A stretch of 64,000 nucleotides of DNA from an uncultured Gammaproteobacteria bacterium. Its GTDB lineage: Bacteria > Patescibacteriota > Patescibacteriia > Magasanikbacterales > GWA2-37-8. A program made the position numbers and the translations under genes. The notes beneath the pieces were generated by a model that made no database searches, was not told where the DNA came from, and saw nothing but the letters and a program-made list of their open reading frames with translations. The DNA lies in NCBI GenBank assembly GCA_964634875.1, contig CAZWKA010000002.1, positions 15,590 through 79,589 of the forward strand, given 5' to 3'. Positions 1 through 64,000 of this stretch are shown here, piece after piece; the stretch's first letter is position 1, and each line of letters starts with the position of its first letter.

Positions 1-1340
1 CGATCGAAAAACACACCAGCCGGGAACTGGGACAATACCAGGTTGCCGATGTGCCCATCTCGTTTACTGATGGCACCCTGCTCCAGGCAAATGGCAGTAA
101 CCAAACCTATGTCATTGAAAAAGGTAAAAAGCGCTTGATCGCCGATAACGATACGTTTATTGCTCTTGGCTATAAACGGGCCAATGTCGTCCCGGTTGAT
201 CTGGTTGCAACACTTAACATTCCGAATGGAGAGCCTTTATTCCTCAATACCGCGCTTCTTTCTTCTAAAAATAAATTTTTGGGCGATGCTGAAGCTGAAG
301 TGTTTGATCAGTACGGTTCAAAACTCCCGGCGTATCTTATTGCGGAGTACCCAAGCGGACGTATTATTAGCGGAAAAAATATTGACACTCAACATTCCAT
401 AGCTTCGCTTACTAAAGTAATAACTGCCTACGAAGCGCTTAACCAGAACTTTAAGCCAGAGGCAGCAACGAGTTATAGTGCTGAAAAGTATGCCATCGAG
501 ACTAATACGCTTAGCCTTAAAGAAGGTGAGAAAATAAAGAATAACGACCTTTTGAATACCCTGCTGGTTGGTTCTATAAACAATGTAGCCCGTATGGTGG
601 TGGCTGCAACAGGGTTAACTGAAGGAGAAATGCTGAGCAAGATTAATAACCGTCTCGCCAACTGGGGTGCAGATAGCACGACAGTCACCGATGTTACCGG
701 TCTTGACGAAGGAAATAAATCCACCGCCCGAGATCTTTTAAAGATCTTTGCCAAAGCGCTCGAAAATCCAGACCTTAAAAAAATCATGGCTAAAGATGGC
801 TTTACCTTTACCAGCACACTTGGCAAGAAGAACGTCGTACACGGCGTAAAGAACACTAATCAACTCTTTTTTTCAGCTAAGAAAAATTACACCATCCTTG
901 ACAGCAAAACGGGCTATACTGATGAAGCGGGAGGTGTTATGATGATGCTAGTACAAGTCGGCGGCACCAAACAGGCAGGAGCTACGCTGAAAACAACGCT
1001 TAAACAAGGTTCTTCGGGAAGTGAAGTTACCTTGCTACAACAGTTACTCCAAAAAAATGGTTACCTGGCAACTTCAGTGAAGCCTAATGGTAATTTTGGA
1101 CCCAGCACGCTCGCGGCGGTCAAAAAATTTCAGCAGGCCAAAAAGTTAACCGCCGAAGGCTTGGTTGGTCCTGCCACGCGGGCAGCCCTTAACGCCACAA
1201 TTACGTCTGGCACCACTGGCGGAAAACAATATGTTATTGTGACGCTTGGCAATAACGACTACGCCCGACGTTTTGACGAACCTCATGCCATGGCTGAATG
1301 GTTAGCTAAAGGCAATTTCACTGTCGCCAGTAAGAAATAA
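1..1340 (+). CDS. D-alanyl-D-alanine carboxypeptidase (serine-type, S11/PBP5-like) with C-terminal peptidoglycan-binding domain; 5'-partial. The reading frame is open to the window edge and the first in-frame start inside the window is GTG at 51.
   Basis: SxxK active-site motif 'SIASLTKV'. The C-terminus has a PG_binding_1-like repeat ('LLQQLLQKNGYLATSVKPNGNFGPSTLAAVKKFQ...'). There is no stop codon upstream in frame and no signal peptide at the 51 start, so the N-terminus probably lies outside the window. Confidence 0.6.
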   Translation, partial: IEKHTSRELGQYQVADVPISFTDGTLLQANGSNQTYVIEKGKKRLIADNDTFIALGYKRANVVPVDLVATLNIPNGEPLFLNTALLSSKNKFLGDAEAEVFDQYGSKLPAYLIAEYPSGRIISGKNIDTQHSIASLTKVITAYEALNQNFKPEAATSYSAEKYAIETNTLSLKEGEKIKNNDLLNTLLVGSINNVARMVVAATGLTEGEMLSKINNRLANWGADSTTVTDVTGLDEGNKSTARDLLKIFAKALENPDLKKIMAKDGFTFTSTLGKKNVVHGVKNTNQLFFSAKKNYTILDSKTGYTDEAGGVMMMLVQVGGTKQAGATLKTTLKQGSSGSEVTLLQQLLQKNGYLATSVKPNGNFGPSTLAAVKKFQQAKKLTAEGLVGPATRAALNATITSGTTGGKQYVIVTLGNNDYARRFDEPHAMAEWLAKGNFTVASKK

Positions 1341-1378
1341 AACATACTTTTTATACCTTACTCATTACCCGTAAACGT

Positions 1379-2170
1379 ATGTCCCTCGCCTTTGCGGCCA
1401 TTGTACCGCACCCACCGCTCTTAATTCCATCAATTGGCAAGGAAGCTATTAAGAAAATTGATAAGACCAAGCGGGCGATGGAAAAATTGGAAGAAGATCT
1501 GTACCTCAGCCATCCGGATGTTATTATTATTTTTTCCCCCCATAGCCGCTTATTAAAAGACTCCTTTACGGTCAATGTTTCACCCGAATACCAAAGCGAC
1601 CTGCGCGAATTTGGTGACCTTTCTACCAAACTAAAAGTAAAAGGTGAGCTTAATTTGATGAGTCAACTCCGGAAATCTGCCGAGGAAAATAAAATTTCCA
1701 CCTCTATGATTACGGAAAATATCCTCGATCACGGATTAACAGTACCTTTGTTTTATCTAACCCCCCATTTACCCAACGTCACTATTTTACCAATTGGTTT
1801 TTGTGAAGCTGATGCCAAAACACACCTCGATTTTGGTTCACTTCTTAAAGAACAAATTATGAACAGTACTAAGCGCGTTGCCGTCCTAGCATCCGGCGAC
1901 TTATCGCACGCGCTAACTACTGATGCCCCTGCTGGTTTTAACCCAGCTGGCCCAGAGTTTGATGCCAAAATCCAGCAATTACTGGCCACTCAAAATACCA
2001 CAGGCTTCCTTCAGCTTGACCAGGAAATGGTTAAGAATTCTGCGGAATGTGGTTTCCGGACATTCCTGATGCTTATGGGCGTTTTGCGCGGTGTTCATTA
2101 CACCTACCAATCCTATGCGTATGAAGCTCCGTTTGGTGTCGGTTATCTTACCGCCAACTTCGCTATCTAA
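1379..2170 (+). CDS. Class III extradiol dioxygenase / LigB-family (AmmeMemo-B-like) protein
   Basis: N-terminus 'AIVPHPPLLIP' plus the His-rich pattern typical of the LigB/DODA/Memo fold. A 263 aa intact ORF. Confidence 0.45.
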   Translation: MSLAFAAIVPHPPLLIPSIGKEAIKKIDKTKRAMEKLEEDLYLSHPDVIIIFSPHSRLLKDSFTVNVSPEYQSDLREFGDLSTKLKVKGELNLMSQLRKSAEENKISTSMITENILDHGLTVPLFYLTPHLPNVTILPIGFCEADAKTHLDFGSLLKEQIMNSTKRVAVLASGDLSHALTTDAPAGFNPAGPEFDAKIQQLLATQNTTGFLQLDQEMVKNSAECGFRTFLMLMGVLRGVHYTYQSYAYEAPFGVGYLTANFAI

Positions 2171-2178
2171 TTGACCTG

Positions 2179-4081
2179 TATGCACTTGTGCCGCGTGATT
2201 GTGGTTGGCCGTATGCCGCTTGACCTTCCTTTTTTTGATTACAGCGTTCCTTCAGAACTCCAAACAAAATTGGCTGTAGGCCAATTGCTGAGCGTTCCGT
2301 TCCGCGGAAAACAGCATAGTGCTGTAGCGATTGCATTTCCCAAGACTCCCCCGGTCAGGAACGGTAAACTCGTCGCGCTCAAACCAATTACTGCCATACT
2401 CAACAACCAACCAGCCTTTTCTGAAGCGTACCTCAATTTTTTAGCTGAAATGGCTGATTTTTATGCTGTTTCTCCAGGCTTTTTACTTAAAAGCGCTTTT
2501 TTTGAACTTACTAAAAAAAACATAGCGATGTTTGGTGCTTTAACGTTCGAGCCATTCGTAGCTGCACCGGCAATCCAGCACAAACCCACTTTGTTTGTCC
2601 ACCACACCGAAGAAGAGAAAAAAAACCATCTTTTGCATTCACTTGATCCTCAGGGTCAAAATTTAATCCTGGTACCAGAGGTAAACCAAGCAACCCAAAC
2701 TGCCCAACTGCTTTTTGGAGATGTTTTTGAAGAAAAAGCAACTATCCTGACCAGTGAAACAAAAAATACTGCGATCAGTAAGCTTTGGTTCAAAATATGG
2801 CAACAGGAGCCACTAACGCTTGTTGCCACCAGGCGGGCGCTTTTTTTACCTTGGAAAAGCTTGCAAAATATTTTTCTCACCGATGAAGGTAGTCCGAGCT
2901 ATAAAAGCTGGGACATGGCACCGCGGTTTGAGACCCGCGATGCAGTTTTTTTACTGCAGCGGCATTTGGGCGCTCAAACACACCTGATGAGTCCGACACC
3001 AAGCGTTGAAAGCTTCTTTTTTGCCAAGAAAAAAGTGTATGCTTTTGCATCATCCCAGGAGATGCCGTTTACCAGCGAAAAAACTGAACTTATCGACCTC
3101 AAAGATGAGCAGCGCGGAGGGAACTACGGTTTTTTTGCCGATGAATCGCTTGCCGCTCTCCGAACTGGCTTACAAAGTGGCAATGTTTTTATTCTTTCTA
3201 GCCATCGAGGCAGTGTGAGTTCGGTAGCGTGCCGGGATTGCAGCTTCGTGCCAAGGTGCGGGGTATGCGTCAGGCCGTTTAGTTACCATGAAGACACCAA
3301 GGAGCTCGTCTGCCATTTTTGCGGTACCCGCAAACCCATGCTCTTACAATGTGAAAATTGTCGTGGAACTGACCTGGCAGCTCGGGGAATTGGCACGCAA
3401 AAGGTAGAACGCGAATTACGACGCAAACTAAAAGACCTTGTAGACACGGTAATTTTTGTACGGATAGATAGCGATTCCGAGGCTGTGCCTGTATTTGAGG
3501 CTGGAAAACCACATATTATTATCGGCACCGAACGAGCGCTCGGTTTTATAGACTGGTCAAAAATTACTTGTACCTTATTGATCGATCCCGACACCCTGTT
3601 GTTTATTCCCGAATACAAAATTGCTGAACGGCTCTGGCAGACTATCCGCGGCATTGAATACGCTAGTCCCGAAAAGGCTCGGTTGTTGGTACAAACCAAG
3701 CATTCTGAACACGTTGTTTTTAACAATCTTAAGCGTCCCGAACGTTTTTACGTCAAAGAGCTGCAACAACGTAAATTCTTTGGTTACCCTCCCTTTAATT
3801 TTATCTTAAAACTTTCTTTTGGACACCAGTTTAAAGATGCTTCCGAACGGGAAGCTAACCGTCTTTTTAGCGAGCTCACCAGATTGACGGCGGGGCGTAA
3901 AGACTGTATAATAACGCATCCTTTAGCCACTGCCCCCGCTTTTTTTAAGAAGCGTTCTTGGCACGTTATCCTGGTTAAGGTAGACTATAGGAACTATAAA
4001 CGGACGGTCAAAGAATTGCTTAAGCACGTCCCTGATACCTGGAAAGTAGATCCCAATCCCCAATCATTATTAGGTTTTTAA
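2179..4081 (+). CDS. priA: Primosomal protein N' (PriA-like) with degenerate helicase motifs. A TTG at 2171 is an alternative start.
   Basis: N-terminus 'RVIVVGRMPLDLPFFDYSVP' aligns to the PriA N-terminus. 'LILVPEVNQATQ' is the PriA motif-Ia-like segment. A CxxC...CxxC zinc-binding insert is present ('CRDCSFVPRCGVCVRPFSYH...CHFCG...CENC'). There is no GxGKT P-loop, and the DEAH motif reads 'DEGS'. Confidence 0.65.
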
Positions 4082-4123
4082 ATCTAAATTTCTTAAGACC
4101 ACTATTAGAGCATTTCTTACCAT

Positions 4124-4624
4124 ATGATCTACGACATTGTTTTTGATCCTAATCCCATCCTCCACAAACGGAGCAGCGACATTGATCCCAAAGAAATTTC
4201 GGGTAAAGAAATGCAAAAGTTTGTAAAAGATATGGTGGATACAATGTATGCCAAAGATGGCGTAGGTCTGGCAGCGGTCCAAGTCGGCGTTGGCAAACAG
4301 CTCTGTGTAATTGCCAAAGAATACAATGAACTTACTAAGCGGAAGTGTCTGACGCTTATTAATCCTACCTGGGTTAAGTTATCCAGTAAAACAGCTTGGG
4401 ATGAGGAAGGTTGTTTATCGGTGCCCGGAATCTATGGAAAAGTAAAGCGGTATACCAAAATTAAAGTTAAAGCCCTTGATGAACACGGTAAAGAGCTTGA
4501 ATTTATTGCCGAGGATTTTTTTGCCCGCATCATCCAACACGAAGCCGATCATTTAAACGGGACTCTGTTTATTGAAAAGGCCAAGGATCTCCGAAAAATT
4601 GATCACGGCAAAATTGGTATCTAA
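4124..4624 (+). CDS. def: Peptide deformylase
   Basis: All three PDF motifs are present: 'GVGLAAVQVG', 'EGCLSVPG' and 'HEADHLNG'. Confidence 0.93.
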   Translation: MIYDIVFDPNPILHKRSSDIDPKEISGKEMQKFVKDMVDTMYAKDGVGLAAVQVGVGKQLCVIAKEYNELTKRKCLTLINPTWVKLSSKTAWDEEGCLSVPGIYGKVKRYTKIKVKALDEHGKELEFIAEDFFARIIQHEADHLNGTLFIEKAKDLRKIDHGKIGI

Positions 4625-4642
4625 AAATCAATAGTTACTCGT

Positions 4643-5560
4643 ATGCAGCTACCAACAATTACTTTTTTTGGAACCCATGACTTCGGTGCTGCCATGCTGA
4701 CCGCCCTTATTTCGAGCGGTCTTTTTACTATTGAAGCCGTTGTTACCCAGCCTGACCGGCCTGCCGGACGTGGAAACGAAATTCAAGAATCGGTGGTTAA
4801 AAAGATTGCCCGTGAACATGGTCTCGCCATTTTACAGCCCGAAACGCTCAAAACCACCGACACTACTTTTCCTGTTTCAGACCTATTTGTTGTCTGTCAG
4901 TACGGCCTCATTATTCCACAGCACATTTTGGATATTCCGAAAAAAGGTACCATCAATGTCCATACTTCCCTGCTACCAAAATATCGAGGTGCTTCTCCTA
5001 TCCAAACCGCCCTTTTAAAAGGCGAAACTGAAACCGGCGTTACTATCATGCTCATGGACGCACAAATGGATCATGGAGCCATTTTAAGCCAAGCGACCGT
5101 GCCTGTTGGTCCTGATGAGACTTACCTGGAACTGAGTAAAAAAATGGAACCTGTCGCTGCTGAGCTGTTACTGACCACACTCCCTCTTTGGATCACGGGA
5201 AGTATAGCGCCCGAACCACAAAACGAAGCTGATGTTACCCTTTGTAAAATGTTTACACGCGACGATGGTAAAATTGATTTTTCTCGCTCAGCAACTGAAA
5301 TATATAACCAGTACCGAGGTCTGACGCCGTGGCCAGGTATTTGGACAATATGGAACGGGAAACGATTGAAATTATTGGAAATTAAACCTGTGAAGCAAAA
5401 AATTGAGCCAGGTGTTGTTAAGGTGTTCGAAGAAAATGTATATATTGGATGCAATGGGGATGCGATCGAAATTTTAGAGCTACAGCTCGAAGGAAAAAAA
5501 GCTATGACACCAAAGCAATTTTTAAACGGCAACAAGGAAATCGAAAATACGCAACTTTAA
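4643..5560 (+). CDS. fmt: Methionyl-tRNA formyltransferase
   Basis: Formyl_trans_N and Formyl_trans_C architecture ('ITFFGT..F', 'HTSLLPKYRGASPIQ'). It is adjacent to def, the classic def-fmt pair. Confidence 0.9.
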   Translation: MQLPTITFFGTHDFGAAMLTALISSGLFTIEAVVTQPDRPAGRGNEIQESVVKKIAREHGLAILQPETLKTTDTTFPVSDLFVVCQYGLIIPQHILDIPKKGTINVHTSLLPKYRGASPIQTALLKGETETGVTIMLMDAQMDHGAILSQATVPVGPDETYLELSKKMEPVAAELLLTTLPLWITGSIAPEPQNEADVTLCKMFTRDDGKIDFSRSATEIYNQYRGLTPWPGIWTIWNGKRLKLLEIKPVKQKIEPGVVKVFEENVYIGCNGDAIEILELQLEGKKAMTPKQFLNGNKEIENTQL

Positions 5561-5564
5561 AAAA

Positions 5565-6998
5565 TTGATGAATAATTTGGGAGTGAAAAATTTTACCCAC
5601 AAAACTCTTCTGTGCTTATTTGCCTACGCTGCGATCCGCTGCGTATCTTATATTTTTCCACCCGACACACCACTGCATGGTGCGTCGATTTTTAATACGA
5701 TCGTTGCCGCTGTCGCTGTAGCCGTAGTTGGCTATTTGCTGGTTAAAAAGAATATGTGGGGCTGGTATCTCGTGGCTGGTGAAATAATCCTTGGTGGTGC
5801 GGGTAATTTTTTTGCTTTATATGGAATCTCACTCCGTACTTGTCTTTTATTCGTGTCGCTGGGAATATTTTTTGTGCAGCAGATTGGAAGCTACAGACAT
5901 ATCGTTGCTACCAACCGAATTTTTGTCTATTTGTTAAGTTTCTTGTATCTCGTGGTCGGTTTAGCTGCCCTCCGAGGGTACTTGAACGGCCATGGTCTGG
6001 GGGCAGTTTTTGCAGACACTATCCCCTATCTTTTTTTTCTGTATGTTTTTCCATTACGGCAAGCTTTGCAACAAGAAAGCCAAAAATGCAATATCTTGGC
6101 CTGTAGCGCCCTAGCGGCTGCTATTATTGGAAACACCATCTTTATGGCCATGACCCTGGCCGGCTTCTCTAGCGGCCTCCTGGTACTGCAGGATGGCTTT
6201 TATCACTGGTTCCGGGATGTTGCGGGTGGTAAAATAACCGAATTACCTCTCCATTTCTATCGGATTGTTCTAAACGAGCAACTACTTTTGATTCCCATCC
6301 TTGTATGGTTATTCAATAGCTTGCTGAATAAGGTTGGCCAAAAAAAACTGTACCTGGCGCTGACCACGTGTTTGCTTATTGTTTTGTCGATCAATCTCAC
6401 ACGCAGCTACCTCTTAGCACTCGGTGTGGGATGTCTGTTATTATTCCGACCAAAAATTTGGAAACGTTGGATCGTCGGTGGAGTATTGCTCCTTGTTTCG
6501 TTCATAACTATTTTTATCGGTGTCCACCTGGCAGCTACCCGCGGCCAAAGTTTGGGGCTGGAAATTTTTGGCCTGCGCCTTCAGAGCATTGTCACCCCAT
6601 CACTTGAGCAAAGTTCACTCAGCCGTCTCTTATTGCTGCCCAAGATCACCGAAAAGATTAAAATGAGCCCTATTCTTGGCGAAGGCTTGGCTGACACGGT
6701 AACAGTGTATAGCCCAGTACTTAAAAAAGAAATTACGACCTCCCAATTTGATTGGGGCTATTTGGAAATTTGGGCAGAACTTGGTTTGATCGGACTTTTG
6801 GCCTGGGGACTCTTTGTTCTCTATCTTATGTATAATTTTAAGCAGCTCCGCTTTGTTCCAGCCTGGCAGCTTGCGAGTGTGGCGGCGCTACTGGTTATCA
6901 CGCTTACCTCACCTGCGCTTTTTCATGTACTCGGCATTATCTGGCTGACTATACTGCTCGCTAAAAATACTACCCATGAAATACCTGCAATTCTTTAA
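5565..6998 (+). CDS. Polytopic membrane protein, O-antigen ligase/Wzy-like (putative glycan polymerase/ligase)
   Basis: About 10-12 predicted TM helices and 477 aa. It heads a glycosylation gene cluster. The family assignment is by architecture only. Confidence 0.35.
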   Translation: MMNNLGVKNFTHKTLLCLFAYAAIRCVSYIFPPDTPLHGASIFNTIVAAVAVAVVGYLLVKKNMWGWYLVAGEIILGGAGNFFALYGISLRTCLLFVSLGIFFVQQIGSYRHIVATNRIFVYLLSFLYLVVGLAALRGYLNGHGLGAVFADTIPYLFFLYVFPLRQALQQESQKCNILACSALAAAIIGNTIFMAMTLAGFSSGLLVLQDGFYHWFRDVAGGKITELPLHFYRIVLNEQLLLIPILVWLFNSLLNKVGQKKLYLALTTCLLIVLSINLTRSYLLALGVGCLLLFRPKIWKRWIVGGVLLLVSFITIFIGVHLAATRGQSLGLEIFGLRLQSIVTPSLEQSSLSRLLLLPKITEKIKMSPILGEGLADTVTVYSPVLKKEITTSQFDWGYLEIWAELGLIGLLAWGLFVLYLMYNFKQLRFVPAWQLASVAALLVITLTSPALFHVLGIIWLTILLAKNTTHEIPAIL

Positions 6999-7043
6999 GA
7001 ACTGGCTGCAGCGCCTGCTGGTATACCGAACTCGGGTTGTTAT

Positions 7044-7802
7044 TTATTTTGTAACCGACCTGGTTAATTTTATCGTTCTCCCTTTTATCAAGAGTCGCTC
7101 CTTATACCATACTTTGATTTTATAACCAGCGTATTCGATAAGCTGCCTGAGAAAGCGGAGGTACTCGGATGAATTTAATTTTGACTGGCCGTGAAGGCGG
7201 GTGCGAAAGGTAAAAGGAATTTCAATCAGTGTGCGATATTTTGCTTTTACCAAAATTTCAAGCAGAATTTTATATCCCCTTGTAGTGAATTCGTTGTTTT
7301 CCATTATTGAACGTCGCACAAAGAAGTAGCCGCTGAGTGGGTCGGTAGCATGCGTTAGTTTTTGAGCCAGGTATACTCCAATACGCGAAATGCCTTCGCG
7401 ATACCAAGCCCAATTCATTACCCTGCTCCCAGCTTCAAACCGACTGGCGACGACCAGGTCACCTTTTTTGAGAGCAGTTATAAGCTCGGGCAAGAGTGCT
7501 GGAGGGTGGCTGAGGTCGGCATCCATAACTCCAACCAACGGACGACGTGAATGCGCAAAACCAGCGATCACAGCACTCCCAAGACCAAGTTTGCCGGTAC
7601 GCTTAATAACACTTACAGGAAATGTTGAGCTTAATTTGTGAGCGACAGCTGCTGTGCCGTCCGGGGAATTATCATCAACAATGATAACCTCAAGATCGAT
7701 CTGGGCAGGATTAATAGATTCAAAAATTTCTTTAAGAAGGTGTGGTAGATTTTTTGCTTCGTTATAGGTGGGTATAATAAGAGAAGCGTACAGCATATAC
7801 AT
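7044..7802 (-). CDS. GT2 polyprenol-phosphate mannose/glucose synthase (DPM1-like)
   Basis: N-terminus 'LIIPTYNEAKNL' and a 'VIIVDDNSPDGT' DxD region. At ~250 aa it is the short DPM1/GtrB-like form. Confidence 0.75.
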   Translation of the reverse strand: MYMLYASLIIPTYNEAKNLPHLLKEIFESINPAQIDLEVIIVDDNSPDGTAAVAHKLSSTFPVSVIKRTGKLGLGSAVIAGFAHSRRPLVGVMDADLSHPPALLPELITALKKGDLVVASRFEAGSRVMNWAWYREGISRIGVYLAQKLTHATDPLSGYFFVRRSIMENNEFTTRGYKILLEILVKAKYRTLIEIPFTFRTRLHGQSKLNSSEYLRFLRQLIEYAGYKIKVWYKERLLIKGRTIKLTRSVTK

Positions 7803-7807
7803 TCAGA

Positions 7808-9304
7808 TTAACGAGGTTGATACACCTCTACATTTTCCAGCTTTTTAATCAGGACAAAATTTTTAAGGAGCTCGTCAACACGTTCTGGAAAATTCTGTCC
7901 ACCGTAACGGTTGATTATAAGACGATTAGTACTGGCCCCCCTGGCTTCGTCTTCAGTTTCGGTGCGGCGCATTTGGGTACTGAACCCCGACCAATCGTTG
8001 GGGTTGTAGACTGGCCAATCAATGTTGTAGAGCACGACAGCTTGCTCGCCAAAGTAGTATTTGGCTACCAAGTAGTCAAAGGAATTGAGGACGTATAAAG
8101 ATTGGCTGTGGTCAACAATCTTTTCTTTAAGAAGCAGGTTATACCCTTCTGAATACGGTGGAATTCTTATAAGCAGGATAAAGCTCAAATAAAGGGCGAA
8201 GAAAATAATGGCATACCTTTGACGCATGTCCGCAAGCCATAATCCCAACAACACATATACAAAGAAAGCAGCGGGAATGAGATAGCGGGCAACAAAAAAA
8301 TCTTTTCCAATAAGAGAAAGATGGGCGACGAGCGCAAGGAAGCCTGCTGACCAAAGCACGAGTATTTGAACATCTCTTTTCCTGGCGCGTGCTAGTCGGA
8401 AACTGGCAACCAGCAATATAACGATACTTGCGGTGATGCCGACAACAGGAGTAAGAAGCAGGTTAGGGTTGGGATCAAGCATCCCCTGTTGCCCAAGTGG
8501 GTGCCCTACGAAGAAGATGTACAGCGTTCCAAAAAAATCTGACCAGGTAACAGGAGCTATCCAGCTAATCCGGTCGCTGACCGCGGTAAATTGACGGATA
8601 AAGCTGGGAAGCCACGGTAAAAATACCACTAAGCCCACAACATAACCCAACCAAACTTTTGGAGAAAAAATGATTTTTAGGCCATTCTTTAATCCTCCTC
8701 GATTTTCTTGAGACCATTGCCAGATACAAAAAGCTACTAAAAAAAGAGCAGAAAAAACGATTGTTAAGGTGTGAGTCAGCCACGAGAGGCCCATACAAAG
8801 CCCCCAGAGCACGAATTGCCCCCTATTACCGGTTTTGACCGCTCGAACGAAGAAATAGGCCGCCAGAAGGCACAGAAAAGCGACCATGGCATACATACGA
8901 GCTTCCTGAGAGTATTGCACCGCGAATGGTGCTATCGCTGCTAAAAGCGCACCCCACAGCCCTGCCCGAACAGAGGCAAGTTCTTTAGCGATCCGATAGG
9001 TCAGGTACACACTGCCAATCCCCCACATTACTGAAAACAGGCGTAAAACCACAACAGATGTGCTACCAAGGAGGGTGGCAAAAAGTTTAAGTCCTAAAAA
9101 ATAGAGTGGCGGATGAGTGTCACCTGCAACTGCTTGAAGCAGTTCCGCCCAGTTATATCGGACAATAACGCCGACAAAGGCTTCATCATACCAGAAGTCA
9201 CGCTTTCCCAAGTGCCAAACCCTGAGGACAAAAGCTAGAAGTATAATGAGATATACTGCATACTGGTTAAAAAAATTTTGCTTTTTAGCGAGAAAATCGG
9301 GCAT
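7808..9304 (-). CDS. GT39/GT83-family membrane glycosyltransferase (PMT/ArnT-like dolichyl/undecaprenyl-phosphate-sugar-dependent transferase)
   Basis: 'DEAFVGVIVRYNWAEL' is a PMT_2-like DE motif in the first loop. The protein is ~500 aa with multiple TM helices. The ORF track extends it to a TTG at 9391; the ATG at 9304 is preferred. Confidence 0.6.
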   Translation of the reverse strand: MPDFLAKKQNFFNQYAVYLIILLAFVLRVWHLGKRDFWYDEAFVGVIVRYNWAELLQAVAGDTHPPLYFLGLKLFATLLGSTSVVVLRLFSVMWGIGSVYLTYRIAKELASVRAGLWGALLAAIAPFAVQYSQEARMYAMVAFLCLLAAYFFVRAVKTGNRGQFVLWGLCMGLSWLTHTLTIVFSALFLVAFCIWQWSQENRGGLKNGLKIIFSPKVWLGYVVGLVVFLPWLPSFIRQFTAVSDRISWIAPVTWSDFFGTLYIFFVGHPLGQQGMLDPNPNLLLTPVVGITASIVILLVASFRLARARKRDVQILVLWSAGFLALVAHLSLIGKDFFVARYLIPAAFFVYVLLGLWLADMRQRYAIIFFALYLSFILLIRIPPYSEGYNLLLKEKIVDHSQSLYVLNSFDYLVAKYYFGEQAVVLYNIDWPVYNPNDWSGFSTQMRRTETEDEARGASTNRLIINRYGGQNFPERVDELLKNFVLIKKLENVEVYQPR

Positions 9305-9412
9305 AACGGAAAAACATGACTTTATAGGTACCCTAGCAAATGATGCTACATTTGCCAACAGCGCAGCCCTCGGGGGCGAGGGCTGCTGCAAGTGTGGTTT
9401 TAGGGAAAAAAA

Positions 9413-10132
9413 TTATGACAGTTGGTGTTTTTCAAAAATTTTCTTTTTGGCCAGTTCGTAGGAAGCCATATTTTTGTTTTTCCAAGGTAATTTGTACATG
9501 AAAGTGGGAAGCCACGAACTAATTTTGATTTCGTCACGTTCACCCGTAAGCTTGGTAAACAGAACTTCAGGGATAAATAGACCAGTTTTTCCTTGAGCCA
9601 GGAGCGTAAGCCATACATCCCAGTCTTGAAAACGTTTTAAACTTTCGTCAAAACCAGGAAAAGCTTCGCGGCGCAGCAGGCTTGTGGTATCTATGTAGTT
9701 ATTTTTTTTAAGCTCTTCGGCGTTAAACGGGGCAGAGCGCATCGTCTTCCAGCCAAACTTAAAACGACTGTACACATACGCTTCGCTTGGATTATCAACT
9801 AAAGCCTGATGCATTTTCTGGAGCATGCCGGGTTCAGCGACAGTATCAGCGTCCCAAAAAATTACAAATTTTCCGGATGATTTTTTGAATCCACGATTTC
9901 GGGCGGCATTACTGCCCTGGTTTTCTTGATTAAGAATAACCAAGGGGAATTCATTTTTTTCTCCAAAATCTTGCAAAATTGGTAAAAGTTTTTCAAAACC
10001 GTCGGTACTGCCATCGTTGACAATAACCACCTCAAGGGGGCGGTAGGTTTGACCAATAAGGCTCGTTAAGCTCGCTTGGAGCGCAGCCGCATGGTTGTAA
10101 ACGGGAATAATAATACTGATGAGTTCATCCAT
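9413..10132 (-). CDS. Glycosyltransferase family 2
   Basis: 'IIIPVYNHAAAL...VVIVNDGSTDG' (Glycos_transf_2 motifs). Confidence 0.8.
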   Translation of the reverse strand: MDELISIIIPVYNHAAALQASLTSLIGQTYRPLEVVIVNDGSTDGFEKLLPILQDFGEKNEFPLVILNQENQGSNAARNRGFKKSSGKFVIFWDADTVAEPGMLQKMHQALVDNPSEAYVYSRFKFGWKTMRSAPFNAEELKKNNYIDTTSLLRREAFPGFDESLKRFQDWDVWLTLLAQGKTGLFIPEVLFTKLTGERDEIKISSWLPTFMYKLPWKNKNMASYELAKKKIFEKHQLS

Positions 10133-10135
10133 AAC

Positions 10136-11251
10136 CTATAAAGAAAATTTCTCTAATTGTTTGGCCCAGGTTAAGTTGCCTGCTACGAGGGCTTTACCGG
10201 CCTGGCCAAGGCCAGCGGCATATTCAGGCGTGAGAAGAAGTTCGCGAAGGGCAGTAAGAATCTCTTCATCACTACCGGCATTAACAAGTAAACCAGTTTT
10301 TTTATCTTGGACAATTTCGGTAGTACCACCACTTTTTCCAGCAATAACCGGGATACCACTGGCCGCCGCTTCTGCGAATACTGTCCCCCATCCTTCTTCC
10401 CCCACCCCACCCTCACCCGTAAGTAAGATAAAAATATCTGCGACCTGGTACAGGGGCGGGAGGTCACGGCTGGGCACTGCCCCTAAAAAACGACAAACGT
10501 GTTGGACATCAGTTTTTGTTACGGTGTCCAGAACTTTTTGCCTCTCGCTACCTTCGCCAATAGCAATCCAGACAACATCCGGGAACTCTTCTAAAACCCG
10601 TGGCAGCAAACGAGCCAAGGTGGCAAAACCTTTGCCAGGCACCATCCTGCCCACACTAAGCAATACTTTTTTACCTTGAAGCGCTAACTGGGCTTTAAGT
10701 TTACGGCCAGAAAGGGGATCAATTGAATTAAAAAAATAATCTGCAGGAGCCGGAAACAAAACGCGAACAGGACATGTGACGGCAATATTCTTCCGTAATT
10801 TATCTTCAAGGAATCGGCTATTTACCACAACCTCGTCGGCAGTGGCAACCAAACTAACCAACCTTTTTTTCTTAGGATTACTCGCAAGCGCGCGGTCAAG
10901 ATCGGTGCCGTGAAAAAACAGCACGTACGGAATTTTTAACAACTTTTTAATAGCAGCAGCGATATATCCACCCGGAAGCACTTGGTGAACATAAATCTTG
11001 GTAACCCCTTCCTTTTTTACGATTTTGTAGACCTGGGCGAGCATCCTCAGCCAGTGTGGCCAGAGAAACCAATAGGGTTTATGCCGGTATACTTTAAATG
11101 GCAACGAACTATCTACGGTCGCAGCATTCTTTTCGAACGGAGCGTAAACTACGGTTTCGTTCGCTGGGGTATGGGCAGCAAAATTAATAACATAATTTGC
11201 GATACCGCCAATCTGAGGGGGAAACTCGAGGGTTAGATGCAGGATTTTCAT
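10136..11251 (-). CDS. Glycosyltransferase family 4 (GT-B, Glycos_transf_1)
   Basis: 'EGWGTVFAEAAASGIPVIAGKSGGTTEIV' is the EX7E-type GT4 motif. An ATG at 11251 sits immediately after the flippase stop. The longer ORF-track start at 11338 overlaps the upstream gene. Confidence 0.75.
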   Translation of the reverse strand: MKILHLTLEFPPQIGGIANYVINFAAHTPANETVVYAPFEKNAATVDSSLPFKVYRHKPYWFLWPHWLRMLAQVYKIVKKEGVTKIYVHQVLPGGYIAAAIKKLLKIPYVLFFHGTDLDRALASNPKKKRLVSLVATADEVVVNSRFLEDKLRKNIAVTCPVRVLFPAPADYFFNSIDPLSGRKLKAQLALQGKKVLLSVGRMVPGKGFATLARLLPRVLEEFPDVVWIAIGEGSERQKVLDTVTKTDVQHVCRFLGAVPSRDLPPLYQVADIFILLTGEGGVGEEGWGTVFAEAAASGIPVIAGKSGGTTEIVQDKKTGLLVNAGSDEEILTALRELLLTPEYAAGLGQAGKALVAGNLTWAKQLEKFSL

Positions 11252-12690
11252 ATGCGACGGGTTAAAAGTTTGGCACGGAATTCCTGGATCATAGGCTTCG
11301 TAACCCCACCCGATACAAGGAGAAGCGCTGCATAGCATACCACAGCAAGCGGAATTGTCGAGGCCCAGTTAAGATACCGTTCATTGAGCAAAAAAACGAC
11401 TACCCCCATGCCCACAGCGGGCCAAAAAGTTTGGTTAAAGTATTTTATGAGATTTTTAAGTGAAAATGGTATTGTACTACGGATACACCAAAAACCTGTT
11501 GACCATAACACAATATTGCTGGAAAGGGCTGCCCACGCCGCCCCTCTGATTCCTAGGCGGGGCAAAAGGATTAGGTTAAGGATGATATTAATGGTGAGCG
11601 CGATAGAAATAAGGATCGTTTGTGTTTTTTGTCGCCCAACCGCGTTGAGTACTGCACCGTTAATAATGGTGAGGTAGGTGAAAATAAGGCTTGCTAATAA
11701 AATTTGTAAAACAGGGATAGAAGGAATAAATTCTATTTTATAGAAATAAATAATAACTGGCCGCGCCAAGAGGCCGAGCCCGATTGTGAGCGGAAAAATA
11801 ATGGTAAAAAGGTAACGATAGGCTTTACTGATAAACTCCCCTATCTTTAAAGGCTCCTTAATATACAGCGAACTGATAACTGGGTATAAACTAGCAGCAA
11901 CCGCAATAGGTACGAACTGGAAAGCAAAAGTCATTTTATACGGCACACTCCACCACCCCAACTCTTCTGCCGAAACCATTTTTGACATTAGAAGTGAATC
12001 ACTATAGGCATATAAACGCCCAATAAGCCCAGCTAAAGCAATTGGCCAAGCCAATAACAAAAACTCTTTAAAAATAGCCTGGTTGAATCCTTTCCAAAAA
12101 CGTACTTGCGCGGTTGTTTTTACCACCACGGCCGCGTAGATGAGGTTGCAAAAACTGGGAATAGTGTAGGCAATAATGAAAAAATAGATTGGCCAGCCCT
12201 TGTACAAAGCCAAACCACCCAAGGATAAAGTCAGTAACTGCGAACCAACCATGCCGAGTGCCTCATACAACAAGTTGTTGCGGGCACGCAAGAGACTGTA
12301 AAAAACAGTCTGCAGATTATCGAAAAACATGGTGAGTCCCGATACCGCTATGAGCATCTTGAGTGACGGCGGATATCCAAGAAGCTCTGTAGCAAGCAAA
12401 ACTAAGCCATAGGTGCCTAGTCCGAAAATAATCTTTGACCAAAAAGCAGTGGCTACAAAGGCAGCACCTTTTTCAGGGAATTTAGCTGCTTCGCGGGTGA
12501 GGGTATTGCCGAACCCAAAATCAGCAATAACGATAAAAATTGTTGTAAACGTCAGCGCAAAAAAATACTGCCCAGTATCCTCTACCCCAATCGACCGCGC
12601 AAGAACAGTAAAATAAAAAAAAGAAATAATCTTTTGCAAGATCGAGGCAGCCGTAAGGAATGAGGTGTTTTGGACAACGGTATAGGACAT
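11248..12690 (-). CDS. Wzx-type oligosaccharide/polysaccharide flippase (MOP superfamily)
   Basis: About 480 aa with 12-14 TM helices. N-terminus 'SFLTAASILQKIISFFYFTVLARSIGVEDTGQY' is typical of Polysacc_synt. The internal ATG at 12690 was chosen over the 12801 extension. Confidence 0.65.
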   Translation of the reverse strand: MSYTVVQNTSFLTAASILQKIISFFYFTVLARSIGVEDTGQYFFALTFTTIFIVIADFGFGNTLTREAAKFPEKGAAFVATAFWSKIIFGLGTYGLVLLATELLGYPPSLKMLIAVSGLTMFFDNLQTVFYSLLRARNNLLYEALGMVGSQLLTLSLGGLALYKGWPIYFFIIAYTIPSFCNLIYAAVVVKTTAQVRFWKGFNQAIFKEFLLLAWPIALAGLIGRLYAYSDSLLMSKMVSAEELGWWSVPYKMTFAFQFVPIAVAASLYPVISSLYIKEPLKIGEFISKAYRYLFTIIFPLTIGLGLLARPVIIYFYKIEFIPSIPVLQILLASLIFTYLTIINGAVLNAVGRQKTQTILISIALTINIILNLILLPRLGIRGAAWAALSSNIVLWSTGFWCIRSTIPFSLKNLIKYFNQTFWPAVGMGVVVFLLNERYLNWASTIPLAVVCYAALLLVSGGVTKPMIQEFRAKLLTRRI

Positions 12691-12839
12691 ACAGAAACTA
12701 AGGGCTATGATCCGTAGCTTATCATTGAATTGAAGTTTTTTCCACCCATTGGGCGGATCTGCTGCCAACACTAAAAACAAAGTTCTTTCTGGCAATGACA
12801 CTGAAAACCACCTGCATGCATAATGCTTTAAGCCTAGGG

Positions 12840-12868
12840 TTGACAGGTCGGCACAAAAGCTTTAATTT
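12840..12868 (+). promoter_or_regulatory. Sigma70-type promoter (TTGACA-17-TAATTT) of high-GC cassette 1
   Basis: TTGACA at 12840-12845, a 17-nt spacer, and TAATTT at 12863-12868. An AGGAG Shine-Dalgarno sits 7 nt before the ATG at 12894. Confidence 0.5.
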
Positions 12869-12893
12869 ATTAGAAAACAACCAGGAGAATCTG

Positions 12894-13103
12894 ATGACAC
12901 TTGAGCAAATGTTTACCGAGTGTGTTCACATGGAGGACGGTGAACAGAAGAAATTCAGATTCCTTCAGCCAGTGGCGCGCAAGAAGGTGGAGCGCCTTGC
13001 CGAGCGAGTCGCTGCAGAAAAGCTCCGTCAAGGCGGGTACCTAACCGTCACTATCGACGGCCTGCACGCTATCTGGACTGCAACATGCACGACTGTCATC
13101 TAG
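12894..13103 (+). CDS. Hypothetical small protein (69 aa), high-GC orphan cassette 1
   Basis: ATG with a strong Shine-Dalgarno. Visibly GC-rich codons. Followed by the perfect-hairpin terminator at 13188-13216. No recognisable domain. Confidence 0.45.
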   Translation: MTLEQMFTECVHMEDGEQKKFRFLQPVARKKVERLAERVAAEKLRQGGYLTVTIDGLHAIWTATCTTVI

Positions 13104-13187
13104 CGCAACAACCCTGTCGTTCACTTGCCTTTTGAGCGTCGTAACCGATGCTTAAAAGGGAGGATCGAACGCCAGGGTTGTTTTTAT

Positions 13188-13216
13188 AAAAAACCCTCTG
13201 ATCAGAGGGTTTTTTA
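13188..13216. terminator. Bidirectional intrinsic terminator (aaaaccctctgatcagagggtttttt)
   Basis: A perfect 10-bp stem flanked by an A-run and a T-run. It sits between convergent genes (cassette 1 on plus, rpsI on minus). Confidence 0.75.
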
Positions 13217-13234
13217 GGAAGATTGTAAGTTTTT

Positions 13235-13642
13235 TTAACGCTTGCTCCACTGTGGTGCACGGCGAGCTTTTTTAAGACCTGGTTTCTTGCGTTCCTTGAT
13301 GCGGGCGTCTCGGGTAAGAAGACCGAGGGCTTTAAGTACCTTTTTGTTTTCCTCATTCCAAAGGACCAGGGCGCGAGCAATACCGAGCTGCACAGCCGTG
13401 GCTTGTCCTTTTTTGCCGCCACCAGCTACTTTGGCTGATACATCAAGATCCTTGTCTTTAGCCAGAGCTTTGAGAGGAGCAAAAATTGTCTCCTGCCATT
13501 CAAAGTAAGGAAAATATTTTTCAAGCGGCTGTCCATTGACCGTAATAGTTCCTTTGCCTTTTTCCAAACGAACCCGGGCAGAAGCAGATTTGCGGCGGCC
13601 GACAGCGCGCATTTGGTCGGTTTTAGTAGTAAGCTTTGTCAT
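13235..13642 (-). CDS. rpsI: 30S ribosomal protein S9
   Basis: C-terminus '...RRAPQWSKR' and the conserved S9 core 'GGGKKGQATAVQLGIARAL'. Confidence 0.93.
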   Translation of the reverse strand: MTKLTTKTDQMRAVGRRKSASARVRLEKGKGTITVNGQPLEKYFPYFEWQETIFAPLKALAKDKDLDVSAKVAGGGKKGQATAVQLGIARALVLWNEENKKVLKALGLLTRDARIKERKKPGLKKARRAPQWSKR

Positions 13643-13654
13643 ACAAAGTTCGGT

Positions 13655-14011
13655 TTATTTAAAAGACAAACGCAAGAGACGTGCTTCGCGCAGTTTGTTT
13701 TTCGGAAGCATTTTTACCACCGCGTGACGGACGACGTCTTCAGGCTTTTCAGCTAAGACTTTCCTGACTGGGGTGCGCTTAAGACCACCTGGATGCATGG
13801 TGTGGTGCAAGAATTCTTTCTGCTCAAGCTTCTTACCAGTAAAGAGAACTTTGCTGGCATTGAGGATAACAACTTTATCGCCCATGTCGCGGTGTGGTAC
13901 ATAGCTCGCCTTGTGTTTGCCCATCAAAAGCGTGGCGATCTTGGTAGCAAGCCGTCCAGGAGCCTGGTTAGTCGCATCAATTTCGTGTTTTTTGCGTTTA
14001 ATACTGGCCAT
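13655..14011 (-). CDS. rplM: 50S ribosomal protein L13
   Basis: 'KKHEIDATNQAPGRLATKIATLLMGKHK' is the L13 N-terminal signature. It is upstream of rpsI as in the canonical operon. Confidence 0.92.
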   Translation of the reverse strand: MASIKRKKHEIDATNQAPGRLATKIATLLMGKHKASYVPHRDMGDKVVILNASKVLFTGKKLEQKEFLHHTMHPGGLKRTPVRKVLAEKPEDVVRHAVVKMLPKNKLREARLLRLSFK

Positions 14012-14036
14012 AACAGTTATTTAGACAAATTATAAG

Positions 14037-14387
14037 TTAGACGAATTCAATCAGTACTTCCTCTGCTCCGTCGCCAACGCGATTTCTAAGGCTCGTGGTG
14101 CGAGTGTAACCGCCTTTGCGGTCGAGGTAACGGGGTCCTAATTGTTCCATCAATTTTTTAACTGCATTTTCAGTGTAAAGCTCTTTAATAAGAGCGCGGC
14201 GAGCAGTCAGTGTATTTGCTTTGGATTTGGTAATAAGTTTTTCAACATACGACCGGACAGCACGTGCTTTGGCCTTGGTGGTCTTGATTTTTTCGTAGAT
14301 AATCAGGCTTTCAGCCAAGTTAGCTAAGAGCGACCGGCGGGCAGCCGAATTGCGGTCAAGCGTAATTTTAGTTTTTTGATGTCTCAT
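14037..14387 (-). CDS. rplQ: 50S ribosomal protein L17
   Basis: 'MRHQKTKITLDRNSAARRSLLANLA...' is the L17 N-terminal signature. It follows rpoA. Confidence 0.92.
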   Translation of the reverse strand: MRHQKTKITLDRNSAARRSLLANLAESLIIYEKIKTTKAKARAVRSYVEKLITKSKANTLTARRALIKELYTENAVKKLMEQLGPRYLDRKGGYTRTTSLRNRVGDGAEEVLIEFV

Positions 14388-14439
14388 ACTGATAGTGCTT
14401 GATAGCTGGTAGCGCAGGAGCGCCGTAGCAATTGGTTAA

Positions 14440-15270
14440 TTATGATTTTTTCTTAGTCTTCTTTGCCTTTGGTTTCTTTTCTGATTCTTCTTCACCGCCC
14501 ATTTCAGTCGTTTCCTCCGGCAGCGCTTCACCCGCTTCTTCACCCACAGCTTCCACAGCAGCTGGCGCAAAGTCTGGCGTAGCACTAACTTCATCTAAAA
14601 TAATATTGAAATGGCTGATCAAGATTTGAGTACTCTGAAGCAATGCATCTTTCGGAGCAATCGTTCCATTCGTTTCGATGTTAATCGTCAAGCGTTCAAA
14701 GTTTGTAATGTCACCGACACGCGTGTATTCAACTTTATAACCAACATCCTTTACAGGAGTGTAGACCGAATCCATAACAATCGTGCCAAGGTCATAATTT
14801 TGCTTATCTTTTTCTTCGACTGGTTTATAACCACGTCCCTTACCGACCGTAACGTCGATGTCAAGCGTTTTAGCGCTGGTCAGGTGGGCAATGACTAAAT
14901 CCGGATTAACAATTTCAACGTTCGAGTTAGCGACGAAATCAGCAGCAGTAACAACACCAGGACCCTTTTTAACAAGATTCAAAACAACGGTCTCGTCGGT
15001 AAAAATCTTAACCGCCAACTGTTTGAGGTTAAGCATCATTTCCATGGCGTCTTCTTTAACACCCTCAACAGTACTAAATTCGTGAGAAACGCCTTTTACT
15101 TTAAAATGCTCAACGGCTGAGCCAGGGAGTGACGACAACAAAACACGACGGAGCGCATTTCCGAGCGTTGTTCCATACCCGTGATAACACGGTGTAATAA
15201 CGACCGAACCAGAATTCGGCGTCTGCCCCTCTTGGAATTCCACTTTGGAAGGAAGAAGAAAATTCTCCAT
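14440..15270 (-). CDS. rpoA: DNA-directed RNA polymerase alpha subunit (short form; N-terminal domain plus acidic/lysine tail, no recognisable alpha-CTD)
   Basis: RpoA N-terminal-domain motifs are present ('GYGTTLGNALRRVLLSSLPGSAV'). It is 276 aa, compared with ~330 aa typically. The C-terminus is 'EEAGEALPEETTEMGGEEESEKKPKAKKTKKKS'. Confidence 0.88.
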   Translation of the reverse strand: MENFLLPSKVEFQEGQTPNSGSVVITPCYHGYGTTLGNALRRVLLSSLPGSAVEHFKVKGVSHEFSTVEGVKEDAMEMMLNLKQLAVKIFTDETVVLNLVKKGPGVVTAADFVANSNVEIVNPDLVIAHLTSAKTLDIDVTVGKGRGYKPVEEKDKQNYDLGTIVMDSVYTPVKDVGYKVEYTRVGDITNFERLTINIETNGTIAPKDALLQSTQILISHFNIILDEVSATPDFAPAAVEAVGEEAGEALPEETTEMGGEEESEKKPKAKKTKKKS

Positions 15271-15281
15271 AGTGCTTAAAA

Positions 15282-15890
15282 TTAACGAGAATAAAACTCA
15301 ATGATTGCTTTGGCGTCAAAATTTGGATTTTCGGCAGTTGGGCTATTGAGCACTTTGCCGGCCAAATTTTTCGCTTCGATAGTAAGCCAGCTCGGGGCTT
15401 CAACCTTAGCAAGAGTTTCGCTCAAGTTTTCATATAACTTACTTTTTTTCTTAGTTTCTTTAATTCCAACTACGTCGCCTACTTTTACACGGTAAGAAGG
15501 AATATCAACATTTTTACCATTTACAGTAGTGTGTCCGTGGCCAACAATCTGGCGAGCGCTGCGGCGGGATTTTGCCAAGCCCAAGCGGTAGACTACATTA
15601 TCAAGACGGGATTCAAGGTAATTGAGCAAAATCTTGCTGGTATCACCGGTTTTTTTGGAAGCCTCTTCAACGTAGTTTGAAAATTGGCGCTCCAAAAGTC
15701 CGTAAATCTGTTTTACTTTTTGTTTTTCACGCAATTGTTTACCATAAGCAGAGAGCTTTGGTTTTTTCTTGTTTGGGCCATGCTGCCCGGCTGGGTAGCT
15801 GCGGCGAGTAATAGGGCATTTCGGGGAATCACAGAGTTTCTCTCCGAACTTGCGGCATACTTTATGTTTTGGTCTGAGATCGCGAGCCAT
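15282..15890 (-). CDS. rpsD: 30S ribosomal protein S4
   Basis: 'MARDLRPKHKVCRKFGEKLC...' is the S4 zinc-ribbon N-terminus, and an S4 RNA-binding domain follows. Confidence 0.93.
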   Translation of the reverse strand: MARDLRPKHKVCRKFGEKLCDSPKCPITRRSYPAGQHGPNKKKPKLSAYGKQLREKQKVKQIYGLLERQFSNYVEEASKKTGDTSKILLNYLESRLDNVVYRLGLAKSRRSARQIVGHGHTTVNGKNVDIPSYRVKVGDVVGIKETKKKSKLYENLSETLAKVEAPSWLTIEAKNLAGKVLNSPTAENPNFDAKAIIEFYSR

Positions 15891-15924
15891 ACAGTATAAA
15901 GTTTTGGTAATTTAGAAAAGATTA

Positions 15925-16362
15925 TTAAACACGACGGCGTTTCGGCGGACGGCAGCCGTTGTGTGGAATTGGAGTGGTATCCGTAATGGATAAGACATTT
16001 AAACCATTGGCGTGCAAAGCACGGATAGCACTTTCGCGACCACCACCAATGCCTTTTACAAAGACATTAATTTCTTTCAAGCCGTATTCAGCCACCTTAG
16101 CCAACAATTCTTTCACAACCACACTGGCTGCATAAGGAGTAGCTTTTTTAGGCCCTTTAAACCCAGTTGCTCCGGCGGAACACCAGCCTAAAACGTTACC
16201 ATTAGGATCAGCGACCGAAATGATAGTGTTGTTATACGAAGCTTGCACATAGGCATTGCCGCGAGGAACTTGTTTAAGGATTTTCTTTTTCTTTGCTTTA
16301 ACTACCTTACTCGGGGCAACTTTGTTTTCACCAGAGGTAGGTTTCTGAGTTTGATCGGACAT
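15925..16362 (-). CDS. rpsK: 30S ribosomal protein S11
   Basis: Conserved S11 core 'GNVLGWCSAGATGFKGPKKATPYAA'. Confidence 0.92.
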   Translation of the reverse strand: MSDQTQKPTSGENKVAPSKVVKAKKKKILKQVPRGNAYVQASYNNTIISVADPNGNVLGWCSAGATGFKGPKKATPYAASVVVKELLAKVAEYGLKEINVFVKGIGGGRESAIRALHANGLNVLSITDTTPIPHNGCRPPKRRRV

Positions 16363-16409
16363 ACAGGTTTTAATTGCTAGAAGTTAGGAATTACGCTATG
16401 AGTACAACT

Positions 16410-16796
16410 TTAGGTCTTCTGACCAGCATCTTTACGACCACTGCCCATAGTCTTGCGGGTGTTGCCGCGGACAGTACGGGAATTTGTCTTAGTGCGCTGC
16501 CCACGAACCGGTAAATGTTTCATGTGACGGAGGCCGCGGTAGGATTTAATGTCTTTCAAGCGCTTGATGTTACTCTGTACTTCACGGCGCAAATCGCCTT
16601 CAGTGCGGTAACTTTTTTCAACGATAGCCCGAAGCTTATCCTGTTCTTCAGTAGTAAGATCTTTAACCCGGGTATCCTCGCTGATACCAGCAGTCTTTAA
16701 AATCTTTTTAGAAAGGGTTGGCCCAATGCCATAGATGTAGCTGAGCGAAGCGAAGACTTTCTTTTCATTAGGGATGTTAGTTCCAGCAATACGCAT
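16410..16796 (-). CDS. rpsM: 30S ribosomal protein S13
   Basis: '[25 protein letters not shown]' is the S13 N-terminal signature. Confidence 0.93.
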
Positions 16797-16838
16797 ACTT
16801 TTGGGTAGTAATTATTAGAGGTATAAAGACAGCCGAGC

Positions 16839-16952
16839 TTAACCTTGGCGTTGTTTATGTTTGGAATTGGAGCAAATGACTCGCAGGCGTCCTTTGCGGC
16901 GGACGATCTTGCATTTCATGCAGATTTTCTTTACGGATGCTCTGACTTTCAT
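16839..16952 (-). CDS. rpmJ: 50S ribosomal protein L36 (37 aa; absent from the ORF track)
   Basis: The reverse-strand translation reads [37 protein letters not shown]. This is the L36 zinc-ribbon sequence, located between infA and rpsM as expected. Confidence 0.9.
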
Positions 16953-17093
16953 ACTGGCAAATATTTTAAGTAAGAAAAAATACCAACCACTGCCGCGATA
17001 TCGACGCCCAATATGTTCCCTCAGTCGGACAAAAAACCGGAAGACTGAGGAAGATCGAGCTACACCGCACTGGTTGATATTCTTAAAAAGTTT

Positions 17094-17312
17094 TTAAAAA
17101 CGAAAGATAATTCTTCCTTTCGTAAGATCGTAAGGTGTCATTGCAACTTTTACCTGGTCACCAAGCGATAAACGAATCTTGTTTAAACGCATTTTGCCCG
17201 CTAAATGGGCAATGATAACTTGGCCGCTTTCGAGCTTAACCCGAAAATTGGCCGCTGGTAAGAGCTCTTCAACCCTACCCTTGATCTCGATAATTTCTTT
17301 TTCGTTAGCCAT
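17094..17312 (-). CDS. infA: Translation initiation factor IF-1
   Basis: 72 aa with an S1-like fold: '[35 protein letters not shown]'. Confidence 0.93.
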
Positions 17313-17334
17313 TCAAGAAAATTAATCTGTGATT

Positions 17335-17363
17335 AGTATAAAGGAAAATGGAGACAAAGTCAA
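17335..17363 (-). promoter_or_regulatory. Sigma70-type promoter of the infA-rpmJ-rpsM-...-rpsI operon (TTGACT-17-TATACT)
   Basis: On the minus strand: TTGACT at 17363..17358, a 17-nt spacer, and TATACT at 17340..17335. About 25 nt upstream of the infA start. Confidence 0.6.
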
Positions 17364-17447
17364 GGCTTTGGCTTAAAACAGGGTAAAACAACAGAACTGC
17401 CGTTCCTGACTTAAAATTTGCCTTTACTTAGCAAAAATATTGATTAT

Positions 17448-17951
17448 CTATGGTTGAGGCGATTTTTTGTCACCCGGGTTGTGCACACCCTCTGCCCCGA
17501 CTGAAACCTCTCGGATTTCTGGAGAAATTTTGTAAACCCAAAATTTATACAGTAAAAAATTCCAGGCAACAGCAAGAGCAATGTTAGCGGTTCGGAAAAG
17601 TAGATAGTTGTAGCGTTCAGGCTGAATTACAATCAACTGGAGTCGCTCGGTAAAAAACCACATCCACAAAACTGAAATACCATAATTGGTGAGTGCTAAC
17701 AAATAAAATCGCACCATCTGTGAACGGGTAATCCCTTTAGCCTTGAAGGCCCAATACTTATTTAAGAAGAAAACGTAATTGAGGAGAATTGCCTGGTTAA
17801 TTATTACCGCTTGTACTGCAGTAAGGTGGACAAATTCCTTAAATAAAAACAAAGTCGTAATATCAAGGACAAAAGCACTAAACCCAATAAGGAAGTACTT
17901 GGCGAATTGAACTCGTGCCCCCCAAGCTTTTTGTAGAAAAATTTTAAGCAT
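17448..17951 (-). CDS. GtrA-family membrane protein (polysaccharide synthesis/translocation accessory)
   Basis: 167 aa with 4 TM helices. 'FAKYFLIGFSAFVLDITTLFLF' is the GtrA-like N-terminus. Confidence 0.65.
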   Translation of the reverse strand: MLKIFLQKAWGARVQFAKYFLIGFSAFVLDITTLFLFKEFVHLTAVQAVIINQAILLNYVFFLNKYWAFKAKGITRSQMVRFYLLALTNYGISVLWMWFFTERLQLIVIQPERYNYLLFRTANIALAVAWNFLLYKFWVYKISPEIREVSVGAEGVHNPGDKKSPQP

Positions 17952-17969
17952 GCAGTTTATTTAACAAGC

Positions 17970-19820
17970 TTACTCTAGAACAGCCTTAATACGTCTGACT
18001 CCAGCACTGATTGCTTCTTCTTTAACAATCTTAAACTTACCCATCGTGCCGGTTCGCTCGACGTGCGGACCACCACAGACTTCGCGACTATACGTTGGGT
18101 TGGCAGGATCGGCTGTAGCCATTTCATTTAGATCACCGACGGTATACACTTTCACTTTTTCTTGGTATTTATCTTCAAATAAACCGATTGCCCCTTTGGC
18201 CTTGGCTTCTTCAAAGTTCATTTCTTGCCAGGTCACTTGGTAATCATGAGAAATTGCGCCATTGACCAAGTCTTCAGCGAGCTTAATTTGTTCGGTGGTC
18301 AATTTTTCAGGGTGTGCAAAATCGAAACGCATGCGTTCTTGAGTGATATTACTTCCCCGCTGGGTAGCGTGGGGTCCCAGAATCTTAAGAAGTGTTGCGT
18401 GGAGTAAGTGCGTGGCAGTATGGTACTTGGTCGACATTTCACTGTGATCAGCCAGACCACCGGCGAATTTTTGCTCGGCGCCAACACGGGATTTTTCCTG
18501 ATGCTCTTTAAACGCGGCTTCAAAACCATTTACATCAACGGTTAAGCCGTTCTCAAGCGCCAGCTCCTGCGTCATTTCGAGCGGAAAACCATACGTATCA
18601 TAGAGTTTAAACGCATGTTTTCCAGAAATTTCTTTGATTAGGACACCGGTCTTTTCAAAAGCCATCCGGAATCCTGTAACAAGTTTTTCAAATTCTTTAA
18701 GACCTTGCTCTACAGTGTTGTGGAACTTAGCTTCTTCGCGAGCCATTTCAGTAATGACGAATTCACGGTTACGTTTGAGTTCCGGATAGACCTCACCGTA
18801 AATTTCAATGACGGTTTCGGCAATTGATGAACAGACGTGGTCTTTGATACCAAGAAGGCGGCCATGGCGGACGGCTCGGCGGATGAGGCGACGAACAATA
18901 TAACCCTGGTCAACATTGCTTGGGGCAACACCTTTGTCATCACCCATAATCATGGTTGCCGTACGCAAATGGTCGGCCACAATACGCATGGAACGCGTTA
19001 CCTCTTTATTTTCAATGTATTCTTTACCAGAAACGGTTTGGATCTTCTGGATGATCGCCCACATAGTGTCGATCTGGAAAGCATCAACAAAACCATTTTT
19101 TACAACCAAAGTGCGTTCGAGACCCATGCCTGTATCAACATTTTGCTGCTCAAGCGGTTTGAATGACCCATCTTCGTTTTTAAAATACTGCATGAAGACA
19201 TCGTTCCAAATCTCGAGCCAGCTATCTTCATCGCTGCCAGGGTTACTACTCTCCGGAGGGAATTCACCTTCGCCCATCCAATAGAACATTTCGGTGTCTG
19301 GGCCGCATGGACCAGTTGTGCCTGCCGGACCCCACCAGTTATTTTTTTTCGGTAAATAGGCTATCTTGTGTTCAGGCATGCCGAGCGCTTTCCATTTAGC
19401 AGCGGATTCATCATCACGCGGAGCATCATTGTCCCCTGCAAAAACAGAGACAGCCAGCTTGCGGATATCAATACCAAGGTATTCTTTGCTGGTCAAAAAT
19501 TCAAAGCTCCACTCAATCGCTTCTTGTTTAAAATAATCACCGAGAGACCAGTTCCCCATCATTTCAAAAAAGGTCATGTGGCGACTGTCCCCCACTTCAT
19601 CAATATCCTGGGTGCGGATACATTTCTGGACATTCGTCAGACGGGTGCCTGATGGGTGCTTTGCCCCAAGCAAAAAAGGAACCAGCGGGTGCATGCCTGC
19701 GGTGGTAAACAAAACGGTTGGGTCATTATCCGGGATAACCGAAGCTGAAGCAATGGCGGCGTGGCCTTTGCTTTGAAAAAAAGTAATATATTTTTGACGA
19801 AGTTCCTGGCTCGTGAGCAT
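17970..19820 (-). CDS. alaS: Alanine--tRNA ligase, truncated form (catalytic, tRNA-binding and editing domains; no C-Ala domain)
   Basis: Class II core N-terminus 'LTSQELRQKYITFFQSKGHAAIASASVIPDNDPTVLFTTAGM'. The editing HxxxH motif is 'HTATHLLHATL'. It ends right after the editing domain, at ~616 aa versus ~870 aa typically. Confidence 0.85.
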   Translation of the reverse strand: MLTSQELRQKYITFFQSKGHAAIASASVIPDNDPTVLFTTAGMHPLVPFLLGAKHPSGTRLTNVQKCIRTQDIDEVGDSRHMTFFEMMGNWSLGDYFKQEAIEWSFEFLTSKEYLGIDIRKLAVSVFAGDNDAPRDDESAAKWKALGMPEHKIAYLPKKNNWWGPAGTTGPCGPDTEMFYWMGEGEFPPESSNPGSDEDSWLEIWNDVFMQYFKNEDGSFKPLEQQNVDTGMGLERTLVVKNGFVDAFQIDTMWAIIQKIQTVSGKEYIENKEVTRSMRIVADHLRTATMIMGDDKGVAPSNVDQGYIVRRLIRRAVRHGRLLGIKDHVCSSIAETVIEIYGEVYPELKRNREFVITEMAREEAKFHNTVEQGLKEFEKLVTGFRMAFEKTGVLIKEISGKHAFKLYDTYGFPLEMTQELALENGLTVDVNGFEAAFKEHQEKSRVGAEQKFAGGLADHSEMSTKYHTATHLLHATLLKILGPHATQRGSNITQERMRFDFAHPEKLTTEQIKLAEDLVNGAISHDYQVTWQEMNFEEAKAKGAIGLFEDKYQEKVKVYTVGDLNEMATADPANPTYSREVCGGPHVERTGTMGKFKIVKEEAISAGVRRIKAVLE

Positions 19821-19894
19821 AACAAAACGTAACAAATAATTACTTGGGCTATTCTAACTAAAAAAATCGCTCTTGTCTACGCCCTAAGAAACTG

Positions 19895-19923
19895 TTGACA
19901 AACTCTTATTTCTGCGCTATATT
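19895..19923 (+). promoter_or_regulatory. Sigma70-type promoter (TTGACA-17-TATATT) of cassette 2
   Basis: TTGACA at 19895-19900 and TATATT at 19918-19923. An AAGGAGA Shine-Dalgarno sits 8 nt before the ATG at 19959. Confidence 0.55.
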
Positions 19924-19958
19924 GGCATGTTGCCTTTTGCGCTAAGGAGAACAGAACG

Positions 19959-20369
19959 ATGTTGAAACTCTACATCTCTGCACGACAAATACTTGAAGCC
20001 CTCAAGGAGGGCACGTTCGATTTGGAACAGTCACTCATCATCCTGTGCTCCCCACCCGACAATCCTATCGCTGAACGCGTGGAGAGCTACGTGCAATACG
20101 CTGCTCACCAGAAAACGGACTTCCACAGCATCCTTCGGAGTGCCGAGGAACGTGGCCGACTGGTCGTCTGCCGCGACAGCATCTGGGAAAGTGGTGGGGT
20201 CAACTCGGGACCGTACATGTGGTTCCGGGATGAGCTTGAATGCAGAAACGTGGAGCTGATGTTCAGCTACTTCTTGCAGACCACGGTTACAATATCAAGA
20301 CGCGCTTCGGTCGACTTTCACATCCTCCTCGATCCCCACGCGAACCAGATCGCAATCGTCCAAGACTAA
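19959..20369 (+). CDS. Hypothetical protein (136 aa), high-GC orphan cassette 2
   Basis: Strong Shine-Dalgarno and GC-rich codon usage. A terminator-like hairpin follows at 20384-20446. No known domain. Confidence 0.45.
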   Translation: MLKLYISARQILEALKEGTFDLEQSLIILCSPPDNPIAERVESYVQYAAHQKTDFHSILRSAEERGRLVVCRDSIWESGGVNSGPYMWFRDELECRNVELMFSYFLQTTVTISRRASVDFHILLDPHANQIAIVQD

Positions 20370-20383
20370 CGGCGACACCCCTC

Positions 20384-20446
20384 AAAACACCCGTCACTAG
20401 CCCCACTGTTTGTTAGCAGACAGTAGAGCCAGCGGGTGTTTTTTGT
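20384..20446 (+). terminator. Intrinsic terminator-like structure (aaaacacccg...cgggtgtttttt)
   Basis: Outer 10-bp stem with a structured loop, followed by a T6 run. Confidence 0.45.
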
Positions 20447-20458
20447 AAGCGCACCTAT

Positions 20459-22420
20459 TTAATTTAAGGATTCCTTTTTAAAACTATACGCCTGCCCGCT
20501 TTTTTCTAAACGATACCTAAAGTGTTCGCGATTCTTAACATCAGTCTCAACCAGTGAACCATCGGCATCAAGCGCAAACGTTGGCCTGGTCAGTTCGCTG
20601 AGGCTATTAGGTTCCCGATTATAGACAGTGGTTTTTTCTGCAGTTATCTTCCAAACAGCTGCTTCGCGCTCTAGGACCACATAGTGCCAAACCTCTTTCT
20701 CACCCGATACATCGCTGATGATAACGGACAGTGGATTTTTACCGACCCACTGGCAGAACATTTGACCAGAGCCAAAGTTGTTCTGCACTGAAGCAAAGGA
20801 ACGCAAGTTTATACCATACTGATTTTCAAAGCTGCTGCAATCCATCCCACTCAAACGGTTGGAGCGGATATTCAACCGCATTTGGGTGATTTCAAACTGG
20901 CGATCCTTTTCCTCAGCGTCGTTAATAAGCTGGAATGATGGCAAGCTTTTTTGGCTGGCGAGTTCAGCTGGCAACCACGTTTTTGACCAGTGATATTCTA
21001 CAAAACTATTTCGTTTGGCTAACTGGTCTTCGGCCTTTTTGTACACTTTTCCAAGATGCAGACGATCTTCAATTGAAAGCTCGGGCAATTTATTTTCAAT
21101 CAGTGGCCGCAGCGCACGGATTGCATCAGCCGAAAGCTCGCCCAGATACTTGGCATCAAAATTCTGGCCACCGGCCAAATAGCGGTCAACATTTTTCTTA
21201 GCGATTTGGTAATCAACACTGGACAGTCCCACAACCACCAAACCTGCCAGCCCATAGGCCAAGAGCCCGTGCAACACGTACTTGAATTTTGAACGGACGA
21301 GTACGGCGAGGAAAAATAAACCTGAACCGATGAAAAACCAATATAAAAACCACTCAACATACAGGCGGAGCGTGGTAAAACCATAGACTTCCTGGTATAG
21401 GTTCATGCGGCGAAGCGCCGAAACACCAATCACCACCAACTGCCCAACTAAGATGACCTGTAAAATCCCGAGCAACACTTTGGCTGTAGCCGTGCGCCTA
21501 TAGGCATAATAGCTAAATAAAAGCACGATGCCAGAAATAACCAGAACGGCTACTAATTGGAAAAAACCTTGCCGGGCATACTCGGCGTATGTCAGACCAT
21601 TTTTAAGAACATACTCAGACCCGCCAAACAAATATTTAATTTGGATAAGTGTAAAAATGGCAAATAAAATATCCAAGAGGATAATGACAACAGTTGCAAC
21701 AGTTGCGTCGGGCGCATGAGTGCTCTCAGCGGGCTCAGCTAGTGCGTACTTTTCCTCAAAAATAAAATACAGTAAATTTGAGAGATACCAGGCCATGACA
21801 CTCGTACGGAACAAACGCCAAAAAATAGACGGCTCAGCGTGGAAATTAAAAATATTTTCGAGCCATCCGCTAAACACTGCGTCGGCAGAAGAGAACAAAC
21901 CTGTAAACAACGCGACGAGCGGCAAAGCAATAAGGATGCCCCAGGCAATTTTTTTGTAAACTTCTTTTTCTTCACCTTGCTCCGGACGAAAAATATCACG
22001 GTAGATCTTTAGCGTCTTATCGATTGTTTCATCAAATTTAAAAAAGACGGGAATATTTTTAAAGTAAAATAAATGCCCGTTCCGACGCAACGTAATAACA
22101 ATGGTAAAGAGGAAAAGCAGGACGATACTAAGTGCCACCACACCCTGGGCGGCAAAAAGATTGAGATACAAAAACCCAACTAGGCTAAGGAGTGTAAGCG
22201 GAAGACAAAGGTATACAGCCCAAGGATTTACTTTCGTTTTAGTACGCCACGCTACCACGAATAGCCCGACAACAAACAAAAGATTAAATAAAGCGAGTGA
22301 CAAACCATTTTCCTTGCCCCAAAAAAGCAGGTCATACAAAATAGCCGCGCCACAAGCAAACAAAACTAGTAATAAGCGCTGTTTGCGAACGAGTGTATGG
22401 ACCAAAGCATTTTCCGCCAT
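20459..22420 (-). CDS. Large polytopic membrane protein with a C-terminal soluble domain (hypothetical; DUF4153/DUF4173-like architecture)
   Basis: 653 aa. About 12 TM helices in the first ~400 aa, then a ~230 aa hydrophilic domain. No catalytic motif was recognised. Confidence 0.4.
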   Translation of the reverse strand: MAENALVHTLVRKQRLLLVLFACGAAILYDLLFWGKENGLSLALFNLLFVVGLFVVAWRTKTKVNPWAVYLCLPLTLLSLVGFLYLNLFAAQGVVALSIVLLFLFTIVITLRRNGHLFYFKNIPVFFKFDETIDKTLKIYRDIFRPEQGEEKEVYKKIAWGILIALPLVALFTGLFSSADAVFSGWLENIFNFHAEPSIFWRLFRTSVMAWYLSNLLYFIFEEKYALAEPAESTHAPDATVATVVIILLDILFAIFTLIQIKYLFGGSEYVLKNGLTYAEYARQGFFQLVAVLVISGIVLLFSYYAYRRTATAKVLLGILQVILVGQLVVIGVSALRRMNLYQEVYGFTTLRLYVEWFLYWFFIGSGLFFLAVLVRSKFKYVLHGLLAYGLAGLVVVGLSSVDYQIAKKNVDRYLAGGQNFDAKYLGELSADAIRALRPLIENKLPELSIEDRLHLGKVYKKAEDQLAKRNSFVEYHWSKTWLPAELASQKSLPSFQLINDAEEKDRQFEITQMRLNIRSNRLSGMDCSSFENQYGINLRSFASVQNNFGSGQMFCQWVGKNPLSVIISDVSGEKEVWHYVVLEREAAVWKITAEKTTVYNREPNSLSELTRPTFALDADGSLVETDVKNREHFRYRLEKSGQAYSFKKESLN

Positions 22421-22429
22421 ATATACAGA

Positions 22430-23497
22430 TTACATAATTACACCGCCACCTAGGCACTCGCCTTCTTTGTAAAAAACAGCAAATTGCCCTGGGGTTGGAG
22501 CACGCTCTTTTTTTTCAAAAACCACCAAGTAATCTTTTATAATTTCACAATCTTGAAGCGGTTGCCGATGGCGCAACCGTACTTGGCATTTTAACGGAAG
22601 CGTAGGCAGTTGTCCACTAATCCAATGCATATCGTTCACCGTAATTTCATTTTTATATAATAGCGGGTCAGAATCAAAACCGACCACCAGTTCGTTGGTC
22701 TCAAAATTTTTAGCGACCACAAACAACGGCCGCGTGTCTTCACCTCGCGTGCTCGGAGCTGCTACTCCCAAATTTCTTTGTCCGATAGTGTAGAATGCCA
22801 AACCATCATGTTTACCAACAAAAGTTCCGTCTGACATTACAATTTTACCAGGACTTGGTTTAATCCTGGTTTGCAAAAACTCTTTCATCGGCACCTCACC
22901 AACAAAGCAAATACCCATGCTTTCTTCTTTTTGGGCTACGGGCAGTTTAAATTTTTGAGCGAGCTCTCGGACTTCTGGCTTGGTATATTCACCCACTGGA
23001 AAAAGCGTGCGGGACAACTGAGCTTGGTTTAGTTGATGTAAGAAATACGTCTGATCCTTATTATCATCGATAGCCTGAACAAGGCTAAAAACTCCATTTT
23101 TTTCAGAGACCCTGGCATAGTGTCCAGTAGCTAAATACTCAAAACCAAGTTCTTGAGCCTTATTAAGCCAGAAACCAAACTTAATATATTTGTTGCACAA
23201 AACATCAGGATTTGGCGTACGCCCCGTTTCGTACTCCATAAACATGTAATCGAGCACCTTTGTTTGGTATTCTTTTGTGAAATCAAATTTTAAAATGGGA
23301 ATACCAATAGCTGCCGCTACACGGACTGCATCCTGGTATTCGGGTACCCAGCATGATTCCCCAAAATTATTTTTTCCATCATAATTTACCATGTAGGCCG
23401 CTGTAACAGCGAACCCTTTGGAAACCAAAAGCGCCGCAGCGACCGCTGAATCAACGCCGCCTGATAGAGCTATAAGAATTTTAGCTTTTGTATTCAT
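22430..23497 (-). CDS. mnmA: tRNA-specific 2-thiouridylase MnmA
   Basis: PP-loop 'ILIALSGGVDSAVAA'. Conserved Cys residues and a C-terminal beta-barrel. 355 aa. Confidence 0.9.
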   Translation of the reverse strand: MNTKAKILIALSGGVDSAVAAALLVSKGFAVTAAYMVNYDGKNNFGESCWVPEYQDAVRVAAAIGIPILKFDFTKEYQTKVLDYMFMEYETGRTPNPDVLCNKYIKFGFWLNKAQELGFEYLATGHYARVSEKNGVFSLVQAIDDNKDQTYFLHQLNQAQLSRTLFPVGEYTKPEVRELAQKFKLPVAQKEESMGICFVGEVPMKEFLQTRIKPSPGKIVMSDGTFVGKHDGLAFYTIGQRNLGVAAPSTRGEDTRPLFVVAKNFETNELVVGFDSDPLLYKNEITVNDMHWISGQLPTLPLKCQVRLRHRQPLQDCEIIKDYLVVFEKKERAPTPGQFAVFYKEGECLGGGVIM

Positions 23498-23517
23498 ACA
23501 CCTGTTAATCTCATTAC

Positions 23518-23883
23518 TTGTTGAAAAATTTGGCCGCTATGTTACACTGTATTAGTAGTTTATTTTTAATTTTTGTTATGAATCAAGAAAAAAACGGTGC
23601 GGTGCAAGATGCTTCAAATAAACCCTGGTTTGTTGCTAAATCATATGGCTGGGGATGGACACCAGCAACCTGGCAAGGATGGTTAATTTTAGCAATTTTT
23701 ATAGCAGTTATCGTGCTTAATCTTTTAAGAATTGACGCATACTCTGAGTCAATCAACACCACACTCCTCCATTTTATTCCTCAAACCTTTGTACTTATAG
23801 CGATTTTAATACTTATTTGCTGGAAAAAAGGCGAAAAACCACGTTGGCAATGGGGTGAATCTGATAAAAACAAGAAAATGTAA
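23518..23883 (+). CDS. Small membrane protein (2 TM), hypothetical. An ATG at 23578 is an alternative start.
   Basis: Trp-rich 'WGWTPATWQGW' followed by hydrophobic helices. No homolog was recognised. Confidence 0.35.
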   Translation: MLKNLAAMLHCISSLFLIFVMNQEKNGAVQDASNKPWFVAKSYGWGWTPATWQGWLILAIFIAVIVLNLLRIDAYSESINTTLLHFIPQTFVLIAILILICWKKGEKPRWQWGESDKNKKM

Positions 23884-23926
23884 ATTTTAAAAAACCACTT
23901 AGTCTGTCGCTCAAGGGCGGCACTTA

Positions 23927-23953
23927 AAACCCCGCGCCCAAAGGCGCGGGGTT
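23927..23953. terminator. Bidirectional intrinsic terminator (aaaaccccgcgcccaaaggcgcggggttt)
   Basis: A perfect 11-bp GC-rich stem with a 4-nt loop. It is flanked by A-rich sequence upstream and a short T-run (ttt) downstream, between convergent genes. Confidence 0.7.
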
Positions 23954-23968
23954 TAAGTTCGAGATAGC

Positions 23969-24298
23969 TTAGCTATTGCGACGAGCCTGCATGCAGTCTC
24001 GGCAATAAACTGGCTTGTCACCGGTAGGCTGGAAAGGAAGCTGGGTGATTTGAGTACCACAGCTAGCACAGTTCAAGTTGACACTGTACATTTGGCGAGG
24101 AGCGCGAGGACCGCGGCTCATACCCCCACCCATTCCTCCGGCTCCACCAGTACGATTTTGGCGAAACGTACGGTTACAGTCAGAGCAGTAAACCGGACGA
24201 TCCCCAGAAGGTTGAAAAGGCAATTGTGAGATATGAGCACCACACTGCGAACAGGTGAGGTCAACATCAAACATTTGACGATCAGTACCAAAGGCCAT
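23969..24298 (-). CDS. Tandem zinc-ribbon protein (two CxxC-x17-CxxC repeats joined by a Gly/Met-rich linker)
   Basis: Two internal repeats: 'LTCSQCGAHISQLPFQPSGDRPVYCSDC' and 'LNCASCGTQITQLPFQPTGDKPVYCRDC'. The linker is 'GGAGGMGGGMSRG'. Confidence 0.6.
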   Translation of the reverse strand: MAFGTDRQMFDVDLTCSQCGAHISQLPFQPSGDRPVYCSDCNRTFRQNRTGGAGGMGGGMSRGPRAPRQMYSVNLNCASCGTQITQLPFQPTGDKPVYCRDCMQARRNS

Positions 24299-24457
24299 AG
24301 AGATGTTCTAAGGTTTGTTCCCAAAATGTTTTTTGAGAGCGTATGTATAAATTGTTCGACCCTTTTTTGGGAACTCTATGTTACTTTCGTTGCCCAAATT
24401 ATTAAGTGTAGGATAGCACCAAAAGACGATTTTGTCAAGCTTAGGCTAAAATAGCCC

Positions 24458-24958
24458 TTATCGCTGGACATTTACTGCCGCAGCCCCACCACCATCACAG
24501 GTAATTTGGTTGACGCCAAGTTTCTGAGGGTTAACCAGTTTGTAGCCATAAGCTGGTAAATTGTAGGTGACTGTCCCGATTTTTATCTTATGCGGTTCAT
24601 TATCACGGTTGTCGAGCATAAACACTGTTCCGCGTTTTAAAGTAAGTGTACCAGGGTTACCGGCGCAATTAACAAACTGGAAGTATGCTCCTTTAGACCG
24701 ATACTCATTTAGCGCCTTTTCATAATCGCTTGTTGCGGAAGCAGCCGGCTTAGCAGCTGGCTGTTGCGATGGTTCAACCACAGGTACTTCGCCCGGGGCA
24801 GGTGGAGTTTGGAGTGTTGCTCGCCTAGTACCACTCAAACTCGCAATCGATTCTTCTTGTCGACCCGGCAAATATACCTTCGACCAAAAGACATAACCAA
24901 TAACGAACATAGCTACCAGAGCAAGACCACTAACGAGACGGAGTGTATTTGGTTTCAT
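24458..24958 (-). CDS. Membrane-anchored hypothetical protein (N-terminal TM, Pro/Ala-rich linker, C-terminal beta-rich domain)
   Basis: 'LVSGLALVAMFVIGYVFW' TM helix, then 'PPAPGEVPVVEPSQQPAAKPAASA'. Confidence 0.4.
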   Translation of the reverse strand: MKPNTLRLVSGLALVAMFVIGYVFWSKVYLPGRQEESIASLSGTRRATLQTPPAPGEVPVVEPSQQPAAKPAASATSDYEKALNEYRSKGAYFQFVNCAGNPGTLTLKRGTVFMLDNRDNEPHKIKIGTVTYNLPAYGYKLVNPQKLGVNQITCDGGGAAAVNVQR

Positions 24959-24963
24959 AAAAT

Positions 24964-25317
24964 TTAGTTAGCCTTTTTAAATTTAACCGTAAAAATAGGA
25001 TCGTACGTATTATGATATTCATCCTGAACTTCAATTTGCTCACCTTTCATCATGAGAGATAATGCTGCATCACTGAGGAGGACAAGATCTGACTCCAAGT
25101 CAGTCTTGAAAGCGTCAAGCTGATTAAATTCACTTGTAAACTGAGCTTTGGTATTTTCTTCGATTTGCTTCTTTTTTTCACGAAGCGCTTTCATTTTATC
25201 AACAACTTCCTTATATTCGAGTGATGTTTCAAGAGCATCCTTATACACACTTTTTAAATCTTTTTGTTTTTTTCTATTTTCCTGCATGCGGGAAAAAATT
25301 TCTTGGACATCCACCAT
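24964..25317 (-). CDS. Coiled-coil hypothetical protein (117 aa)
   Basis: Heptad-rich K/E sequence. Co-oriented with, and 5 nt from, the downstream gene. Confidence 0.4.
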   Translation of the reverse strand: MVDVQEIFSRMQENRKKQKDLKSVYKDALETSLEYKEVVDKMKALREKKKQIEENTKAQFTSEFNQLDAFKTDLESDLVLLSDAALSLMMKGEQIEVQDEYHNTYDPIFTVKFKKAN

Positions 25318-25407
25318 AAAGAAGTAATTTTAAGTCTAATTGCCATAGTATAGCATAGATGAAGTAGTCTGCCTACCGAAAAAACCTAGTTATGCACCGA
25401 AAAAACC

Positions 25408-25436
25408 TTGACAAAACGCATGCGAGGTGTAGCTTA
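25408..25436 (+). promoter_or_regulatory. Sigma70-type promoter (TTGACA-16/17-TAGCTT) of cassette 3
   Basis: TTGACAAAAC at 25408. A GGGGTGA Shine-Dalgarno-like element sits before the ATG at 25467. Confidence 0.4.
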
Positions 25437-25466
25437 AGACCAGTCAAATTTTGTTTGGGGTGACCA

Positions 25467-25766
25467 ATGTCTATCGTTGCCGCATTGATGCAAGCGAAAC
25501 TGACCTTGGGCTGTGGAGATCCACAACGTCCGACTCCACATGCTCGCTGCAGCAACCTGAAAGTTGTTGATCGGGCACGGCTCATTACCGAGCACGATTC
25601 TGACGAGGTCAGAGAAGCAAAACTGCAGCTCATCGAACAAGCCCGCGAACCAGACGCGCTCTTCCTGCTCTGCAAGTGCGGGCACTACCGCGCGATGGGG
25701 ACCGTAGTCGACATGCTCATTGGTCTTCGTCAGAAAAACTTCCCAGCCGGGGAACCCAGTGACTAA
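25467..25766 (+). CDS. Hypothetical protein (99 aa), high-GC orphan cassette 3
   Basis: GC-rich codons. Followed by a perfect 11-bp hairpin terminator at 25791-25826. Confidence 0.4.
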   Translation: MSIVAALMQAKLTLGCGDPQRPTPHARCSNLKVVDRARLITEHDSDEVREAKLQLIEQAREPDALFLLCKCGHYRAMGTVVDMLIGLRQKNFPAGEPSD

Positions 25767-25790
25767 AGGCCTACCCCGCCAAACCCGCAA

Positions 25791-25826
25791 GGGAGCGCTG
25801 CATCGCAGCGCTCCCTATTCATTTTT
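25791..25826 (+). terminator. Intrinsic terminator (gggagcgctgcatcgcagcgctccc followed by a T-run)
   Basis: A perfect 11-bp stem with a 3-nt loop, then 'tattcattttt'. Confidence 0.7.
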
Positions 25827-26832
25827 AAAGCGAATATCCATTTTCCACAATGATCTTCTCTACATGACCAGCATTTTCCGCTTCCATCAATTTCACCCGT
25901 AATTCTTTTGCTCCATCAAAACCATTCACATACGCCTTGTAATGTTTCTTCATAATCGCAAAACCCTTTTTATCACCCAATATTTTTTCAAATAAATGCG
26001 TATGCTCAACGAGCACGCGCATTTTTTCTTCTGGAGTAATTACCTGGTAATCGCGCTCACGATTAAACAGCCACGGGTTACCAAAAATTCCCCGGCCGAT
26101 CATCACACCATCGCAGCCAGTTTCCGCAACGCGTTGGCGAGCTTCAGTCAAATCTTTGACATCACCATTTCCCAGGATCAATGTTTTATCAGGCGATGCA
26201 TCATACTTATCCCGAATGGCGACCGCCCTGCCTATCTCCTCCCAGTGAGCCGGAACTGCTGACATCTCTTTTTTAGTACGGGCATGAATGGTGATCGCGG
26301 CAGGCTCTGCTTCGAGTAAGTTTGGCAGCCAGGTATCAAGGACATTTTTGTTATATCCCAGGCGGGTTTTGACCGAGACAGGCAGCTTCCCTGCTCCACG
26401 TTTGGTGGCCGCAATTATTTCTTGGGCAAGCTTGGGGTGTTCAATAAGCGCTGCACCAGAACATTGTTTGCCACTAATACTTTTTTCCGGGCAGCCCATG
26501 TTAATATCAATACCATCAAAGCCGAGCTCCTGGATCAAGAGCGCTGTCTCATAATAATTTTCTGGTTTGGAACCAAATACCTGAGCCACAATCGGCCGTT
26601 CAGATTCATCAAAAATAAAATCAGTCAAGAGCTCGGCACGACCGGGCGAGCAAAGGCCGTCGCACGAGACAAACTCCGTCCAGATGACGTCAGGTTTACC
26701 GTATTTGGCAATAACACGCCGAAAAGCAGCGTCCGTGACATTAGCCATGGGCGCGAGGACGAAAATAGGTTTGGGAAGATTTTTCCAAAAACCGGAAATC
26801 ATAAATAGTGTTCTGTTATAAATTTTTCTCAT
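25825..26832 (-). CDS. dus: tRNA-dihydrouridine synthase
   Basis: 'VLAPMANVTDAAFRRV', a TIM-barrel FMN-binding motif, and a conserved Cys ('GCP'). Confidence 0.88.
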   Translation of the reverse strand: MRKIYNRTLFMISGFWKNLPKPIFVLAPMANVTDAAFRRVIAKYGKPDVIWTEFVSCDGLCSPGRAELLTDFIFDESERPIVAQVFGSKPENYYETALLIQELGFDGIDINMGCPEKSISGKQCSGAALIEHPKLAQEIIAATKRGAGKLPVSVKTRLGYNKNVLDTWLPNLLEAEPAAITIHARTKKEMSAVPAHWEEIGRAVAIRDKYDASPDKTLILGNGDVKDLTEARQRVAETGCDGVMIGRGIFGNPWLFNRERDYQVITPEEKMRVLVEHTHLFEKILGDKKGFAIMKKHYKAYVNGFDGAKELRVKLMEAENAGHVEKIIVENGYSL

Positions 26833-26976
26833 CCTAACGTCTTAGGCCAGCGCTGTCAATTGTGATTCTTACCGAAGCCACGAATGGCACTACTGCTTGG
26901 CACCGACCTTGTTTGTTACATTTTTAGATTAGTGATAGTATACCGGTGTTTTAAAGGAGCTTGTATCTGTTTTTTT

Positions 26977-29373
26977 ATGAACAAAAATTCTTTACCAACT
27001 ATCCTAGTCATTCTTGGCGCAACCGGCGACCTGATGACTAAAAAAATCGTCCCTGCGCTCTTTCATTTACACCTCGAAAAAAACCTGCCCACTCTCTTCC
27101 AGGTTATTGGTTACTCGCACCGCCCGCTGAACGACGCCACTTTTCGCGACCATCTGAAAGTAATTTTAGAAAAAGATGCGCGATACAGCACAACTGACGG
27201 CAAAGAAGTGCAGAAATTTTTGGACCGTTTTGTTTTTCATCAAGGGGATTTTGAAAAAGAGGCTGACTACCTATCGCTGGCTGAAAAACTTGGCAACACT
27301 GACGGCGAATGGAAAGTGTGCTCTAATAAACTTTTTTACTTGGCAGTTCCCCCGGATTTTTTGAAAACAATTGTTGGCCATTTGACCACCTCCGAACTTA
27401 CCAAGCCCTGCTCACCAGAAGAAGGCTGGACGCGAGTGTTGGTCGAAAAGCCTTTTGGACGAGACCTGGCGACTGCCGAAAAGCTTGATGAACTTTTAGG
27501 CAAGCTCTTTAAAGAAGAGCAGATTTATCGCATTGACCACTATCTGGCCAAAGAAATGCTCCAAAATATTTTGACGTTCCGGTTCTCCAATAATTTATTT
27601 GAAAAAATTTGGAATAATCAGTTCATCGAACAGATTGAAATCAAACTGTGGGAAACATTGGGCGTTGAGCTGCGCGGGCCATTTTATGACGGTGTCGGTG
27701 CACTTCGGGATATGGGACAAAACCATATCATGCAAATGCTGGCATTGACCACCATGGAGAGACCGCGTAATTATAGTGCAGCAGCGATCCGTGATCAGCG
27801 GGTGGCTATTTTAAAAACGCTTCCAGAGTTAACTAAAAAGGAAGTAGCGACCAACACATTGCGCGCTCAATACGACGGATACCGAGCGATCAAAGGCGTT
27901 TCCCCTACTTCAACAACTGAAACCTATTTTAAAGTAAAAACAGAGCTGACAGCTCCGCGCTGGCGTGGCGTACCTATAATCATGGAAAGTGGCAAACGGA
28001 TGGGCGAAAAAAAGAAAGAAATTATCGTTACCTTTAAACACGCGTCTCCCTGCCTCTGCCCACCTGGTGAACATAATAAAAATCAAATCATTTTTCGACT
28101 TGATCCTGTAGAAGGCATCACTATTAAATTTTGGTCAAAAGTTCCGGGACTTGATTTTAAAATTGAGGGACGTACCATTGATTTCATGTTACGCACGGAA
28201 GCCGCCACCTCTCAATACGTTGAGGAATACAAAAAATTATTACTCGACAGCATAACCGGTGACCAAACTTTGTTTAATGATACACGTGAAGTGCGTGAAA
28301 TGTGGCGTTTTATCGACTCAATAAGTCATGTTTGGGCTAAACAAGTACCGAAACTGGATACGTATACCCCGGACACTAACTCCGTCTCACACCTTCTTTC
28401 TTTCGAACGAGCTATAGAGGACAGGATGCCTAAAAAAATCGGCCTTATTGGGCTTGGAAAAATGGGGGCGAACCTTGCCCGTCGTTTGACGGCTCAGGGT
28501 TGGGAAGTGACCGCTTTTAACCGTACCGCGGCAGTGACCCAAGAGATTGAAAAGGAGGGCATCAAAGGCGTGTATTCCCTAACAGAGCTCGTCCAGAGCC
28601 AAAAGGGCCCGCGAATCATTTGGCTTATGGTGCCAGCGGGAAAACCCGTTGATGACATGCTCTTTGGTAAAGACGGAATTGTTCAGCTGCTTAAAAAGGG
28701 CGACATTATTATTGACGGGGGTAATTCATTTTATGGCGATGCTGCCAAGCGCGCTGCAAAACTTAAAAAATTTGGCATTCATTTTATGGATTGTGGCACA
28801 AGTGGAGGGCCGGGTGGAGCGCTCGCGGGGCCTTGCCTTATGATTGGCGGTGAACGGAAAATATTTGAAAAGATCGAAAATTTTTTTGCGGACTTGGCCG
28901 CACCGGAAAGTTATCAATTTTTTGACGGCTCCGGAGCAGGACATTTTGTAAAAATGGTCCACAATGGAATTGAGTACGGGATGATGCAAGCTCTTGCTGA
29001 AGGATTTGCGGTTATGAAAAAATCTCCGTTTAAATTGAACTTAGAAAAAGTTACTGATATTTACAATCACGGGAGCGTCATCGAATCTCGTCTGGTAGGC
29101 TGGCTCGCTTCTGGCTTTGCTGCGTACGGCCAGGATTTGAAAGGCATTTCCGGATCCGTAAACTACACCGGCGAAGGAGAGTGGACTGTACAGGCAGCCA
29201 AAAAATTAAAAATCCCAGCACCGGTTATCGAAGGCTCGTTCAAATTCCGCGTTGCTTCACAAAAAAAACCTTCGTTTACCGGACAACTTTTGTCCACCCT
29301 GCGCAACCAGTTCGGCGGACATGATGCGGTACATACCAAACCTGGCAAGCCTAGCTCTAAAAAGAAAAAATAA
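26977..29373 (+). CDS. zwf: Fusion protein: glucose-6-phosphate 1-dehydrogenase (N-terminal, ~500 aa) + NAD(P)-binding 6-phosphogluconate dehydrogenase (C-terminal, short/YqeC-type, ~300 aa)
   Basis: G6PD motifs 'ILGATGDLMTKK' and 'RIDHYLAKE'. After '...SFERAIEDR' there is 'MPKKIGLIGLGKMGANLARRL' plus 6PGDH-like core motifs. A single uninterrupted ORF. The ORF-track start at 26884 is an alternative-start N-terminal extension; the ATG at 26977 is preferred. Confidence 0.8.
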   Translation: MNKNSLPTILVILGATGDLMTKKIVPALFHLHLEKNLPTLFQVIGYSHRPLNDATFRDHLKVILEKDARYSTTDGKEVQKFLDRFVFHQGDFEKEADYLSLAEKLGNTDGEWKVCSNKLFYLAVPPDFLKTIVGHLTTSELTKPCSPEEGWTRVLVEKPFGRDLATAEKLDELLGKLFKEEQIYRIDHYLAKEMLQNILTFRFSNNLFEKIWNNQFIEQIEIKLWETLGVELRGPFYDGVGALRDMGQNHIMQMLALTTMERPRNYSAAAIRDQRVAILKTLPELTKKEVATNTLRAQYDGYRAIKGVSPTSTTETYFKVKTELTAPRWRGVPIIMESGKRMGEKKKEIIVTFKHASPCLCPPGEHNKNQIIFRLDPVEGITIKFWSKVPGLDFKIEGRTIDFMLRTEAATSQYVEEYKKLLLDSITGDQTLFNDTREVREMWRFIDSISHVWAKQVPKLDTYTPDTNSVSHLLSFERAIEDRMPKKIGLIGLGKMGANLARRLTAQGWEVTAFNRTAAVTQEIEKEGIKGVYSLTELVQSQKGPRIIWLMVPAGKPVDDMLFGKDGIVQLLKKGDIIIDGGNSFYGDAAKRAAKLKKFGIHFMDCGTSGGPGGALAGPCLMIGGERKIFEKIENFFADLAAPESYQFFDGSGAGHFVKMVHNGIEYGMMQALAEGFAVMKKSPFKLNLEKVTDIYNHGSVIESRLVGWLASGFAAYGQDLKGISGSVNYTGEGEWTVQAAKKLKIPAPVIEGSFKFRVASQKKPSFTGQLLSTLRNQFGGHDAVHTKPGKPSSKKKK

Positions 29374-29382
29374 TAAAATACT

Positions 29383-31227
29383 ATGACTTCGCATGAAAAA
29401 CTGCAAAAACTAACCACCCTCATCCGCTATTTTATCCTCACTTCGACAACGAAGGCCGCTTCAGGACACGCCACATCGTCACTTTCAGCCACCGACCTTA
29501 TGACTATGCTTATGTTTGGCGGATTCTTTAAAGCCGATCTTGAAAACCCACAGAATCCCAACAATGACCGTCTTATTTTTTCTAAAGGCCATGCTTCTCC
29601 CCTATTTTACTCGCTCTACGCGGCAGCGGGGGCTTTTGAGGCCAGCGAACTTGATACCCTGCGCACTTTTGGCAGTCGTCTGGAAGGGCACCCTACCCTT
29701 ATGTTCCCGTATACCGAAGTGCCGACCGGATCGCTTGGACAAGGATTGTCCGTAGGTTTGGGTATGGCGCTTAATGCCAAATATTTAGACAAGACTTCCT
29801 ACCGCACCTACGTACTTTTGGGCGACAGTGAAATGGCGGAAGGTTCTGTGTGGGAGGCTTTGGAGTCAGCGGCATTTTACAAAGCCAATAACCTGGTCGC
29901 TATTATTGATGTGAACCGCCTAGGACAGCGCGGCGAAACCATGCTCGGGTATGACACTGAAAGCTACTACAAAAAAGTGACAGCCTTTGGTTGGGAGGCA
30001 GTTGTAATTGACGGGCATTCCTTGGCAGAAATTAAAGATGCTTTTTCAGCCGCGCTTAAGAGTGCCAAACCATTTTGTATAATTGCCAAGACAACTAAAG
30101 GCAAAGGTGTTTCATTTTTGGAAGATACAGATGGTTGGCATGGCAAGGCGCTTTCGAAAGAAGAGCTTGCAAAAGCTTTACCGGAGTTAGGCGAAGTCAA
30201 CTTACATATTCGCGGTAAAGTAGCAATGCCTGAAAACATCAGTGTCTCAAGCGCTCCTACTCTTGAAAAAAATATTCCAGTAACCGACTATACTAACGGA
30301 AAAGCCGTTTCAACTCGCAAAGCATATGGGAATACTCTTCTGAATCTCGCGCCCCTTATGCAAAATATAGTTGTACTCGATGCTGAAACCAGCAACTCTA
30401 CCTATGCTGAGACCATGAAAAAAGTTGCTCCCGAACGATTTTTTGAAATGTATATTGCAGAACAAAATATGGTGGGCACAGCACTTGGCCTGGCTAAACG
30501 AGGCAAACTTCCTTTTGTTTCAACCTTTGCCGCTTTTTTTAGCCGGGCTTTTGACCAGATCCGCATGAGCCAATATGCCGGTGCCCACCTGGTGTTTGTA
30601 GGTTCGCATGCCGGCGTTTCGATCGGTGAAGACGGGGCTTCCCAGATGGCGCTCGAAGATATAGCTTTATTTAGGACCCTGCACAATAGCACTGTCCTTT
30701 ACCCTAGCGACGCTGTCGCTGCTGAAAAGTGCATTGTCACTGCAGCCAACCACGATGGCTTGGTGTATGTCCGGACTACGCGCAAAGATACGCACGTACT
30801 CTACCCCCAAACAGAAACCTTCCCCGTCGGTGGCAGCAAAACCCTACGCGCCAGCTCTACTGACGCTATCACGCTTGTGGGAGCGGGAATTACGGTCCAC
30901 GAAGCACTGGCTGCACATGGCGAGTTAATGAAAGCAGGGATCGCTGTCCGTGTAATCGACCTCTATAGCATCAAGCCAATTGATTCGGCAGCACTCCATA
31001 AAGCCGTTACCGAGACCGGCCATCTACTCGTCATTGAAGACCACTATGCTGAAGGTGGCATAGCTGAAGCAGTGCGCTCAGCACTTGGCGACCAAGCCGG
31101 AGCAGTGACCAGCCTGGCTGTGACTAAACAACCAAAAAGCGGCAAACCTGAAGAATTGTTGGAATACGAAGGCATCTCAAGTTCGGCTATTGTGAACAAA
31201 GCCAAGGAATTGCTTGCCAGGAAGTAA
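29383..31227 (+). CDS. tkt: Transketolase
   Basis: ThDP-binding 'SGHATSSLSATDLMTMLMF' and 'GDSEMAEGSVWEA'. Pyr and C-terminal domains follow. 614 aa. Confidence 0.9.
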   Translation: MTSHEKLQKLTTLIRYFILTSTTKAASGHATSSLSATDLMTMLMFGGFFKADLENPQNPNNDRLIFSKGHASPLFYSLYAAAGAFEASELDTLRTFGSRLEGHPTLMFPYTEVPTGSLGQGLSVGLGMALNAKYLDKTSYRTYVLLGDSEMAEGSVWEALESAAFYKANNLVAIIDVNRLGQRGETMLGYDTESYYKKVTAFGWEAVVIDGHSLAEIKDAFSAALKSAKPFCIIAKTTKGKGVSFLEDTDGWHGKALSKEELAKALPELGEVNLHIRGKVAMPENISVSSAPTLEKNIPVTDYTNGKAVSTRKAYGNTLLNLAPLMQNIVVLDAETSNSTYAETMKKVAPERFFEMYIAEQNMVGTALGLAKRGKLPFVSTFAAFFSRAFDQIRMSQYAGAHLVFVGSHAGVSIGEDGASQMALEDIALFRTLHNSTVLYPSDAVAAEKCIVTAANHDGLVYVRTTRKDTHVLYPQTETFPVGGSKTLRASSTDAITLVGAGITVHEALAAHGELMKAGIAVRVIDLYSIKPIDSAALHKAVTETGHLLVIEDHYAEGGIAEAVRSALGDQAGAVTSLAVTKQPKSGKPEELLEYEGISSSAIVNKAKELLARK

Positions 31228-31276
31228 AAAACATGGTATCCTTTAGTCATTATAAAAACTTCTAAATCTCGTTTGT

Positions 31277-31390
31277 ATGAACAGTGCCCTTAAGGCTCGC
31301 ATGAACCAAGCTAAAAAGAATACCAAAATCGGCAAAAAACTGAAGAAGAAAACCAAACACATTGTTAAGAAAAAAATCATCAAGACCTAA
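31277..31390 (+). CDS. Possible very small Lys-rich protein (37 aa): MNSALKARMNQAKKNTKIGKKLKKKTKHIVKKKIIKT
   Basis: An ATG-initiated ORF in a 150-nt gap, followed by a hairpin and T9 run at ~31400-31442. No clear Shine-Dalgarno. Composition resembles a ribosomal or nucleic-acid-binding peptide. Confidence 0.25.
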   Translation: MNSALKARMNQAKKNTKIGKKLKKKTKHIVKKKIIKT

Positions 31391-31464
31391 GTAACGACTT
31401 TAAACGACCAGCTTGTACTCCACCTGGTCGTTTTTTTTTAAAATTGACCTTTTTGAAGCGAACC

Positions 31465-31493
31465 TTGACAAAAGCGACTAAAAAATGTATAGT
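31465..31493 (+). promoter_or_regulatory. Sigma70-type promoter (TTGACA-17-TATAGT) for the secreted-protein gene at 31555
   Basis: 'ccTTGACAaaagcgactaaaaaatgTATAGTcagc'. An AAGGAAGG Shine-Dalgarno sits 7 nt before the ATG. Confidence 0.6.
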
Positions 31494-31554
31494 CAGCTGT
31501 CGTTCTTTTTGTTTAAACGGCTGAGACATAAGCGCATACAAGGAAGGCAAACAG

Positions 31555-32223
31555 ATGAGCAAGCGCGCATTCAAAGCTTGTCAATTACTGGTGCTGACCC
31601 TTGTAGGGCTCAGCGCTTACACCGCGATTAACTTTTCCAGCCCATCCCCAAAGAACGTGGATTACGACGAAAAGTACCTGGAAGCCTGGAACAGGTACAG
31701 AACAGCGTGTGAAAAGAACGAACCTCGACTCTACCCAATCCCCTTCGAAACCCTTGTTGAGGACAGGATCGCCCAAGAACCCGTCAGAGCCAAAAAAATC
31801 AAGCTTCTGAAAAAAACTGAAGCCAGTCCCACATCCTCTGGCTTGTCCAACCACGGAACCCTATCCTGTTACAACAAAAACTACTCTGAGCTAAACAGGG
31901 AATGCCGAGAAGTTCCTTCTTCAGCCCTTCCGCGCATGAATTTTTGTCCCTATTACTGGTTTCGACCCGTTCTTCAAACCAGAAACAGGGCGGTGGTTAA
32001 GGCTAGGACGGTAAGACAGAACTCCGAAAGAGTTAACTTGCCGGAAAACATTCGTTGGACCGCAAGCTTTGCCTATAGCTATACAGGCGCATGCCAAGCT
32101 CAGCACATGAACTGGGCAGTGCAGCTGCTAAAGCAAGGGCACCGTCCTGCTGATCTCGACCAGAGATTTGACACCCCCTCCTACTGCTGCACGGTTCCAC
32201 AGACCGTATCTAGAACCCGCTGA
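31555..32223 (+). CDS. Secreted Cys-rich hypothetical protein (222 aa), high-GC cassette 4
   Basis: N-terminal signal peptide 'KACQLLVLTLVGLSAYTA'. About 12 Cys residues. No known domain. A terminator hairpin follows at ~32260-32300. Confidence 0.5.
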   Translation: MSKRAFKACQLLVLTLVGLSAYTAINFSSPSPKNVDYDEKYLEAWNRYRTACEKNEPRLYPIPFETLVEDRIAQEPVRAKKIKLLKKTEASPTSSGLSNHGTLSCYNKNYSELNRECREVPSSALPRMNFCPYYWFRPVLQTRNRAVVKARTVRQNSERVNLPENIRWTASFAYSYTGACQAQHMNWAVQLLKQGHRPADLDQRFDTPSYCCTVPQTVSRTR

Positions 32224-32300
32224 TCGATCGGCCACGTCGATCGACCAGCACCCTAACGAACAGCTTTTTAGTTAAAAGGCTGTTCTTTTTTGTTTTACCA

Positions 32301-32329
32301 TTGACAACTGCGTTAAAAAATGGTAGTTG
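32301..32329 (+). promoter_or_regulatory. Sigma70-type promoter (TTGACA-17-TAGTTG) for the lipoprotein gene at 32351. Its sequence is similar to the promoter at 31465.
   Basis: 'aTTGACAactgcgttaaaaaatggTAGTTG' shares a 'TTGACAA..gcg..taaaaaatg.tag' pattern with the upstream promoter. An AAGGAGG Shine-Dalgarno sits 8 nt before the ATG. Confidence 0.5.
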
Positions 32330-32350
32330 TCCGGTAAAGGAGGGGTCCTG

Positions 32351-33016
32351 ATGAAAAATCTGCTCACAAACAGTGCCCTGCGAGCCGTCGGCTTGCTCGT
32401 CTTGGCTACCACCTGTCTTGGAGGCACGGGCTGCACCGATTTCATATCCAGGCTTGCAGGCGGCTCAAAGGTGGTGGACAAGGGCGAAGGCGTTGAACGA
32501 CCACATGTTGGCTGGTTAGGAGCGCGCGGAGTGACCTCGGCAGACAACGTGAGCGAAGAGGCGCACGAGGCTCTGGTTGTCGCCTTAAAGAAGCTCTGTG
32601 ATGAGGCAGGAAACCAAGAGGCCTGCCGGCAGCACCTGCGCTGCAAATTCGCAAACGACTGTGCAACCGGAAATGAGCCGGTCCTCATCCTGAGCGATTT
32701 GTCTGGTGAGGGTGGTGAGGGCCAACCCCCGATGGGAGTTGGGCAACCAACCTACTGCGATCCGGAGCATGCCCACTATTTTGCGCTACTCATCAAGCCT
32801 GAATCAGAAGCGCCAAACTCATCGGGCTTCTGGCATATTCGCGGCTACCTCCGGTGCATCATCTGTGGACATGAGATCAAACTCGGACGCTACCAGCTCA
32901 ATGATGCGCTGAGTGCGGACGAGGCCCGCTCCCAAGCCGCCTCGCGAATCAGTGACATCATCGAGTGGTTCAAGCGAGAAAGCTTGAGCTGGCCACGAAA
33001 CCCGACGATCAACTGA
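32351..33016 (+). CDS. Putative lipoprotein, Cys-rich hypothetical (221 aa), high-GC cassette 5
   Basis: Signal peptide with a lipobox-like 'LGGTGC'. Many Cys pairs ('EACRQHLRCKFANDC', 'RCIICGHE'). GC-rich codons. Confidence 0.5.
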   Translation: MKNLLTNSALRAVGLLVLATTCLGGTGCTDFISRLAGGSKVVDKGEGVERPHVGWLGARGVTSADNVSEEAHEALVVALKKLCDEAGNQEACRQHLRCKFANDCATGNEPVLILSDLSGEGGEGQPPMGVGQPTYCDPEHAHYFALLIKPESEAPNSSGFWHIRGYLRCIICGHEIKLGRYQLNDALSADEARSQAASRISDIIEWFKRESLSWPRNPTIN

Positions 33017-33043
33017 TCATAGGCCCCGCCCTACCACACAAAC

Positions 33044-33100
33044 CAGTTTCTGGCCCCTTACCAGTGTATTGTATCGGACATACTGGTAAGGCCAGAAACA
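33044..33100. repeat. Long near-perfect inverted repeat / extended hairpin (~22-bp stem)
   Basis: 'gtttctggcc(cc)ttaccagt...actggtaaggccagaaac'. It lies between convergent genes, immediately upstream of the terminator hairpin at 33101-33140. Confidence 0.6.
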
Positions 33101-33140
33101 AAAAACAACCCCTAACATGAGCTGGGGGTTGTTTTGTTTT
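33101..33140. terminator. Bidirectional intrinsic terminator (aacaacccctaacatgagctgggggttgtt followed by a T-run)
   Basis: A 10/11-bp stem with an A-run upstream and 'ttttgtttt' downstream. Confidence 0.6.
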
Positions 33141-33142
33141 AT

Positions 33143-33691
33143 TTATAGATTTTTACCCTCTTCACTAGCTACACCCTCTTCAGCAAAATGTTCAGACTCT
33201 TCTTTGTAGGTATCCCATTTCTTTTTTACTTCGCGAAGTAATTTATTTTTCCAGTACCCTACAAGGCTCTTTTTTTCTGCATACTCCCCGACCACTTCGG
33301 CGGCAAATTCGTTAAACTTGTTTTCCGTGACATCAAGAACGTTGTCCAATTTTCGCTTTACCTGGCCATACAGCATGTAGACCTGGAAATCCCACCATTT
33401 ACGCTTTAACTCCCGAATAATAATATCTTTCATCTCCAGCGCCATATCTTTGCGCTTAACATACTCCTCAACCGCAGTATCAACCAACTCTTCATACATT
33501 TCTTGGGTGGTATCACCAAACTCTTTAGTACGCATCTGAATTTGCTTAGAAAGTTCAAGTATGTCACTTTGAAGATTGCGGCGAAGCATCCTGCCCTTTT
33601 CAGTCATGAGGAGTCCGACGATAGTACCACCGACAAGTCCTCCGAGGAGCATACCTTTTTTAAAGGTGCTAAACTGGTTGCAGTTGTCCAT
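33143..33691 (-). CDS. YtxH-like (DUF948) stress protein
   Basis: N-terminal Gly-zipper TM 'GMLLGGLVGGTIVGLLMTEKGR' followed by long K/E coiled-coil regions. Confidence 0.55.
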   Translation of the reverse strand: MDNCNQFSTFKKGMLLGGLVGGTIVGLLMTEKGRMLRRNLQSDILELSKQIQMRTKEFGDTTQEMYEELVDTAVEEYVKRKDMALEMKDIIIRELKRKWWDFQVYMLYGQVKRKLDNVLDVTENKFNEFAAEVVGEYAEKKSLVGYWKNKLLREVKKKWDTYKEESEHFAEEGVASEEGKNL

Positions 33692-33786
33692 AGTGAAGAT
33701 CTTTAAGAATAGCTAGGATTGACGAGGCAACCCACTGAGGTACTGTAACCCTACCACACAGCGGTGTCAAATTTTTAAATAAACCC

Positions 33787-35241
33787 CTACACGCGTTCCC
33801 AGGCGGCCACATCTTTTAGATACTCATCCTTAATCTTCAAAAAATACTCTTTAACCGGCTCGTACTCATTAGGCACTAAACCATCCAGAATAGCTTCTTC
33901 GAGAGCGGTTTTAATCTTTCCGACAGTCGGCCCAGGTTTAAGATTGCACACTTCCATGATTTCTTCACCCCTAACCGGGGACTGAAAAGCCAACATCTTG
34001 TCTTTTTCCGTAACCTCAATCACCCGCTGTTCGAGACCGTCATAATTCGCGAGACGCTTTACTTTTTTCTGCGGATTACCCGTTGTAATATCGCTTTTGC
34101 CGAGGATAAGCAGATCATTAATTTCGACTCCAGCATTAAAAATAAGGCGACGAACAGCTGAGTCCGTTACCCCTCCATCCATAAGAGCAATCGGCTGCAT
34201 ATGCCAGCGCACAAGTTTGGCGAGATACTTAGTATGTTCGGTGGACAAACGAAGTCGCTTGGCAAGAGCAAAGACCATTTTTCGTCCAACGTGTTCGTGG
34301 GCATGGAATGTCCAACCAATCCTTGGTATAAAACGCTTGGTCGCGGGCTTACCAACGTCATGCAATAATCCTGCCAAACGCAGCCAAACATTGTTTGAGC
34401 GCAAAGCAATATTATCAACCACCTTAAAAGTGTGATAAAGATTATTTTTGTGACTATGCCCATAAACATCCTCAACACCGTCAAGCGCCGAAATTTCTGG
34501 CAAAATAATATCCATTAATTTTGTTTGAAACAAAAGCAAAAGCCCGATAGACGGCTCTGGAGTTTTGAGAAGCTTGAGCAGCTCTTCCTGGATGCGTTCC
34601 CCAGAAACAATAGTAATACGTTCACGATTACGATGAATTGCTTCAAGTGTTTTGGGTTCAATAGAGAACCTAAGCTGGGCAGCAAAACGAATTGCGCGAA
34701 GCATGCGGAGCGGATCTTCGCTAAAGGTAATATCCGAGTCAAGCGGTGTGCGCAGAATTTTGTCTGCGAGGTCAGCTTTGCCATTAAACGGATCAGTGAC
34801 CGACGCAAAAAGCTCGTCAACAGTCGGCAAAGCCTTTTTACCCCATAGCGCAACGGGAATAGCCATGGCATTTACGGTAAAATCGCGACGTTCTAAATCT
34901 TGCACCAGGGTTGTCTCGGAAACAAGCGGTTTACGCGAATTTGTATCATATTTTTCAGCACGCGCTCCGGCAAATTCAAGCTCAACGGCTTCATCGCCTT
35001 CGCCGAGTATATACCTGGCGGTATCAAAATCAGGGAATTCAACAAGACTCCCCTTTTCTTTATAGGCCTCGTCAACAAGTTTTGCAAAAGCAATTCCACT
35101 GCCTTCCACAACGAAATCGTAATCTTTTTTTTCAATTCCAGTTAAAAATAAATCACGAACAAAACCGCCGACCACAGAGACCGGCAGTTTATTTTTTTTT
35201 GAGAGAGAGGCAATTTTCTTAAAAATCTTTTCGTACTCCAT
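33787..35241 (-). CDS. cca: CCA-adding tRNA nucleotidyltransferase / poly(A) polymerase-family protein with HD domain
   Basis: PolyA_pol head 'VVGGFVRDLFLTGIEKKDYDFVVEG', 'RRDFTVNAMA' and the HD motif 'LLHDVGKP'. 484 aa. Confidence 0.82.
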   Translation of the reverse strand: MEYEKIFKKIASLSKKNKLPVSVVGGFVRDLFLTGIEKKDYDFVVEGSGIAFAKLVDEAYKEKGSLVEFPDFDTARYILGEGDEAVELEFAGARAEKYDTNSRKPLVSETTLVQDLERRDFTVNAMAIPVALWGKKALPTVDELFASVTDPFNGKADLADKILRTPLDSDITFSEDPLRMLRAIRFAAQLRFSIEPKTLEAIHRNRERITIVSGERIQEELLKLLKTPEPSIGLLLLFQTKLMDIILPEISALDGVEDVYGHSHKNNLYHTFKVVDNIALRSNNVWLRLAGLLHDVGKPATKRFIPRIGWTFHAHEHVGRKMVFALAKRLRLSTEHTKYLAKLVRWHMQPIALMDGGVTDSAVRRLIFNAGVEINDLLILGKSDITTGNPQKKVKRLANYDGLEQRVIEVTEKDKMLAFQSPVRGEEIMEVCNLKPGPTVGKIKTALEEAILDGLVPNEYEPVKEYFLKIKDEYLKDVAAWERV

Positions 35242-35246
35242 ATCAC

Positions 35247-36281
35247 TTAGATGCGTTTATTTATCCCAGACCTATTTTGTGCCACCACCTCATCAACCCA
35301 ACCTCCTTTTACCAAGGCTTTTAATGAATTTTCCATAGAAATCATATTGTCTTTACTACCGGTTTGAATCACGGATTTAAGCTGGGCAATATTGTTCTCG
35401 CGAACCAAGTTTGCAACCGCTGGCGTATTAACCAAAATTTCTCGAGCAGGGACACGGCCACCATCTTTGGATGGAACGAGTTGCTGCGCGACTACCATGC
35501 GTAGTACGGCCGAAAGCTGGATGAGCACTTGTTTTTGCCGGGTTCCTTCAAACACATCCACAATACGCTCAATTGCTTCGGCTGCGCTCGAGGTATGCAA
35601 GGTAGAAAAGACAAGGTGCCCTGTTTCAGCAGCCGTCAGTACAGTAGAGATTGTTTCTGGGTCACGCATTTCCCCAACCACAATAATATTTGGGTCTTGA
35701 CGGAGGACATACTTGAGCGCCGCAGCAAAAGATTCCGTATCGGTACCCACTTCACGCTGCTCAATAAGGCTTTCTTTATTTTCAAAAACAAACTCAATAG
35801 GATCCTCGATAGTAATAATATGCGCTTTGCGGGTTTTATTGATCTCCTCGACCAACGAAGCAATGGTGGTCGATTTTCCAGAACCTGTTGGACCAGTTAC
35901 CAAAACTAAACCGTCAAGCATGGTCGGGACTTCTTTAAGGGCTTGTTCAAAATTAAGATCTTCGGTTGTGGGAATAGAAGCGGGTATGAGACGGGCAGCC
36001 AAGCCAATTTTTTCTTCTTGACTGTGTAAGTTGATACGGAAGCGAGTACCGTCAATTTCGTACCCAAAATCAAGTTCCTTGTGTGCCAGATACTTATCTT
36101 TTTGTTCTTTCGTGAGTAAACCAAAAATAGCAGTTTCAAGCTCTTTTACAGGAAGTGGCTCCCCTTCAATTTCACGCAATTCACCCTCTACCCTGACCAT
36201 TGGTTTTTCACTGGCAACCAGGTGCAGGTCTGAAGCATCTTGCTTGATGGCCTCCTTGAAGAAGTTTTTAATAGCCAACAT
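35247..36281 (-). CDS. pilT: Type IV pilus retraction ATPase PilT
   Basis: Walker A 'VTGPTGSGKSTT', Asp box, and a His box 'TLHTSSAAE'. N-terminus 'ASDLHLVASEKPMVRVEG'. 344 aa. Confidence 0.88.
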   Translation of the reverse strand: MLAIKNFFKEAIKQDASDLHLVASEKPMVRVEGELREIEGEPLPVKELETAIFGLLTKEQKDKYLAHKELDFGYEIDGTRFRINLHSQEEKIGLAARLIPASIPTTEDLNFEQALKEVPTMLDGLVLVTGPTGSGKSTTIASLVEEINKTRKAHIITIEDPIEFVFENKESLIEQREVGTDTESFAAALKYVLRQDPNIIVVGEMRDPETISTVLTAAETGHLVFSTLHTSSAAEAIERIVDVFEGTRQKQVLIQLSAVLRMVVAQQLVPSKDGGRVPAREILVNTPAVANLVRENNIAQLKSVIQTGSKDNMISMENSLKALVKGGWVDEVVAQNRSGINKRI

Positions 36282-36444
36282 AGGGCAAAAATAAAGAATA
36301 TGCCTTTAGTTTAACATGCTTTTTTGCTCTTGAAAAGGAGGATTTGCTATGTTAGACTGGACTCACAAATAGGTGGGCAATATAGTACGCATACCCCCAA
36401 TGCTCAGTACTAAAGAAAAGCCTTTCTTTATTGTCTCGCTAATT

Positions 36445-36468
36445 CGGGCTATACATCCGTAGAGCCCG
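36445..36468 (+). repeat. tRNA acceptor-stem-like mini-hairpin duplicating the 5' end of the tRNA-Pro (cgggctatac..gtagagcccg)
   Basis: 9-10 nt identity to tRNA-Pro positions 1-10 ('cgggctata'), forming a 10-bp hairpin 50 nt upstream of the tRNA. Confidence 0.4.
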
Positions 36469-36517
36469 TTCTCGCTCGGAAAAATCGAGATTGCGATTTC
36501 GCTTTTCTTCACTCAAA

Positions 36518-36590
36518 CGGGCTATAGCGCAGTTGGTAGCGCGCATGCATGGGGTGCATGAGGCCGTGGGTTCAAGTCCCACTAGCCCGA
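36518..36590 (+). tRNA. tRNA-Pro (anticodon GGG)
   Basis: A manual fold gives a 7-bp acceptor stem (CGGGCTA/TAGCCCG), a GCGC D-stem, and a CATGC/GCATG anticodon stem. The loop is A-T-GGG-G-T with G37. The T-arm is GTGGG-TTCAAGT-CCCAC and the discriminator is A. CCA is not encoded. Confidence 0.8.
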
Positions 36591-36627
36591 CACATTTACG
36601 GAAAATTACTCCTCAATTATTGAGCTG

Positions 36628-36656
36628 AAAACACCGCATCGTTGTGGTGTTTTTTA
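36628..36656 (+). terminator. Intrinsic terminator after tRNA-Pro (acaccgcatcgttgtggtgttttt)
   Basis: An 8-bp stem (one G-U pair) with a 4-nt loop and a T5 run. Confidence 0.6.
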
Positions 36657-36684
36657 GTCCTTCCTTTCTTCGATCTCAAAAACC

Positions 36685-36788
36685 GGTTCGAGAGCGTTTA
36701 CCGAGCTGATCCGTTTTGATTTATTTTGCGTAGAGTTAGCTCCAATTTTTGGTTCGAGTCTGACCAGCATACCATATAGGACTCGAAC
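36685..36788. repeat. tRNA T-arm-like fragments (three copies of 'ggttcgag', including an inverted pair 'ggttcgagtc...gactcgaacc')
   Basis: 'tggttcgagtctgaccagc' resembles the tRNA-Pro 3' part 'gggttcaagtcccactagc' (about 14 of 19 identical). An inverted partner lies at 36779-36788. Confidence 0.4.
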
Positions 36789-36820
36789 CTATCAGTTCTG
36801 GGGAAAATATGATACCTTAA

Positions 36821-37324
36821 GTGAATATTATGAAACACGACTTGTTAATAACTCGTAGAGGCCAGGTGTTGGAACAATTCATCGCCGTCGAACACCTGAT
36901 CGCAGGGCTAATCTCCTTTCATTATCTGGGGAGGTTTGACCCATCTTTTACCCTCAATTTTTTAGGCGATCCTTCAATAGGCTTTGCTTTCAAGAAAAAT
37001 ACTGTCTTGCTTATATTTAATGATGAAATCAAACCATTTATTAACGATTTAGATAAGGTTAACAGCATAAGAAACAAGTTTGCCCACCAGCCACTAATGC
37101 GCCTGGATCAGACTTCAGATGATTACTATTTCAGAGACCCTGGTGACAGCCAGCCTGTAAATATTAAGAAGGACCCGGCCGTCCTCTATGATGAGTTTGA
37201 AAAAACACTCCCTAATGTGCTTTCGGCCCTACGAGCCATCGCTGATAAAAGGAAATGGTCCATGATACCAGATAAGAATATTTTTCCTATTAGCGGCTCA
37301 GTTTATCTACCCCCAACAACATGA
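36821..37324 (+). CDS. HEPN-domain protein, Abi-like (Rx4H motif); putative abortive-infection/RNase effector. An ATG at 36830 is an alternative start.
   Basis: 'VNSIRNKFAHQP' contains R-N-x-x-x-H, the HEPN/Abi_2-type signature. The gene is AT-rich, in an island next to a tRNA, and has an ATGA overlap with a small downstream ORF. Confidence 0.45.
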   Translation: MNIMKHDLLITRRGQVLEQFIAVEHLIAGLISFHYLGRFDPSFTLNFLGDPSIGFAFKKNTVLLIFNDEIKPFINDLDKVNSIRNKFAHQPLMRLDQTSDDYYFRDPGDSQPVNIKKDPAVLYDEFEKTLPNVLSALRAIADKRKWSMIPDKNIFPISGSVYLPPTT

Positions 37325-37503
37325 TTAAAAAGACAAATCAGCCTCTTAGCGAGGAGGCGATAAAAAACTGGCATAATCTTTTTGGTGCCACTAAGACAAT
37401 CTTAAAAAGGCTTCTCGAGGAAGGCTATACCCTCAATGATGGGATTCTTCTTCCGCCCTGTCCAGGCACTTCATCAGAACAGTCTGACTTAAAGAAACCT
37501 TGA
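37321..37503 (+). CDS. Small protein (60 aa) translationally coupled to the HEPN/Abi-like gene
   Basis: The ATG overlaps the upstream stop (ATGA). A perfect-palindrome terminator follows at 37554-37578. Confidence 0.35.
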   Translation: MIKKTNQPLSEEAIKNWHNLFGATKTILKRLLEEGYTLNDGILLPPCPGTSSEQSDLKKP

Positions 37504-37553
37504 AATGAGACTCTCTAGTTCGGAAAATACGTAATCTGGTCGACACATATATA

Positions 37554-37578
37554 AACAACGGAATTCCGTTGTTTTTTG
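37554..37578 (+). terminator. Intrinsic terminator (aacaacggaattccgttgtt followed by a T6 run)
   Basis: A perfect 8-bp stem around an EcoRI-like loop, then 'ttttttg'. Confidence 0.7.
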
Positions 37579-37613
37579 TTTTTAAACCGTCTTATTTAGC
37601 TAATTATTTCTAT

Positions 37614-37642
37614 TGACAAAATTACTGTATGGTGGTATAAGT
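37614..37642 (+). promoter_or_regulatory. Sigma70-type promoter (TTGACA-17-TATAAG) upstream of cassette 6
   Basis: 'TTGACAaaattactgtatggtggTATAAG'. It implies a ~140-nt leader before the ATG at 37790. Confidence 0.45.
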
Positions 37643-37789
37643 ATTTGTTCTTTGTAAGAAGATTTCCAGCTTTAATTTCAGTATATTTAGCAAAATAGAT
37701 TGAGTTGAAGGCTGAAAATTCAGCACTTCCTCTTTGCCGGGGTGGCAAGGAGCGAGCCCTTTACCAAAAGGGCAGAAAATAGGACAGCA

Positions 37790-38251
37790 ATGAGTACTCT
37801 GCGCGCACTAGCGCACCTCGAAGAGCAACTTGGTCCAGCTCGGTGGCACGAACTGATCGACTCGGCGAACACTGGAAAGGTCAAGGCGCTCTGCGACGAA
37901 TTGCTTATCCCGACAACCATGGTGGTCGGGGGTCGCACCTACGACATCCTCAGCGTTGAAGGCAATATCGGTAGCGGACACGAGCTGGTCTGCCTAGCGC
38001 AGGAGTTGGATGCCCACTTGGGACGCGAGGAGCGCATGCACCTGCTCGATCACCAACAAGAAATCCCGAGTCTCCTTGGAAAAATCAAAATCATTTTCAC
38101 GGATGACACGAGTGCGGATGATGCCCACGGCAGCATCACTTCGATCGAGTGGGATAAAGGGTGTAGGCAGTGGACGTGCTTTTGGTGCAGGCTTGACAGC
38201 ACCATCATCTACCGGGGACGCAACATACGCGTACTGCGCCGTCGCTCGTAA
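37790..38251 (+). CDS. Hypothetical protein (153 aa), high-GC orphan cassette 6. A GTG at 37742 is an alternative start.
   Basis: GC-rich codon usage. A terminator follows at 38324-38370. No domain recognised. Confidence 0.4.
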   Translation: MSTLRALAHLEEQLGPARWHELIDSANTGKVKALCDELLIPTTMVVGGRTYDILSVEGNIGSGHELVCLAQELDAHLGREERMHLLDHQQEIPSLLGKIKIIFTDDTSADDAHGSITSIEWDKGCRQWTCFWCRLDSTIIYRGRNIRVLRRRS

Positions 38252-38323
38252 AAAGCCTTGAACTGAGACCTAAAACTTCTCCACCGACCAGGGCGCGCAG
38301 AACATTTCGCGCCGCTGGTCACT

Positions 38324-38370
38324 AAAAACAACAGTCTTAAACTTAAAACTGTTGTTTTAATTTTTTTTAA
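38324..38370 (+). terminator. Intrinsic terminator (aaaaacaacagt...actgttgtttt followed by T8)
   Basis: An 11-bp stem with a 12-nt loop, then a long T-run. Confidence 0.6.
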
Positions 38371-38550
38371 AAAAAAGGCTCTAACATAGTCCACCCAAGC
38401 CGACGGAAATATAAAACAGCATAATCTGCTGTTTTATATATTTTTTACTAAAACCTTGCAATTTTATTAGGTATAGGAGTAGGGTACAAGAAAGCTAGGT
38501 ACCCCATTCAGCTCAAGCTGAAGATGAGCTTTCAACCCAAGGAGGTCGTG

Positions 38551-39240
38551 ATGCGTGACGAAGGTGAACGAATTGGTCAAATCTCTGAGTGGCGCAATGG
38601 AAACGGTTCAGAAAGACAAGAGCCAATCTGCATGCTCGATCTGGCTTTTATCCTACGCCAACTGTCTGCCGCTTCGGGGGTGAGTACGACATATAGGCTG
38701 GCAACGGAAGGGATGCTGCTTGGTTTACAGGAGATGTCTGAACAACACCCTGTCAGCTGCACGTTCCTCGCCGCGCTCTACCGTAACTTGTATGAGGGCG
38801 GCCAAGAAGAGCGCGGTTTTGAAGCTGAACTGCGGGATTACTCTCTCGTCGCCGCGAAAGTTCTGGAACAGCTTTCCAAGAACCTTACCATCACCCCGCC
38901 CAACTCTGAAAATATCGAACACTCAGTGGTAAAGCAGAACATCTTAAGACAGCTTGTCGGGATCAAGCTGATGACCGCTCAACACTTGGAAGTCCTGCTT
39001 CATGACCTGTCCGAGATGAGACCCGAGATCACTGCCCTTCTGCCAAAGAGGGTGGGAAGAAGTGTGTGGGGAAGTGACTGGCAGGAAGGGAAACACCTTA
39101 TTATCCCTGGAGAAGGTGTAGGAGAAGAGGATACCGAAATACTTCCGAGTAGCGCCCTGAGCTTGCTGGTGCGTCTCAGCCTAGGATTGGTTCTTGCAGA
39201 CAAGCTCCAGAAGGCGCTGCAACCGACCCTCACCCACTAG
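38551..39240 (+). CDS. Hypothetical protein (229 aa), high-GC orphan cassette 7
   Basis: An AAGGAGG Shine-Dalgarno sits 5 nt before the ATG. GC-rich. A perfect-hairpin terminator follows at 39272-39305. Confidence 0.45.
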   Translation: MRDEGERIGQISEWRNGNGSERQEPICMLDLAFILRQLSAASGVSTTYRLATEGMLLGLQEMSEQHPVSCTFLAALYRNLYEGGQEERGFEAELRDYSLVAAKVLEQLSKNLTITPPNSENIEHSVVKQNILRQLVGIKLMTAQHLEVLLHDLSEMRPEITALLPKRVGRSVWGSDWQEGKHLIIPGEGVGEEDTEILPSSALSLLVRLSLGLVLADKLQKALQPTLTH

Positions 39241-39271
39241 ACAATATCCTGCTTTCACCTAAACCCAGTAA

Positions 39272-39305
39272 CCCGGCGCTAACTAGCGCCGGGAATTTCA
39301 TTTTT
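39272..39305 (+). terminator. Intrinsic terminator (cccggcgctaactagcgccggg followed by a T-run)
   Basis: A perfect 9-bp GC stem, then 'aatttcattttt'. Confidence 0.7.
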
Positions 39306-39498
39306 ACACTTGACTTTACTCTTCTTCAGTCATAGTATCCCTAGCAACCGAGACTTGCCCCAACAAAATTGCTATCTTACGACTGAATGAATCGTGGCAT
39401 AAAAACCAACCAGACCCGCTGTTTGATTAAGACCGGGATACTACCCGAACTATCAACCCCCGAATCTGGGCCAACTAGCACACCACGCGGAGGTCAGC

Positions 39499-39861
39499 AT
39501 GCTAGACCACAAAGATACCCGGTTCACTTTCAGCCTCCAAAACCGAATCTACGAAGCAGTGGGCTTTCTTAATCCAGGAGAAGCTAATTGTCTTGGAACC
39601 GAGATGCTGCAACGCACTGCCGGCGAAAACGGCGGGGCGATTGGGAAAGAAGACGAGGAGTTCATTATACACTGGATTAACGAGCTACCTGTCGAACTCC
39701 AGCCTTATTGGCTCGTGACCCAACGCCTATACGAAGGCAATATGCAGCGAAATGTTTCTTGTCTTGCGTGGTGCACAGAGACGGGTCGGTGGTACCGCTT
39801 TTGGGACTGGCTTGGATATAGCTGGTTTCCCAGGTGTCTTGTACTCCGACGCATCACCTGA
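39499..39861 (+). CDS. Hypothetical Trp-rich protein (120 aa), high-GC orphan cassette 8
   Basis: A GGAGG Shine-Dalgarno before the ATG. The C-terminus is 'RWYRFWDWLGYSWFPRC'. A bidirectional terminator hairpin follows at 39923-39948. Confidence 0.4.
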   Translation: MLDHKDTRFTFSLQNRIYEAVGFLNPGEANCLGTEMLQRTAGENGGAIGKEDEEFIIHWINELPVELQPYWLVTQRLYEGNMQRNVSCLAWCTETGRWYRFWDWLGYSWFPRCLVLRRIT

Positions 39862-39922
39862 AATCATACCGAACTAAGCTGTAGACTTTTCAAAAAGGAA
39901 AACAGCTTGGTTCACAAAATAA

Positions 39923-39950
39923 AACACTCTCGATTTTATCGAGGGTGTTT
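39923..39950. terminator. Bidirectional terminator hairpin (acactctcgattttatcgagggtgt)
   Basis: An 11-bp stem with one G-U pair. A T-run follows on the minus-strand reading, so it fits as the terminator of the nucleotidyltransferase gene. Confidence 0.5.
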
Positions 39951-39979
39951 TACATAGATAGAACCGACCACAACACAAA

Positions 39980-41065
39980 CTAAAGCTCAACCAAGGTCTG
40001 ATCACCAATAATCAGTCGATGCGGGCCTTTTTCGGATCTTGGCAGAACCACAGCATCCTTACCAATAATGCTTTCAGTAATCGCCTCGGTTGTTTCGAGC
40101 CGACAATTATTAAATACAATTGAGTTATCAATAGCCGTGTTCTTAACGGTGGTATTGGACCCAATAGTAGTGTACGGACCAATACTACAATTTTCCAAAT
40201 AACAACCTTCACCGATAATCAATGGACCGCGCAAGGAAACATTCTTACCCATGACGGTATTTTTACCAACAGCAACTTTTCCTTCCTGGCGCGTGTCGGC
40301 CAGACACGAACCTTCCAGACGGAAAACGCTGGCAGGAAGCTCGCCAAACAAAAGTTGATTAGCTGCAATAAGGTCGTTGGGCTTGCCGGTATCTTTCCAC
40401 CAGCCGGTAATTTCTCGATAGCCGACTTTATAACCATTCTTTAAAAAATACGAATGAATACTCGAAATCTCATACTCTCCACGAGGCGATTTTTCAATAT
40501 GATCAAAAGCCTTAAAAAAATTACTGGCATACAAATAAATACCCGTCACAGCAAAATCACTTGGAGGGTTTTTTGGTTTTTCAATGATATCAATCAGCTT
40601 ACCACTAGCATCAAACTCGGGCACGCCAAAACGTTCTGGATCGGGGACTTTAGAAAGAGCCAACATGCAGTCCAAACTTTCCCGTTCGAACACCTCAAAC
40701 AACGGCACGAGACTTCCAAGCACAATATTGTCTGACAAGTAGAACATGAAGGGGTCGTTCCCGATAAATTTCTCCGCACATTTCACAACGTGAGCAATAC
40801 CCTGTGGGCCGCCTTCCTGCTCAAAACAGACCACCTTAATCCCCCACCGGCTGCCATCACCGACAGCATCAGGAATTTGGGTTTCACCGGGGTTGGTATT
40901 GATATAAATCTCTTCAATTCCAGCTTCAACTGCTTTTTCAATAGCATGAAAAATCATTGGCTTATTAGCCAGTGGGATAAGGTGCTTATTGATAGTGGTC
41001 GTAATCGGTCTAAGACGCGTTGCTCGTCCCCCACCGGTTAAAATTGCTTTTTTAATTTTAGACAT
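39980..41065 (-). CDS. Sugar-1-phosphate nucleotidyltransferase (RmlA/GlmU-like N-terminal domain + C-terminal left-handed beta-helix hexapeptide repeats)
   Basis: 'KAILTGGGRATRLRPITTTINKHLIPLANKPMI' is the G-x-G-T-R-L motif. The C-terminus has hexapeptide repeats ('IGPYTTIGSNTTVKNTAIDNSIV'). An ATG at 41065 directly abuts the upstream gene's stop; the ORF track extends to 41101. Confidence 0.75.
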   Translation of the reverse strand: MSKIKKAILTGGGRATRLRPITTTINKHLIPLANKPMIFHAIEKAVEAGIEEIYINTNPGETQIPDAVGDGSRWGIKVVCFEQEGGPQGIAHVVKCAEKFIGNDPFMFYLSDNIVLGSLVPLFEVFERESLDCMLALSKVPDPERFGVPEFDASGKLIDIIEKPKNPPSDFAVTGIYLYASNFFKAFDHIEKSPRGEYEISSIHSYFLKNGYKVGYREITGWWKDTGKPNDLIAANQLLFGELPASVFRLEGSCLADTRQEGKVAVGKNTVMGKNVSLRGPLIIGEGCYLENCSIGPYTTIGSNTTVKNTAIDNSIVFNNCRLETTEAITESIIGKDAVVLPRSEKGPHRLIIGDQTLVEL

Positions 41066-41067
41066 AA

Positions 41068-42159
41068 TTACCAAACTAAAATCTTTTTTACTATTTTCCA
41101 ATAAGCAGCCAAGATTGGATTTCCAATCCGCTGCACCAAAATACTCTGGACGGCAGGATCATCAAAAACTACTACTCCAACGGCTCGATCAAGCAACTGA
41201 CGGTCACTCACCTTGCGGACGCGCTGAACGACTTGGCGCTTACCAAACCACAGCTTCCACGAAGTTGGCTTTAACCAATACCAGTATACCCGTAATTTTT
41301 CCTTTAGCCAACCCTTTTTTGCTGCAAAAACCAAGAGCCCTAATTCGAGGATGAACGCAATTGGAAAGAGTAAAAAAAGCGTCGGTAAGCGATAATACAT
41401 CAACAACACCGCCAGACGGTTTCGTTCCATGAGGTACATTTTTTGAAGGTTACGCTCAAAGGAGTACTCATGATAAAAAATAGCATTAGCAATGAGGGCA
41501 ACTTTATAACCGACCGATTTAAGGCGAAGAGAATATTCAAGATCCTCGTGATATAAATACAAATCCTCATCAAGGCCTCCATACGTTTTAATAAGATCGG
41601 AGCGCAGAAGTAGTGCTGCACCACTCGCATAACCAATCTCCTCAGTTTTTTGGGCTTCGGCGACGGGCTTACGGAATTTGTTACAATAACCAAAACCCAA
41701 GAAATGATATTGGTTACCAGCGCTATTTATCAAATGAGTTTCGGGGTACAGCGTGACTAAGGCTTGGGCCGCGCCAACCCGCTCGTCGGCTTCGAGTGCT
41801 GCTACCATTTTTTCCAACATGGTTTCTGCACCAAAGCCATCTTGGTTGTGTAAAAAAATATACGCACAATCAGCTTCAATGGCACGCTCCATACCAATAT
41901 TATTGCCTCTGGCAAAACCCATATTTTTTACCTGAGCCATAATTTCTACGGTCGGAAAATTTTTTCCTGACAAGGGTAGGAGATTTTCTTCGAGGAACTG
42001 CTTGCTGGAACCGAAATCAGGATGGGGGTTATCAACGACGATCAAAAAGAGCTTATCTTTGGGATATGTTGTTATGCGCAACGCCTCAATAACCCGAGCC
42101 AAGTAAGGTTCAGAATGGTACGACAAGTAGACGATGCCGACTTTAGGAAACCGGTCCAT
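41068..42159 (-). CDS. Glycosyltransferase family 2 with C-terminal TM segment
   Basis: 'VGIVYLSYHSEPYLARVIEAL...LIVVDNPHPD'. A GTG at 42177 is an alternative start. Confidence 0.7.
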   Translation of the reverse strand: MDRFPKVGIVYLSYHSEPYLARVIEALRITTYPKDKLFLIVVDNPHPDFGSSKQFLEENLLPLSGKNFPTVEIMAQVKNMGFARGNNIGMERAIEADCAYIFLHNQDGFGAETMLEKMVAALEADERVGAAQALVTLYPETHLINSAGNQYHFLGFGYCNKFRKPVAEAQKTEEIGYASGAALLLRSDLIKTYGGLDEDLYLYHEDLEYSLRLKSVGYKVALIANAIFYHEYSFERNLQKMYLMERNRLAVLLMYYRLPTLFLLFPIAFILELGLLVFAAKKGWLKEKLRVYWYWLKPTSWKLWFGKRQVVQRVRKVSDRQLLDRAVGVVVFDDPAVQSILVQRIGNPILAAYWKIVKKILVW

Positions 42160-42988
42160 AGTATTTGTGGGTACCACGCCATTTCCACATATATTTTAGC
42201 CAACTAAGAAGGTGTTGGCGGGCTAAACGATTTTTAAAAAGTGCTTTCCAAACACCGGGAATTCGAGCTGACTCCCGCTCGTGACGGTGTTTAATGACGA
42301 TATCGTGGACAAAATAGACTGGCCACCCCTTTTCCCACATCGAACGACACCAGTCACAATCTTCCATATAAATAAAATAACGGTCATCAAACCAGCCAAC
42401 ATCCATAGCCACTTCGTGGCGAACTACCATGGCGGCGCCTAGCACCCAATCAACGGGCCTGGTTTCATTGCGATCAAAATCAGCCATCAATAAACGGTCG
42501 GTATACTTTTTAACCCAAGCATATTTTTTATCCCAGTTAATCTGTTTAAAAGGCTTAATCAAGATTGAACGCAGGTCAAAACGGAAACAGGCATGCTGGG
42601 TAGCACCATCCATACCAACAAGCTTAGGACCCACACAACCAATCTTCGGATGCTCATCCATAAAAGTGATTAGTCGGTTAATGGTGTTATTATTTTCAGG
42701 AATGATTGTGTCGCGATTAAGCGCAAAGTAATAGCGGGCTGGCATAGCCTTGAAACCAACAGCATTACCTTTGCCAAAACCAATATTATCTTTCAAATTA
42801 AGGTATTTGACGCTTGGGAATTTTTGGTACAAATCTTTACCAATACCATCTTCGTTATTGGAATTATCAACCACCGTAACATGAATATCAAAACTTGACC
42901 CTCTAATGTCCTTCATGACCGAGTCAATAGCGCGCAAGATATCGTCCTTGCAATAGTAGTTGAGAAATACAATATTTAAATCTTTCAT
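42143..42988 (-). CDS. Glycosyltransferase family 2
   Basis: 'LNIVFLNYYCKDDILRAIDSV...TVVDNSNNEDG'. GT2 DxD and the 'RHEVAMDVGWFDDRYFIYMEDCD' acceptor region. Confidence 0.75.
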   Translation of the reverse strand: MKDLNIVFLNYYCKDDILRAIDSVMKDIRGSSFDIHVTVVDNSNNEDGIGKDLYQKFPSVKYLNLKDNIGFGKGNAVGFKAMPARYYFALNRDTIIPENNNTINRLITFMDEHPKIGCVGPKLVGMDGATQHACFRFDLRSILIKPFKQINWDKKYAWVKKYTDRLLMADFDRNETRPVDWVLGAAMVVRHEVAMDVGWFDDRYFIYMEDCDWCRSMWEKGWPVYFVHDIVIKHRHERESARIPGVWKALFKNRLARQHLLSWLKYMWKWRGTHKYYGPVS

Positions 42989-43401
42989 AATTCACTACGG
43001 AATGCTTCAACTTCATTTTCCATTTCTACTTTTTCGACAGGGATTTCCTCAATTTCTCGTGAATTTCTGACAGCAAAATAACACACCCGCTTGCCCTGAA
43101 TCCGAGCTTGACGCACTTCAGCCAAAACCCCATTGCTGACTGAGCCAAAGACCCAGATTTCATCAGCGTGGCGCACTAAGTTATTGTTCGCTTCCCGAAT
43201 AACATCCCGATCAAGTGTGTCAAGCAAAAAATAATCAAAAGTCATAAATGGATTAAGCGGAACACGACCTTTTTCGAGAACAAACTTTTGAATATGCTGA
43301 CGAAAATAAAATAAATGCTTTGACAAAGCAGTATACACAAGTAGTTTTTCAGCTGTTAAGTCAAGTGCGCGATGTTCAAAGACAGTGTTCATACAAACCA
43401 T
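42985..43401 (-). CDS. Hypothetical protein (138 aa), possibly nucleoside 2-deoxyribosyltransferase-like fold (DUF4406-like)
   Basis: 'DEIWVFGSVSNGVLAEVRQARIQGKRVCYF' resembles the nucleoside deoxyribosyltransferase-like 'E..G' pattern. Embedded in a GT cluster with 4-nt overlaps on both sides. Confidence 0.3.
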   Translation of the reverse strand: MVCMNTVFEHRALDLTAEKLLVYTALSKHLFYFRQHIQKFVLEKGRVPLNPFMTFDYFLLDTLDRDVIREANNNLVRHADEIWVFGSVSNGVLAEVRQARIQGKRVCYFAVRNSREIEEIPVEKVEMENEVEAFRSEL

Positions 43402-44423
43402 TTCCTTAATTGAGATGCCGAAGCCTTTCTTGACTTTGTAATTGCCTGGCGCGCTTTGGAGAACGTCCGACGGTTACCAAAAAGCTCAAGCCAGGCTTTG
43501 AGAATACCAGGTTTAAACAATAAAAAATAGACGAACTTCTTTGTTTCATACCACAGAACCCACGGAAAATCAAGGATAAGGTTCTGCCAATACTCGTTTT
43601 TATAGAGAGTCGCCAAGTGGTTTTTATAGCTATGGTACGCAACATAGTCTGACTGTGTCCGCTTACCGATCGCGGCGGCAAGATCATCTAATTTAGCAGC
43701 ATGCTTTGCCGTGCGGTCGTGATAGGCCAGAGCCGAGGGAACTACATAGGAGCAGAACCCGCTCGCACGCAAACGGAAAGCCAAATCAACATCTTCTTTG
43801 TACGCAACATAAAGGCTATCAAATACTCTGTTGGCTGGTAATAAAACCGCCTCAACACTACTTCTCCTAAACACAGGTAAGGCGCCAGAAACACCAAACA
43901 CCTCTTCAACTCCCTTGTTACTCCCAACTTGCCAACTTTCCCCTGCCCGACGTTCGATTACCCGACGATTTCTAAGCACTTGTAAGCCGAGTGAATCAAT
44001 AATATTCGTAAAACCATCTTCCAGCTTTCCACTTATTGACCGATTGAAATTCCAACTCATCAAACGCGGCGTAACCCCGGCTGCAGCAGGTCGCTGTCCC
44101 AGGGCTTCAATTAATTTTTTAAAACAATCAGAATCCAAATACATATCCTGATTGAGCAGTGCAACATACTCACTAGTACTTTCGTTAAAAGCTTGGTTGT
44201 GTGCTTTCGCGAAACCAGTGTTCGTACTATTTTTAATGAGACGAGATGATTGTTTTAGGGTTTTGAGCTCTTTTTCCAAAATCATGACAGTATCATCGGT
44301 GGAGGCATTATCAGTTATAATAATATCCCAGTCAGCGTATGTTTGCTGCTTAAGGGACTTAAAAAGAAACGGCAGGTACTTTGCGCCGTTCCAGGTAACT
44401 AATTGTACAGTACATGTTGCCAT
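43389..44423 (-). CDS. Glycosyltransferase family 2
   Basis: 'VQLVTWNGAKYLPFLFKSLKQQTYADWDIIITDNASTDDT'. Confidence 0.78.
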   Translation of the reverse strand: MATCTVQLVTWNGAKYLPFLFKSLKQQTYADWDIIITDNASTDDTVMILEKELKTLKQSSRLIKNSTNTGFAKAHNQAFNESTSEYVALLNQDMYLDSDCFKKLIEALGQRPAAAGVTPRLMSWNFNRSISGKLEDGFTNIIDSLGLQVLRNRRVIERRAGESWQVGSNKGVEEVFGVSGALPVFRRSSVEAVLLPANRVFDSLYVAYKEDVDLAFRLRASGFCSYVVPSALAYHDRTAKHAAKLDDLAAAIGKRTQSDYVAYHSYKNHLATLYKNEYWQNLILDFPWVLWYETKKFVYFLLFKPGILKAWLELFGNRRTFSKARQAITKSRKASASQLRKWFV

Positions 44424-44426
44424 ACT

Positions 44427-45314
44427 TTACCGTTCTATTGCGTCCCGAAATTTAAAAATTTTATTACCCTGCAAGACTGCATATACCCAAACGACAAAAA
44501 CACTAAGCGGGCTCAGGAGCAAAAGTATTTTTGCCTGATAGGGGCTATGCCATTTTTTAAAATACAATACGGCACTTTTTAGAAATTGCTGTTGGCGTTT
44601 GACGTGATCAATTTGTTTAAACGACTGACCCATAAAATCAATGGCTTGTACATAAGGCAGATAGACAACTTGCCACCCTAACCGCTTTGCCTCGCGGCAA
44701 ATGTCGACATCTTCAAACCAAATAAAGAATTGGGGATCAAAAGCAAAGCCTAGCTGCTCAAACAGCACGCGACGCATCATAAGACATGATCCTCGCACAG
44801 CATCAACCTGAACCGGCTCACTTTGCATATTTACCGGGTAACACCAACGACTGGACAGCTTGGGATAAAAAACGGGTAGCTTAAAGATTAGTGCCAAAAG
44901 CTGGCTAAACGTCGGGAAAAAAGTTGGCCTGAGCGACAACCTGTTTTCGCCCCGTTCATTAACCAATCGGCAACCAGCAATTGCTACGCGATTATTGCTG
45001 TCCAAATATTTCTCCATTGCTACCAGACTTTCTGCACTCACTACCATGTCTGGATTAAGAAACAAAAAATACTTCCCGGTAGCCAGGCGTAGTGCCTGGT
45101 TATTAGCGGCAGCAAAGCCAACATTTACATTATTTTTTACTAACGTAACTTCTGGAAATTGAGTAGCAATAATTTTTGCCGTAGCATCGGTTGAATTATT
45201 ATCAATAATAATATGCTGATACTTCCTACCAACAAAGGCTCGCTTTACGGAATCAATTTGCTGAGCTATGTGCTGAGCTGAATTCCAGGTAACGGTAATA
45301 ACCGAGACATCCAT
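44427..45314 (-). CDS. Glycosyltransferase family 2
   Basis: 'VSVITVTWNSAQHIAQQIDSV...IIDNNSTDAT'. Also 'FFIWFEDVDICREA'. Confidence 0.78.
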   Translation of the reverse strand: MDVSVITVTWNSAQHIAQQIDSVKRAFVGRKYQHIIIDNNSTDATAKIIATQFPEVTLVKNNVNVGFAAANNQALRLATGKYFLFLNPDMVVSAESLVAMEKYLDSNNRVAIAGCRLVNERGENRLSLRPTFFPTFSQLLALIFKLPVFYPKLSSRWCYPVNMQSEPVQVDAVRGSCLMMRRVLFEQLGFAFDPQFFIWFEDVDICREAKRLGWQVVYLPYVQAIDFMGQSFKQIDHVKRQQQFLKSAVLYFKKWHSPYQAKILLLLSPLSVFVVWVYAVLQGNKIFKFRDAIER

Positions 45315-45316
45315 AC

Positions 45317-46390
45317 TTATTTTTTGAGTTCTGCCTTGAAAAAATCAACAACCGGTATAGCCGTAGGGTCAACCCCCTCCAGAAGCGCAGAATAGTAACT
45401 GGCAAAGCTTGTTAATAAGAGTACTTCAAAAACTTGAGCTAAGGCATTTTTTTCCTGAGCGAGATAGTCAAAACACGCAATTTTACGCTGAGCCAAAATT
45501 TGCTTGCCCACTTCATAACGTTTTTGAACGCGCTTGTCGTAAAGCTTAGATTCAATAAAAATAAAAAGAAGGTTTTGTGGATTAGTTTTTGGATACAACA
45601 AACCTTCCATTAAGTGATGATTTAATTCCGGCACCACAAAATACCCACCAAACCTTTTGGCATTTTCATTCATTTGATTTGCACCAATATGCACGTTACC
45701 CGCCAAATGATCGCTCGCTGCATACCAAATTGTTTTACCAACCGTAGCAAGCGCCAGCCCCTTAGCATAATTATTTTGAACAGGGGTAGCGACTCCAAAC
45801 AAGGCTTGATACTTAGTAATTGTACTAGAAATTATTTTCAGCTCTTTATCACCAAACGTAATTAGACGGGCTGCTGCAAAAATAAGTAGCTGACCTACAA
45901 TCGAATACCCAAGCCCCATGCGGGGCGAAGCACAGGGATTATTTTCGGTTGAAAAAAGTAAGGCTGGAATTTTATTTTTTTCAGCCCAAACTTTAAGCAG
46001 ACCACCCGAAGAAATAGTTACGATTTTGGCCTTTTTGGCCAAAGCATCCTTGCTAGCTGCAATGGGTTCTTCGGTAGTTCCCGAATAACTCGAAACAATA
46101 ACTAGCGTACTCGTCGTTACAGAAGCAGGGACGTGATAACCATTAACAATATCAACAGGCACCGCTAAAGAATTAGCATACAGTGCTTTTATGACATGGG
46201 AACCCAAAGTTGATCCACCCATTCCCAGCACAACCACATTCTTAACGCCGGAATAAGCCTTCGGAAGAACAAAACGGTGGCCGGAAGTAATTTGTTCCAC
46301 CTGCTTACCCAACAACTCTAAGCTCCCAAGCATGTTTTGGGAATCTAATTTTTTAATTTTTTCAAGTGAGTCAAGAATTGCCTCATTCAT
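45317..46390 (-). CDS. Bifunctional phosphoglucose/phosphomannose isomerase (SIS-domain, archaeal-type PGI/PMI)
   Basis: Two SIS-like halves ('VVVLGMGGSTLGSHV', 'IVTISSGG'). About 357 aa, matching the PGI/PMI family size. It sits in the sugar-nucleotide cluster. Confidence 0.6.
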   Translation of the reverse strand: MNEAILDSLEKIKKLDSQNMLGSLELLGKQVEQITSGHRFVLPKAYSGVKNVVVLGMGGSTLGSHVIKALYANSLAVPVDIVNGYHVPASVTTSTLVIVSSYSGTTEEPIAASKDALAKKAKIVTISSGGLLKVWAEKNKIPALLFSTENNPCASPRMGLGYSIVGQLLIFAAARLITFGDKELKIISSTITKYQALFGVATPVQNNYAKGLALATVGKTIWYAASDHLAGNVHIGANQMNENAKRFGGYFVVPELNHHLMEGLLYPKTNPQNLLFIFIESKLYDKRVQKRYEVGKQILAQRKIACFDYLAQEKNALAQVFEVLLLTSFASYYSALLEGVDPTAIPVVDFFKAELKK

Positions 46391-46424
46391 AAGAAAATTT
46401 TAGGGGTAATATGTACCAGACTTG

Positions 46425-47264
46425 TTACTCTTTATACGCAGCATATTGCACCATTGCATCCCGCACCGCTTCATGGATTGGCCGCATGGAAATCCCAAAA
46501 GTACTCAAATTTTCCGACTGCAGGATGGTATTGGAGCGCTTTTTTTGGGCCAACCCTGTTGAAACTAATTCTTCGGCAGTTAGCCATTCATTTGTATGCC
46601 CAGGGTTGACGAGCTCTCGGTACAGCTCAAGAATTTCACGATGACTGATGCTGCCTGGATTAGTAACATGAAAAATACCGGAGGCGCGCGCCTGCAAAAG
46701 TTTATAGAAAACAGCGATCATATCTTCAACTACCGTAGCACTATTAAACACATCGGCGACTTTTGGATAGCGCGCTAATTTGTCAATTAAATTTTGAGGT
46801 GCCGGTATACAATCAATAGGCATGCGAATACGGGCAACACCAACATTTGGAAGTGTCGAGAGCACCAAGTCAGCAGCGTATTTTGCGCGAGTATACATTG
46901 CCGAGGGATTTGCCGGATCGCTTTCTTTCCAACCCTTTGGATCGGGAGCGTAACCATAATATATACAGCCCGTTCCCATGTGTAATAAATACACCGAGCG
47001 CTCCTGGCAAGCCTTGGCAATAATGATGGGTAAAAGCGTATTGCCTTCGATAGTTTCAAGCTGATGATCTTCACACCAGTCGACATTGGGTTTACCAACC
47101 ACTCCTGCGGCATTAAGGACTACCTGAGGAAGATGTTTGTCCAAAAGATGGAGGACATCCTCGACCGTCGTAATACGATCCTCTGCAACAACCGCTTCGT
47201 CTCCCCACACTTCAGCACACCGACGACCTAAGTATCCTTTTCCGCCAATAATTAAAATTTTCAT
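46425..47264 (-). CDS. rfbD: dTDP-4-dehydrorhamnose reductase
   Basis: 'MKILIIGGKGYLGRRC' Rossmann motif. RmlD_sub_bind-like ('YTRAKYAAD' YxxxK). Adjacent to rmlB. Confidence 0.75.
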   Translation of the reverse strand: MKILIIGGKGYLGRRCAEVWGDEAVVAEDRITTVEDVLHLLDKHLPQVVLNAAGVVGKPNVDWCEDHQLETIEGNTLLPIIIAKACQERSVYLLHMGTGCIYYGYAPDPKGWKESDPANPSAMYTRAKYAADLVLSTLPNVGVARIRMPIDCIPAPQNLIDKLARYPKVADVFNSATVVEDMIAVFYKLLQARASGIFHVTNPGSISHREILELYRELVNPGHTNEWLTAEELVSTGLAQKKRSNTILQSENLSTFGISMRPIHEAVRDAMVQYAAYKE

Positions 47265-47275
47265 AACAGAAATTT

Positions 47276-48280
47276 TTAAGACCTAAAACTTTCTTGGGCA
47301 GCGCGATCAACTACCGGACGACCCTCCTTCAGAGGCCGCCACCAGGCTTCATTATTTTTATACCATTCGACGGTCGTCGTGAGCCATTCGTCAAAGTCGG
47401 CTTCCGGTTTCCATCCTAGTTTTGCTACCTTACCACTATCAAGTGCGTAGCGGAAATCATGACCAAGACGGTCGGGTACATACTCAATCATACGCTCATC
47501 TTTGCCAAGTAATACCAAGATTTTTTTGGTTACCTCAAGGTTAGTCTCCTCATTTCCTCCAACGCAATAAGTCTCCCCTACAACCCCTTTTTCAAGCACC
47601 GTTTCGATTGCTCGGCAATGATCTTTGACATACAACCATGAACGAATATTTTCCCCTTTGCCCATCAGCGGCACTTTTTGACCGTCAATAAGATTAGTAA
47701 TAAAGCGAGGAATTAATTTTTCTGGGTCACACCAAGGACCAAAATTATTGGCACAGTTCGTTATAGTAACCGGAAGGGCGTAGGTAGAAAAATAACTTTT
47801 AACCAAGAGGTCGGAACCTGCTTTAGATGCAGCGTAAGGCGTACGCGGATGATACGGGGTCATTTCAGTAAAGGGCGGGTCGCCGGGAAGCAAATGACCA
47901 AACACTTCATCGGTGGAAACGTGATGGAAGCGCTGGATCTTATGTTTGAGAGCCGCTTGTAAGAGCACGCTTGTGCCCAGCACATTAGTGGTTACAAAAA
48001 TCTGCGGGTTAATAATTGAACGGTCAACGTGGCTTTCAGCTGCAAAATGAACAACCGTAGTGACGGTCGCCATAAGCTCGTTTACCAACGCAACATCAGT
48101 TATATCACCCTTAACAAAACGATACCGCGGGTTAGCCTGTACATCAGACAGATTTTCCAAATGACCAGCATAGGTAAGGGCATCGAGATTGGTAATTGTA
48201 TCTGCCGGGTGATTAAGTAACCAGTACCGAATAAAGTTTGACCCTATAAATCCGGCTCCACCAGTAACAAGGATATGCAT
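47276..48280 (-). CDS. rfbB: dTDP-glucose 4,6-dehydratase
   Basis: 'MHILVTGGAGFIGSNFIRYWL', 'YAASKAGSD' (YxxxK) and 'NNFGPWCDPEKLIP'. Confidence 0.88.
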   Translation of the reverse strand: MHILVTGGAGFIGSNFIRYWLLNHPADTITNLDALTYAGHLENLSDVQANPRYRFVKGDITDVALVNELMATVTTVVHFAAESHVDRSIINPQIFVTTNVLGTSVLLQAALKHKIQRFHHVSTDEVFGHLLPGDPPFTEMTPYHPRTPYAASKAGSDLLVKSYFSTYALPVTITNCANNFGPWCDPEKLIPRFITNLIDGQKVPLMGKGENIRSWLYVKDHCRAIETVLEKGVVGETYCVGGNEETNLEVTKKILVLLGKDERMIEYVPDRLGHDFRYALDSGKVAKLGWKPEADFDEWLTTTVEWYKNNEAWWRPLKEGRPVVDRAAQESFRS

Positions 48281-48283
48281 AGG

Positions 48284-49429
48284 CTATACATTATATTTTT
48301 TTGTAACCGAACTGTTTTTACTAATATTTGTTACAACGCCCATGGCAGCCATAAGGGTCATAAGTGACGATCCACCCTGGCTTATAAACGGAAGCGGCAC
48401 ACCAGTAAGCGGCAGCGCACCAACCATTGCTCCAATATTTAAAAAAGACTGCCACATAAACCAGACCATAACACCTACTACAACTACCCGCCCAGTTTCA
48501 TCCGGGGAGCCAGCGGCAATCTTCAAGCCCCGCCACCCGATAAGTAAAATAAGCACGACGAGTGCTGCAGAAATAATAAAACCAGTTTCCTCACCTACAA
48601 TCGCAAACACTGAATCCGTGTTTACTTCGGGTAAATACTGAAACTTCTGGCGCGACTGACCTAAACCCACCCCCCAAAGTCCGCCAGAACCAATCGCCAA
48701 AAAAGCTTGGTTAATTTGATAACCGACACCTTGAGGGTCAAGTTCAGGATGCAAAAAGGTCGTTAAACGTTGAATGCGGTATGGAGCCGCCAGTACCAGC
48801 AGAATGAAACAAGCTATCCCCGCGCCCCCTAAAACTGACAAGTATTTAAAGGGAACTTGCAGCAAATAAAGGATAACAAAAATAATCATGCCGATAATAG
48901 ACAGCGTACCTACATCACCAGTTAAGAGTATGGCTGGGCTCAGCGCCAAAAGAACTGGAACTAGCGTATTCTGCCAATCGTTCCAATCTCGACGGCGATC
49001 AGCAAGTAAATAGGCCAGAATAAGAATAACACCTAATTTTACTAATTCCGAGGGCTGGAAACTAAAACCGGCAATACGCAACCAGTTGCGCGAACCATTG
49101 ATTACCACCCCAATACCTGGAACAAACCTGAGACATAAGAGAAAAAGCGATAATCCGTACACTCCCCACGCCCATTTAATTGAGGTGCGATAATTAATTT
49201 TTGAAAAAAATAAAAAGAGGATGGTGCCTGGTAACAGACCCATGATGATTTGCCGTTTTACAAAGAAATAACTATCTTGGTATTTAAGATAGCCTAACGG
49301 AGCACTGGCAGAGGTAAGCGCGATCAATCCACAAACGATTAAAATACCAAGAAACAGGAGGAGCCGATAATCAGCCCGCCCAGCATGCGCCGTCTGCGGA
49401 GTAAAGGAGTTTCGAACCATACGTAGCAC
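48284..49429 (-). CDS. ftsW: SEDS-family peptidoglycan glycosyltransferase (FtsW/RodA)
   Basis: A 10-TM SEDS pattern, including 'GDVGTLSIIGMIIFVILYL' and 'PEVNTDSVFAIVGEETGF'. Confidence 0.85.
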   Translation of the reverse strand: MLRMVRNSFTPQTAHAGRADYRLLLFLGILIVCGLIALTSASAPLGYLKYQDSYFFVKRQIIMGLLPGTILFLFFSKINYRTSIKWAWGVYGLSLFLLCLRFVPGIGVVINGSRNWLRIAGFSFQPSELVKLGVILILAYLLADRRRDWNDWQNTLVPVLLALSPAILLTGDVGTLSIIGMIIFVILYLLQVPFKYLSVLGGAGIACFILLVLAAPYRIQRLTTFLHPELDPQGVGYQINQAFLAIGSGGLWGVGLGQSRQKFQYLPEVNTDSVFAIVGEETGFIISAALVVLILLIGWRGLKIAAGSPDETGRVVVVGVMVWFMWQSFLNIGAMVGALPLTGVPLPFISQGGSSLMTLMAAMGVVTNISKNSSVTKKYNV

Positions 49430-49437
49430 TATTCACA

Positions 49438-49791
49438 CTAAATATTCAAACCTACGATTAACACGATAGCATAAGCGATAAATATCTGGATTGGCAGGGT
49501 AAGCACAGAAACGATGTGGGCCAGGACTTTGTCGCTGCGGTACAAAAAAAAGGAAACAGTATAATTTACAATTACAATAGCAGTCGCAATTCCCGGCAAA
49601 TAGTACATCTTCTTCCAACTACCCGCGAGGTCAATACCAAAGATAATGTTGTAATGCAAAAAGATCTGGTTATCCGTTGGTGATATACGGGAAACAACGT
49701 ACCACCACAAAAATCCAAACATAAGTACTAGCAGGCCTAGCGGCAGCCAGATAAAGATATCCTTAAAATAGACCTTAAGGGCGTACAACAT
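49438..49791 (-). CDS. Small membrane protein (4 TM), hypothetical
   Basis: Highly hydrophobic, 117 aa, 8 nt upstream of ftsW/rodA. Confidence 0.4.
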   Translation of the reverse strand: MLYALKVYFKDIFIWLPLGLLVLMFGFLWWYVVSRISPTDNQIFLHYNIIFGIDLAGSWKKMYYLPGIATAIVIVNYTVSFFLYRSDKVLAHIVSVLTLPIQIFIAYAIVLIVGLNI

Positions 49792-49885
49792 ACTAAAAAA
49801 TCTCTAATTTAAGAGCTTTTTTCTAATTTTAAAGCAATAGTTTCAAGTTATTTTGTAGGGGGTAGCATACCAAATTAGCACTATC

Positions 49886-49915
49886 TTGACAATAATACCC
49901 TGCTTCAGGTATACT
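49886..49915 (+). promoter_or_regulatory. Sigma70-type promoter (TTGACA-18-TATACT) for rpmA
   Basis: 'cTTGACAataataccctgcttcaggTATACT', 34 nt upstream of the rpmA ATG. Confidence 0.55.
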
Positions 49916-49948
49916 CTACTTACTCACTTTTAGCTTTGTACTACTTCT

Positions 49949-50227
49949 ATGTCACATAAGAAAGCTGGTGGTTCTACAGACCTGGGACGCGATTCGCGGT
50001 CACAGCGCCTCGGAGTCAAGCTCCACCAAGGTCAAGCCGCCAAAACCGGCATGATCATTGTCCGCCAACGCGGTACCCGCATCCATCCTGGTAAAAATGT
50101 TAAAAAAGGAAGCGATGATACCTTGTTTGCTACCGCACCAGGCACCGTTGCCTTTTCTTCCCGAAAACGCCGCCGTTTTGATGGCAGCCTCAAGCTGAGC
50201 AAGTTTGTCAGCGTAGTAAGTAAATAA
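49949..50227 (+). CDS. rpmA: 50S ribosomal protein L27
   Basis: '[24 protein letters not shown]...[13 protein letters not shown]' is the L27 signature. It is monocistronic here (no rplU upstream). Confidence 0.92.
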
Positions 50228-50237
50228 TACTTTTTAA

Positions 50238-50266
50238 AAACAGGCTTATCTAAGCCTGTTTTTTTG
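50238..50266. terminator. Bidirectional intrinsic terminator (aaacaggcttatctaagcctgtttttttg)
   Basis: A perfect 10-bp stem with a 2-nt loop, an A-run upstream and T7 downstream. Confidence 0.75.
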
Positions 50267-50285
50267 TTTTAAAATGAAAAGCAAG

Positions 50286-51197
50286 CTAAAGCTCTAGTTG
50301 TTTTTTTAACTCAGTAACCCCGTCTCTAAAAAATACTGTAGGTTCCCAGCCAAGTAAACGCTTTGCCTTGCTATTATCGGCGTGCGTGTAGGGCATTTCA
50401 CCAGCAAGGGCTGGAGTAAAAACGACTTCCCCACCAATCAGTTCGGCAAGCTCGTTTACAGTGTGCGGATCACCATTGCCAATATTTATCACTTCCCCTT
50501 TCCCGACAGTTTCTTTAGTCATAGCTAGTATATTTGCAGCGACCACATCTTTGACATGCGTATAATCACGCTCCATAGTACCATCCCCTCGAACGGTAAG
50601 CGGTTTACCTTCTGAGCGAAGTTTGAGAAAACGTCCGATCACGAGTGCGTAGGCACCTTCTGGGTCGAAATAAGGGCCATAGACATTAAAATAACACAAC
50701 GCAACTGTTTCAAGACCATACAATTCTGAGAAAAGCCGACAGTATTCTTCACCAATTAATTTATGCAGGGCATAGGGACTCAATGGTTTTTTAAAAACCC
50801 CGTCTTCTTTAAATGGTCCTGGGGGTTGGATGCCGTAAGCAGCAGACGAAGTAGCAAAAACAACGCGTTTTACCCCCGCATTACGGGCGGCAATAAGTAC
50901 ATTGAGCGTCCCGTTTACATTAACATCGTGCGTTTCGATCGGATTTTCAACTGAAAAAAGGACGCGTGGTAAAGCAGCCAGGTGAAAAATGCCTTCTATA
51001 CCCTGGCAGGCTTCTTGAAGAACGGCCAGATCCCGAATATCTCCTTCAACATAGTTGGCAGTCTTCTGTAGGCGAGCTTCATTTTTCCCACCCGCATAAT
51101 TATCAAAGACGACCACTTCGTGCCCTTCAGCCAAGAGCCCTTTAACTAAATTTGTACCGATAAAACCAGCCCCTCCGGTTACTAAGTACTTGGCCAT
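50286..51197 (-). CDS. NAD-dependent nucleotide-sugar epimerase/dehydratase (GalE/UXS-like short-chain SDR)
   Basis: 'MAKYLVTGGAGFIGTNLVKGLL' and the YxxxK motif 'YALHKLIGE'. It lies next to ugd, so it probably acts on UDP-glucuronate (epimerase or decarboxylase). That assignment is an inference. Confidence 0.7.
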   Translation of the reverse strand: MAKYLVTGGAGFIGTNLVKGLLAEGHEVVVFDNYAGGKNEARLQKTANYVEGDIRDLAVLQEACQGIEGIFHLAALPRVLFSVENPIETHDVNVNGTLNVLIAARNAGVKRVVFATSSAAYGIQPPGPFKEDGVFKKPLSPYALHKLIGEEYCRLFSELYGLETVALCYFNVYGPYFDPEGAYALVIGRFLKLRSEGKPLTVRGDGTMERDYTHVKDVVAANILAMTKETVGKGEVINIGNGDPHTVNELAELIGGEVVFTPALAGEMPYTHADNSKAKRLLGWEPTVFFRDGVTELKKQLEL

Positions 51198-51218
51198 ATA
51201 AAAAATTTAACGTCAAAA

Positions 51219-52625
51219 TTATAACTCCCCTTTCATAAAAGGTGAACCAACCATGATAAGATCAAAGCCTTTTTTAATCAGGTCAGCAGCCTGGCTAATG
51301 AGCATCCGACGTCCATCCATAATCAGATAGGGTGCTGACGCGGTCTCCAAAAGGATGTTTCCCACAGCTTTGAACTGTATCCAATCTGTACAAATTATAG
51401 CAGCCTCTGTACCGGTGATTGCGTCTTGTTCTGAGCTGCAATAGGTTAAACGGCCGTAGAGCTCATTACGGTCAGGACGGAAATATTTTTTACATTCTTC
51501 CATGGCAGCTGGATCATAGATCTTAATTTCACTCACCCCTGCCCCCAGCAGCTGCTGAATAATGCCGATTGCACCAGAATTTCGGATATCATTCGTATCA
51601 TATTTAAAGGCAACGCCAAGAAGTGCGACTTTCTTCCCAACCCAATCAAAATGGGCTTCGGTTTCTGCACGCCCAAAGAAGTGGTCGCGTTGAAAGATAT
51701 TTGCTTCTAGTGTCGAACGGACCATGGTCGCGTGCGTACCCGCCTGTTCCAGCTGGTGCGCCAGTGAGCCAGCGTCTTTGATAAAGCAACTGCCACCGCA
51801 ATATAAACTGTCATAGAGACCCCATTTGCCTATACGCGGATCCGCAACGATTATTTTGCGCACTTGTTCATACGCTACGTTAGGAAAATACTCACAGGTT
51901 CGACCAATGACATCGTAGGTGGTAACAACTTTATTAAACAAAATATAGTTGGCAAGCAATTTAGAACACGCTGCCTCGTAGGGATTGACTTCAATATACG
52001 TAATTCCGGTTGCTTCATAAAAACGACGGTACACCTCGCGCATAATTTGAAAATCTTCTTCGGTGTGTGCACCAACAACTACTCGATCAGGATGAACGGA
52101 GTCTTGGATAGCCCGCCCTTCTACCAAAAATTCTGGATTAGCAACAATCCCAAAATTAGAAACACCCTGTTTAGTGAACAAGTCATTCGTATAATCAATC
52201 ATCCTGATTGGCACAGTACTTTTATTAACGACAACCAGGCGACGCTTTTGGGTTCCATTGTCACGCAGGGCAAGCAATGGTCCGATCATTGTAACCGCAT
52301 TTTCGTAATACGACAAATCTGATTCACCGGCCGCACCTTCTTTTTCAGGTGTTGGCAAACACATAAAAACCACATCAACTGTTGCAATAAAACTGGTCAA
52401 CTGGCCCACACTGGTTGTAAAGGTAATACGTTCGCGATTACGGATCAAGAGTTCGGGCAAACCCTGTTCATGAAGGGCTGACTGAACGATCTTGGGGTCG
52501 TTGCTTGATAATTTATCAATTTTAGCCTGGTCAATATCGTATACAAGCACCGTATGGCCAGAGTCAGCAGAAACAGCTGCAGAACAGGCACCAACGAAAC
52601 CGCCGCCAATGTAAAGAATTTTCAT
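51219..52625 (-). CDS. ugd: UDP-glucose 6-dehydrogenase
   Basis: 'MKILYIGGGFVGACSA' and the catalytic 'GGSCFIKD'. A three-domain UDPG_MGDP_dh architecture. Confidence 0.85.
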   Translation of the reverse strand: MKILYIGGGFVGACSAAVSADSGHTVLVYDIDQAKIDKLSSNDPKIVQSALHEQGLPELLIRNRERITFTTSVGQLTSFIATVDVVFMCLPTPEKEGAAGESDLSYYENAVTMIGPLLALRDNGTQKRRLVVVNKSTVPIRMIDYTNDLFTKQGVSNFGIVANPEFLVEGRAIQDSVHPDRVVVGAHTEEDFQIMREVYRRFYEATGITYIEVNPYEAACSKLLANYILFNKVVTTYDVIGRTCEYFPNVAYEQVRKIIVADPRIGKWGLYDSLYCGGSCFIKDAGSLAHQLEQAGTHATMVRSTLEANIFQRDHFFGRAETEAHFDWVGKKVALLGVAFKYDTNDIRNSGAIGIIQQLLGAGVSEIKIYDPAAMEECKKYFRPDRNELYGRLTYCSSEQDAITGTEAAIICTDWIQFKAVGNILLETASAPYLIMDGRRMLISQAADLIKKGFDLIMVGSPFMKGEL

Positions 52626-52628
52626 AGG

Positions 52629-53363
52629 TTAGCGTACATAATAAATAGTTCTATACTCAGGCTTATCAATTGGGATCACATCTTTACCTTCCAATATTTT
52701 CCAAAGCTTTTTTTCATCCTCTTTAGTTTGAAATTCAGGATATACTTTGAGTATCAAATTTTTGATATACGGGCTACCTTCAAGGACTTTTAGCTCAGCA
52801 CCGTGCGCACAAATTTTGACCAGGTCAAAATCACCATATTCTTTAAGCATAACCGAACGTACTGGTTGCCCCTTTTCAGCTATGGAACCACCAGTAGCTC
52901 CTGCATGGAGAGCAAAAAAAGTTTCGCCTGTATAATTACCCGCAACCGCTTCGATAACTTCTATGTTAGTTAGTTGGTTTATTTTAATATTTTCTCTAAT
53001 CTGTCGGCAGTTCAATAGATCAGGTTCAAAAATAAAGACCTTTGCTCCAGGGTTGGCCTTAGAAGCTAGTAGACCATAAATACCCGCATACCCACCCACA
53101 TCCGCTATTTTTTGCGACTTAACTGACAATCTTTTCCAAAGCAATAACGGTCCGCGCTCATAATTTTTAATAACGCTCCTTACCCACGCATGCTGATACG
53201 GGGAAATCGGCTTAAAAAGAATAGTTACACCGTCAACCGTATAGGGCAGAGGTTTTGCCCCAAAGAAAACATACCATTTAAAGGAAACAAAACTCTTTAA
53301 TTTTTTTCCAAAATATTTATAGGCCCAACCATAGTTCATTTTCCACAACGTGGACAGTTTCAT
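52629..53363 (-). CDS. FkbM-family SAM-dependent methyltransferase
   Basis: 'DVGGYAGIYGLL...VFIFEPDLLNCRQIRENI' (Methyltransf_21). Confidence 0.7.
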   Translation of the reverse strand: MKLSTLWKMNYGWAYKYFGKKLKSFVSFKWYVFFGAKPLPYTVDGVTILFKPISPYQHAWVRSVIKNYERGPLLLWKRLSVKSQKIADVGGYAGIYGLLASKANPGAKVFIFEPDLLNCRQIRENIKINQLTNIEVIEAVAGNYTGETFFALHAGATGGSIAEKGQPVRSVMLKEYGDFDLVKICAHGAELKVLEGSPYIKNLILKVYPEFQTKEDEKKLWKILEGKDVIPIDKPEYRTIYYVR

Positions 53364-53375
53364 AGCAGCACTACT

Positions 53376-55187
53376 TTAAGCATTAAGCTTGTTTTCATCA
53401 TTATGAATATTGTACGAACGCGAAAAATAAGAATTTTTATCCTTTAGAAGATTGCCCGGGGTACCTTCTTCCACAATTACCCCATTCTCTACAATAAACA
53501 AACGATCCGCTGAAACCACGGTTGAAAGGCGGTGGGCAATGACCACCACAGTAATGACGCCTCGCAAACGCTCAATTGACTGTTGGATTAAATTTTCAGA
53601 TTCATTATCAAGTCCGCTAGTTGCTTCGTCAAGGAGTAAAATAGCTGGCTCTCTTGCTAAAATACGGGCTAGCACAATACGTTGGCGCTGACCTCCGGAC
53701 AGAGTTACCCCCCTTTCACCAATAGTAGTTTCAAAACCTTGTGGAAGTTCCTTGATGAAATCATAGATATTAGCCGCTCGGGCAGCTGCTTCCACTTTCT
53801 CACGAGTAACTGCAGAGTTGTAAAAGCGAATATTATTCTCAACAGTTTCGTTAATCAGAGCGACTTCTTGTGAAACATATCCAATATTACTTCTCCACTC
53901 AGCAAGGGCAATAGAACTAATAGGCCGGCCATCGACCCGGACTGAACCTTTTTCAGGGTTAAGCAGCCGCAACAGCAGGTCAACAATAGTTGTTTTCCCT
54001 GAACCTGATGGACCAATCAGCCCAATGAGCTCACCTTTTTTGATAGTAAAATCAACACCTTTTAAGACTGGCGCTCCTTTTAGCGGGTAGGTAAAATGCA
54101 CCGAGTCAAAGACTACCTCTTTAGTAAAAGAAAATTTTTCGCCGACTCCATCAGCCTCAATATTCTTTTTAACCTCTTCTTGGTACGTAAGAACGCTACT
54201 CAAATAAGGAGCATAAGCGCTTACACCATGCAGCTGCGTTTGGAGAAGTTGAATATAGGAAAAAACCTTATTAATAGAAAAAACTATGACTGCAAAAGAA
54301 GCAAAACTGAATGTTGTTAGTTTATAGAAAAAAGCAAAAATTAATACAATAAAAATCAGACCAATAGGCTGCAGTAGGGCACCGCTAATATTGCGCATCA
54401 AAGCGACACGCACGTTAAAAAAACGAATATTTTCAAAATATTCCCCCGCTTTAGTTAAAACCTGGTTTTCTACCGCTGCTGCCTTTACAGTTTTCATTAC
54501 TACTAAATTTTCGTTTACAAAATGGGCTAATTTTTTAAAAATAACACCTACTTCCTTGGAAGCTTGTCTGGTTTTAAAAAATAGAGGCTTAAAAATAAAA
54601 AAGATGATTAAACCAGCAACAAAGGTGAGCAGTGCTATGAGTGGAGAAATATTAATTACTAAAACTATATAGACCAACAGATTAGCGGTTATGAGAATAA
54701 CATTCCCAACATAGGATAATAGCGAAGACGCATACGTAACATCAGTCGTCAATACTTGGTCAAGATGACCTAATTTTTGGTTTGCTAAAAAGGACCAGCT
54801 AGCCCGCAGCGTATCACCCAGCAAGACTGATCGGGTTTTTTTTTCGTAGTTTGAAGTAACTCGTGCAGCAATAAAATTGTTAAAAAAGAGAAGAGCTGCT
54901 TTAGCGATAAACAAACAGATTATAAAAACCAACAGATTACGCAGCGTGAATTCAACACTAAAAAAATTAAAGAGGTACCTAATGACTTTTGAAACTGTGT
55001 CACTTTCCCCCTCAACCCCTTTATTAATAAAAGAAAAAAGAGGGATGATGGCATTGATGCCAATACCCTCAAGCACACCGCTAATAAAACTTAAAGCTGC
55101 TAACACCAAAATGTATCGTCGGTAGACGCCAAATCCGCGACTGATCAAACTCCATACATCATTAATTCGGCTAAACGAATTCATCAT
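53376..55187 (-). CDS. ABC exporter, fused permease/ATPase (MsbA/PglK-like; putative lipid-linked glycan flippase)
   Basis: A 6-TM N-terminal domain. Walker A 'GPSGSGKTT'. Signature 'LSGGQRQRIVLARIL'. Walker B 'LLLDEATSGLD'. Confidence 0.8.
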   Translation of the reverse strand: MMNSFSRINDVWSLISRGFGVYRRYILVLAALSFISGVLEGIGINAIIPLFSFINKGVEGESDTVSKVIRYLFNFFSVEFTLRNLLVFIICLFIAKAALLFFNNFIAARVTSNYEKKTRSVLLGDTLRASWSFLANQKLGHLDQVLTTDVTYASSLLSYVGNVILITANLLVYIVLVINISPLIALLTFVAGLIIFFIFKPLFFKTRQASKEVGVIFKKLAHFVNENLVVMKTVKAAAVENQVLTKAGEYFENIRFFNVRVALMRNISGALLQPIGLIFIVLIFAFFYKLTTFSFASFAVIVFSINKVFSYIQLLQTQLHGVSAYAPYLSSVLTYQEEVKKNIEADGVGEKFSFTKEVVFDSVHFTYPLKGAPVLKGVDFTIKKGELIGLIGPSGSGKTTIVDLLLRLLNPEKGSVRVDGRPISSIALAEWRSNIGYVSQEVALINETVENNIRFYNSAVTREKVEAAARAANIYDFIKELPQGFETTIGERGVTLSGGQRQRIVLARILAREPAILLLDEATSGLDNESENLIQQSIERLRGVITVVVIAHRLSTVVSADRLFIVENGVIVEEGTPGNLLKDKNSYFSRSYNIHNDENKLNA

Positions 55188-55199
55188 GGGTAAAGAAAA

Positions 55200-56237
55200 T
55201 TAAAGCTCAGGAACCTCTTCTTTATGCAAGATTTCTTCAATAGCTGCTATAGAAAGCTTGGGTTGGTCAACAGTTGAAAACTCCTTATAGTCCGTTTTAT
55301 GGGCGCCCGGGTAACTAGCCGCAATTTGGGCACTTTCGGCATCTGCACCGACTACCGGGGTAATAATAAACATGTCTTCAGTTTCCAGCGCATAATCAGC
55401 TTCTTCACTACTGAGGAGCTTCTCGTTTATCCGCTCCCCGTTCTTTTTCCCGACAAATTTAATTTCTACGTCTTCAGGTTTACGGTTAAACTTGGGCGCA
55501 AAAATATTGCTCAGTGCACGGGCGAGGTCAACAATCTTGAGGGCCGGCATCTTAAGGATAAAAATTTCCCGGTCACGCATGAGGGTGGTCGCCTTAAAGA
55601 TAAGCTGTACCGCCTGCGTCGTTGACATAACAAAACGGGCCATGTGTTCGTCAGTAACCGTGAGCGGGCCACCCTTTTTAATCTGTTCCACAAACAAAGG
55701 CAAGACTGAGCCGCGAGAGAAGAGTACATTACCAAAACGAACAAAACAAAATTTGGTTTCCTTTTTTCCTTTATAAAAATAAGAAGCAAGCATGATTTTT
55801 TCTGCCAACAGCTTGGTGCAACCCATAACATTCGTCGGATCGGTCGCTTTGTCCGTTGAAATACCAATTACTTTTTCAACTTTATTGGCAAAAGCACAAT
55901 CAATCACGTTTTGTGTCCCGTAGACATTTGTTTTTACTGCTTCAAACGGGTTTTTTTCACACGATATGACGTGCTTAAGGGCTGCCGCATGAAAAACGAT
56001 ATCTACGTTTTCCATAGCCAAATTTAAACGCTCCTTGTCGCGGATGTCCCCAATAAGCATGTTGATCCCCGGACGATTGCCTAAGCGGTGGAGCAACTCA
56101 AATTGTTTGGTTTCGTCCCGGCTATAGATACGGATTTGGCGCGGTTCATATTTAAGGAGTTCTTCAACAATTTTCGAACCAATCGAACCTGTTCCGCCGG
56201 TAACTAGAATTGTTTTTCCTTTAAATTCATTAAGCAT
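55200..56237 (-). CDS. UDP-N-acetylglucosamine 4,6-dehydratase (PseB/FlaA1/CapD-like, soluble)
   Basis: 'KTILVTGGTGSIGSKIVEELL', Polysacc_synt_2, and the YxxxK motif 'CTKLLAEKI'. An ATG at 56237 is preferred; the ORF track uses a TTG at 56246. Confidence 0.78.
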   Translation of the reverse strand: MLNEFKGKTILVTGGTGSIGSKIVEELLKYEPRQIRIYSRDETKQFELLHRLGNRPGINMLIGDIRDKERLNLAMENVDIVFHAAALKHVISCEKNPFEAVKTNVYGTQNVIDCAFANKVEKVIGISTDKATDPTNVMGCTKLLAEKIMLASYFYKGKKETKFCFVRFGNVLFSRGSVLPLFVEQIKKGGPLTVTDEHMARFVMSTTQAVQLIFKATTLMRDREIFILKMPALKIVDLARALSNIFAPKFNRKPEDVEIKFVGKKNGERINEKLLSSEEADYALETEDMFIITPVVGADAESAQIAASYPGAHKTDYKEFSTVDQPKLSIAAIEEILHKEEVPEL

Positions 56238-57351
56238 ACTCCTCAAGCGTAGAAATTAATTGTTTACAAATAAGTGCAATATCTTGTTTAGTAAGGCCGA
56301 TGTAAAACGGCAAGGCAATTGTCCGGTCGCTAATACTTTCAGAAATTGGATAGCTCCCCGGTTTAAAGCCCAGGCTACGACGGTAAAAATCAAATAAGTG
56401 TATTGATGGAAGGTACGGTTTGCTGGCAACACCGCGAGTACTCAAGCCCTTGATTACGCCGTCACGTTTAGCCCGCTTATTCTTGATTGCAACCACATAG
56501 ACAAACCAGGTATGGGTATTGCCCTTTTTAGTCTTAGGGACATCAACAAAATCAGCAAAGGGCCGAAGAGCGGCTTCGTACCAGGCGGCGATCTTTTGGC
56601 GCTCTTTAACCATCCAGTCCAGGCGTTTAAGCTGTACCAGGCCGAGGGCAGCGCTCATTTCGTCCATGCGGTAATTGTAGCCAAGATACTGGTGGTCAAG
56701 CCACTGCATGTTAGCACCTCTTCCTTGATTTGCCAAGCTTTTACACTGCTCAGCGACCTTTTTGCTATTGGTTACGATCATGCCACCTTCACCGGTAGTC
56801 ATCTGCTTATTAGGGTAAAAAGCGAAGACTGCTGACTCACCAAAAGTACCTGTTTTCTTGCCCTGATAAGTTGCCCCAATACTTTCACAGGCATCTTCCA
56901 TAATTTTGAGCTTATGCTTTTTGGCGATCTGCTGGATAGGCTTCATATCCGCCGACTGTCCAAAAATATGCACGACCAAAATAGCCTTGGTTTTAGGAGT
57001 TATAGCTTGTTCTATAAGAGCTGGATCAAGATTGTAGGTAACCGGGTCAATATCAACAAATACCGGTTTTGCACCAACGTATAAAATGCAGTTGCCAGAT
57101 GCCACGAATGAAAAAGGTGTTGTTACCACCTCATCCCCTACCCCTATACCCGCAGCAATCATAGCCAGGTGCAGTCCAGACGTGCCACTACTAACTGCCA
57201 CCGCATATTTGGTGCCAATTTTTTTAGCAAAGGCCTTTTCAAACTCCTGGTATACTGGACCCAAGCTGAGGTGTCCGCTTTTAAGCACTTTAACCACGGC
57301 ATTAATTTCTTCTTGTTTAATATACGGTTTGGCGAGAGGAAATTTTTTCAT
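56230..57351 (-). CDS. DegT/DnrJ/EryC1/StrS-family PLP-dependent sugar aminotransferase (PseC/LegC-like)
   Basis: 'GDEVVTTPFSFVASGNC' and a PLP-Lys region. 373 aa. Confidence 0.82.
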   Translation of the reverse strand: MKKFPLAKPYIKQEEINAVVKVLKSGHLSLGPVYQEFEKAFAKKIGTKYAVAVSSGTSGLHLAMIAAGIGVGDEVVTTPFSFVASGNCILYVGAKPVFVDIDPVTYNLDPALIEQAITPKTKAILVVHIFGQSADMKPIQQIAKKHKLKIMEDACESIGATYQGKKTGTFGESAVFAFYPNKQMTTGEGGMIVTNSKKVAEQCKSLANQGRGANMQWLDHQYLGYNYRMDEMSAALGLVQLKRLDWMVKERQKIAAWYEAALRPFADFVDVPKTKKGNTHTWFVYVVAIKNKRAKRDGVIKGLSTRGVASKPYLPSIHLFDFYRRSLGFKPGSYPISESISDRTIALPFYIGLTKQDIALICKQLISTLEEYA

Positions 57352-57360
57352 AGTCTAAAA

Positions 57361-58164
57361 TTATTTTTTAGCTAACAGTTCTGCAATATACTTAAGCGTT
57401 GTTTCATCAATAAGGTTAAACTTTTCACCTTTAATTTCCAGGTATGCCCCAAGATGTGGCGGGAAAAAGAACGCGCGAATTTTACGATGAATTTGATCGA
57501 GTGAATCCTTAGAGGGGTCAATGCGTTTGAACTCGTCAAGCTGAGGAGCGGTTAAATAGAGACCGCCCTCGTTGGGGAGCAATTTAAACTTTTTGTTGCC
57601 CACAAAAGAAGTAATCACGTTTTTAAACAGCTCGACTAATTTTTCCTGAGTTTTTTGTTCTAAAGCAATAACCGTTACTGATTCTGGCTTAATAGGAAAA
57701 TTAAGAACCTTAATAATTTTGCCACTATCAAAAGTCTCACCGTCAATAAAATGAGCCGACACGCCAAAAGTCTTACGTTGTTCAAGGATGGCCGTATTGT
57801 AACCCGCCCGGCTTTTATAATCAGGTAAGGGGGCAGGGTGAAAATTTATACAACCTTTTGTTCCCAGCTCGATCAACGGAAGTTTAATTTTTTTCCAGAA
57901 TAAATACGAGATGACCAGGTCAACATTCTGTAACCGCTTGTCATTGCGTTCAATAAGCTTATAGAGCGGGGCATCGTCTGTATAAAAAAGGATCCTTTTT
58001 GCTTGAGCAATTTTTTGCAGCTCCTTTTTGGCCGGATCGCTTGGGTGCGTAACAATAGCCGCAATTGCTATTTCTTGTTTAAACAAAAATTGGACACATT
58101 CAAGCGCACTTACCTTGCGGCACAGTAAAATCACTTTTTTAATACCGGGTTTTTTAGGCGACAT
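57361..58164 (-). CDS. Sugar N-formyltransferase (Formyl_trans_N family)
   Basis: 'INFHPAPLPDYKSRAGYNTAILE' (HxSLLP-like region) and 'GVSAHFIDGETFDSGKII' (the N-x-H...D catalytic pattern of formyltransferases). The internal ATG at 58164 avoids a 65-nt overlap. Confidence 0.6.
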   Translation of the reverse strand: MSPKKPGIKKVILLCRKVSALECVQFLFKQEIAIAAIVTHPSDPAKKELQKIAQAKRILFYTDDAPLYKLIERNDKRLQNVDLVISYLFWKKIKLPLIELGTKGCINFHPAPLPDYKSRAGYNTAILEQRKTFGVSAHFIDGETFDSGKIIKVLNFPIKPESVTVIALEQKTQEKLVELFKNVITSFVGNKKFKLLPNEGGLYLTAPQLDEFKRIDPSKDSLDQIHRKIRAFFFPPHLGAYLEIKGEKFNLIDETTLKYIAELLAKK

Positions 58165-59299
58165 ACTTTTTTGGCTGCAAACGAGGATTAAAAAGTTCTT
58201 TTTCGAGGATACGGACAATTTGCTTACCTGCTTTTCCTTGTCCGTACGGATGGACGGCAGCGCGCGCTTTCTTTTGGAAAGCCGGAGTCAAGGCAAGCGT
58301 CAGCGCCTTTTTAATTTCCTTTTCGTCATAACCAACATGCATAACATTTTTACCGCATTCTCTCCCCTCCTGGCGACGGCCGATGTTAATTACCGGGCGA
58401 TGAAAAAAAGTCGACTCAATAATTCCGGAACTAGAGTTACCTACCAGTACATCAGCGTACTTTAAAAGGCTCAAATATACTTTTCGATGGACGTTAGGGA
58501 AAACATGCCAATCATTTTGTTTTTCCCTGGCCTTGAACTCACCAATAATAATCGCACTACCTGTATCTGTATTCGGATAAATAGCAATTTTTTCGCCAAT
58601 AAAACTTTTGAGGGCAGCAAGCGTTGGTTTAATTTGTTTATCGACAGAAACGGCATCAAGCGGAGCAGAATGCTGCAATAGCAAAAACCATTTTTGCTGA
58701 GGATCAAGTCGAAGTTGCTCGGCAAGTTCTTGGCGGCTAAAATATTCCATGCTTGCCAAGTCGTCGATTCCAGGCGCCCCCACCGTATGAATACGCCAGG
58801 CTTCTTCACCGATTTTTTTGATGTTCTGACTGCTCCGTTTAGAAACAGCAAAATGCAGATGGGCAAATTTGGTTATTGCACTCCGAATAGCATCGTCGAC
58901 TACTCCGGCAGTAATGTCGCCCCCGTGAATATGGGCGAGAGGAATTCCTAAATGTCCAGCTACAATGGCCGCAGCAAAAGGTTCGTCCCGATCGCCCAGG
59001 ACAAGCATTGCATCTGGTTTATTTTTGAGACAATAGGCTTCAATACCTTCAATTTCCTTAGCGAGGGCGGTGCTCATGGTATCGTTAACCGCAATCGGTA
59101 CGACGGCATCAATAGCTCGCTTATCCTGGCGGATATCGTTAATGGTTTCCCCGTACTTCTTTAAAGTATGCATACCCGTTACGAGCAAGCGCATTTCTAA
59201 AACCAAACTTTTTGAGAGTTCAACCATGCTCGATTTGAGCAGTCCATATTCAGCACGAGTACCTGTTATGACTAAAACTACTTTTTTATTTTTTTTCAT
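58154..59299 (-). CDS. neuC: UDP-N-acetylglucosamine 2-epimerase (hydrolysing), NeuC/LegG-like
   Basis: 'VVLVITGTRAEYGLL', 'DAMLVLGDRDEPFAAAIVAGHLGIPLAHIHGGD', 'VGAPGIDDL'. Epimerase_2 family. Confidence 0.8.
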   Translation of the reverse strand: MKKNKKVVLVITGTRAEYGLLKSSMVELSKSLVLEMRLLVTGMHTLKKYGETINDIRQDKRAIDAVVPIAVNDTMSTALAKEIEGIEAYCLKNKPDAMLVLGDRDEPFAAAIVAGHLGIPLAHIHGGDITAGVVDDAIRSAITKFAHLHFAVSKRSSQNIKKIGEEAWRIHTVGAPGIDDLASMEYFSRQELAEQLRLDPQQKWFLLLQHSAPLDAVSVDKQIKPTLAALKSFIGEKIAIYPNTDTGSAIIIGEFKAREKQNDWHVFPNVHRKVYLSLLKYADVLVGNSSSGIIESTFFHRPVINIGRRQEGRECGKNVMHVGYDEKEIKKALTLALTPAFQKKARAAVHPYGQGKAGKQIVRILEKELFNPRLQPKKYVA

Positions 59300-60363
59300 A
59301 CCAAATCTTCTGTTTTAATAAGGGTGTCCGCTGGGATATCGTGCACTGCTTTTTTACCAACCACACTGTCAATTTCTGTTGGCGGGATGCCGTAACCCGG
59401 GCGCTTCATGATTAAATCTTCCAACTTAATTTCACTGCCAGCGGCAATACTATTTTTGCTAATAATGCTCTTACGGGCAATGGTTTTAATGGAAATTTCT
59501 TCAGGAGTACACTGCTTTTCAAAACTGCCAAGCATAACTTCCGCGTCGCGAATCGCTGCCACCATCGCTTTAAGTTCAGCCGGGTCAAGTGAAGCTTTGT
59601 GGTCTGGGCCTTCCATATTTTTATCGAGCGTATAATGTTTTTCAATGACCGTCGAACCCAGTGCGGTAGCGACGATATCCGCAACGATGCCGGTACTTCC
59701 GTTGTCGGAATAACCTACTGTTACATCATACGGCTCCAGTTCTTTACGGAGCGTGGTAATAACATTTAAATTAAGACTGCCAAAACTTGGTGGATAGTTG
59801 GACGTGCTATGCAAAACGATAATATCGTGGTTACCCATTGCCTTAATTTCTTTTACGGCACAGATGGTTTCTGGCAGATCAGCCATACCAGTCGAAACGA
59901 TCATCGGCTTGCCTTTTTTGGCAATGTGCCTCAGGTACGGAATGTTGTTAATTTCACCGGACGGAATTTTGTAAGCGGCAATATTGAGTGTTTCTAAAAA
60001 GTCAGCATTAGCTTCAGCAAAGGGAGTGGAGAGAAAAATAATGCCTTTTTGTTTACAGTAATCAATCAAAATTTGATGGTACTCACTTTTGAGTTCCAAA
60101 CGCTTGAGCATGTCGAACTGCGATTCAGTCTTACCAATATTGCGGGTTTGGTATTCGGCCTGTTCCGCAGTACCGGTAACAAGGAGCTCAGCAGTAAACG
60201 TTTGGAATTTTACTGCGTCAGCACCGGCTTCAACAGCTACATCAACTAATTTTTTAGCCAGTTCAAGGTCGCCGTTATTATTAACACCAGCTTCAGCAAT
60301 AATGAAAACCGGCTCACCATGGCCAATTGTTTTTCCTCCAATTACAATCTTTTTTGAGGTCAT
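59296..60363 (-). CDS. neuB: N-acetylneuraminate/legionaminate/pseudaminate synthase (NeuB family) with C-terminal SAF domain
   Basis: 'IIAEAGVNNNGDLELAKKLVDVAVEAGADAVKFQT' and a C-terminal SAF/antifreeze-like domain. ATG at 60363 is taken as the start. Confidence 0.85.
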   Translation of the reverse strand: MTSKKIVIGGKTIGHGEPVFIIAEAGVNNNGDLELAKKLVDVAVEAGADAVKFQTFTAELLVTGTAEQAEYQTRNIGKTESQFDMLKRLELKSEYHQILIDYCKQKGIIFLSTPFAEANADFLETLNIAAYKIPSGEINNIPYLRHIAKKGKPMIVSTGMADLPETICAVKEIKAMGNHDIIVLHSTSNYPPSFGSLNLNVITTLRKELEPYDVTVGYSDNGSTGIVADIVATALGSTVIEKHYTLDKNMEGPDHKASLDPAELKAMVAAIRDAEVMLGSFEKQCTPEEISIKTIARKSIISKNSIAAGSEIKLEDLIMKRPGYGIPPTEIDSVVGKKAVHDIPADTLIKTEDLV

Positions 60364-60510
60364 ATAACTTACATAGATAAAAACAACTGGCTCAAAAAGT
60401 ATAGCATTTTGCTTTAAAATAGGCAATAATCTCCTTTATAAACAGAAGAGGCCGCATCACTCGGAACCGAAGTTCCGTAGGTGCGGCCTGGGGAAGTGAT
60501 ATTTTTTCTT

Positions 60511-61230
60511 CTACGGAAGGGGGAACGGGAAGGTCTCGATGCCGTCGCCGAGGCCGTCCTCGGCCCATTCCTTCTTCACGCGCTCCATGTACGAGCGGAG
60601 ATAGGCAAAGCGCTCGCGAGCCATCTGCTTGGCCCGTGACAGGCGCAGGCCAAACGTTCCGCTCTCCCACTCGCAGTTGTGGTCGATGTCGCGCAGGACG
60701 GAACCAGGCTCGCGGAAGCTGACACCAGGCTCGTGCAGCAGGTAAGGGCTGACCGCGGGCTTATCATGGTAGAACTGTCCAGCCCGCATTACGACTTCTG
60801 CTCCAACCCCAACGTATCGGTCAGCGTCACGGAGCGCCTGGAGCGTGATCGGATCGCCCTCGAAGTTCCCCTGATCGTGCGCGAGCACATCGGCGATGAC
60901 GAGGGGCCAATCCGCCCGGTTGATCCGCGGTTCGGCCGAGAGCCAGTCGGTGATGAGCGCCGCGACTTTGTCCCGGTGAACGTCCTTGCGGTGACCAGCG
61001 TGCATCGTATACTGGAGGACGCGGTCGGCATTGTGACAGAAGCCGCCAGCCATGGCCAGGTTCAGGATGCGTTCGTCCACGTCCCCAACGAGCAGTCGCC
61101 CCGCCACATCTGCGACGCGGGCAGCGTGCAGAAAATCGTGAGCACCACCGGTGATGCCCACGCTGTAGTGGCCAACGCGTACCGCGCGGGCCAGGTCAGG
61201 CAAACGGTCCCAAGCTCTTTGTTCCGACAT
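60511..61230 (-). CDS. HD-domain phosphohydrolase-like protein, high-GC orphan cassette 9
   Basis: 'GAHDFLHAARVADVAGRL' (H...HD...H.RVA pattern), with later His/Asp residues. Strongly GC-rich codons. It has its own promoter and a GGAG Shine-Dalgarno. Confidence 0.5.
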   Translation of the reverse strand: MSEQRAWDRLPDLARAVRVGHYSVGITGGAHDFLHAARVADVAGRLLVGDVDERILNLAMAGGFCHNADRVLQYTMHAGHRKDVHRDKVAALITDWLSAEPRINRADWPLVIADVLAHDQGNFEGDPITLQALRDADRYVGVGAEVVMRAGQFYHDKPAVSPYLLHEPGVSFREPGSVLRDIDHNCEWESGTFGLRLSRAKQMARERFAYLRSYMERVKKEWAEDGLGDGIETFPFPLP

Positions 61231-61316
61231 ACTCTCTTCTCCTTTGGAGAAATGGTCGACGGATGTCCTCCTCAGCGACTATGCACCCACTGCACAAGCC
61301 GCAGAAAGAACATAGT

Positions 61317-61345
61317 AAAATACTTGAAAAACTCACTTTTGTCAA
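61317..61345 (-). promoter_or_regulatory. Sigma70-type promoter (TTGACA-17-TATTTT) for the HD-domain cassette
   Basis: Minus strand 'cTTGACAaaagtgagtttttcaagTATTTT'. The 'cttgacaaaag' start is identical to the promoter at 31465. Confidence 0.45.
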
Positions 61346-61547
61346 GTAGTGAGACCTAAAAACAATGTAAAAAAACAACTGTTGGTTCGGGAAACAATGA
61401 GATGCTCGACGTACCCCACGGCTCAGAGAAGACGTGCTTCCGTTTTTTTCTTAAAATCATTGAGGGCACCCCGTTACTAAAACTTTACACTGACCTAGAA
61501 CTCCTCAAACAAAAATTTAAAAATAGCTCTAGCAACTACGAACCTTT

Positions 61548-62201
61548 TTAAAAAATTTCAAAATGAATTTTATTTTCTAAAACACCTTGTTGGAACAGGT
61601 CTAAACGGATTTTTTTTACTTTTTCCAACTGGCCACACAAATAGAAATCGGCACTTTGTTCGAGCAGCTGCTTAAGGGAGCTTTCTTCAATTAAATGGGT
61701 CGTATCTGCACTTTCTTCCCCGTCAGTAAACACAATATCATATTTGAATGCAGGATTGGCGGCGCTGAGTGACTCAAGCATGCTCTCCCAGAGCACCGTT
61801 TCATTTTTCCCAATAACCGCAAATAAAGAAATATGTTGTGCGTTATTCAGTAATAACTGCTCTTTTACCATACTGACAAGCGGAGCCAGGCCAGTTCCAA
61901 ACCCAATAAATACCTTACAAGGTGCATGATTCAAAGAACATACAAAATTACCATACGGCCCATCAAAAAAAACCGGACTGCCAATTTTTAATTTAGAAAA
62001 GTAAGTGGCTGATTGCCCCTGAGGCGAGAAAAAAGCACAGAAATCAAGGGTGCTTTCCTTAGGTGACGAAGTAATTGAGTAGGAACGAACAGAAGCTTTA
62101 CCTTCTCCATCAAGCATTCGTAACTGTATATACTGACCGGCCATAAAAGTAAAATTTGCCGGTTTAGCAAAAGAAAATAAAAAAATATTTTCTATGGCCA
62201 T
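61548..62201 (-). CDS. Ferredoxin-NADP+ reductase-family flavin oxidoreductase (FAD/NAD(P)-binding two-domain)
   Basis: FAD motif 'RSYSITS' (RxYS) and NAD motif 'GFGTGLAP'. The ORF-track start at 62291 is an extension; the internal ATG at 62201 gives ~217 aa. Confidence 0.6.
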   Translation of the reverse strand: MAIENIFLFSFAKPANFTFMAGQYIQLRMLDGEGKASVRSYSITSSPKESTLDFCAFFSPQGQSATYFSKLKIGSPVFFDGPYGNFVCSLNHAPCKVFIGFGTGLAPLVSMVKEQLLLNNAQHISLFAVIGKNETVLWESMLESLSAANPAFKYDIVFTDGEESADTTHLIEESSLKQLLEQSADFYLCGQLEKVKKIRLDLFQQGVLENKIHFEIF

Positions 62202-62251
62202 TGATAAATTTAAGAGTGTACTACTAAAAACAGGTTCTCCCATACAAGAAA

Positions 62252-63157
62252 TTAGCGGAGCCAAGGACGGATAGCGTCTTTTACTAACCAAAAAAGATAA
62301 AGACCGGGAATTTTTGACGCCAAATAATTATACCAATAATGGACAATATGATAGTTGTTAATGACTCCCACCGGTGGATTCGTGTGCGTACCAATAATAA
62401 TATCTCCCGTCTTTTTATCAGAATGAAAAAAAAGCGTTGCAAAGGTATGGCCCCGATGATGTACCGTTAACGATCCCCGACCACCTGTCTGGTCGAGCAA
62501 CTTTTTACCTTCTTCGCCGAAAACTTGATCAACATCAATCAAGAAGGTTCCGTAAGGATTGGCAGATAACTCAGGCCCTCGTACAGTCGCACCATGCAAA
62601 TTATGCAGCACCGGCACAACCTTCGCAGTATCAGCATAGCCCGCTTCAGAGGAATGATTGAAAAAAATAACCATCGTTTTTTCTGTTTCCGAGCTTAGCA
62701 CAGCCGGACAGTACATGAGGTACGTTTGCTTTTCTTTTCTACCTGTAACATTAAGGCGTGTTGAACCGCCAAGACCGATATGGCAAATACTTTTTTTGAC
62801 TGGGGAAGACCACAAACAAACTAAATCCTTTTGGGTTAAGTCTTCACTGGTAAGGTCGATAGGGTGGACAATGCCCAAAATGCTGCCTTGAAAATCTGAT
62901 ACACCCAACTTGCCCAATTCTTCTCGCGCATTGAATATGATCGACTCGCCTGCCCCCAGGCAATGAACCTGCGGCTCGTAACGCACCACCTCACTCCCAT
63001 CAAGATGAAAAATAAAGAAAACTATTTCTTCTCTGCCTGAGCTAGCATTCTGATAGGCAAATTCATTTTGCTGGTGGGGGGCCTCAAGATGAATATAGCT
63101 CGAAAAGAAACATTTATAATCATGGCTCAGAAAAGAATTTAGCAACGGTTGATACAT
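62252..63157 (-). CDS. Hypothetical protein (301 aa)
   Basis: Intact ORF co-oriented with its neighbours. No recognisable motif. Confidence 0.35.
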   Translation of the reverse strand: MYQPLLNSFLSHDYKCFFSSYIHLEAPHQQNEFAYQNASSGREEIVFFIFHLDGSEVVRYEPQVHCLGAGESIIFNAREELGKLGVSDFQGSILGIVHPIDLTSEDLTQKDLVCLWSSPVKKSICHIGLGGSTRLNVTGRKEKQTYLMYCPAVLSSETEKTMVIFFNHSSEAGYADTAKVVPVLHNLHGATVRGPELSANPYGTFLIDVDQVFGEEGKKLLDQTGGRGSLTVHHRGHTFATLFFHSDKKTGDIIIGTHTNPPVGVINNYHIVHYWYNYLASKIPGLYLFWLVKDAIRPWLR

Positions 63158-63183
63158 AGCAGATTTCTGAATTAGATAAATGA

Positions 63184-63987
63184 TTACAAATGTTCACCAA
63201 ACATTTGTTCGCCGTCAGAAAATAACATAAATGGCTTTGGAAGAAAATTTTCACCCAAAATTTTAATGGTAAAGGGTTTGTCTGAAATATGCTCCGCTAA
63301 TTGAGGAATCTCTTTGAACAGATCAATCATGTGGCAAGCGCCCGGTTTGAGCGGTTCAATATCCTTGGAAATTTCCTCATTCTTAAAATTAAGAAACGTC
63401 AGCTTTGCCTTAGTGCAAGCCCCATGCAAAAACTTGCTAAAATTACACCCGCCAGCAATAAGCAGGTGCGGATGGAATGCGCTAGGCACTACAAGCCCCG
63501 GAGAAATACGTTGGTACGGTTCACCATGTGCGGCGCGCGCCACATGCAGGCTATGTGCCATAATACCAATTGTACTGCCTGGCTGATAGTACTCATTAAA
63601 GAAATCAGTGCTGTGGGCTTGGGGCAAAAAAACTTCATCGGATTGCATGACCACTTGCGCCCTAACTACACCAAAAGCATCAAGCTGTTTGTAAGGAGCA
63701 AGATCAATAATAACGGTTTCATTATCTTTAAAAGTACCTTGGAGCTGTAGAGCAACCTTACCCTGGCGATCTAAACATTCGAGATACCAGCTCGCCGGAA
63801 CACCCGCATCACACAGCAAGTTATAATAATTAGTTAAATATACTTTAGTTTCAAGGCCAAAGGATCCTTTAAAATAATAAGAGCTATTCAATAAACCCAA
63901 TGGTTTCCTTACACGGGATAAAAGAGGATACTGACGAACCGGCTTTAAACGTTCCAAAAAAATTGGATGCGCAGAACTACCAAACAT
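63184..63987 (-). CDS. Hypothetical protein (267 aa; N-terminus may extend beyond the window)
   Basis: Intact ORF. His-rich segments ('HSLHVARAAHGEPY', 'SAFHPHLL'). No recognisable family. Confidence 0.3.
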   Translation of the reverse strand: MFGSSAHPIFLERLKPVRQYPLLSRVRKPLGLLNSSYYFKGSFGLETKVYLTNYYNLLCDAGVPASWYLECLDRQGKVALQLQGTFKDNETVIIDLAPYKQLDAFGVVRAQVVMQSDEVFLPQAHSTDFFNEYYQPGSTIGIMAHSLHVARAAHGEPYQRISPGLVVPSAFHPHLLIAGGCNFSKFLHGACTKAKLTFLNFKNEEISKDIEPLKPGACHMIDLFKEIPQLAEHISDKPFTIKILGENFLPKPFMLFSDGEQMFGEHL

Positions 63988-64000
63988 ACGTACAGTTTTA

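Follow-up and report, generated by a model that had tools for sequence, protein, structure and literature searches.

Nine small stand-alone genes, here called cassettes C1 to C9, make up a class of accessory genes of their own, distinct from their surroundings both in composition and in ribosome-binding sites. They are the GC and GC3 outliers of the window, by which we mean the whole stretch of 64,000 nt that was analysed. The native genes of the window are essentially devoid of Shine-Dalgarno (SD) sequences, and this contrast, which the initial annotation had passed over, is sharper than the one in composition. We consider it somewhat probable (roughly 0.55) that the nine resemble phage morons, being transcription units taken up laterally from a single SD-using gene pool.

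Anatomy and placement of the nine cassettes

The anatomy of the cassettes was established as listed below (anti-SD pairing energies in kcal/mol, where the anti-SD used may not be the host's own; z, hairpin stability relative to shuffled sequences).

C1, 12840..13216, plus strand: TTGACA (12840) -17- TAATTT, conforming to the strict promoter pattern; SD AGGAG; CDS 12894-13103, 69 aa, GC 0.538, GC3 0.629, anti-SD -7.4; 76-nt 3′ hairpin 13107-13182 (3′ flank folding at -64 kcal/mol, z -10.1); bidirectional terminator 13187-13216, common to C1 and rpsI
C2, 19895..20445, plus strand: TTGACAA (19895) -17- TATATT; SD AAGGAG (19944-19949); CDS 19959-20369, 136 aa, GC 0.538, GC3 0.679, anti-SD -9.1; terminator 20384-20445, long hairpin and T-run, z -3.1
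C3, 25408..25826, plus strand: TTGACAAAA (25408) -16- TAGCTT; weak SD-like GGGGTGA; CDS 25467-25766, 99 aa, GC 0.557, GC3 0.590, anti-SD -6.0; terminator 25790-25816, 12-bp GC hairpin and T-run, z -5.5
C4, 31465..32295, plus strand: TTGACAAAA (31465) -17- TATAGT; SD AAGGAAGG; CDS 31555-32223, 222 aa, GC 0.505, GC3 0.565, anti-SD -7.6; terminator of two hairpins (32224-32244 and 32258-32285), then T-run
C5, 32293..33145, plus strand: TTGACAA (32293), imperfect -10; SD AAGGAGG (32337-32343); CDS 32351-33016, 221 aa, GC 0.577, GC3 0.644, anti-SD -12.1; terminator of two hairpins (33046-33099 and 33102-33135), then T-run, z -5.8
C6, 37613..38372, plus strand: TTGACAAAA (37613) -17- TATAAG; leader of ~140 nt; weak SD AGGA; CDS 37790-38251, 153 aa, GC 0.565, GC3 0.675, anti-SD -4.6; terminator of two hairpins (38286-38320 and 38325-38358), then T-run, z -5.1
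C7, 38539..39305, plus strand: no convincing promoter; SD AAGGAGG (38539-38545); CDS 38551-39240, 229 aa, predicted helical, GC 0.528, GC3 0.574, anti-SD -12.1; terminator 39272-39293, hairpin and T-run, z -4.3
C8, 39310..39952, plus strand: TTGACT (39310) -17- TAGTAT; C-rich leader of ~155 nt; SD GGAGG (39489-39493); CDS 39499-39861, 120 aa, GC 0.512, GC3 0.545, anti-SD -10.2; terminator hairpins 39871-39913 and 39920-39952, the second bidirectional and common to C8 and rmlA, z -10.0
C9, 60449..61345, minus strand: TTGACAAAA (61345-61337) -17- TATTTT; leader of ~80 nt; SD AAGGAG (61244-61239); CDS 61230-60511, 239 aa, GC 0.639, GC3 0.758; terminator 60489-60449, compound hairpin with weak T tail, immediately 5′ of neuB

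An exact TTGACA -35 box is located 54-180 nt 5′ of C1 to C6 and C9, in line with the seven near-consensus promoters of the initial annotation, but the strict pattern TTGACA-N16-18-TAnnnT is satisfied by only five (C1 to C4 and C9), the -10 boxes of C5 and C6 being imperfect. C7 and C8 had been described as having no convincing promoter; this holds for C7, while C8 does have a 9/12 site. The strict pattern occurs 11 times in the window, with 1.7 sites expected, and the same TTGACA-17-TAnnnT arrangement precedes the native rpmA and dus genes, the ytxH-cca-pilT operon and a zinc-ribbon gene. The promoter is thus no hallmark of the cassettes, native use of it being what the initial annotation had itself named as evidence against that idea. 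Moreover, the -35 of the cassettes, often TTGACAA(AA), is identical to that of native promoters (rpmA, zinc-ribbon gene), which suggests that the cassette promoters are host-adapted rather than imported.

All nine cassettes are followed by 3′ hairpins far more stable than shuffled sequences (z -3.1 to -10.1), and each is monocistronic with a terminator of its own, as the initial annotation had it. The hairpins are tandem doubles at five cassettes, where the neighbouring gene can share the second one, and a weak T-run was found only at C9. Likewise, the intergenic placement described previously applies throughout, each cassette being located between housekeeping or sugar-cluster transcription units. 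Eight of the nine are on the plus strand, compared with 12 of 59 native genes (p = 1.3e-4), and are therefore antisense to the prevailing gene direction of the window. Neither integrase or transposase genes nor target-site duplications or terminal inverted repeats were found next to any of the nine.

Composition and translation initiation

The nine CDS have a GC content of 0.505-0.639, as compared to 0.445 for the window, and their GC3 of 0.545-0.758 makes them the top GC3 class among the called ORFs (about 68-75), which have median GC and GC3 values of 0.44 and 0.42. GC above 0.5 is otherwise seen only in L27 and one zinc-ribbon gene, both with ordinary GC3. For every amino acid, codon choice in the cassettes is shifted from T3 to C3 and from A3 to G3; for example, the ATC fraction is 0.77 versus 0.27 in native genes, and the CGT fraction 0.10 versus 0.32. 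The pattern is compositional and not one of translational selection. Furthermore, two disjoint halves of the cassette set differ from each other by a dinucleotide delta* of 70, which is within the within-genome null (61±19), whereas each half is 155-186 away from the native genes, beyond the null maximum of 104. The view that these are genes built from GC-rich codons was thus borne out by GC, GC3, codon choice and dinucleotide signature alike.

The difference in initiation signals was even more pronounced. With an anti-SD that may not be the host's own, the median pairing energy was -8.7 kcal/mol for the cassettes and -0.1 kcal/mol for 58 native genes (Mann-Whitney p = 1.8e-6), with native leaders falling short even of 20-mers drawn at random from the window (-2.2 kcal/mol). 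An AGGAGG-like SD had been attributed to all nine cassettes; eight indeed pair at -6 kcal/mol or better, with C5 and C7 as the best (-12.1), but C3 (only GGGGTGA, -6.0) and C6 (only AGGA, -4.6) are weak. The SD-to-ATG spacing is correct, and the cassettes lack both the T at position -1, present in 81% of native starts, and the G-poor leaders of native genes. Their start regions are also more structured (median folding energy -6.0 versus -3.4 kcal/mol; p = 0.004). According to a published survey, about half of Parcubacteria have a 16S rRNA that lacks the anti-SD motif (PMC9297842).

Relatives and predicted products

No significant protein or DNA similarity was found among the nine cassettes, and neither was a shared 3′ repeat; the family proposed in the initial annotation is therefore not one of related sequences. 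Our profile searches agree with the earlier impression that only the HD protein belongs to a recognisable protein family. Three large-database searches, covering 5.8 billion protein clusters, revealed no close homologue of any cassette, but they used concatenated queries, which also missed the real homologues of C9 (≤42% identity) and hence give weak nulls for C1 to C8. Weak searches likewise detected no relatives of the six cassettes other than C4, C5 and C9. Phage genomes and plasmids yielded no match to any of the nine, IMG/VR contigs yielded none to the six cassettes that were compared with them, the exact C1 protein was not found in the protein collection searched, and no cassette orthologue was present in the relatives' loci compared.

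Judged by sequence profile and modelled fold, C9 is a YpgQ-like HD-superfamily phosphohydrolase. It has 215 homologues (best identity 42%) with HD Pfam matches and invariant metal-binding His/Asp residues, and its profile matches PDB entries 2pq7 (E 3.6e-10), 3dto and 5dqv. The AF2 model (pLDDT 94.9) retrieved 3djb and YpgQ 5dqv in Foldseek, both with a probability of 1.0. With the YpgQ-like enzymes (5dqv, 3dto, 2pq7, 3djb), C9 shares the all-helical HD fold and the H...HD...H...D metal ligands, although its identity to the solved structures is only 16-20% and its context is sugar-nucleotide biosynthesis instead of nucleotide housekeeping. The homologues in L082, L085/L086 and L089 are likewise located in sugar-nucleotide clusters. 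Homologues with host-like GC in other genomes (L082, L085, L088, L089) indicate that the family is not intrinsically GC-rich and that the GC content of 0.64 reflects the history of C9 itself.

Only two of the nine products, those of C4 and C5, look secreted from their sequences. Both contain many Cys residues, preceded by a hydrophobic N-terminal signal or anchor in C4 and a lipoprotein-like signal in C5, for which a single, sub-threshold family match (DUF7919) was obtained. An AF2 model of C7 from the single sequence (pLDDT 37) gave no usable structure. The cassettes are probably expressed, and their roles would be accessory: C9 may serve the sugar-nucleotide cluster beside it, and C4 and C5 may act at the cell surface. 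The effector or symbiosis roles put forward in the initial annotation would be further candidates.

A variable locus in the closest relative

C6 to C8 are located in an interval adjoining tRNA-Pro(GGG) that is also variable in the closest relative, L002, where other genes lie between rmlA and the CCA-enzyme gene and C6 to C8 are absent. The synteny comparison proposed in the initial annotation thus established, for the rmlA-tRNA-Pro-cca locus, that the cassettes are not conserved. In L002, the interval holds a further GC3-rich gene (0.72), which has AAGAGGAGG as well as TTGACT-17-TAATTT and matches the phage protein family phrog_35201 (E 3.5e-14).

Likeness to known systems

Like the cassettes, phage morons (Cumby, Davidson and Maxwell 2012, PMC3594210) are single genes between their own sigma-70 promoter and factor-independent terminator, differ in composition from the flanking genes, lie between unrelated genes, are missing at the corresponding site of a relative, and encode accessory products mostly without known function. 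Morons are, however, flanked by phage genes and the cassettes by chromosomal housekeeping and sugar-cluster operons, and only the analogous L002 cassette matches a PHROG, no phage or IMG/VR relatives of the cassettes themselves having been found. In 2000, Juhala and Hendrix reportedly described morons as independent transcription units between phage genes.

Integron cassettes are also small, mostly orphan single-gene units of atypical composition and accessory function, but they are promoterless, carry attC and are arrayed by intI/attI, whereas C1 to C9 are dispersed, have their own promoters and show neither a common 3′ repeat nor an integrase. With laterally acquired genomic islets and ORFans, including those at tRNA-adjacent hot spots, the cassettes share an atypical composition and signature, lineage specificity and, for C6 to C8, a variable interval next to tRNA-Pro(GGG). 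Unlike islets, they lack integrase genes, direct repeats and multi-gene islands, each unit being separately insulated, and they are GC-richer than the host while islet genes are usually AT-rich.

Finally, there are SD-poor bacteria in which SD sequences are absent or avoided genome-wide but strong in a few genes, as seen here, which could give such genes a distinct translational fate. The SD-led gene of Bacteroidota, however, encodes a ribosomal protein and is native, conserved and normal in composition, as opposed to the compositionally foreign orphans described here; Jha in 2021 (listed among the references of PMC9723584) and McNutt in 2023 are said to have reported SD-led rpsU autoregulation in this group.

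Origin of the cassettes

The common codon bias and dinucleotide signature, the SD and the missing T at -1 point to one foreign compositional pool, and we infer a lateral origin from a single source of this kind. The different gene content of L002 at the rmlA-tRNA-Pro-cca locus, the recurrence in L090 of the split between GC3-rich genes with SD and native genes without, and the GC content of C9 compared with that of its homologues also speak for this origin. Units consisting of a sigma-70-type promoter, an SD leader, a GC3-rich ORF of 69-239 codons and a hairpin terminator would have been added to a Patescibacteria (CPR) chromosome whose native genes start translation without SD. The pool would be SD-using with ~50-64% GC, and could be another bacterium, a mobile element or a phage. 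Insertion would have occurred at boundaries between native transcription units and, in eight of nine cases, antisense to the leading-strand gene direction, so that native operons would be neither interrupted nor read into. It counts against this origin that no donor was found in homology and signature comparisons, that mobility signatures and matches in phage genomes or plasmids were likewise not found, and that the promoters look host-adapted. Lateral acquisition more commonly brings in AT-rich genes than GC-rich ones. Nine acquisitions with one signature would need a special, repeated source.

The main alternative, which we regard as unlikely, is a long-resident, fast-evolving class of native genes in SD-less Patescibacteria, whose codon composition and SD are actively maintained. 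Possibly, GC-rich mRNAs with much structure depend on the SD for initiation by a ribosome subset or state, or GC-biased gene conversion acts at recombination hot spots; in either case, the genes would constitute a separate translational regime or regulon. Consistent with this, the split into GC3-rich genes with SD and native genes without is found not only in the window but also in two other Patescibacteria assemblies, L002 and L090 (GCA_964523595.1), the latter with four GC3-rich genes with SD and 14 native genes without, one marginal pairing of -7.1 excepted. In L090 and L087, moreover, an HTH_8 gene and an HD gene occupy the same place upstream of secDF (SecD 62% identical) and are GC3-elevated in both, although the neighbouring proteins are only 62-66% identical, which a simple scheme of recent transfer followed by amelioration would not predict. 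The native-type promoters, the lack of mobility signatures, the recurrence of C9 and its homologues in sugar-nucleotide clusters, suggestive of functional integration, and the more structured cassette starts, for which the SD could be compensatory, all fit a native class as well. On the other hand, none of the cassettes has an orthologue in the relatives' loci compared, and different genes occupy the syntenic L002 interval. Comparable GC3-rich genes were not seen in L003-L005, and the dinucleotide signature, not GC3 alone, departs from that of the host. The delta* between the nine and the GC-rich genes of L083 is 142, implying that the GC-rich sets of different genomes share no single signature. 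We know of no mechanism that keeps bacterial GC3 high gene by gene with such sharp boundaries.

The initial annotation had considered a possible derivation from a high-GC actinobacterial host of an episymbiont. The cassettes are indeed GC-richer than the recipient and SD-using, as are Actinobacteria, and a partner organism that served as source again and again could account for their single signature, yet we regard this origin as very improbable. The window is most closely related to Magasanikbacteria-like Patescibacteria and not to Saccharibacteria, for which actinobacterial hosts are known. The delta* to the Streptomyces, Cellulosimicrobium and Bifidobacterium loci compared is 133-245, the closest C9 homologues are on contigs of 38-50% GC or Patescibacteria-like contigs, and the 5.8 billion clusters, in which Actinobacteria are heavily sampled, held no close homologue for the concatenated queries. 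In addition, typical actinobacterial GC3 is well above the 0.55-0.76 of the cassettes, and Actinobacteria do not typically use consensus -35 boxes or U-tract terminators.

Assembly chimeras, or structured RNAs with chance high-GC ORFs, are hardly credible and largely refuted. High GC does lengthen chance ORFs, the length of the C1 ORF (69 aa) alone is not significant against shuffles (p = 0.31), the 3′ flanks are highly structured, and long antisense ORFs are present at C9 and at C3, where the antisense ORF (25434-25790) exceeds the CDS and the strand call therefore rests on promoter, terminator and annotation. However, independent Logan assemblies of SRR12762304 reproduced the junctions between native genes and C2, C4-C5 and C7-C8 (contigs L092 for the C2 flanks, L093 for C4 and L001 for C7-C8), and the other eight ORFs are longer than composition-matched shuffles (p 0.000-0.042). 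Codon-position periodicity is evident in all nine CDS, GC2 being below GC1 and GC3, with in-frame NNC strongly favoured over NNT, the SD and ATG are correctly spaced, and tRNA-Pro is the only Rfam match in the window, while C9 belongs to a genuine protein family with a confidently modelled fold.

Nine insulated, GC3-rich single-gene cassettes

The window has an overall GC content of 44.5% and encodes ribosomal proteins, a short AlaRS, Dus, transketolase, the CCA-adding enzyme, PilT and a long sugar-nucleotide/glycosyltransferase cluster. When the CCA-adding enzyme was used as query, the closest genomes were MAGs at 60-72% identity, followed by a Candidatus Magasanikbacteria MAG (58%) and a 'Patescibacteria group' MAG (57%). 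We therefore conclude that the window belongs to a Patescibacteria (CPR) bacterium; among these relatives, no link to Saccharibacteria or to an actinobacterial host was seen. The initial annotation had singled out nine dispersed single-gene cassettes in this setting, and with small corrections that observation was confirmed:

C1, CDS start 12894, plus strand, 69-aa ORF
C2, CDS start 19959, plus strand
C3, CDS start 25467, plus strand
C4, CDS start 31555, plus strand
C5, CDS start 32351, plus strand
C6, CDS start 37790, plus strand
C7, CDS start 38551, plus strand
C8, CDS start 39499, plus strand
C9, CDS 61230-60511, minus strand, HD-superfamily phosphohydrolase

The cassettes are spread across 48 kb, with neighbours that include rpsI, alaS, dus, tkt, cca, rmlA and neuB. 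Eight of the nine lie on the plus strand, as against 12 of 59 native genes (p 1.3e-4), and these run antisense to the prevailing gene direction (leading strand by GC skew). In all nine ORFs GC2 is the lowest of the codon positions, which is a coding pattern, and all except C1 (69 aa) are longer than composition-matched shuffles allow. Codon periodicity, together with an empty Rfam result, ruled out a reading of the cassettes as structured RNAs. High GC extends over the CDS and about 60 nt beyond it; the 100-200 nt upstream are host-like.

An exact TTGACA -35 element was present upstream of seven cassettes, in line with the near-consensus promoters claimed for them. The strict pattern TTGACA-N16-18-TAnnnT occurs at 11 sites in the window, where 1.7 are expected, and five of the 11 front cassettes. 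For C7 and C8 no convincing -35/-10 had been recognised; this held for C7, whereas C8 has a promoter-like site (9/12) with a 155-nt leader. A promoter of this kind is not a cassette trait, however, as the same native-type pattern precedes rpmA, dus, the ytxH operon and a zinc-ribbon gene. The leaders of C8 (∼155 nt; 39339-39498, plus strand), which is C-rich and G-poor, and of C6 (∼140 nt; 37650-37789, plus strand) are long; neither matched Rfam, and they could be regulatory leaders.

As had been stated, a terminator follows every cassette: all nine 3' flanks form hairpins far more stable than those of shuffled sequences (z -3.1 to -10.1). Five cassettes end in a tandem hairpin pair, the second hairpin often being a bidirectional terminator common to a convergent native gene. 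The C1 ORF is directly followed by a 76-nt near-perfect hairpin (13107-13182, plus strand), which together with the adjoining terminator folds at -64 kcal/mol (z -10). With a structure of this size next to so short an ORF, a role of the C1 transcript at the RNA level is possible.

Composition and initiation signals separate the cassettes from native genes

The cassettes have a GC content of 0.505-0.639 and a GC3 of 0.545-0.758, whereas the called ORFs have a median GC of 0.44 and a median GC3 of 0.42. The compositional distinctness proposed initially was thus upheld, the cassettes forming the upper tail of the GC3 distribution in the window. The codon shift is a general one from T3 to C3 and from A3 to G3 in all amino acids. 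Translational selection for C-ending codons was rejected as its cause, as the usage of CGT, GGT and GCT declines and the ribosomal-protein genes have ordinary GC3.

We also compared the relative abundances of dinucleotides, a measure in which base composition is normalised out. The relative-abundance distance (delta*) between two disjoint halves of the cassette set was 70, against a null of 61±19 for two samples of one genome, whereas each half was 155-186 away from the native genes, the null maximum being 104. Coding sequences of similar GC from other organisms were 133-245 away from the cassettes, save for one 0.9-kb sample, and the likeness of the two halves is therefore not a trivial GC3 effect. 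This shared signature is indicative of a single compositional source or of a process common to the nine. The delta* comparison ruled out a cassette signature that would be universal among genomes.

Inspection of the 30 nt before every start revealed a split that the initial annotation had overlooked: native genes lack a Shine-Dalgarno (SD) sequence and have AT-rich, G-poor leaders. An AGGAGG-like SD had been claimed for all nine cassettes, and AGGAG, GGAGG or AAGGAGG was indeed found 5-10 nt from the start in eight of them. Pairing with the anti-SD had a median energy of -8.7 kcal/mol in the cassettes versus -0.1 kcal/mol in 58 native genes (Mann-Whitney p 1.8e-6). At -2.2, even 20-mers drawn randomly from the window pair better than the native leaders, which implies that SD-like sequence is avoided in these leaders. 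In 81% of native ATG starts position -1 is T; position -2 is G or C, and G makes up only 7-14% from -12 to -4. This -1 T/-2 G-or-C context, which looks like a lineage-specific, Kozak-like initiation context, is absent from the cassettes, and their start regions are more structured than those of native genes. Examples of native SD-less starts are found at 13642, 14011, 15890 and 16362 (minus strand) and at 29383 (plus strand). Composition and initiation signals, which are independent of each other, thus cleanly part about 13% of the genes from the rest.

Among the genes of native composition, only neuB (59296-60426, minus strand) has a strong SD (AAGGAG, -8.7 kcal/mol). It starts with TTG and lies directly downstream of the C9 hairpin; its start may be mis-assigned, or it may have arrived together with C9.

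Homology of the cassette proteins

The nine are not a family in the sense of sequence, as had been suggested: neither the proteins nor the flanks show significant likeness to one another, and there are no DNA matches. By BLASTP and Smith-Waterman alignment with shuffles, the best protein pair was C2-C4 (z 4.7 over 17 residues). For C6 and C8, a C-terminal W-x6-W-x2-FW ... VLRR resemblance was noted by eye (37790-38251 and 39499-39861), but with a marginal z of 2.9 paralogy is not supported, though a distant relationship is conceivable.

The earlier statement that only the HD protein belongs to a recognised family was borne out, with C1-C8 falling below threshold in Pfam, NCBIfam, PHROGs, PADLOC and the PDB; the only PHROG match among the nine, that of C1, was not significant (E 0.038). 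A tblastn search of phage genomes and plasmids with all nine cassettes gave no match, nor did IMG/VR contigs scanned for C2, C4, C5, C6, C7 and C8 contain a real one, the C8 match in contig L091 being spurious as it lay outside any ORF. Concatenated cassette queries returned nothing from a 5.8-billion-cluster protein database. Such searches are low in sensitivity: they missed C9 homologues that a later full HMMER scan recovered, and these nulls therefore exclude close relatives only. A control ORF of normal GC inside one concatenated query likewise returned nothing. Provisionally, C1-C8 may be regarded as orphans. Seven of the nine cassette proteins occur in the public protein collection, each as a singleton cluster; they come from a 182.7-kb NCBI contig and from SRR12762304 Logan assemblies. 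By eye, a hydrophobic segment can be seen at the N-terminus of C4 and a lipoprotein-like signal in C5; both proteins are Cys-rich. A single-sequence AF2 model of C7 was unusable (pLDDT 37).

C9 is a YpgQ-like HD-superfamily phosphohydrolase

The full HMMER scan found 215 homologues of C9 at E <= 0.001, the best at 42% identity. Although C9 itself is below the threshold of the Pfam HD model, several homologues pass it. An alignment of 50 sequences shows full conservation of H31, H35, H118 and D137 and almost full conservation of H66 and D135. The C9 profile matches 2pq7 and 3dto ('predicted HD superfamily hydrolases') as well as B. subtilis YpgQ (5dqv), and an AlphaFold model with a pLDDT of 94.9 retrieved the same structures in Foldseek. 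By fold and His/Asp ligands, C9 is a YpgQ-like HD-superfamily metal-dependent phosphohydrolase.

C9 lies within the sugar cluster, just upstream of neuB. Its homologues at loci L082, L085/L086, L088 and L089 adjoin FdtA-type isomerases, epimerases, DegT aminotransferases, methyltransferases or acetyltransferases, while those in L083/L090 and L087 adjoin an HTH_8 gene and secDF. This context points to a sugar-nucleotide pathway as the candidate, rather than to nucleotide pyrophosphohydrolase activity. The GC content of the homologue is like that of its host in L082, L085, L088 and L089, so the family is not intrinsically GC-rich; the homologue stands out in L090 (0.625 vs about 0.45) and modestly in L087. 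The best matches of C9 lie in low-GC or Patescibacteria-like contigs.

Recurrence and variability in relatives

Synteny could be followed at one locus, rmlA-cca, and there C6-C8 proved not to be conserved, as the initial annotation would predict for accessory genes. The closest relative (L002) retains the glycosyltransferases, rmlA, tRNA-Pro(GGG) and cca, with other genes replacing C6-C8. These include one GC3-rich ORF (0.72) with TTGACT-17-TAATTT, AAGAGGAGG and a hairpin, and this ORF matches a functionally uncharacterised family of phage proteins. A variable hot spot surrounds tRNA-Pro(GGG) (window 36518-36591; L002 7357-7431, 8622-8696 and 9448-9905). In the window it holds C6-C8 and two small ORFs; in L002 it holds a 398-aa ORF, a second tRNA-Pro(CGG), the GC-rich gene related to a PHROG, and a pilT that is reduced to fragments and apparently a pseudogene.

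L090, a contig of a second MAG (GCA_964523595.1), has 18 genes, four of which combine high GC3 (0.67-0.75) with an SD (-6.4 to -12.1 kcal/mol) and have promoters and terminators built like those of the cassettes. The other 14, native genes have no SD bar one marginal pairing of -7.1; 12 of them have T at -1. Summed over three assemblies, anti-SD pairing at or below -6 kcal/mol was found for 13 of 14 GC3-rich genes versus 6 of 88 native ones. No GC3-rich, SD-led genes were seen in three further relatives' loci (L003-L005), in the 7-13 kb examined of each. A few kb downstream of the GC-rich cassettes, L090 carries two genes for TrwB/TraG-like type IV coupling proteins (16820-20155), which hints at a putative conjugative apparatus nearby.

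Comparison with known mobile units

Phage morons are independent transcription units of foreign composition added between unrelated genes (PMC3594210). Like them, the cassettes enclose one gene between its own promoter and a factor-independent terminator (TTGACA in 7/9, the 9/12 site of C8, hairpins in 9/9), are outliers in GC3 and signature and, at the single locus compared, are absent from a related site (C6-C8 in L002). Morons sit between phage or prophage genes, whereas the cassettes sit in the chromosome between native genes. Integron cassettes end in attC, are promoterless and are arrayed by intI/attI/Pc; here the 3' ends have only chance matches of 11-17 nt in common, the hairpins are ordinary terminators followed by T-runs, and the units have their own promoters and are dispersed over 48 kb. 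No integrase is among the annotated genes of the window. An integrase-mediated genomic island does not fit either, with only C6-C8 near a tRNA. Flanking direct or inverted repeats (target-site duplications, terminal inverted repeats) did not exceed those of shuffles.

Origin of the cassettes

Patescibacteria have small genomes with many unknown genes, and both accessory-gene gain and translation start are poorly understood in them. In our best reading, drawn from 64 kb and a few related loci, the cassettes would have been acquired laterally into the chromosome from one SD-using pool of about 50-64% GC; we give this a probability of about 0.55. It is favoured because composition, the presence of an SD and the absent -1 T context separate the cassettes from every native gene, and because the rmlA-cca locus varies between relatives. 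Evidence against it is that no donor was found, that no mobility signature flanks any cassette and that the promoters are of native type.

The main rival, a native and maintained class of SD-dependent GC3-rich genes, we consider unlikely though worth serious attention. It draws on an HTH_8-HD gene pair that occupies the same site in L090 and L087 and is GC3-elevated in both, even though SecD is only 62% identical between them. This is more readily explained by a maintained state, or by repeated replacement at a hot spot, than by a single recent transfer.

A long shot is two-tier translation, in which SD-less Patescibacteria would keep a recurrent class of GC3-rich, SD-led, individually insulated genes with a different initiation route, for example through a ribosome state that exposes the anti-SD or by translation only under particular conditions. 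The recurrence in three assemblies and the syntenic GC3-rich pair in long-diverged genomes keep this idea alive; if true, the SD/GC split would part accessory from core genes and be no mere relic of transfer. In a published survey, about half of Parcubacteria had a 16S rRNA without the anti-SD motif (PMC9297842). If our organism is among those without it, the cassette SDs would be molecular fossils that mark imports and narrow down the kind of donor; if the motif is present, the cassettes would be candidates for a separate translational regime.

The proposed derivation from an actinobacterial host is very improbable: delta* to actinobacterial loci was 133-245, the relatives of C9 lie elsewhere, and the others have no close homologues in searches of low sensitivity. 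Artefactual or non-coding readings can practically be dismissed, as independent Logan contigs show C2, C4-C5 and C7-C8 joined to native genes in the same way and the cassettes are therefore not assembly chimeras.

While lateral acquisition of orphan genes is itself ordinary, the clean multi-signal split in an SD-avoiding genome, the uniform insulation, the single signature and the recurrence in other SD-less Patescibacteria are less so. The split offers a simple way to pick the flexible gene set of Patescibacteria from sequence only.

Other loci in the window

One Logan contig (L001) stops ∼100 nt upstream of C7, beside a 31-nt AT-rich palindrome between C6 and C7 (38409-38439), which could reflect an assembly break at the hairpin or strain heterogeneity there. 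After the transketolase gene, a 37-aa, very Lys-rich ORF (MNSALKARMNQAKKNTKIGKKLKKKTKHIVKKKIIKT; 31277-31390, plus strand) has its own terminator and figures among the gene calls of Logan contig L093; its product may be a small basic ribosome-associated protein. Directly upstream of transketolase, an 829-aa ORF (26884-29373, plus strand) appears, from the Pfam list of its counterpart in L093, to be a glucose-6-phosphate dehydrogenase/6-phosphogluconate dehydrogenase fusion.

Follow-up and report, generated by a model that had tools for sequence, protein, structure and literature searches.

What kind of locus is formed by two adjacent, GC-rich and cysteine-containing genes, and do the two belong together by descent? 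The locus lies in a 64-kb stretch of DNA, which we refer to as the window, and the first-pass annotation had read it as a tandem pair of secreted, cysteine-rich orphan proteins with look-alike promoters. Both ORFs were found on the same strand where they had been placed (Table 1), and their high GC content was borne out, at 50.5% for ORF1 and 57.7% for ORF2 against a window mean of 44.5%. The word tandem holds for their position, but it does not extend to duplication, as the two proteins are unrelated (E = 0.28). We conclude that ORF1 and ORF2 are real genes. The reading that we favor, with reasonable rather than high confidence, is that they make up a 1.75-kb lineage-specific accessory islet of two unrelated moron-like units with exported products, belonging to a GC-rich, fast-diverging class of genes.

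Table 1. Features of the ORF1-ORF2 locus, in window coordinates.
Feature	Coordinates	Strand	Description
Upstream terminator	31402-31439	+	Hairpin and T9 run; ends the upstream 37-aa gene; left islet edge
P1	31465-31493	+	TTGACA, 17 nt, TATAGT; 11/12 consensus match
ORF1 Shine-Dalgarno	31540-31547	+	AAGGAAGG
ORF1	31555-32223	+	222 aa, basic, 8 Cys; Sec-type signal peptide by pattern
Stop-codon hairpin	32219-32249	+	GC-rich, spans the ORF1 stop codon, without U tail
ORF1 intrinsic terminator	32258-32295	+	12-bp stem followed by TTTTTTGTTT; called by the scan at 32258-32285
Putative P2	32301-32329	+	TTGACA, 17 nt, TAGTTG; a TG precedes the -10 hexamer by one base
ORF2 Shine-Dalgarno	32337-32343	+	AAGGAGG, 7 nt before ATG 32351
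ORF2	32351-33016	+	221 aa, acidic, 9 Cys; probable lipoprotein, lipobox-type LGGTG-C28
Long hairpin	33046-33100	+	In the 3′ UTR of ORF2; ~22 bp, interrupted by a 2-nt bulge
Bidirectional intrinsic terminator	33102-33145	.	Common to ORF2 (+) and the convergent ytxH-like gene (-); right islet edge

Both frames were taken as coding because each carries a Shine-Dalgarno site and a signal-like N-terminus and because the probability of a chance open frame at the local composition is low (P = 5.6e-5 for 222 codons and P = 2.6e-4 for 221 codons). It could be argued that one or both ORFs are instead frames that stay open by chance in foreign or non-coding DNA of high GC, or that the region is a structured RNA: stop codons are scarce in GC-rich DNA, an ORF of 138 aa is also present on the antisense strand of the locus, there is no homologue to display protein-level conservation, and single-sequence AF2 models of the two proteins are of low confidence (pLDDT 42 and 40). 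We consider this highly improbable, since frames this long would arise by chance only with P of about 1e-4 to 1e-5, each frame comes with a well-spaced Shine-Dalgarno site and an n/h/c signal peptide and lies between a promoter and a terminator, and protein-level conservation is seen in other members of the codon class described below. Rfam gave no family at gathering score anywhere in the locus, the matches far below that score being of a generic hairpin type. The ORFs in alternative frames at the locus had no match in Pfam.

The arrangement of signals supports the prediction that ORF1 and ORF2 are separate transcription units. A promoter, Shine-Dalgarno site and terminator had been claimed for each gene, and this stands for the Shine-Dalgarno sites and terminators of both genes and for P1, which is a good promoter, but less well for P2, where a perfect -35 box is joined to a poor -10 box and which was not called by the consensus scan. 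An alternative TTG start of ORF2 at 32327 is overlapped by P2, and the ATG at 32351 is favored for that reason. The terminator at the left edge of the islet, read from the sequence, has a stem of AAACGACCAG/CTGGTCGTTT and a 12-nt loop, and it was missed by the terminator scan because the scan was limited to loops of at most 8 nt. No significant structure was found in the ORF1 5′ UTR; the hairpin over the ORF1 stop codon, taken together with the ORF1 terminator, gave a folding z of -6.9. The inverted repeat of ~22 bp that had been noted together with a terminator at the end of the locus was recovered as the long hairpin, followed by a terminator (33102-33135) for which sites were called on both strands, and the hairpin and terminator together gave a folding z of -5.8.

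The likeness of the two promoters had been taken to suggest either the duplication of a promoter module or co-regulation. Part of this likeness is real, in that TTGACA-N8-13-AAAATG occurs in the 64 kb only at P1 and P2, albeit as a pattern defined post hoc, but the TTGACAA(AA) portion is the usual -35 form of this genome, whose house type cTTGACAAAA is present in P1. Among 378 pairs of TTGACA sites P1 and P2 scored best, narrowly (22 vs 21 and 20), and the intergenic regions upstream of ORF1 and ORF2 aligned with a score of 25, compared with 27, 27, 26 and 26 for the P1 region against unrelated intergenic regions. The data therefore lend no support to duplication of a promoter module, as the likeness hardly exceeds that of any two promoters of this genome. 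The resemblance is mostly the house consensus cTTGACAAAA of the genome, and a putative co-regulation of ORF1 and ORF2 through the shared GCG..TAAAAAATG spacer is possible.

Each of the two proteins has a single short N-terminal hydrophobic segment that follows K/R residues and none elsewhere. ORF1 was compared at the pattern level with Sec (SPase I) signal peptides, whose n-region is positive and whose h-region is 10-15 residues long, which carry small residues at -3 and -1, and which lack any other transmembrane segment. ORF1 agrees on each point: it begins with MSKRAFK / ACQLLVLTLVGLSAY, LSA and YT flank a candidate cleavage site after residue 21, and beyond the N-terminus the highest 19-aa Kyte-Doolittle hydropathy window is 0.06. 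The signal peptide proposed for ORF1 is thus present as an n/h/c-type pattern, from which we infer export by the Sec pathway. The single-sequence AF2 model of ORF1 is confident only for a helix at residues 1-25. One of the cysteines of ORF1 lies inside the signal peptide, and the total given in Table 1 corrects an earlier count of about 12.

PROSITE PS00013 describes the lipoprotein signal as {DERK}(6)-[LIVMFWSTAG](2)-[LIVMFYSTAGCQ]-[AGS]-C, where the Cys falls within positions 15-35 and a K or R is found among the first 7 residues. ORF2 fits a pattern of this type with LATTCLGGTG-C28 and K2, in agreement with the lipobox-like signal that had been noted. The canonical lipobox L-[AS]-[GA]-C, with Leu at -3, is not found in ORF2, which has G-T-G at -3 to -1, and position -1 of the alternative Cys22 is a T. 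ORF2 therefore resembles bacterial lipoproteins of the Lgt/LspA pathway in its n-region K/R, its 12-residue h-region and a Cys28 that fits PS00013, and it differs from them in carrying G at -3, where L is usual, and a second Cys at 22. Going by these sequence patterns, ORF2 is probably a lipoprotein. In a low-confidence AF2 model the mature part contains a helical hairpin that bears Cys (about residues 69-105), followed by a C-terminal part of three strands and a helix with one CxxC. The first-pass annotation had spoken of many CxxC/CxC pairs in ORF2; among its 9 Cys we counted a single CxxC and no CxC.

The description of both products as orphans was upheld. Among 5.8 billion proteins ORF1 and ORF2 each matched only themselves, and for ORF2 an exhaustive HMMER search through 1.84 billion gave the same result. 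No match was obtained when both proteins were searched by sequence against the PDB, nor in the viral contigs and plasmids searched, and no paralogue was found in the window, in the one syntenic relative (L002, below) or in 80 transketolase loci. Foldseek against the PDB returned nothing better than E = 0.25 and TM = 0.2, and these hits were disregarded. Searches of Pfam, NCBIfam, PHROGs and PADLOC likewise gave nothing for either protein except a sub-threshold match of ORF2 residues 46-103 to profile positions 17-68 of Pfam DUF7919 (PF25535; E = 3e-4). This match persisted on mature ORF2, and a reversed-sequence control did no better than E = 0.17, but with 21.2 and 21.6 bits it falls short of the gathering score (27), it covers under half of the 126 profile positions, and the exhaustive search yielded no supporting homologue; we rejected membership in this family. 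Literature searches on the family, and on the run and study accessions, returned nothing. Also rejected was a hit of the exhaustive search with ORF2 (P0003, E = 6e-4), in which a 52-residue stretch was matched five times in the identical repeats of a 733-aa repeat protein. Both proteins have signal-type N-termini and neither matched a known cytoplasmic family. ORF1 and ORF2 join the many uncharacterised accessory genes of uncultured bacteria as two singleton families bearing export signals.

Among 80 genome loci, L002 is the sole syntenic relative of the window, and two metagenome scans gave no close relatives. L002 is labeled 'uncultured Gammaproteobacteria', which is probably unreliable, and the next transketolase relatives after it are Saccharibacteria/Patescibacteria and Nitrospirota MAGs. 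The flanks of the islet (transketolase, G6PD-6PGD, CCA-adding enzyme and PilT) are collinear with L002 at 73-100% amino-acid identity, and the alignment stops at 31390. Between convergent genes, the window has 1.8 kb (31391-33214) where L002 has 170 bp (12003-12172); the immediate neighbors are a conserved 37-aa gene upstream and the convergent ytxH-like gene downstream. ORF1 and ORF2 are therefore absent from the nearest relative. No direct repeats or target-site duplication were seen flanking the islet. The atypical GC content and codon usage might point to an assembly chimera or contaminant DNA, which is extremely improbable: the islet is not an assembly artefact, because 9,264 bp that include both junctions recur with 100% identity in an independent Logan assembly. 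Moreover, the bounds carry host-type promoters and terminators, including the bidirectional terminator common to ytxH, and several similar islets occur on the same contig.

ORF1 and ORF2 share their GC-rich codon usage with at least 6 other family-less ORFs in the window. The RSCU values of ORF1 and ORF2 correlate at -0.01 and 0.08 with those of the backbone and at 0.32 and 0.47 with those of the other GC-rich ORFs, and all 23 of 23 backbone genes show the reverse RSCU pattern. The other GC-rich family-less ORFs likewise lie at synteny breaks. At break 2, the ORF at 25467-25766 has a positional orthologue in L002 (6127-6411) that is 29% identical and stands behind a conserved promoter; at break 4 (39475-39699 vs L002 17883-18107) the match is 33%, and the ORF at 60511-61230 has one homologue, at 38%. 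ORF1 and ORF2 thus belong to a GC-rich, family-less and fast-diverging accessory class with codon usage unlike the backbone, and if the pattern holds this codon class would be genome-wide.

These observations bear on whether the pair was gained or lost. An ancestral pair could have been lost by deletion from the lineage of L002; very fast divergence, and not recent acquisition, would then account for its orphan status. With a single relative, the change could have run in either direction, the regulatory elements are of host type, and because the ORF kept at the same position in both genomes at break 2 is so little conserved, the class can be both old and fast-evolving. Against this, the 170 bp of L002 hold no remnant of ORF1 or ORF2, tblastx there being empty, and the codon usage of both genes is uncorrelated with the backbone, so we hold loss to be unlikely, though a serious contender. 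In the reading that we favor, the pair would have been gained. An apparent gene remnant in L002 at synteny break 1 (19822-22552) is actually the C-terminus of the neighboring mnmA-like gene and is uninformative on direction.

A broader proposal is that of a standing process, as opposed to two accidental insertions, in which this genome and L002 would keep up a distinct stock of small GC-rich genes that carry their own promoters, have a codon usage of their own and show turnover or divergence far faster than that of the backbone. The faster divergence is suggested by the break 2 orthologues, which differ so widely behind a conserved promoter, and drivers could be the repeated exchange of cassettes with some unsampled mobile gene pool of high GC, or else locally biased mutation or gene conversion. 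We regard this proposal as distinctly unlikely. Were it true, it would mean a steady supply of new exported, Cys-containing proteins for host or phage interaction. The wider pattern is one of a 44% GC genome dotted with self-contained genes of high GC that belong to no family, diverge extremely and share one codon usage; if genome-wide, it would offer a tractable case for orphan-gene origins in poorly sampled bacteria and for unameliorated composition.

In the accessory islet that we favor, each moron-like unit would run from its promoter and Shine-Dalgarno site through the ORF and a hairpin to an intrinsic terminator, and the two units would sit between convergent backbone genes, the conserved 37-aa gene and the ytxH-like gene. 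Guided by its Sec signal peptide, ORF1 would be released beyond the cytoplasmic membrane, the freed protein being basic, ~200 aa long and equipped with 7 Cys. ORF2 would also be exported, and its acidic product of ~190 aa, which has 7 Cys besides Cys28, would most likely be anchored by a lipid on Cys28. Other members of the class would be scattered through the genome at synteny breaks, with codon usage distinct from the backbone. The two products may have an envelope or extracellular role, such as cell-cell or cell-phage contact; the idea first put forward, that they serve a reduced-genome symbiont in host interaction or adhesion, is speculation.

The islet is an ordinary kind of thing in a new instance. 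Phage morons, such as HK97 gene 15 and lambda bor and lom, are single ORFs with their own promoter and terminator and deviating GC, and ORF1 and ORF2 resemble them in these features and in separating two genes that a related genome has side by side (PMC3594210). Moron products are also often lipoproteins or envelope proteins. ORF1 and ORF2 are, like morons, independent units of deviating GC that a relative lacks. Unlike morons, they reside in a cellular chromosome among housekeeping genes (transketolase; CCA-adding enzyme) behind host-type promoters, and no PHROG or viral-contig match indicates phage or prophage residence. ORFan genes in the hypervariable islets of uncultured or streamlined bacteria share with our pair the lack of homologues, the position at synteny breaks, the atypical composition and the exported or surface products. 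In contrast to those, the islet described here is tiny, with two genes and without a mobility gene, and its atypical codon usage is common to many separate islets and is kept in a 29%-identical positional orthologue. The host-like promoters and terminators of the islet are unexpected for very recent foreign DNA.

Two adjacent genes with products of opposite charge (K+R vs D+E of 30/19 for ORF1 and 20/27 for ORF2) might also encode a secreted toxin or bacteriocin-like effector, the basic ORF1, and its membrane-anchored immunity lipoprotein, the acidic ORF2. Both products have predicted export, ORF2 bears a lipobox, and the locus is accessory and lineage-specific. Co-transcription and a recognizable domain, which such a pair should have, were not found: ORF1 and ORF2 appear to be separate transcription units with a strong terminator and a promoter between them, and in the searches neither a toxin domain nor one for immunity or defence turned up. 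The locus also lacks an adjoining gene for a dedicated transporter or for secretion, and we judge a toxin-immunity pair to be very unlikely.

The long hairpin downstream of ORF2 belongs to no Rfam family, and ORF1 has no comparable site. Integron attC sites are imperfect hairpins with extrahelical bases, bounded by the core sites R'' (RYYYAAC) and R' (GTTRRRY). The hairpin does have a 2-nt bulge, but its ends GTTTCTG...CAGAAAC fit neither core site in either orientation, and the attC reading was rejected. A REP or MITE element was rejected as well, the only other match to an arm (18/20) lying in the coding sequence of a glycosyltransferase ORF without a partner arm, which makes the hairpin unique in the window.

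Two open reading frames lie on the plus strand where the first-pass annotation had placed them, and both are GC-rich, as it had claimed, with 50.5% (ORF1) and 57.7% (ORF2) GC against 44.5% for the window, which is a fragment of a cellular chromosome. GC3 is 0.57 in ORF1 and 0.64 in ORF2, compared with 0.41-0.47 in neighbouring genes. Given the local composition, the chance probability of an open frame this long is 5.6e-5 for ORF1 and 2.6e-4 for ORF2, and each frame has a ribosome-binding site at the correct spacing. ORFs in other frames of the locus gave no Pfam matches, and an Rfam scan of the locus returned nothing reaching gathering level. In a public gene call, ORF2 begins at TTG 32327 (229 aa); because this codon falls within the putative -10 region and a perfect AAGGAGG stands 7 nt upstream of ATG 32351, the latter was taken as the start. 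We accept ORF1 and ORF2 as protein-coding genes, with products predicted to be exported.

Features of the orphan pair and its surroundings (window positions unless marked L002, the syntenic relative)
Feature	Position	Strand	Remarks
Break 1	19822-22552		
GC-rich ORF	19959-20369	+	
Zinc-finger ORF	23969-24298	-	109 aa, 8 Cys; two zf_Tbcl_2 treble clefs, E = 1.6e-28
Break 2	25420-25870		
GC-rich ORF	25467-25766	+	
Glucose-6-phosphate dehydrogenase + 6-phosphogluconate dehydrogenase (G6PD-6PGD) fusion	26884/26977-29373	+	~800 aa, kept in L002
37-aa Lys-rich ORF	31277-31390	+	Directly 3' of transketolase; own hairpin + T-run
Break 3	31391-33214		Contains ORF1 and ORF2
P1, ORF1 promoter	31465-31493	+	TTGACA-17-TATAGT, 11/12 match in promoter scan
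ORF1	31555-32223	+	222 aa
ORF1 extra hairpin	32219-32249		z = -6.9 together with terminator
ORF1 terminator	32258-32285	+	Terminator scan
P2, putative ORF2 promoter	32301-32329	+	-35 perfect, -10 TAGTTG
ORF2	32351-33016	+	221 aa from ATG
ORF2 long hairpin	33046-33100		~22 bp, 2-nt bulge, z = -5.8
ORF2 terminator	33102-33135	both	Terminator scan
tRNA-Pro(GGG)	36518-36591		
Break 4	36593-39986		3' of tRNA-Pro
GC-rich ORF	37742-38251	+	
GC-rich ORF	38524-39240	+	
GC-rich ORF	39499-39861	+	
Hairpin-arm match	43873-43892	-	18/20
GC-rich ORF	60511-61230	-	64% GC
tRNA-Pro-like copies	L002 15743-15820, 17703-17778		

Among 80 loci encoding relatives of the adjacent transketolase, synteny with the window was found in L002 (CAZINT010000002.1) only. 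There the G6PD-6PGD fusion, transketolase, the 37-aa ORF, the ytxH-like gene, the CCA-adding enzyme and PilT share 86%, 84%, 100%, 73%, 89% and 88% amino acid identity with their counterparts in the window. In L002 the convergent 37-aa and ytxH genes are separated by 170 bp with two terminators, whereas the same interval in the window measures 1.8 kb; the pair is therefore an insertion or deletion difference, as judged from one relative. No flanking repeats or mobility genes were found at this islet. A stretch of 9,264 bp spanning both junctions recurs without a difference in an independent Logan assembly of SRR12762304, so the arrangement is not an assembler artefact. The neighbouring 37-aa ORF encodes a conserved micro-protein that lacks a family match and is identical in L002 despite differing DNA.

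The backbone collinear with L002 (75-79% nucleotide identity) is interrupted four times in ~25 kb, and every break, numbered in window order, carries on the window side GC-rich ORFs that match no Pfam or PADLOC family. Besides ORF1 and ORF2, six ORFs of this kind (51-64% GC) are present in the window; all those within L002 coverage sit at synteny breaks, most have a house-type (cTTGACAAAA) promoter of their own, and several combine it with a hairpin terminator. Codon usage correlates with that of the backbone at -0.01 for ORF1 and 0.08 for ORF2, and with that of the other GC-rich ORFs at 0.32 and 0.47, respectively, while all 23 backbone genes tested show the reverse pattern (means 0.67 with the backbone vs 0.07 with the GC-rich ORFs). 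We conclude that there are two codon-usage classes, the backbone and the GC-rich ORFs, including ORF1 and ORF2. At break 1, mnmA-like and alaS-like genes that are adjacent in L002 lie 2.7 kb apart, separated by a gene of backbone-like GC for a 653-aa membrane protein and, on the opposite strand, one GC-rich ORF.

The small, Cys-containing ORF of break 2 has a counterpart at the same position in L002 (6127-6411) with a conserved promoter and 29% identity, compared with 73-89% for the flanking genes, and on these sequences is a very fast-evolving positional orthologue. One ORF of break 4 shares 33% identity with L002. For the ORF at 60511-61230, a search of 5.8 billion proteins gave a single homologue (38% identity), encoded in L086 (JGI 3300029286, Ga0247841_10000633, 2208-2903); the homologue has 50% GC and adjoins glycosyltransferase genes of 34-37% GC, and thus the picture of a GC-rich gene in a low-GC backbone also occurs in another organism. 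Judged by sequence comparison, the GC-rich class is real coding sequence that is diverging very fast.

ORF1 and ORF2 each match only themselves among 5.8 billion proteins, which bears out their description as orphans, and NCBIfam, PHROGs, PADLOC, PDB sequences, viral contigs and plasmids yielded no match for the pair. Exhaustive HMMER over 1.84 billion representatives returned, for ORF2, itself and the database protein P0003, a spurious match in which one 52-residue stretch is counted five times in identical repeats. The sole lead was DUF7919 on ORF2 residues 46-103 (E = 3e-4), retained on mature ORF2 and with a reversed-sequence control no better than E = 0.17; at 21-22 bits against a gathering score of 27, and with less than half of the profile spanned, this is too little for membership. 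Single-sequence AF2 models were unusable (pLDDT 42 and 40), and Foldseek of these low-confidence models against the PDB found nothing.

The first-pass annotation had counted about 12 Cys in ORF1 and many CxxC/CxC pairs in ORF2; ORF1 has 8 Cys, one inside the signal peptide, and ORF2 has 9, with one CxxC and no CxC. Their Cys content (3.8%) nonetheless exceeds that of the backbone (0.9%) three- to fourfold. Neither protein is related to the other; in mature form, ORF1 is basic (K+R 30, D+E 19) and ORF2 acidic (K+R 20, D+E 27). Both N-termini carry K/R residues followed by a single short hydrophobic stretch, with none elsewhere, a shape that suggests a signal peptide and not a membrane anchor. 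ORF1 has AXA-like candidate cleavage sites (e.g. LSA|YT), and its AF2 model is confident at helix residues 1-25 only. Cys28 of ORF2 matches a PROSITE-type lipobox pattern but misses the usual Leu at -3. The proposed signal peptide and lipobox-like signal are thus present at pattern level. The zinc-finger protein, the only other Cys-rich ORF product nearby, is of a cytoplasmic type and has no connection with the pair.

Each gene had been credited with its own promoter and terminator. P1 and both terminators were called, but P2 is poor at -10 and was missed by the promoter scan. The ORF2 terminator was called on both strands and is therefore shared with the convergent ytxH-like gene. Between stop codon and terminator, each gene also has an extra GC-rich hairpin that lacks a U tail, that of ORF2 being the long inverted repeat noted earlier; these hairpins may stabilise or process 3' ends. 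The match to one long-hairpin arm lies within a glycosyltransferase ORF without a partner arm and is probably coincidence (expectation 0.01 per window). As for the reported likeness of the promoters, TTGACAA..GCG..TAAAAAATG, a pattern defined post hoc, is common to P1 and P2 and absent from the rest of the window. However, -35 boxes in the genome usually read cTTGACAAAA (n = 9 intergenic TTGACA sites), P1-P2 ranks first among 378 TTGACA site pairs only narrowly (22 vs 21 and 20), and the intergenic regions of ORF1 and ORF2 align with each other no better than the P1 region does with unrelated intergenic regions; the likeness is therefore mostly house style, and duplication of a promoter module is not demonstrated.

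We suggest that the locus comprises two self-contained accessory transcription units of moron type, in which ORF1 would be secreted via Sec and signal peptidase I and ORF2 would be exported and probably lipid-anchored, both acting at or beyond the cell envelope. We lean towards this anatomy and localisation with moderate confidence. Candidate roles are in cell-cell contact, in phage exclusion or as an effector with its immunity protein. Among known kinds of locus, phage morons (PMC3594210) and lineage-specific ORFan islets come closest; the locus resembles the former in its self-contained units, but it sits in a chromosome with host-type signals and not in a phage genome. Its most unusual aspect is that the GC-rich codon class recurs and has been retained even in an orthologue that has diverged strongly.

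In L002, the two tRNA-Pro-like copies flank a segment of 62-70% GC encoding two lipobox-bearing proteins, one with DUF3455 (E = 9e-10), which looks like a tRNA-targeted island. The window has a single tRNA-Pro(GGG), and the GC-rich islet after it, 3.4 kb long, is a different one.

Follow-up and report, generated by a model that had tools for sequence, protein, structure and literature searches.

A variable slot beside tRNA-Pro(GGG) in a Magasanikiibacteriota-like CPR genome, with a putative HEPN insertion and paralogues of a retroelement variable-protein family

Genomic islands associated with tRNA genes result from integrase-mediated insertion at the 3' end of the tRNA, and this end is duplicated as a direct repeat. 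HEPN toxins are found in toxin-antitoxin and in abortive-infection systems. Among the diversity-generating retroelements (DGRs) a cellular clade is restricted to the Patescibacteria, and remote DGR targets are known, which are missed by contig-limited surveys (PMC8144416). The region described here lies within the 64-kb stretch of DNA that was analysed (the window), and it shares features with each of these systems and differs from each. It is delimited by the following elements:

35247-36281, minus strand: pilT (T2SSE, E=9e-46), adjoining tRNA-Pro(GGG)
36518-36591, plus strand: intact tRNA-Pro(GGG) (ARAGORN; Rfam RF00005, 67.7 bits), left anchor of the variable slot
39920-39952, no strand assigned: palindromic bidirectional terminator between ORF5 and the NTP-transferase gene, right edge of the slot
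39980-41101, minus strand: NTP-transferase gene, convergent to ORF5, part of an NTP-transferase/glycosyltransferase operon

From tRNA-Pro(GGG) to the NTP-transferase/glycosyltransferase operon, the intergenic segment (36592-39979) forms a slot of variable content. The closest relative that was found, L002, has a PilT that is 87% identical and flanking proteins that are 78-91% identical, and its gene order matches that of the window (CCA-enzyme, pilT, tRNA-Pro ... NTP-transferase, GT, GT). Nevertheless, none of the five slot proteins is encoded at the syntenic locus of L002, the one relative that spans the whole slot; there, around 5 kb of entirely different genes with a GC content of 59-70% is found. 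L003 is also unlike the window downstream of the tRNA. The accessory nature of the stretch, its position beside pilT and the tRNA, and the presence of a terminator for each of the GC-rich genes, all proposed in an earlier note made from the sequence alone, are thus borne out: terminator-like hairpins follow each unit (37553-37574, 38409-38439, 39272-39293 and 39920-39952). The difference in slot content among relatives is reminiscent of tRNA-associated islands.

The comparison with L002 also exposed a discrete unit at the tRNA 3' end:

36588-36598, plus strand: direct repeat of 11 nt, left copy CGACACATTTA, overlapping the last tRNA bases
36599-37540, plus strand: body of a 953-bp insertion relative to L002, with a terminator-like hairpin, GGTTCGAG sites, the HEPN gene and ORF-B
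37541-37551, plus strand: direct repeat, right copy CGACACATATA (pattern CGACACATWTA)

The repeat pattern occurs twice in the 64 kb (at 36588 and 37541) versus 0.04 expected. In L002 the tRNA 3' end directly abuts the sequence equivalent to the window from 37541 onward, and window positions 37541-37645 align with the sequence immediately 3' of its tRNA. Judged from these alignments, the 11-nt direct repeat, and not any tRNA fragment, appears to be the real integration signature, and the HEPN unit to be a separate 953-bp insertion within an older frame common to L002. As in tRNA-associated islands, the point of insertion coincides exactly with the tRNA 3' end and the flanking repeat takes in the last tRNA bases. 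The differences are that the repeat measures just 11 nt, that the inserted unit measures just 953 bp, and that neither the unit nor the genes screened across the 64 kb included an integrase or excisionase. The short repeat and the lack of an integrase or other mobilising gene weaken the case for an insertion, and a deletion in the L002 lineage may be the alternative.

The earlier note considered the whole stretch a single tRNA-integrated defence island, with scars of repeated integration and excision, a HEPN/Abi_2 effector with a partner and three unrelated orphan cassettes. The slot is indeed variable and adjoins a tRNA, yet we consider this explanation improbable, as the separate status of the HEPN unit already argues against it, and so does the absence of an integrase. 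The supposed scars comprise the following elements:

36445-36468, plus strand: mini-hairpin in the tRNA 5' leader, with nt 1-9 of the tRNA repeated in its 5' arm
36685-36692, 36751-36758 and 36782-36789 (inverted), no strand assigned: three GGTTCGAG sites, the sole copies in the window

Both hairpins beat their shuffled counterparts, but a derivation from tRNA finds no support. The mini-hairpin is real (z=-3.45), whereas the 9-nt match to the start of the tRNA within it (CGGGCTATA, three occurrences in the window) is of marginal significance, because around 17 other 9-mers of tRNA-Pro recur by chance in the 64 kb and CGGGCTATA itself is also found at position 910. L003 has an analogous copy upstream of its tRNA. 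All three GGTTCGAG copies of the 64 kb fall within 105 nt, a non-random clustering that would suit the single island, and the inverted pair (36751-36789) forms an 11-bp stem (z=-4.33 versus shuffles). The proposed origin of GGTTCGAG from the T-arm of tRNA-Pro was rejected, as the actual T-arm reads GGTTCAAG. Moreover, the Rfam tRNA model gave no partial match at E<=10 in 36400-36830 besides the tRNA itself, and the 3' half of the tRNA occurs only once in the window. The inverted repeat formed by the last two sites precedes the HEPN start codon by 41 nt, and together with the half-sites it is probably an operator or regulatory site.

The coding part of the insertion consists of two overlapping reading frames:

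36830-37324 (alternative start 36821), plus strand: HEPN-like protein of 164 aa with IRNKFAH (Rx4H) at residues 80-86
37321-37503, plus strand: ORF-B, 60 aa, in ATGA overlap with the HEPN stop, candidate partner/antitoxin

The product of the first frame, which contains SIRNKFAH, belongs to a new, previously unannotated and rare family of ~150 aa, with 69 representatives at E<1e-3 (exhaustive HMMER, 1.84e9). Positions R10, F40, R81 and N82 do not vary among 62 homologues, and H86 is near-invariant (at least 90% conserved), which upholds the Rx4H motif recognized in the earlier note. Among these homologues, sub-threshold matches to five HEPN-clan Pfam families recurred, with 25 family-member matches in total (pEK499_p136, 7; Cthe2314, 6; RiboL-PSP and Apea, 5 each; Csm6_HEPN, 2), and no other clan recurred. 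Because of the conservation of R81, N82 and H86 and of these recurring matches, the protein very probably carries a HEPN domain. At the motif, the profile of the family has weak similarity to HepS and Csm6, and the structure model is confident and all-alpha (pLDDT 89.6). The profile searches thus pointed to the HEPN clan, but no HEPN family of Pfam reached its gathering score, and the Abi_2-type assignment did not hold, since Abi_2 gave no match. A Foldseek search against the PDB gave no significant match, and in the PADLOC scan for defence systems no match in the region passed the threshold.

Like the minimal nucleases of the HEPN superfamily, the protein is small and all-alpha, its Rx4H is of the common R-N-x-x-x-H type, the weak profile similarity is centred on the motif, and the neighbourhoods are accessory or defence-related; the gene of relative P0014 and that of a Type IIG restriction-modification enzyme (E=0) lie two genes apart. 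It differs by the lack of a match to any curated HEPN family at threshold, by a beta-hairpin insert after the motif helix in the structure model, by the absence of an MNT partner, a fused sensor domain and Abi_2 similarity, and by the rarity of its family. The genuine motif and the proximity of a family member to a restriction-modification system are in line with a single defence island; the missing Abi_2 and PADLOC matches are not. By analogy, the protein is most likely a putative metal-independent RNase that acts as a toxin or abortive-infection effector. The ATGA coupling to ORF-B was confirmed, the frame fits the host codon usage and gene prediction on an independent Logan contig likewise recovered it. 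ORF-B may be an antidote to the putative HEPN toxin, but the pairing is speculative, because the searched libraries contain no homologue of ORF-B (nor family matches) and the frame is not conserved beside homologues of the HEPN-like protein.

The remainder of the slot is occupied by three GC-rich genes with their signals:

37553-37641, plus strand: terminator (37553-37574 plus T-run) and sigma-70-like promoter, read from sequence
37707-37789, plus strand: conserved 5' leader typical of ORF3-family genes, structured with three hairpins, of which the middle one sequesters AAGGAG
37790-38251, plus strand: ORF3, 153 aa, GC 0.565, from a family of DGR variable proteins
38286-38439, plus strand: post-ORF3 spacer with GC hairpin (38286-38320), terminator (38325-38358), 31-nt motif and terminator (38409-38439)
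38551-39240, plus strand: ORF4, 229 aa, GC 0.527, ATG with AAGGAGG Shine-Dalgarno (238 aa if start at 38524)
39272-39338, plus strand: signals preceding ORF5, namely a terminator (39272-39293) and a promoter-like site (39310-39338)
39499-39861, plus strand: ORF5, 120 aa, GC 0.512, divergent ORF3 paralogue with the same C-terminal scaffold

The high GC content noted earlier for these genes was confirmed (0.565, 0.527 and 0.512, versus 0.444 for the window), as were a GC3 of 0.55-0.68 versus ~0.41 for core genes and an atypical codon usage. Such a composition might point to chimeric assembly, or to a contaminating organism of higher GC content as the source, but this is highly improbable: the GC-rich ORFs sit in AT-rich spacers with L002-like promoters and terminators, an independent Logan contig is 100% identical over ORF4, ORF5, the NTP-transferase and the glycosyltransferases, and the ORF3 family has the same GC excess in several other CPR contigs. 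Segment 37553-37641, with the promoter (TTGACA at 37613-37618, 17 nt, TATAAG at 37636-37641), corresponds by homology to the stretch that directly follows tRNA-Pro in L002, and the 31-nt motif (38374-38404) is common to L002.

The three genes had been described as orphan cassettes, which holds for ORF4 but not for ORF3 and ORF5. ORF4, for which the Logan gene call starts at 38551, matched only itself among 5.8e9 proteins, and comparison with Pfam, PADLOC, NCBIfam, PHROG and PDB gave no match either; it is a true orphan, unrelated to ORF3 and ORF5. ORF3 (structure model with pLDDT 82) has homologues that are 40-52% identical (P0072-P0079), and its C-terminal ~40 residues (about 38130-38248) retain the scaffold W..RW..W..L....RVLRR. 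An ORF3-family HMM from which ORF5 had been left out matched ORF5 at E=8e-13, and tblastn with ORF5 recovered homologues in L042, L046 and L043. The ORF3 leader, with hairpins derived from alignment and consensus fold, is 86% identical to that of L042 over 72 nt and 74% to that of L043/L044 over 133 nt; three further metagenomic copies all lie upstream of family members, and no Rfam match was obtained.

The family connects the slot to DGRs. In L042 the ORF3 homologue carries the variable region (VR) of a 122-nt VR/template repeat (TR) pair and is followed by the TR, bAvd and an RVT_1 reverse transcriptase (RT), and 20 of the 21 VR/TR mismatches fall at TR adenines. VR, TR and an Avd remnant were found in L043, L054 and L055, and the variable alignment columns of the family coincide with A-containing TR codons. 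ORF3 and ORF5 are, by similarity, paralogues within a DGR variable-protein family, whose members in related Magasanikbacteria are variable proteins of an active DGR. In correspondence with known CPR DGRs, the relatives of ORF3 and ORF5 in L042 and L043 have a C-terminal variable region with a downstream, adenine-differing template repeat, bAvd and the RVT_1 reverse transcriptase occur at the L042/L043 family loci, and the scaffold W..RW..W.L..RVLRR is conserved in ORF3 and ORF5. Differences are the conserved structured 5' leader of the ORF3-family gene and the lack of a Pfam domain in this family, for whose variable region the C-type lectin fold expected of a DGR target is only weakly suggested.

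The window itself lacks the retroelement: tblastn with the L042 RT and Avd gave no match, and neither the ORF3 nor the ORF5 variable region recurred, in searches that covered 64 kb of the 182,704-bp source contig. ORF3 and ORF5 would thus be orphan or remotely served targets. A DGR encoded in the same genome but outside the window might still diversify the C-termini of both in trans, as active remote targets, which would be in keeping with the known occurrence of such targets and their absence from contig-limited surveys (PMC8144416). Both genes are intact, with the scaffold kept and with their own promoter and terminator, and a GC-rich hairpin lies 34 nt past the ORF3 stop. We nevertheless regard this as unlikely, given the missing TR, RT and Avd in the 64 kb and the fact that the 3' ends of the two variable regions differ mutually and from the VR/TR 3' end of the relatives (CCGGGTTCTCCGCCGC), such that a single TR could not serve both. 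In addition, their GC content is below that of the DGR-linked members (0.667-0.675), as expected for copies that are no longer refreshed from a template. Because the ORF3 variable region shows indels and many non-adenine differences relative to the template repeats of relatives (the variable regions of both genes depart in this way from known templates), past diversification in the lineage of the window is not demonstrated.

Two of the supposed orphans are paralogous DGR targets that have nothing to do with the HEPN insertion, which again disfavours a single island, although the slot is accessory and variable as had been claimed. We consider it reasonably likely that the slot holds two separately acquired, unrelated modules, the HEPN insertion and the GC-rich genes with the DGR-target paralogues, which makes it an interesting accessory region, be it not without precedent. 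The first module, inserted at the tRNA 3' end and bounded by the 11-nt direct repeat, would encode a minimal HEPN protein (RNxFAH), an RNase acting as toxin or abortive-infection effector, with ORF-B, coupled to its stop, as antidote and the GGTTCGAG half-sites and inverted repeat as operator of the HEPN gene. As to the second module, in relatives the C-terminal ~120 nt of the gene is rewritten from the downstream template repeat by the Avd/reverse-transcriptase pair through adenine-specific mutagenesis. ORF3 and ORF5 may then be fossil targets that drift toward the host GC after loss of the DGR, which we infer to be the case, or else may be served remotely by a DGR at another place in the genome.

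The window genome belongs to the CPR/Patescibacteria and is related to Magasanikiibacteriota. The best relatives of its PilT (35247-36281, minus strand) are found in MAGs of that group. The identity of PilT is highest for L002, the closest relative (87%), followed by L003 (73%) and by L004 and L005 (both 67%). The local gene order comprises a transketolase, two GC-rich ORFs, a 182-aa protein, the CCA-adding enzyme, pilT (minus strand), tRNA-Pro(GGG), five plus-strand ORFs and a convergent NTP-transferase/glycosyltransferase operon. The tRNA and the slot that separates it from this operon (36592-39979) contain the following features:

36518-36591, plus strand: tRNA-Pro(GGG)
36588-36598: left copy of an 11-nt direct repeat, at the tRNA 3' end
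36830-37324, plus strand: gene of a 164-aa HEPN-like protein
37321-37503, plus strand: ORF-B (60 aa), overlapping the stop of the HEPN gene
37541-37551: right copy of the 11-nt direct repeat, where the L002 homology sets in again
37790-38251, plus strand: ORF3
38551-39240, plus strand: ORF4
39499-39861, plus strand: ORF5

The slot is variable, because L002, the one relative that spans all of it, shares the flanks and encodes none of the five window slot proteins, and because L003 likewise diverges from the window directly after its tRNA. The flank proteins of the window are matched in L002 (Y33143 75%, CCA enzyme 84-91%, PilT 87%, NTP-transferase 78%, glycosyltransferases 61% and 89%, transketolase 83-86%). 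In the interval from tRNA-Pro(GGG) to the NTP-transferase, L002 carries ~5.1 kb of other content, which includes a 429-aa ORF, several ORFs with a GC of 59-70% and a second tRNA-Pro(CGG). This presence/absence polymorphism within conserved flanks bears out the earlier note in its description of the region as an accessory stretch. The single tRNA-scarred defence island that it proposed gives way to a variable slot with three components: a small HEPN insertion bounded by the 11-nt repeat, two paralogues of a family of targets of diversity-generating retroelements (DGRs) without the retroelement, and one true orphan. A search for an integrase found none, and neither was a transposase or reverse transcriptase recovered, among the slot ORFs, their neighbours and 20 other window ORFs, the latter being housekeeping genes. 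Logan contig break points were considered as evidence of an empty-site polymorphism and discarded as uninformative, since a contig crosses the left junction. As for L002 itself, its version of the slot (5694-9898) includes, besides the second tRNA and further GC-rich ORFs, two paralogous lipoprotein-like ORFs (62-70% GC), each followed by a common 58-nt palindromic element, and a GC-rich small zinc-ribbon-like ORF is inserted between its pilT and tRNA.

In L002 a terminator and a promoter with TTGACA come directly after the tRNA 3' end, and this stretch of ~100 nt is homologous to window 37541-37645, which is located after ORF-B. The sequence CGACACATWTA occurs twice in the window (0.04 expected by chance), once at the tRNA 3' end and once at the far boundary, and the two copies agree at 10/11 nt. 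Given that the L002 tRNA abuts the homologue of 37541-37645 and that the repeat is found at both ends, the HEPN unit is most readily understood as a discrete insertion of 953 bp at the tRNA 3' end. It carries the HEPN gene and ORF-B as well as the GGTTCGAG sites and a hairpin resembling a terminator. The repeat bounds this unit alone and not the whole slot, and a longer copy of the tRNA does not exist.

The integration-type signature of the region is thus the 11-nt repeat and not the decayed tRNA fragments on which the earlier note relied. The mini-hairpin near the tRNA and the inverted pair described there do fold as thermodynamically real hairpins (z=-3.45 and z=-4.33). Their derivation from a tRNA did not hold: the 9 nt shared with the tRNA 5' end are one instance among the ~17 9-mers of tRNA-Pro that recur in the window by chance, the T-arm of tRNA-Pro(GGG) reads GGTTCAAG and differs from GGTTCGAG, the Rfam tRNA model gave no partial match to the alleged fragments at E<=10, and the 3' half of the tRNA has no duplicate anywhere in the window. 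On the region as a whole Rfam matched the tRNA alone, so that the GC-rich segments correspond to no known large ncRNA. The three copies of GGTTCGAG in the 64 kb all fall in a 105-nt segment shortly before the HEPN gene, a significant clustering; they may represent an inverted repeat of operator type together with a half-site. The 5' end of tRNA-Pro recurs upstream of the gene in two of three loci, in the window (9/9 nt, in the hairpin at 36445-36468) and in L003 (13/14 nt, ~211-235, minus strand), and L002 has no such copy. Rather than being a scar, this copy may belong to the tRNA leader.

The AT-rich gene with the SIRNKFAH sequence is present as described, and the HEPN-type motif in its product is genuine. 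In a word-indexed search of 5.8e9 proteins the HEPN protein matched itself alone; an exhaustive HMMER search of 1.84e9 representatives yielded 69 proteins of ~150 aa at E<1e-3, 62 of which were aligned. R10, F40, R81 and N82 are invariant in this alignment, and E21, I28, Y32, L45, I80, F84, H86 and F123 are conserved in at least 90% of the members, the motif histidine being lost in the homologue P0002. The motif, IRNKFAH at residues 80-86 with consensus IRNxFAH, conforms to Rx4-6H and is the typical R-N-x-x-x-H motif of the HEPN superfamily. The best match to a curated HEPN model, HEPN_Cthe2314, stays below threshold (E=0.11, 12.9 bits vs a cut-off of 27.1). Nevertheless, the 62 members show 25 sub-threshold matches to five HEPN-clan Pfam families (best E=5.6e-4), and this is the only clan to recur. 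At the motif, the profile of the family also shows weak similarity to HepS and Csm6 (E=0.2-1.3). AlphaFold gave a confident all-alpha model (pLDDT 89.6), for which Foldseek gives no placement. The more specific assignment as an Abi_2-type protein had to be dropped: Abi_2 matched neither the HEPN protein nor any of its 62 relatives, and PADLOC reported 0 families. The Pfam and PADLOC checks that had been suggested for the HEPN protein gave nothing above threshold, and together with NCBIfam and PHROGs the same holds for all five slot proteins. In our view the protein probably belongs to the HEPN superfamily, and a role as toxin or in abortive infection is a reasonable reading with about an even chance of being correct.

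As to the context of the family, no match to the HEPN protein was found by tblastn in collections of phages and plasmids. The homologue P0014 (Patescibacteria) precedes a Type IIG restriction-modification enzyme by two genes (PADLOC E=0), and P0004 comes after a LexA-like peptidase and a DinB polymerase. In a Patescibacteria genome other than that of the window (L050, 5301-11244) the family member is found beside an HD-domain protein with weak Cas3-HD similarity, a 449-aa protein of unknown function, a Type IIG restriction-modification enzyme and a DUF2726 protein, a cluster that looks like a candidate defence island. The 60-aa ORF-B does overlap the HEPN gene via ATGA, the coupling pointed out earlier. 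In HEPN-MNT toxin-antitoxin systems the adjacent partner is a minimal nucleotidyltransferase (MNT), whereas ORF-B showed no match to an NTase or any other family. A counterpart was found beside none of the examined HEPN-family relatives, so that ORF-B is at best a candidate partner. A relationship between ORF-B and the 449-aa neighbour of P0014 was rejected on comparison.

The three GC-enriched ORFs that follow stand out from the rest of the window (mean GC ~0.44) by their GC content (0.565, 0.527 and 0.512 for ORF3, ORF4 and ORF5, respectively), their GC3 (0.55-0.68 vs ~0.41 in core genes) and their codon-usage log-odds (0.06-0.13 vs 0.24-0.36 in core genes), yet for each the annotated frame is the best of six by codon usage. 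Their description as separately expressed units agrees with a terminator-like hairpin after each unit and promoter-like hexamers ahead of ORF3 and ORF5. An integron cassette array was rejected, as an all-against-all comparison within the window revealed no attC-like or recombination-site motif common to the spacers and no integrase was found. All three had been considered orphans. This stands for ORF4, a true orphan that recovered itself alone in the search of 5.8e9 proteins, and not for ORF3 and ORF5, which are paralogues within a DGR-target family.

ORF3 has eight homologues and is 47-51% identical to P0075 and P0072, encoded on contigs L042 and L043, respectively. On the Magasanikbacteria contig L042 (113,677 bp), the 3' end of the homologous gene (8001-8471) is repeated downstream as a 122-nt direct repeat (8337-8458 vs 8839-8960, 83% identical), after which come bAvd and an RVT_1 reverse transcriptase (RT). 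The downstream copy encodes an Asn-rich peptide, YWNDDRWVTNWNWLDNDFNGNYRVLRR, and 20/21 mismatches are at adenines of this copy, the template repeat (TR). Judged by its sequence, the arrangement is a textbook DGR. The same pair of variable and template repeats is found in L043, L054 and L055 (19/22 mismatches at TR adenines), where Avd is truncated and adjoins an HTH_38/rve transposase (L043 2818-4353), and in L049 a 33-aa C-terminal RT remnant follows the target gene (8080-8178); these loci look like a series of DGR decay. Since an HMM of the ORF3 family built without ORF5 still detects ORF5 (E=8e-13), the two are paralogues, with the common scaffold W..RW..W.L....VLRR. The variable alignment columns match A-containing template codons. 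Both proteins are homologous to proteins with a demonstrated C-terminal variable region. For DGR variable regions a C-type lectin fold has been reported (PMC8144416). The ORF3 model (pLDDT 82) has no significant Foldseek match or structural neighbour, and the highest, non-significant TM-scores were for C-type lectin domains (CD302, TMq 0.34; a ranid herpesvirus C-type lectin, TMq 0.42). The ORF3 family had no match in tblastn of ORF3 against phages or in scans of viral contigs. A 176-aa ORF of L002, considered as an ORF3 homologue, was rejected for lack of a BLASTP or HMM match.

Unlike L042, with its RT, Avd and TR, the window lacks all three: the RT and Avd of L042 gave no tblastn match in it, and it contains no second copy of the 3' region of ORF3 or ORF5. 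The two genes do not form a mutual TR/VR pair, as they agree at only about half of the bases and their differences show no bias toward adenines. The variable regions of ORF3 and ORF5 differ from the templates of the relatives by many non-adenine differences and indels. The DGR-linked family members have 66.7-67.5% GC and 16% A, and the lower GC of ORF3 (56.5%) and ORF5 (51.2%) would fit a drift toward the composition of the host once the template was lost. Alternatively, though less probably, a remote DGR elsewhere in the genome could serve ORF3 and ORF5, the window covering 64 kb of the 182,704-bp contig.

The 5' leader of ORF3 (37707-37789) is 86% identical to that of the L042 homologue (7921-7991), compared to ~50% for the proteins. 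Its predicted fold has three hairpins, whose loops vary, and one compensatory pair, the middle stem sequestering AAGGAG. The leader is also present in L043, L044, L046, L047, L049 and L053-L055; a pattern scan of metagenomes contributed three copies, all upstream of family members. Rfam and a scan of viral contigs gave no match. The leader could therefore represent a new cis-regulatory RNA. Another shared element is the 31-nt motif AAAGGYTCTAACRTAGTCMACCCAAGCCGAC, with a single occurrence in the window (38374-38404) and 28/31 identical nucleotides in L002 (8654-8684). Considering the fact that it is located downstream of unrelated genes in the two, the motif suggests that coding sequences were exchanged within a conserved promoter/terminator frame.

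GC-rich sequence is found outside the slot as well. The stretch at 31555-33016 (GC 0.50-0.58) contains two orphan ORFs, of 222 aa with a hydrophobic N-terminus and of 229 aa, lipoprotein-like. Compared with L002, in which ~330 nt separate the transketolase from the Y33143 homologue, the stretch is an insertion of ~1.6 kb, and it is not tRNA-linked. Just after the transketolase, 136 nt (31248-31383) are 91% identical to L002 13491-13626 and appear to encode a small lysine-rich peptide, absent from the ORF list at the thresholds used.

In a far-reaching reading, ORF3 and ORF5 would be domesticated DGR variable proteins that persisted and duplicated after loss of the retroelement, and that are expressed from a structured 5' leader RNA, better conserved than the protein, which controls translation. 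Along with other GC-rich orphan mini-genes (those of the L002 slot, ORF4 and the pair of ORFs at 31555-33016), they would exemplify a mode peculiar to CPR of taking up small foreign genes and exchanging them within promoter/terminator frames already in place, with no integrase involved. We consider this reading as a whole improbable. As concepts, HEPN toxins, CPR DGRs and variable slots next to tRNAs are all well established, and the findings therefore leave current understanding intact. What they do provide is a concrete and testable annotation for a rare, so far unannotated HEPN family of ~150 aa, with an invariant R-N and a near-invariant H, in CPR bacteria, for which few defence or toxin systems are recognised. 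In addition, they identify a previously unnamed family of DGR variable proteins in Magasanikbacteria, whose members range from DGR-linked, via those with a DGR disrupted by an insertion sequence or decayed, to those with no retroelement nearby, a range that could help to study the fate of hypervariable proteins after loss of the retroelement.
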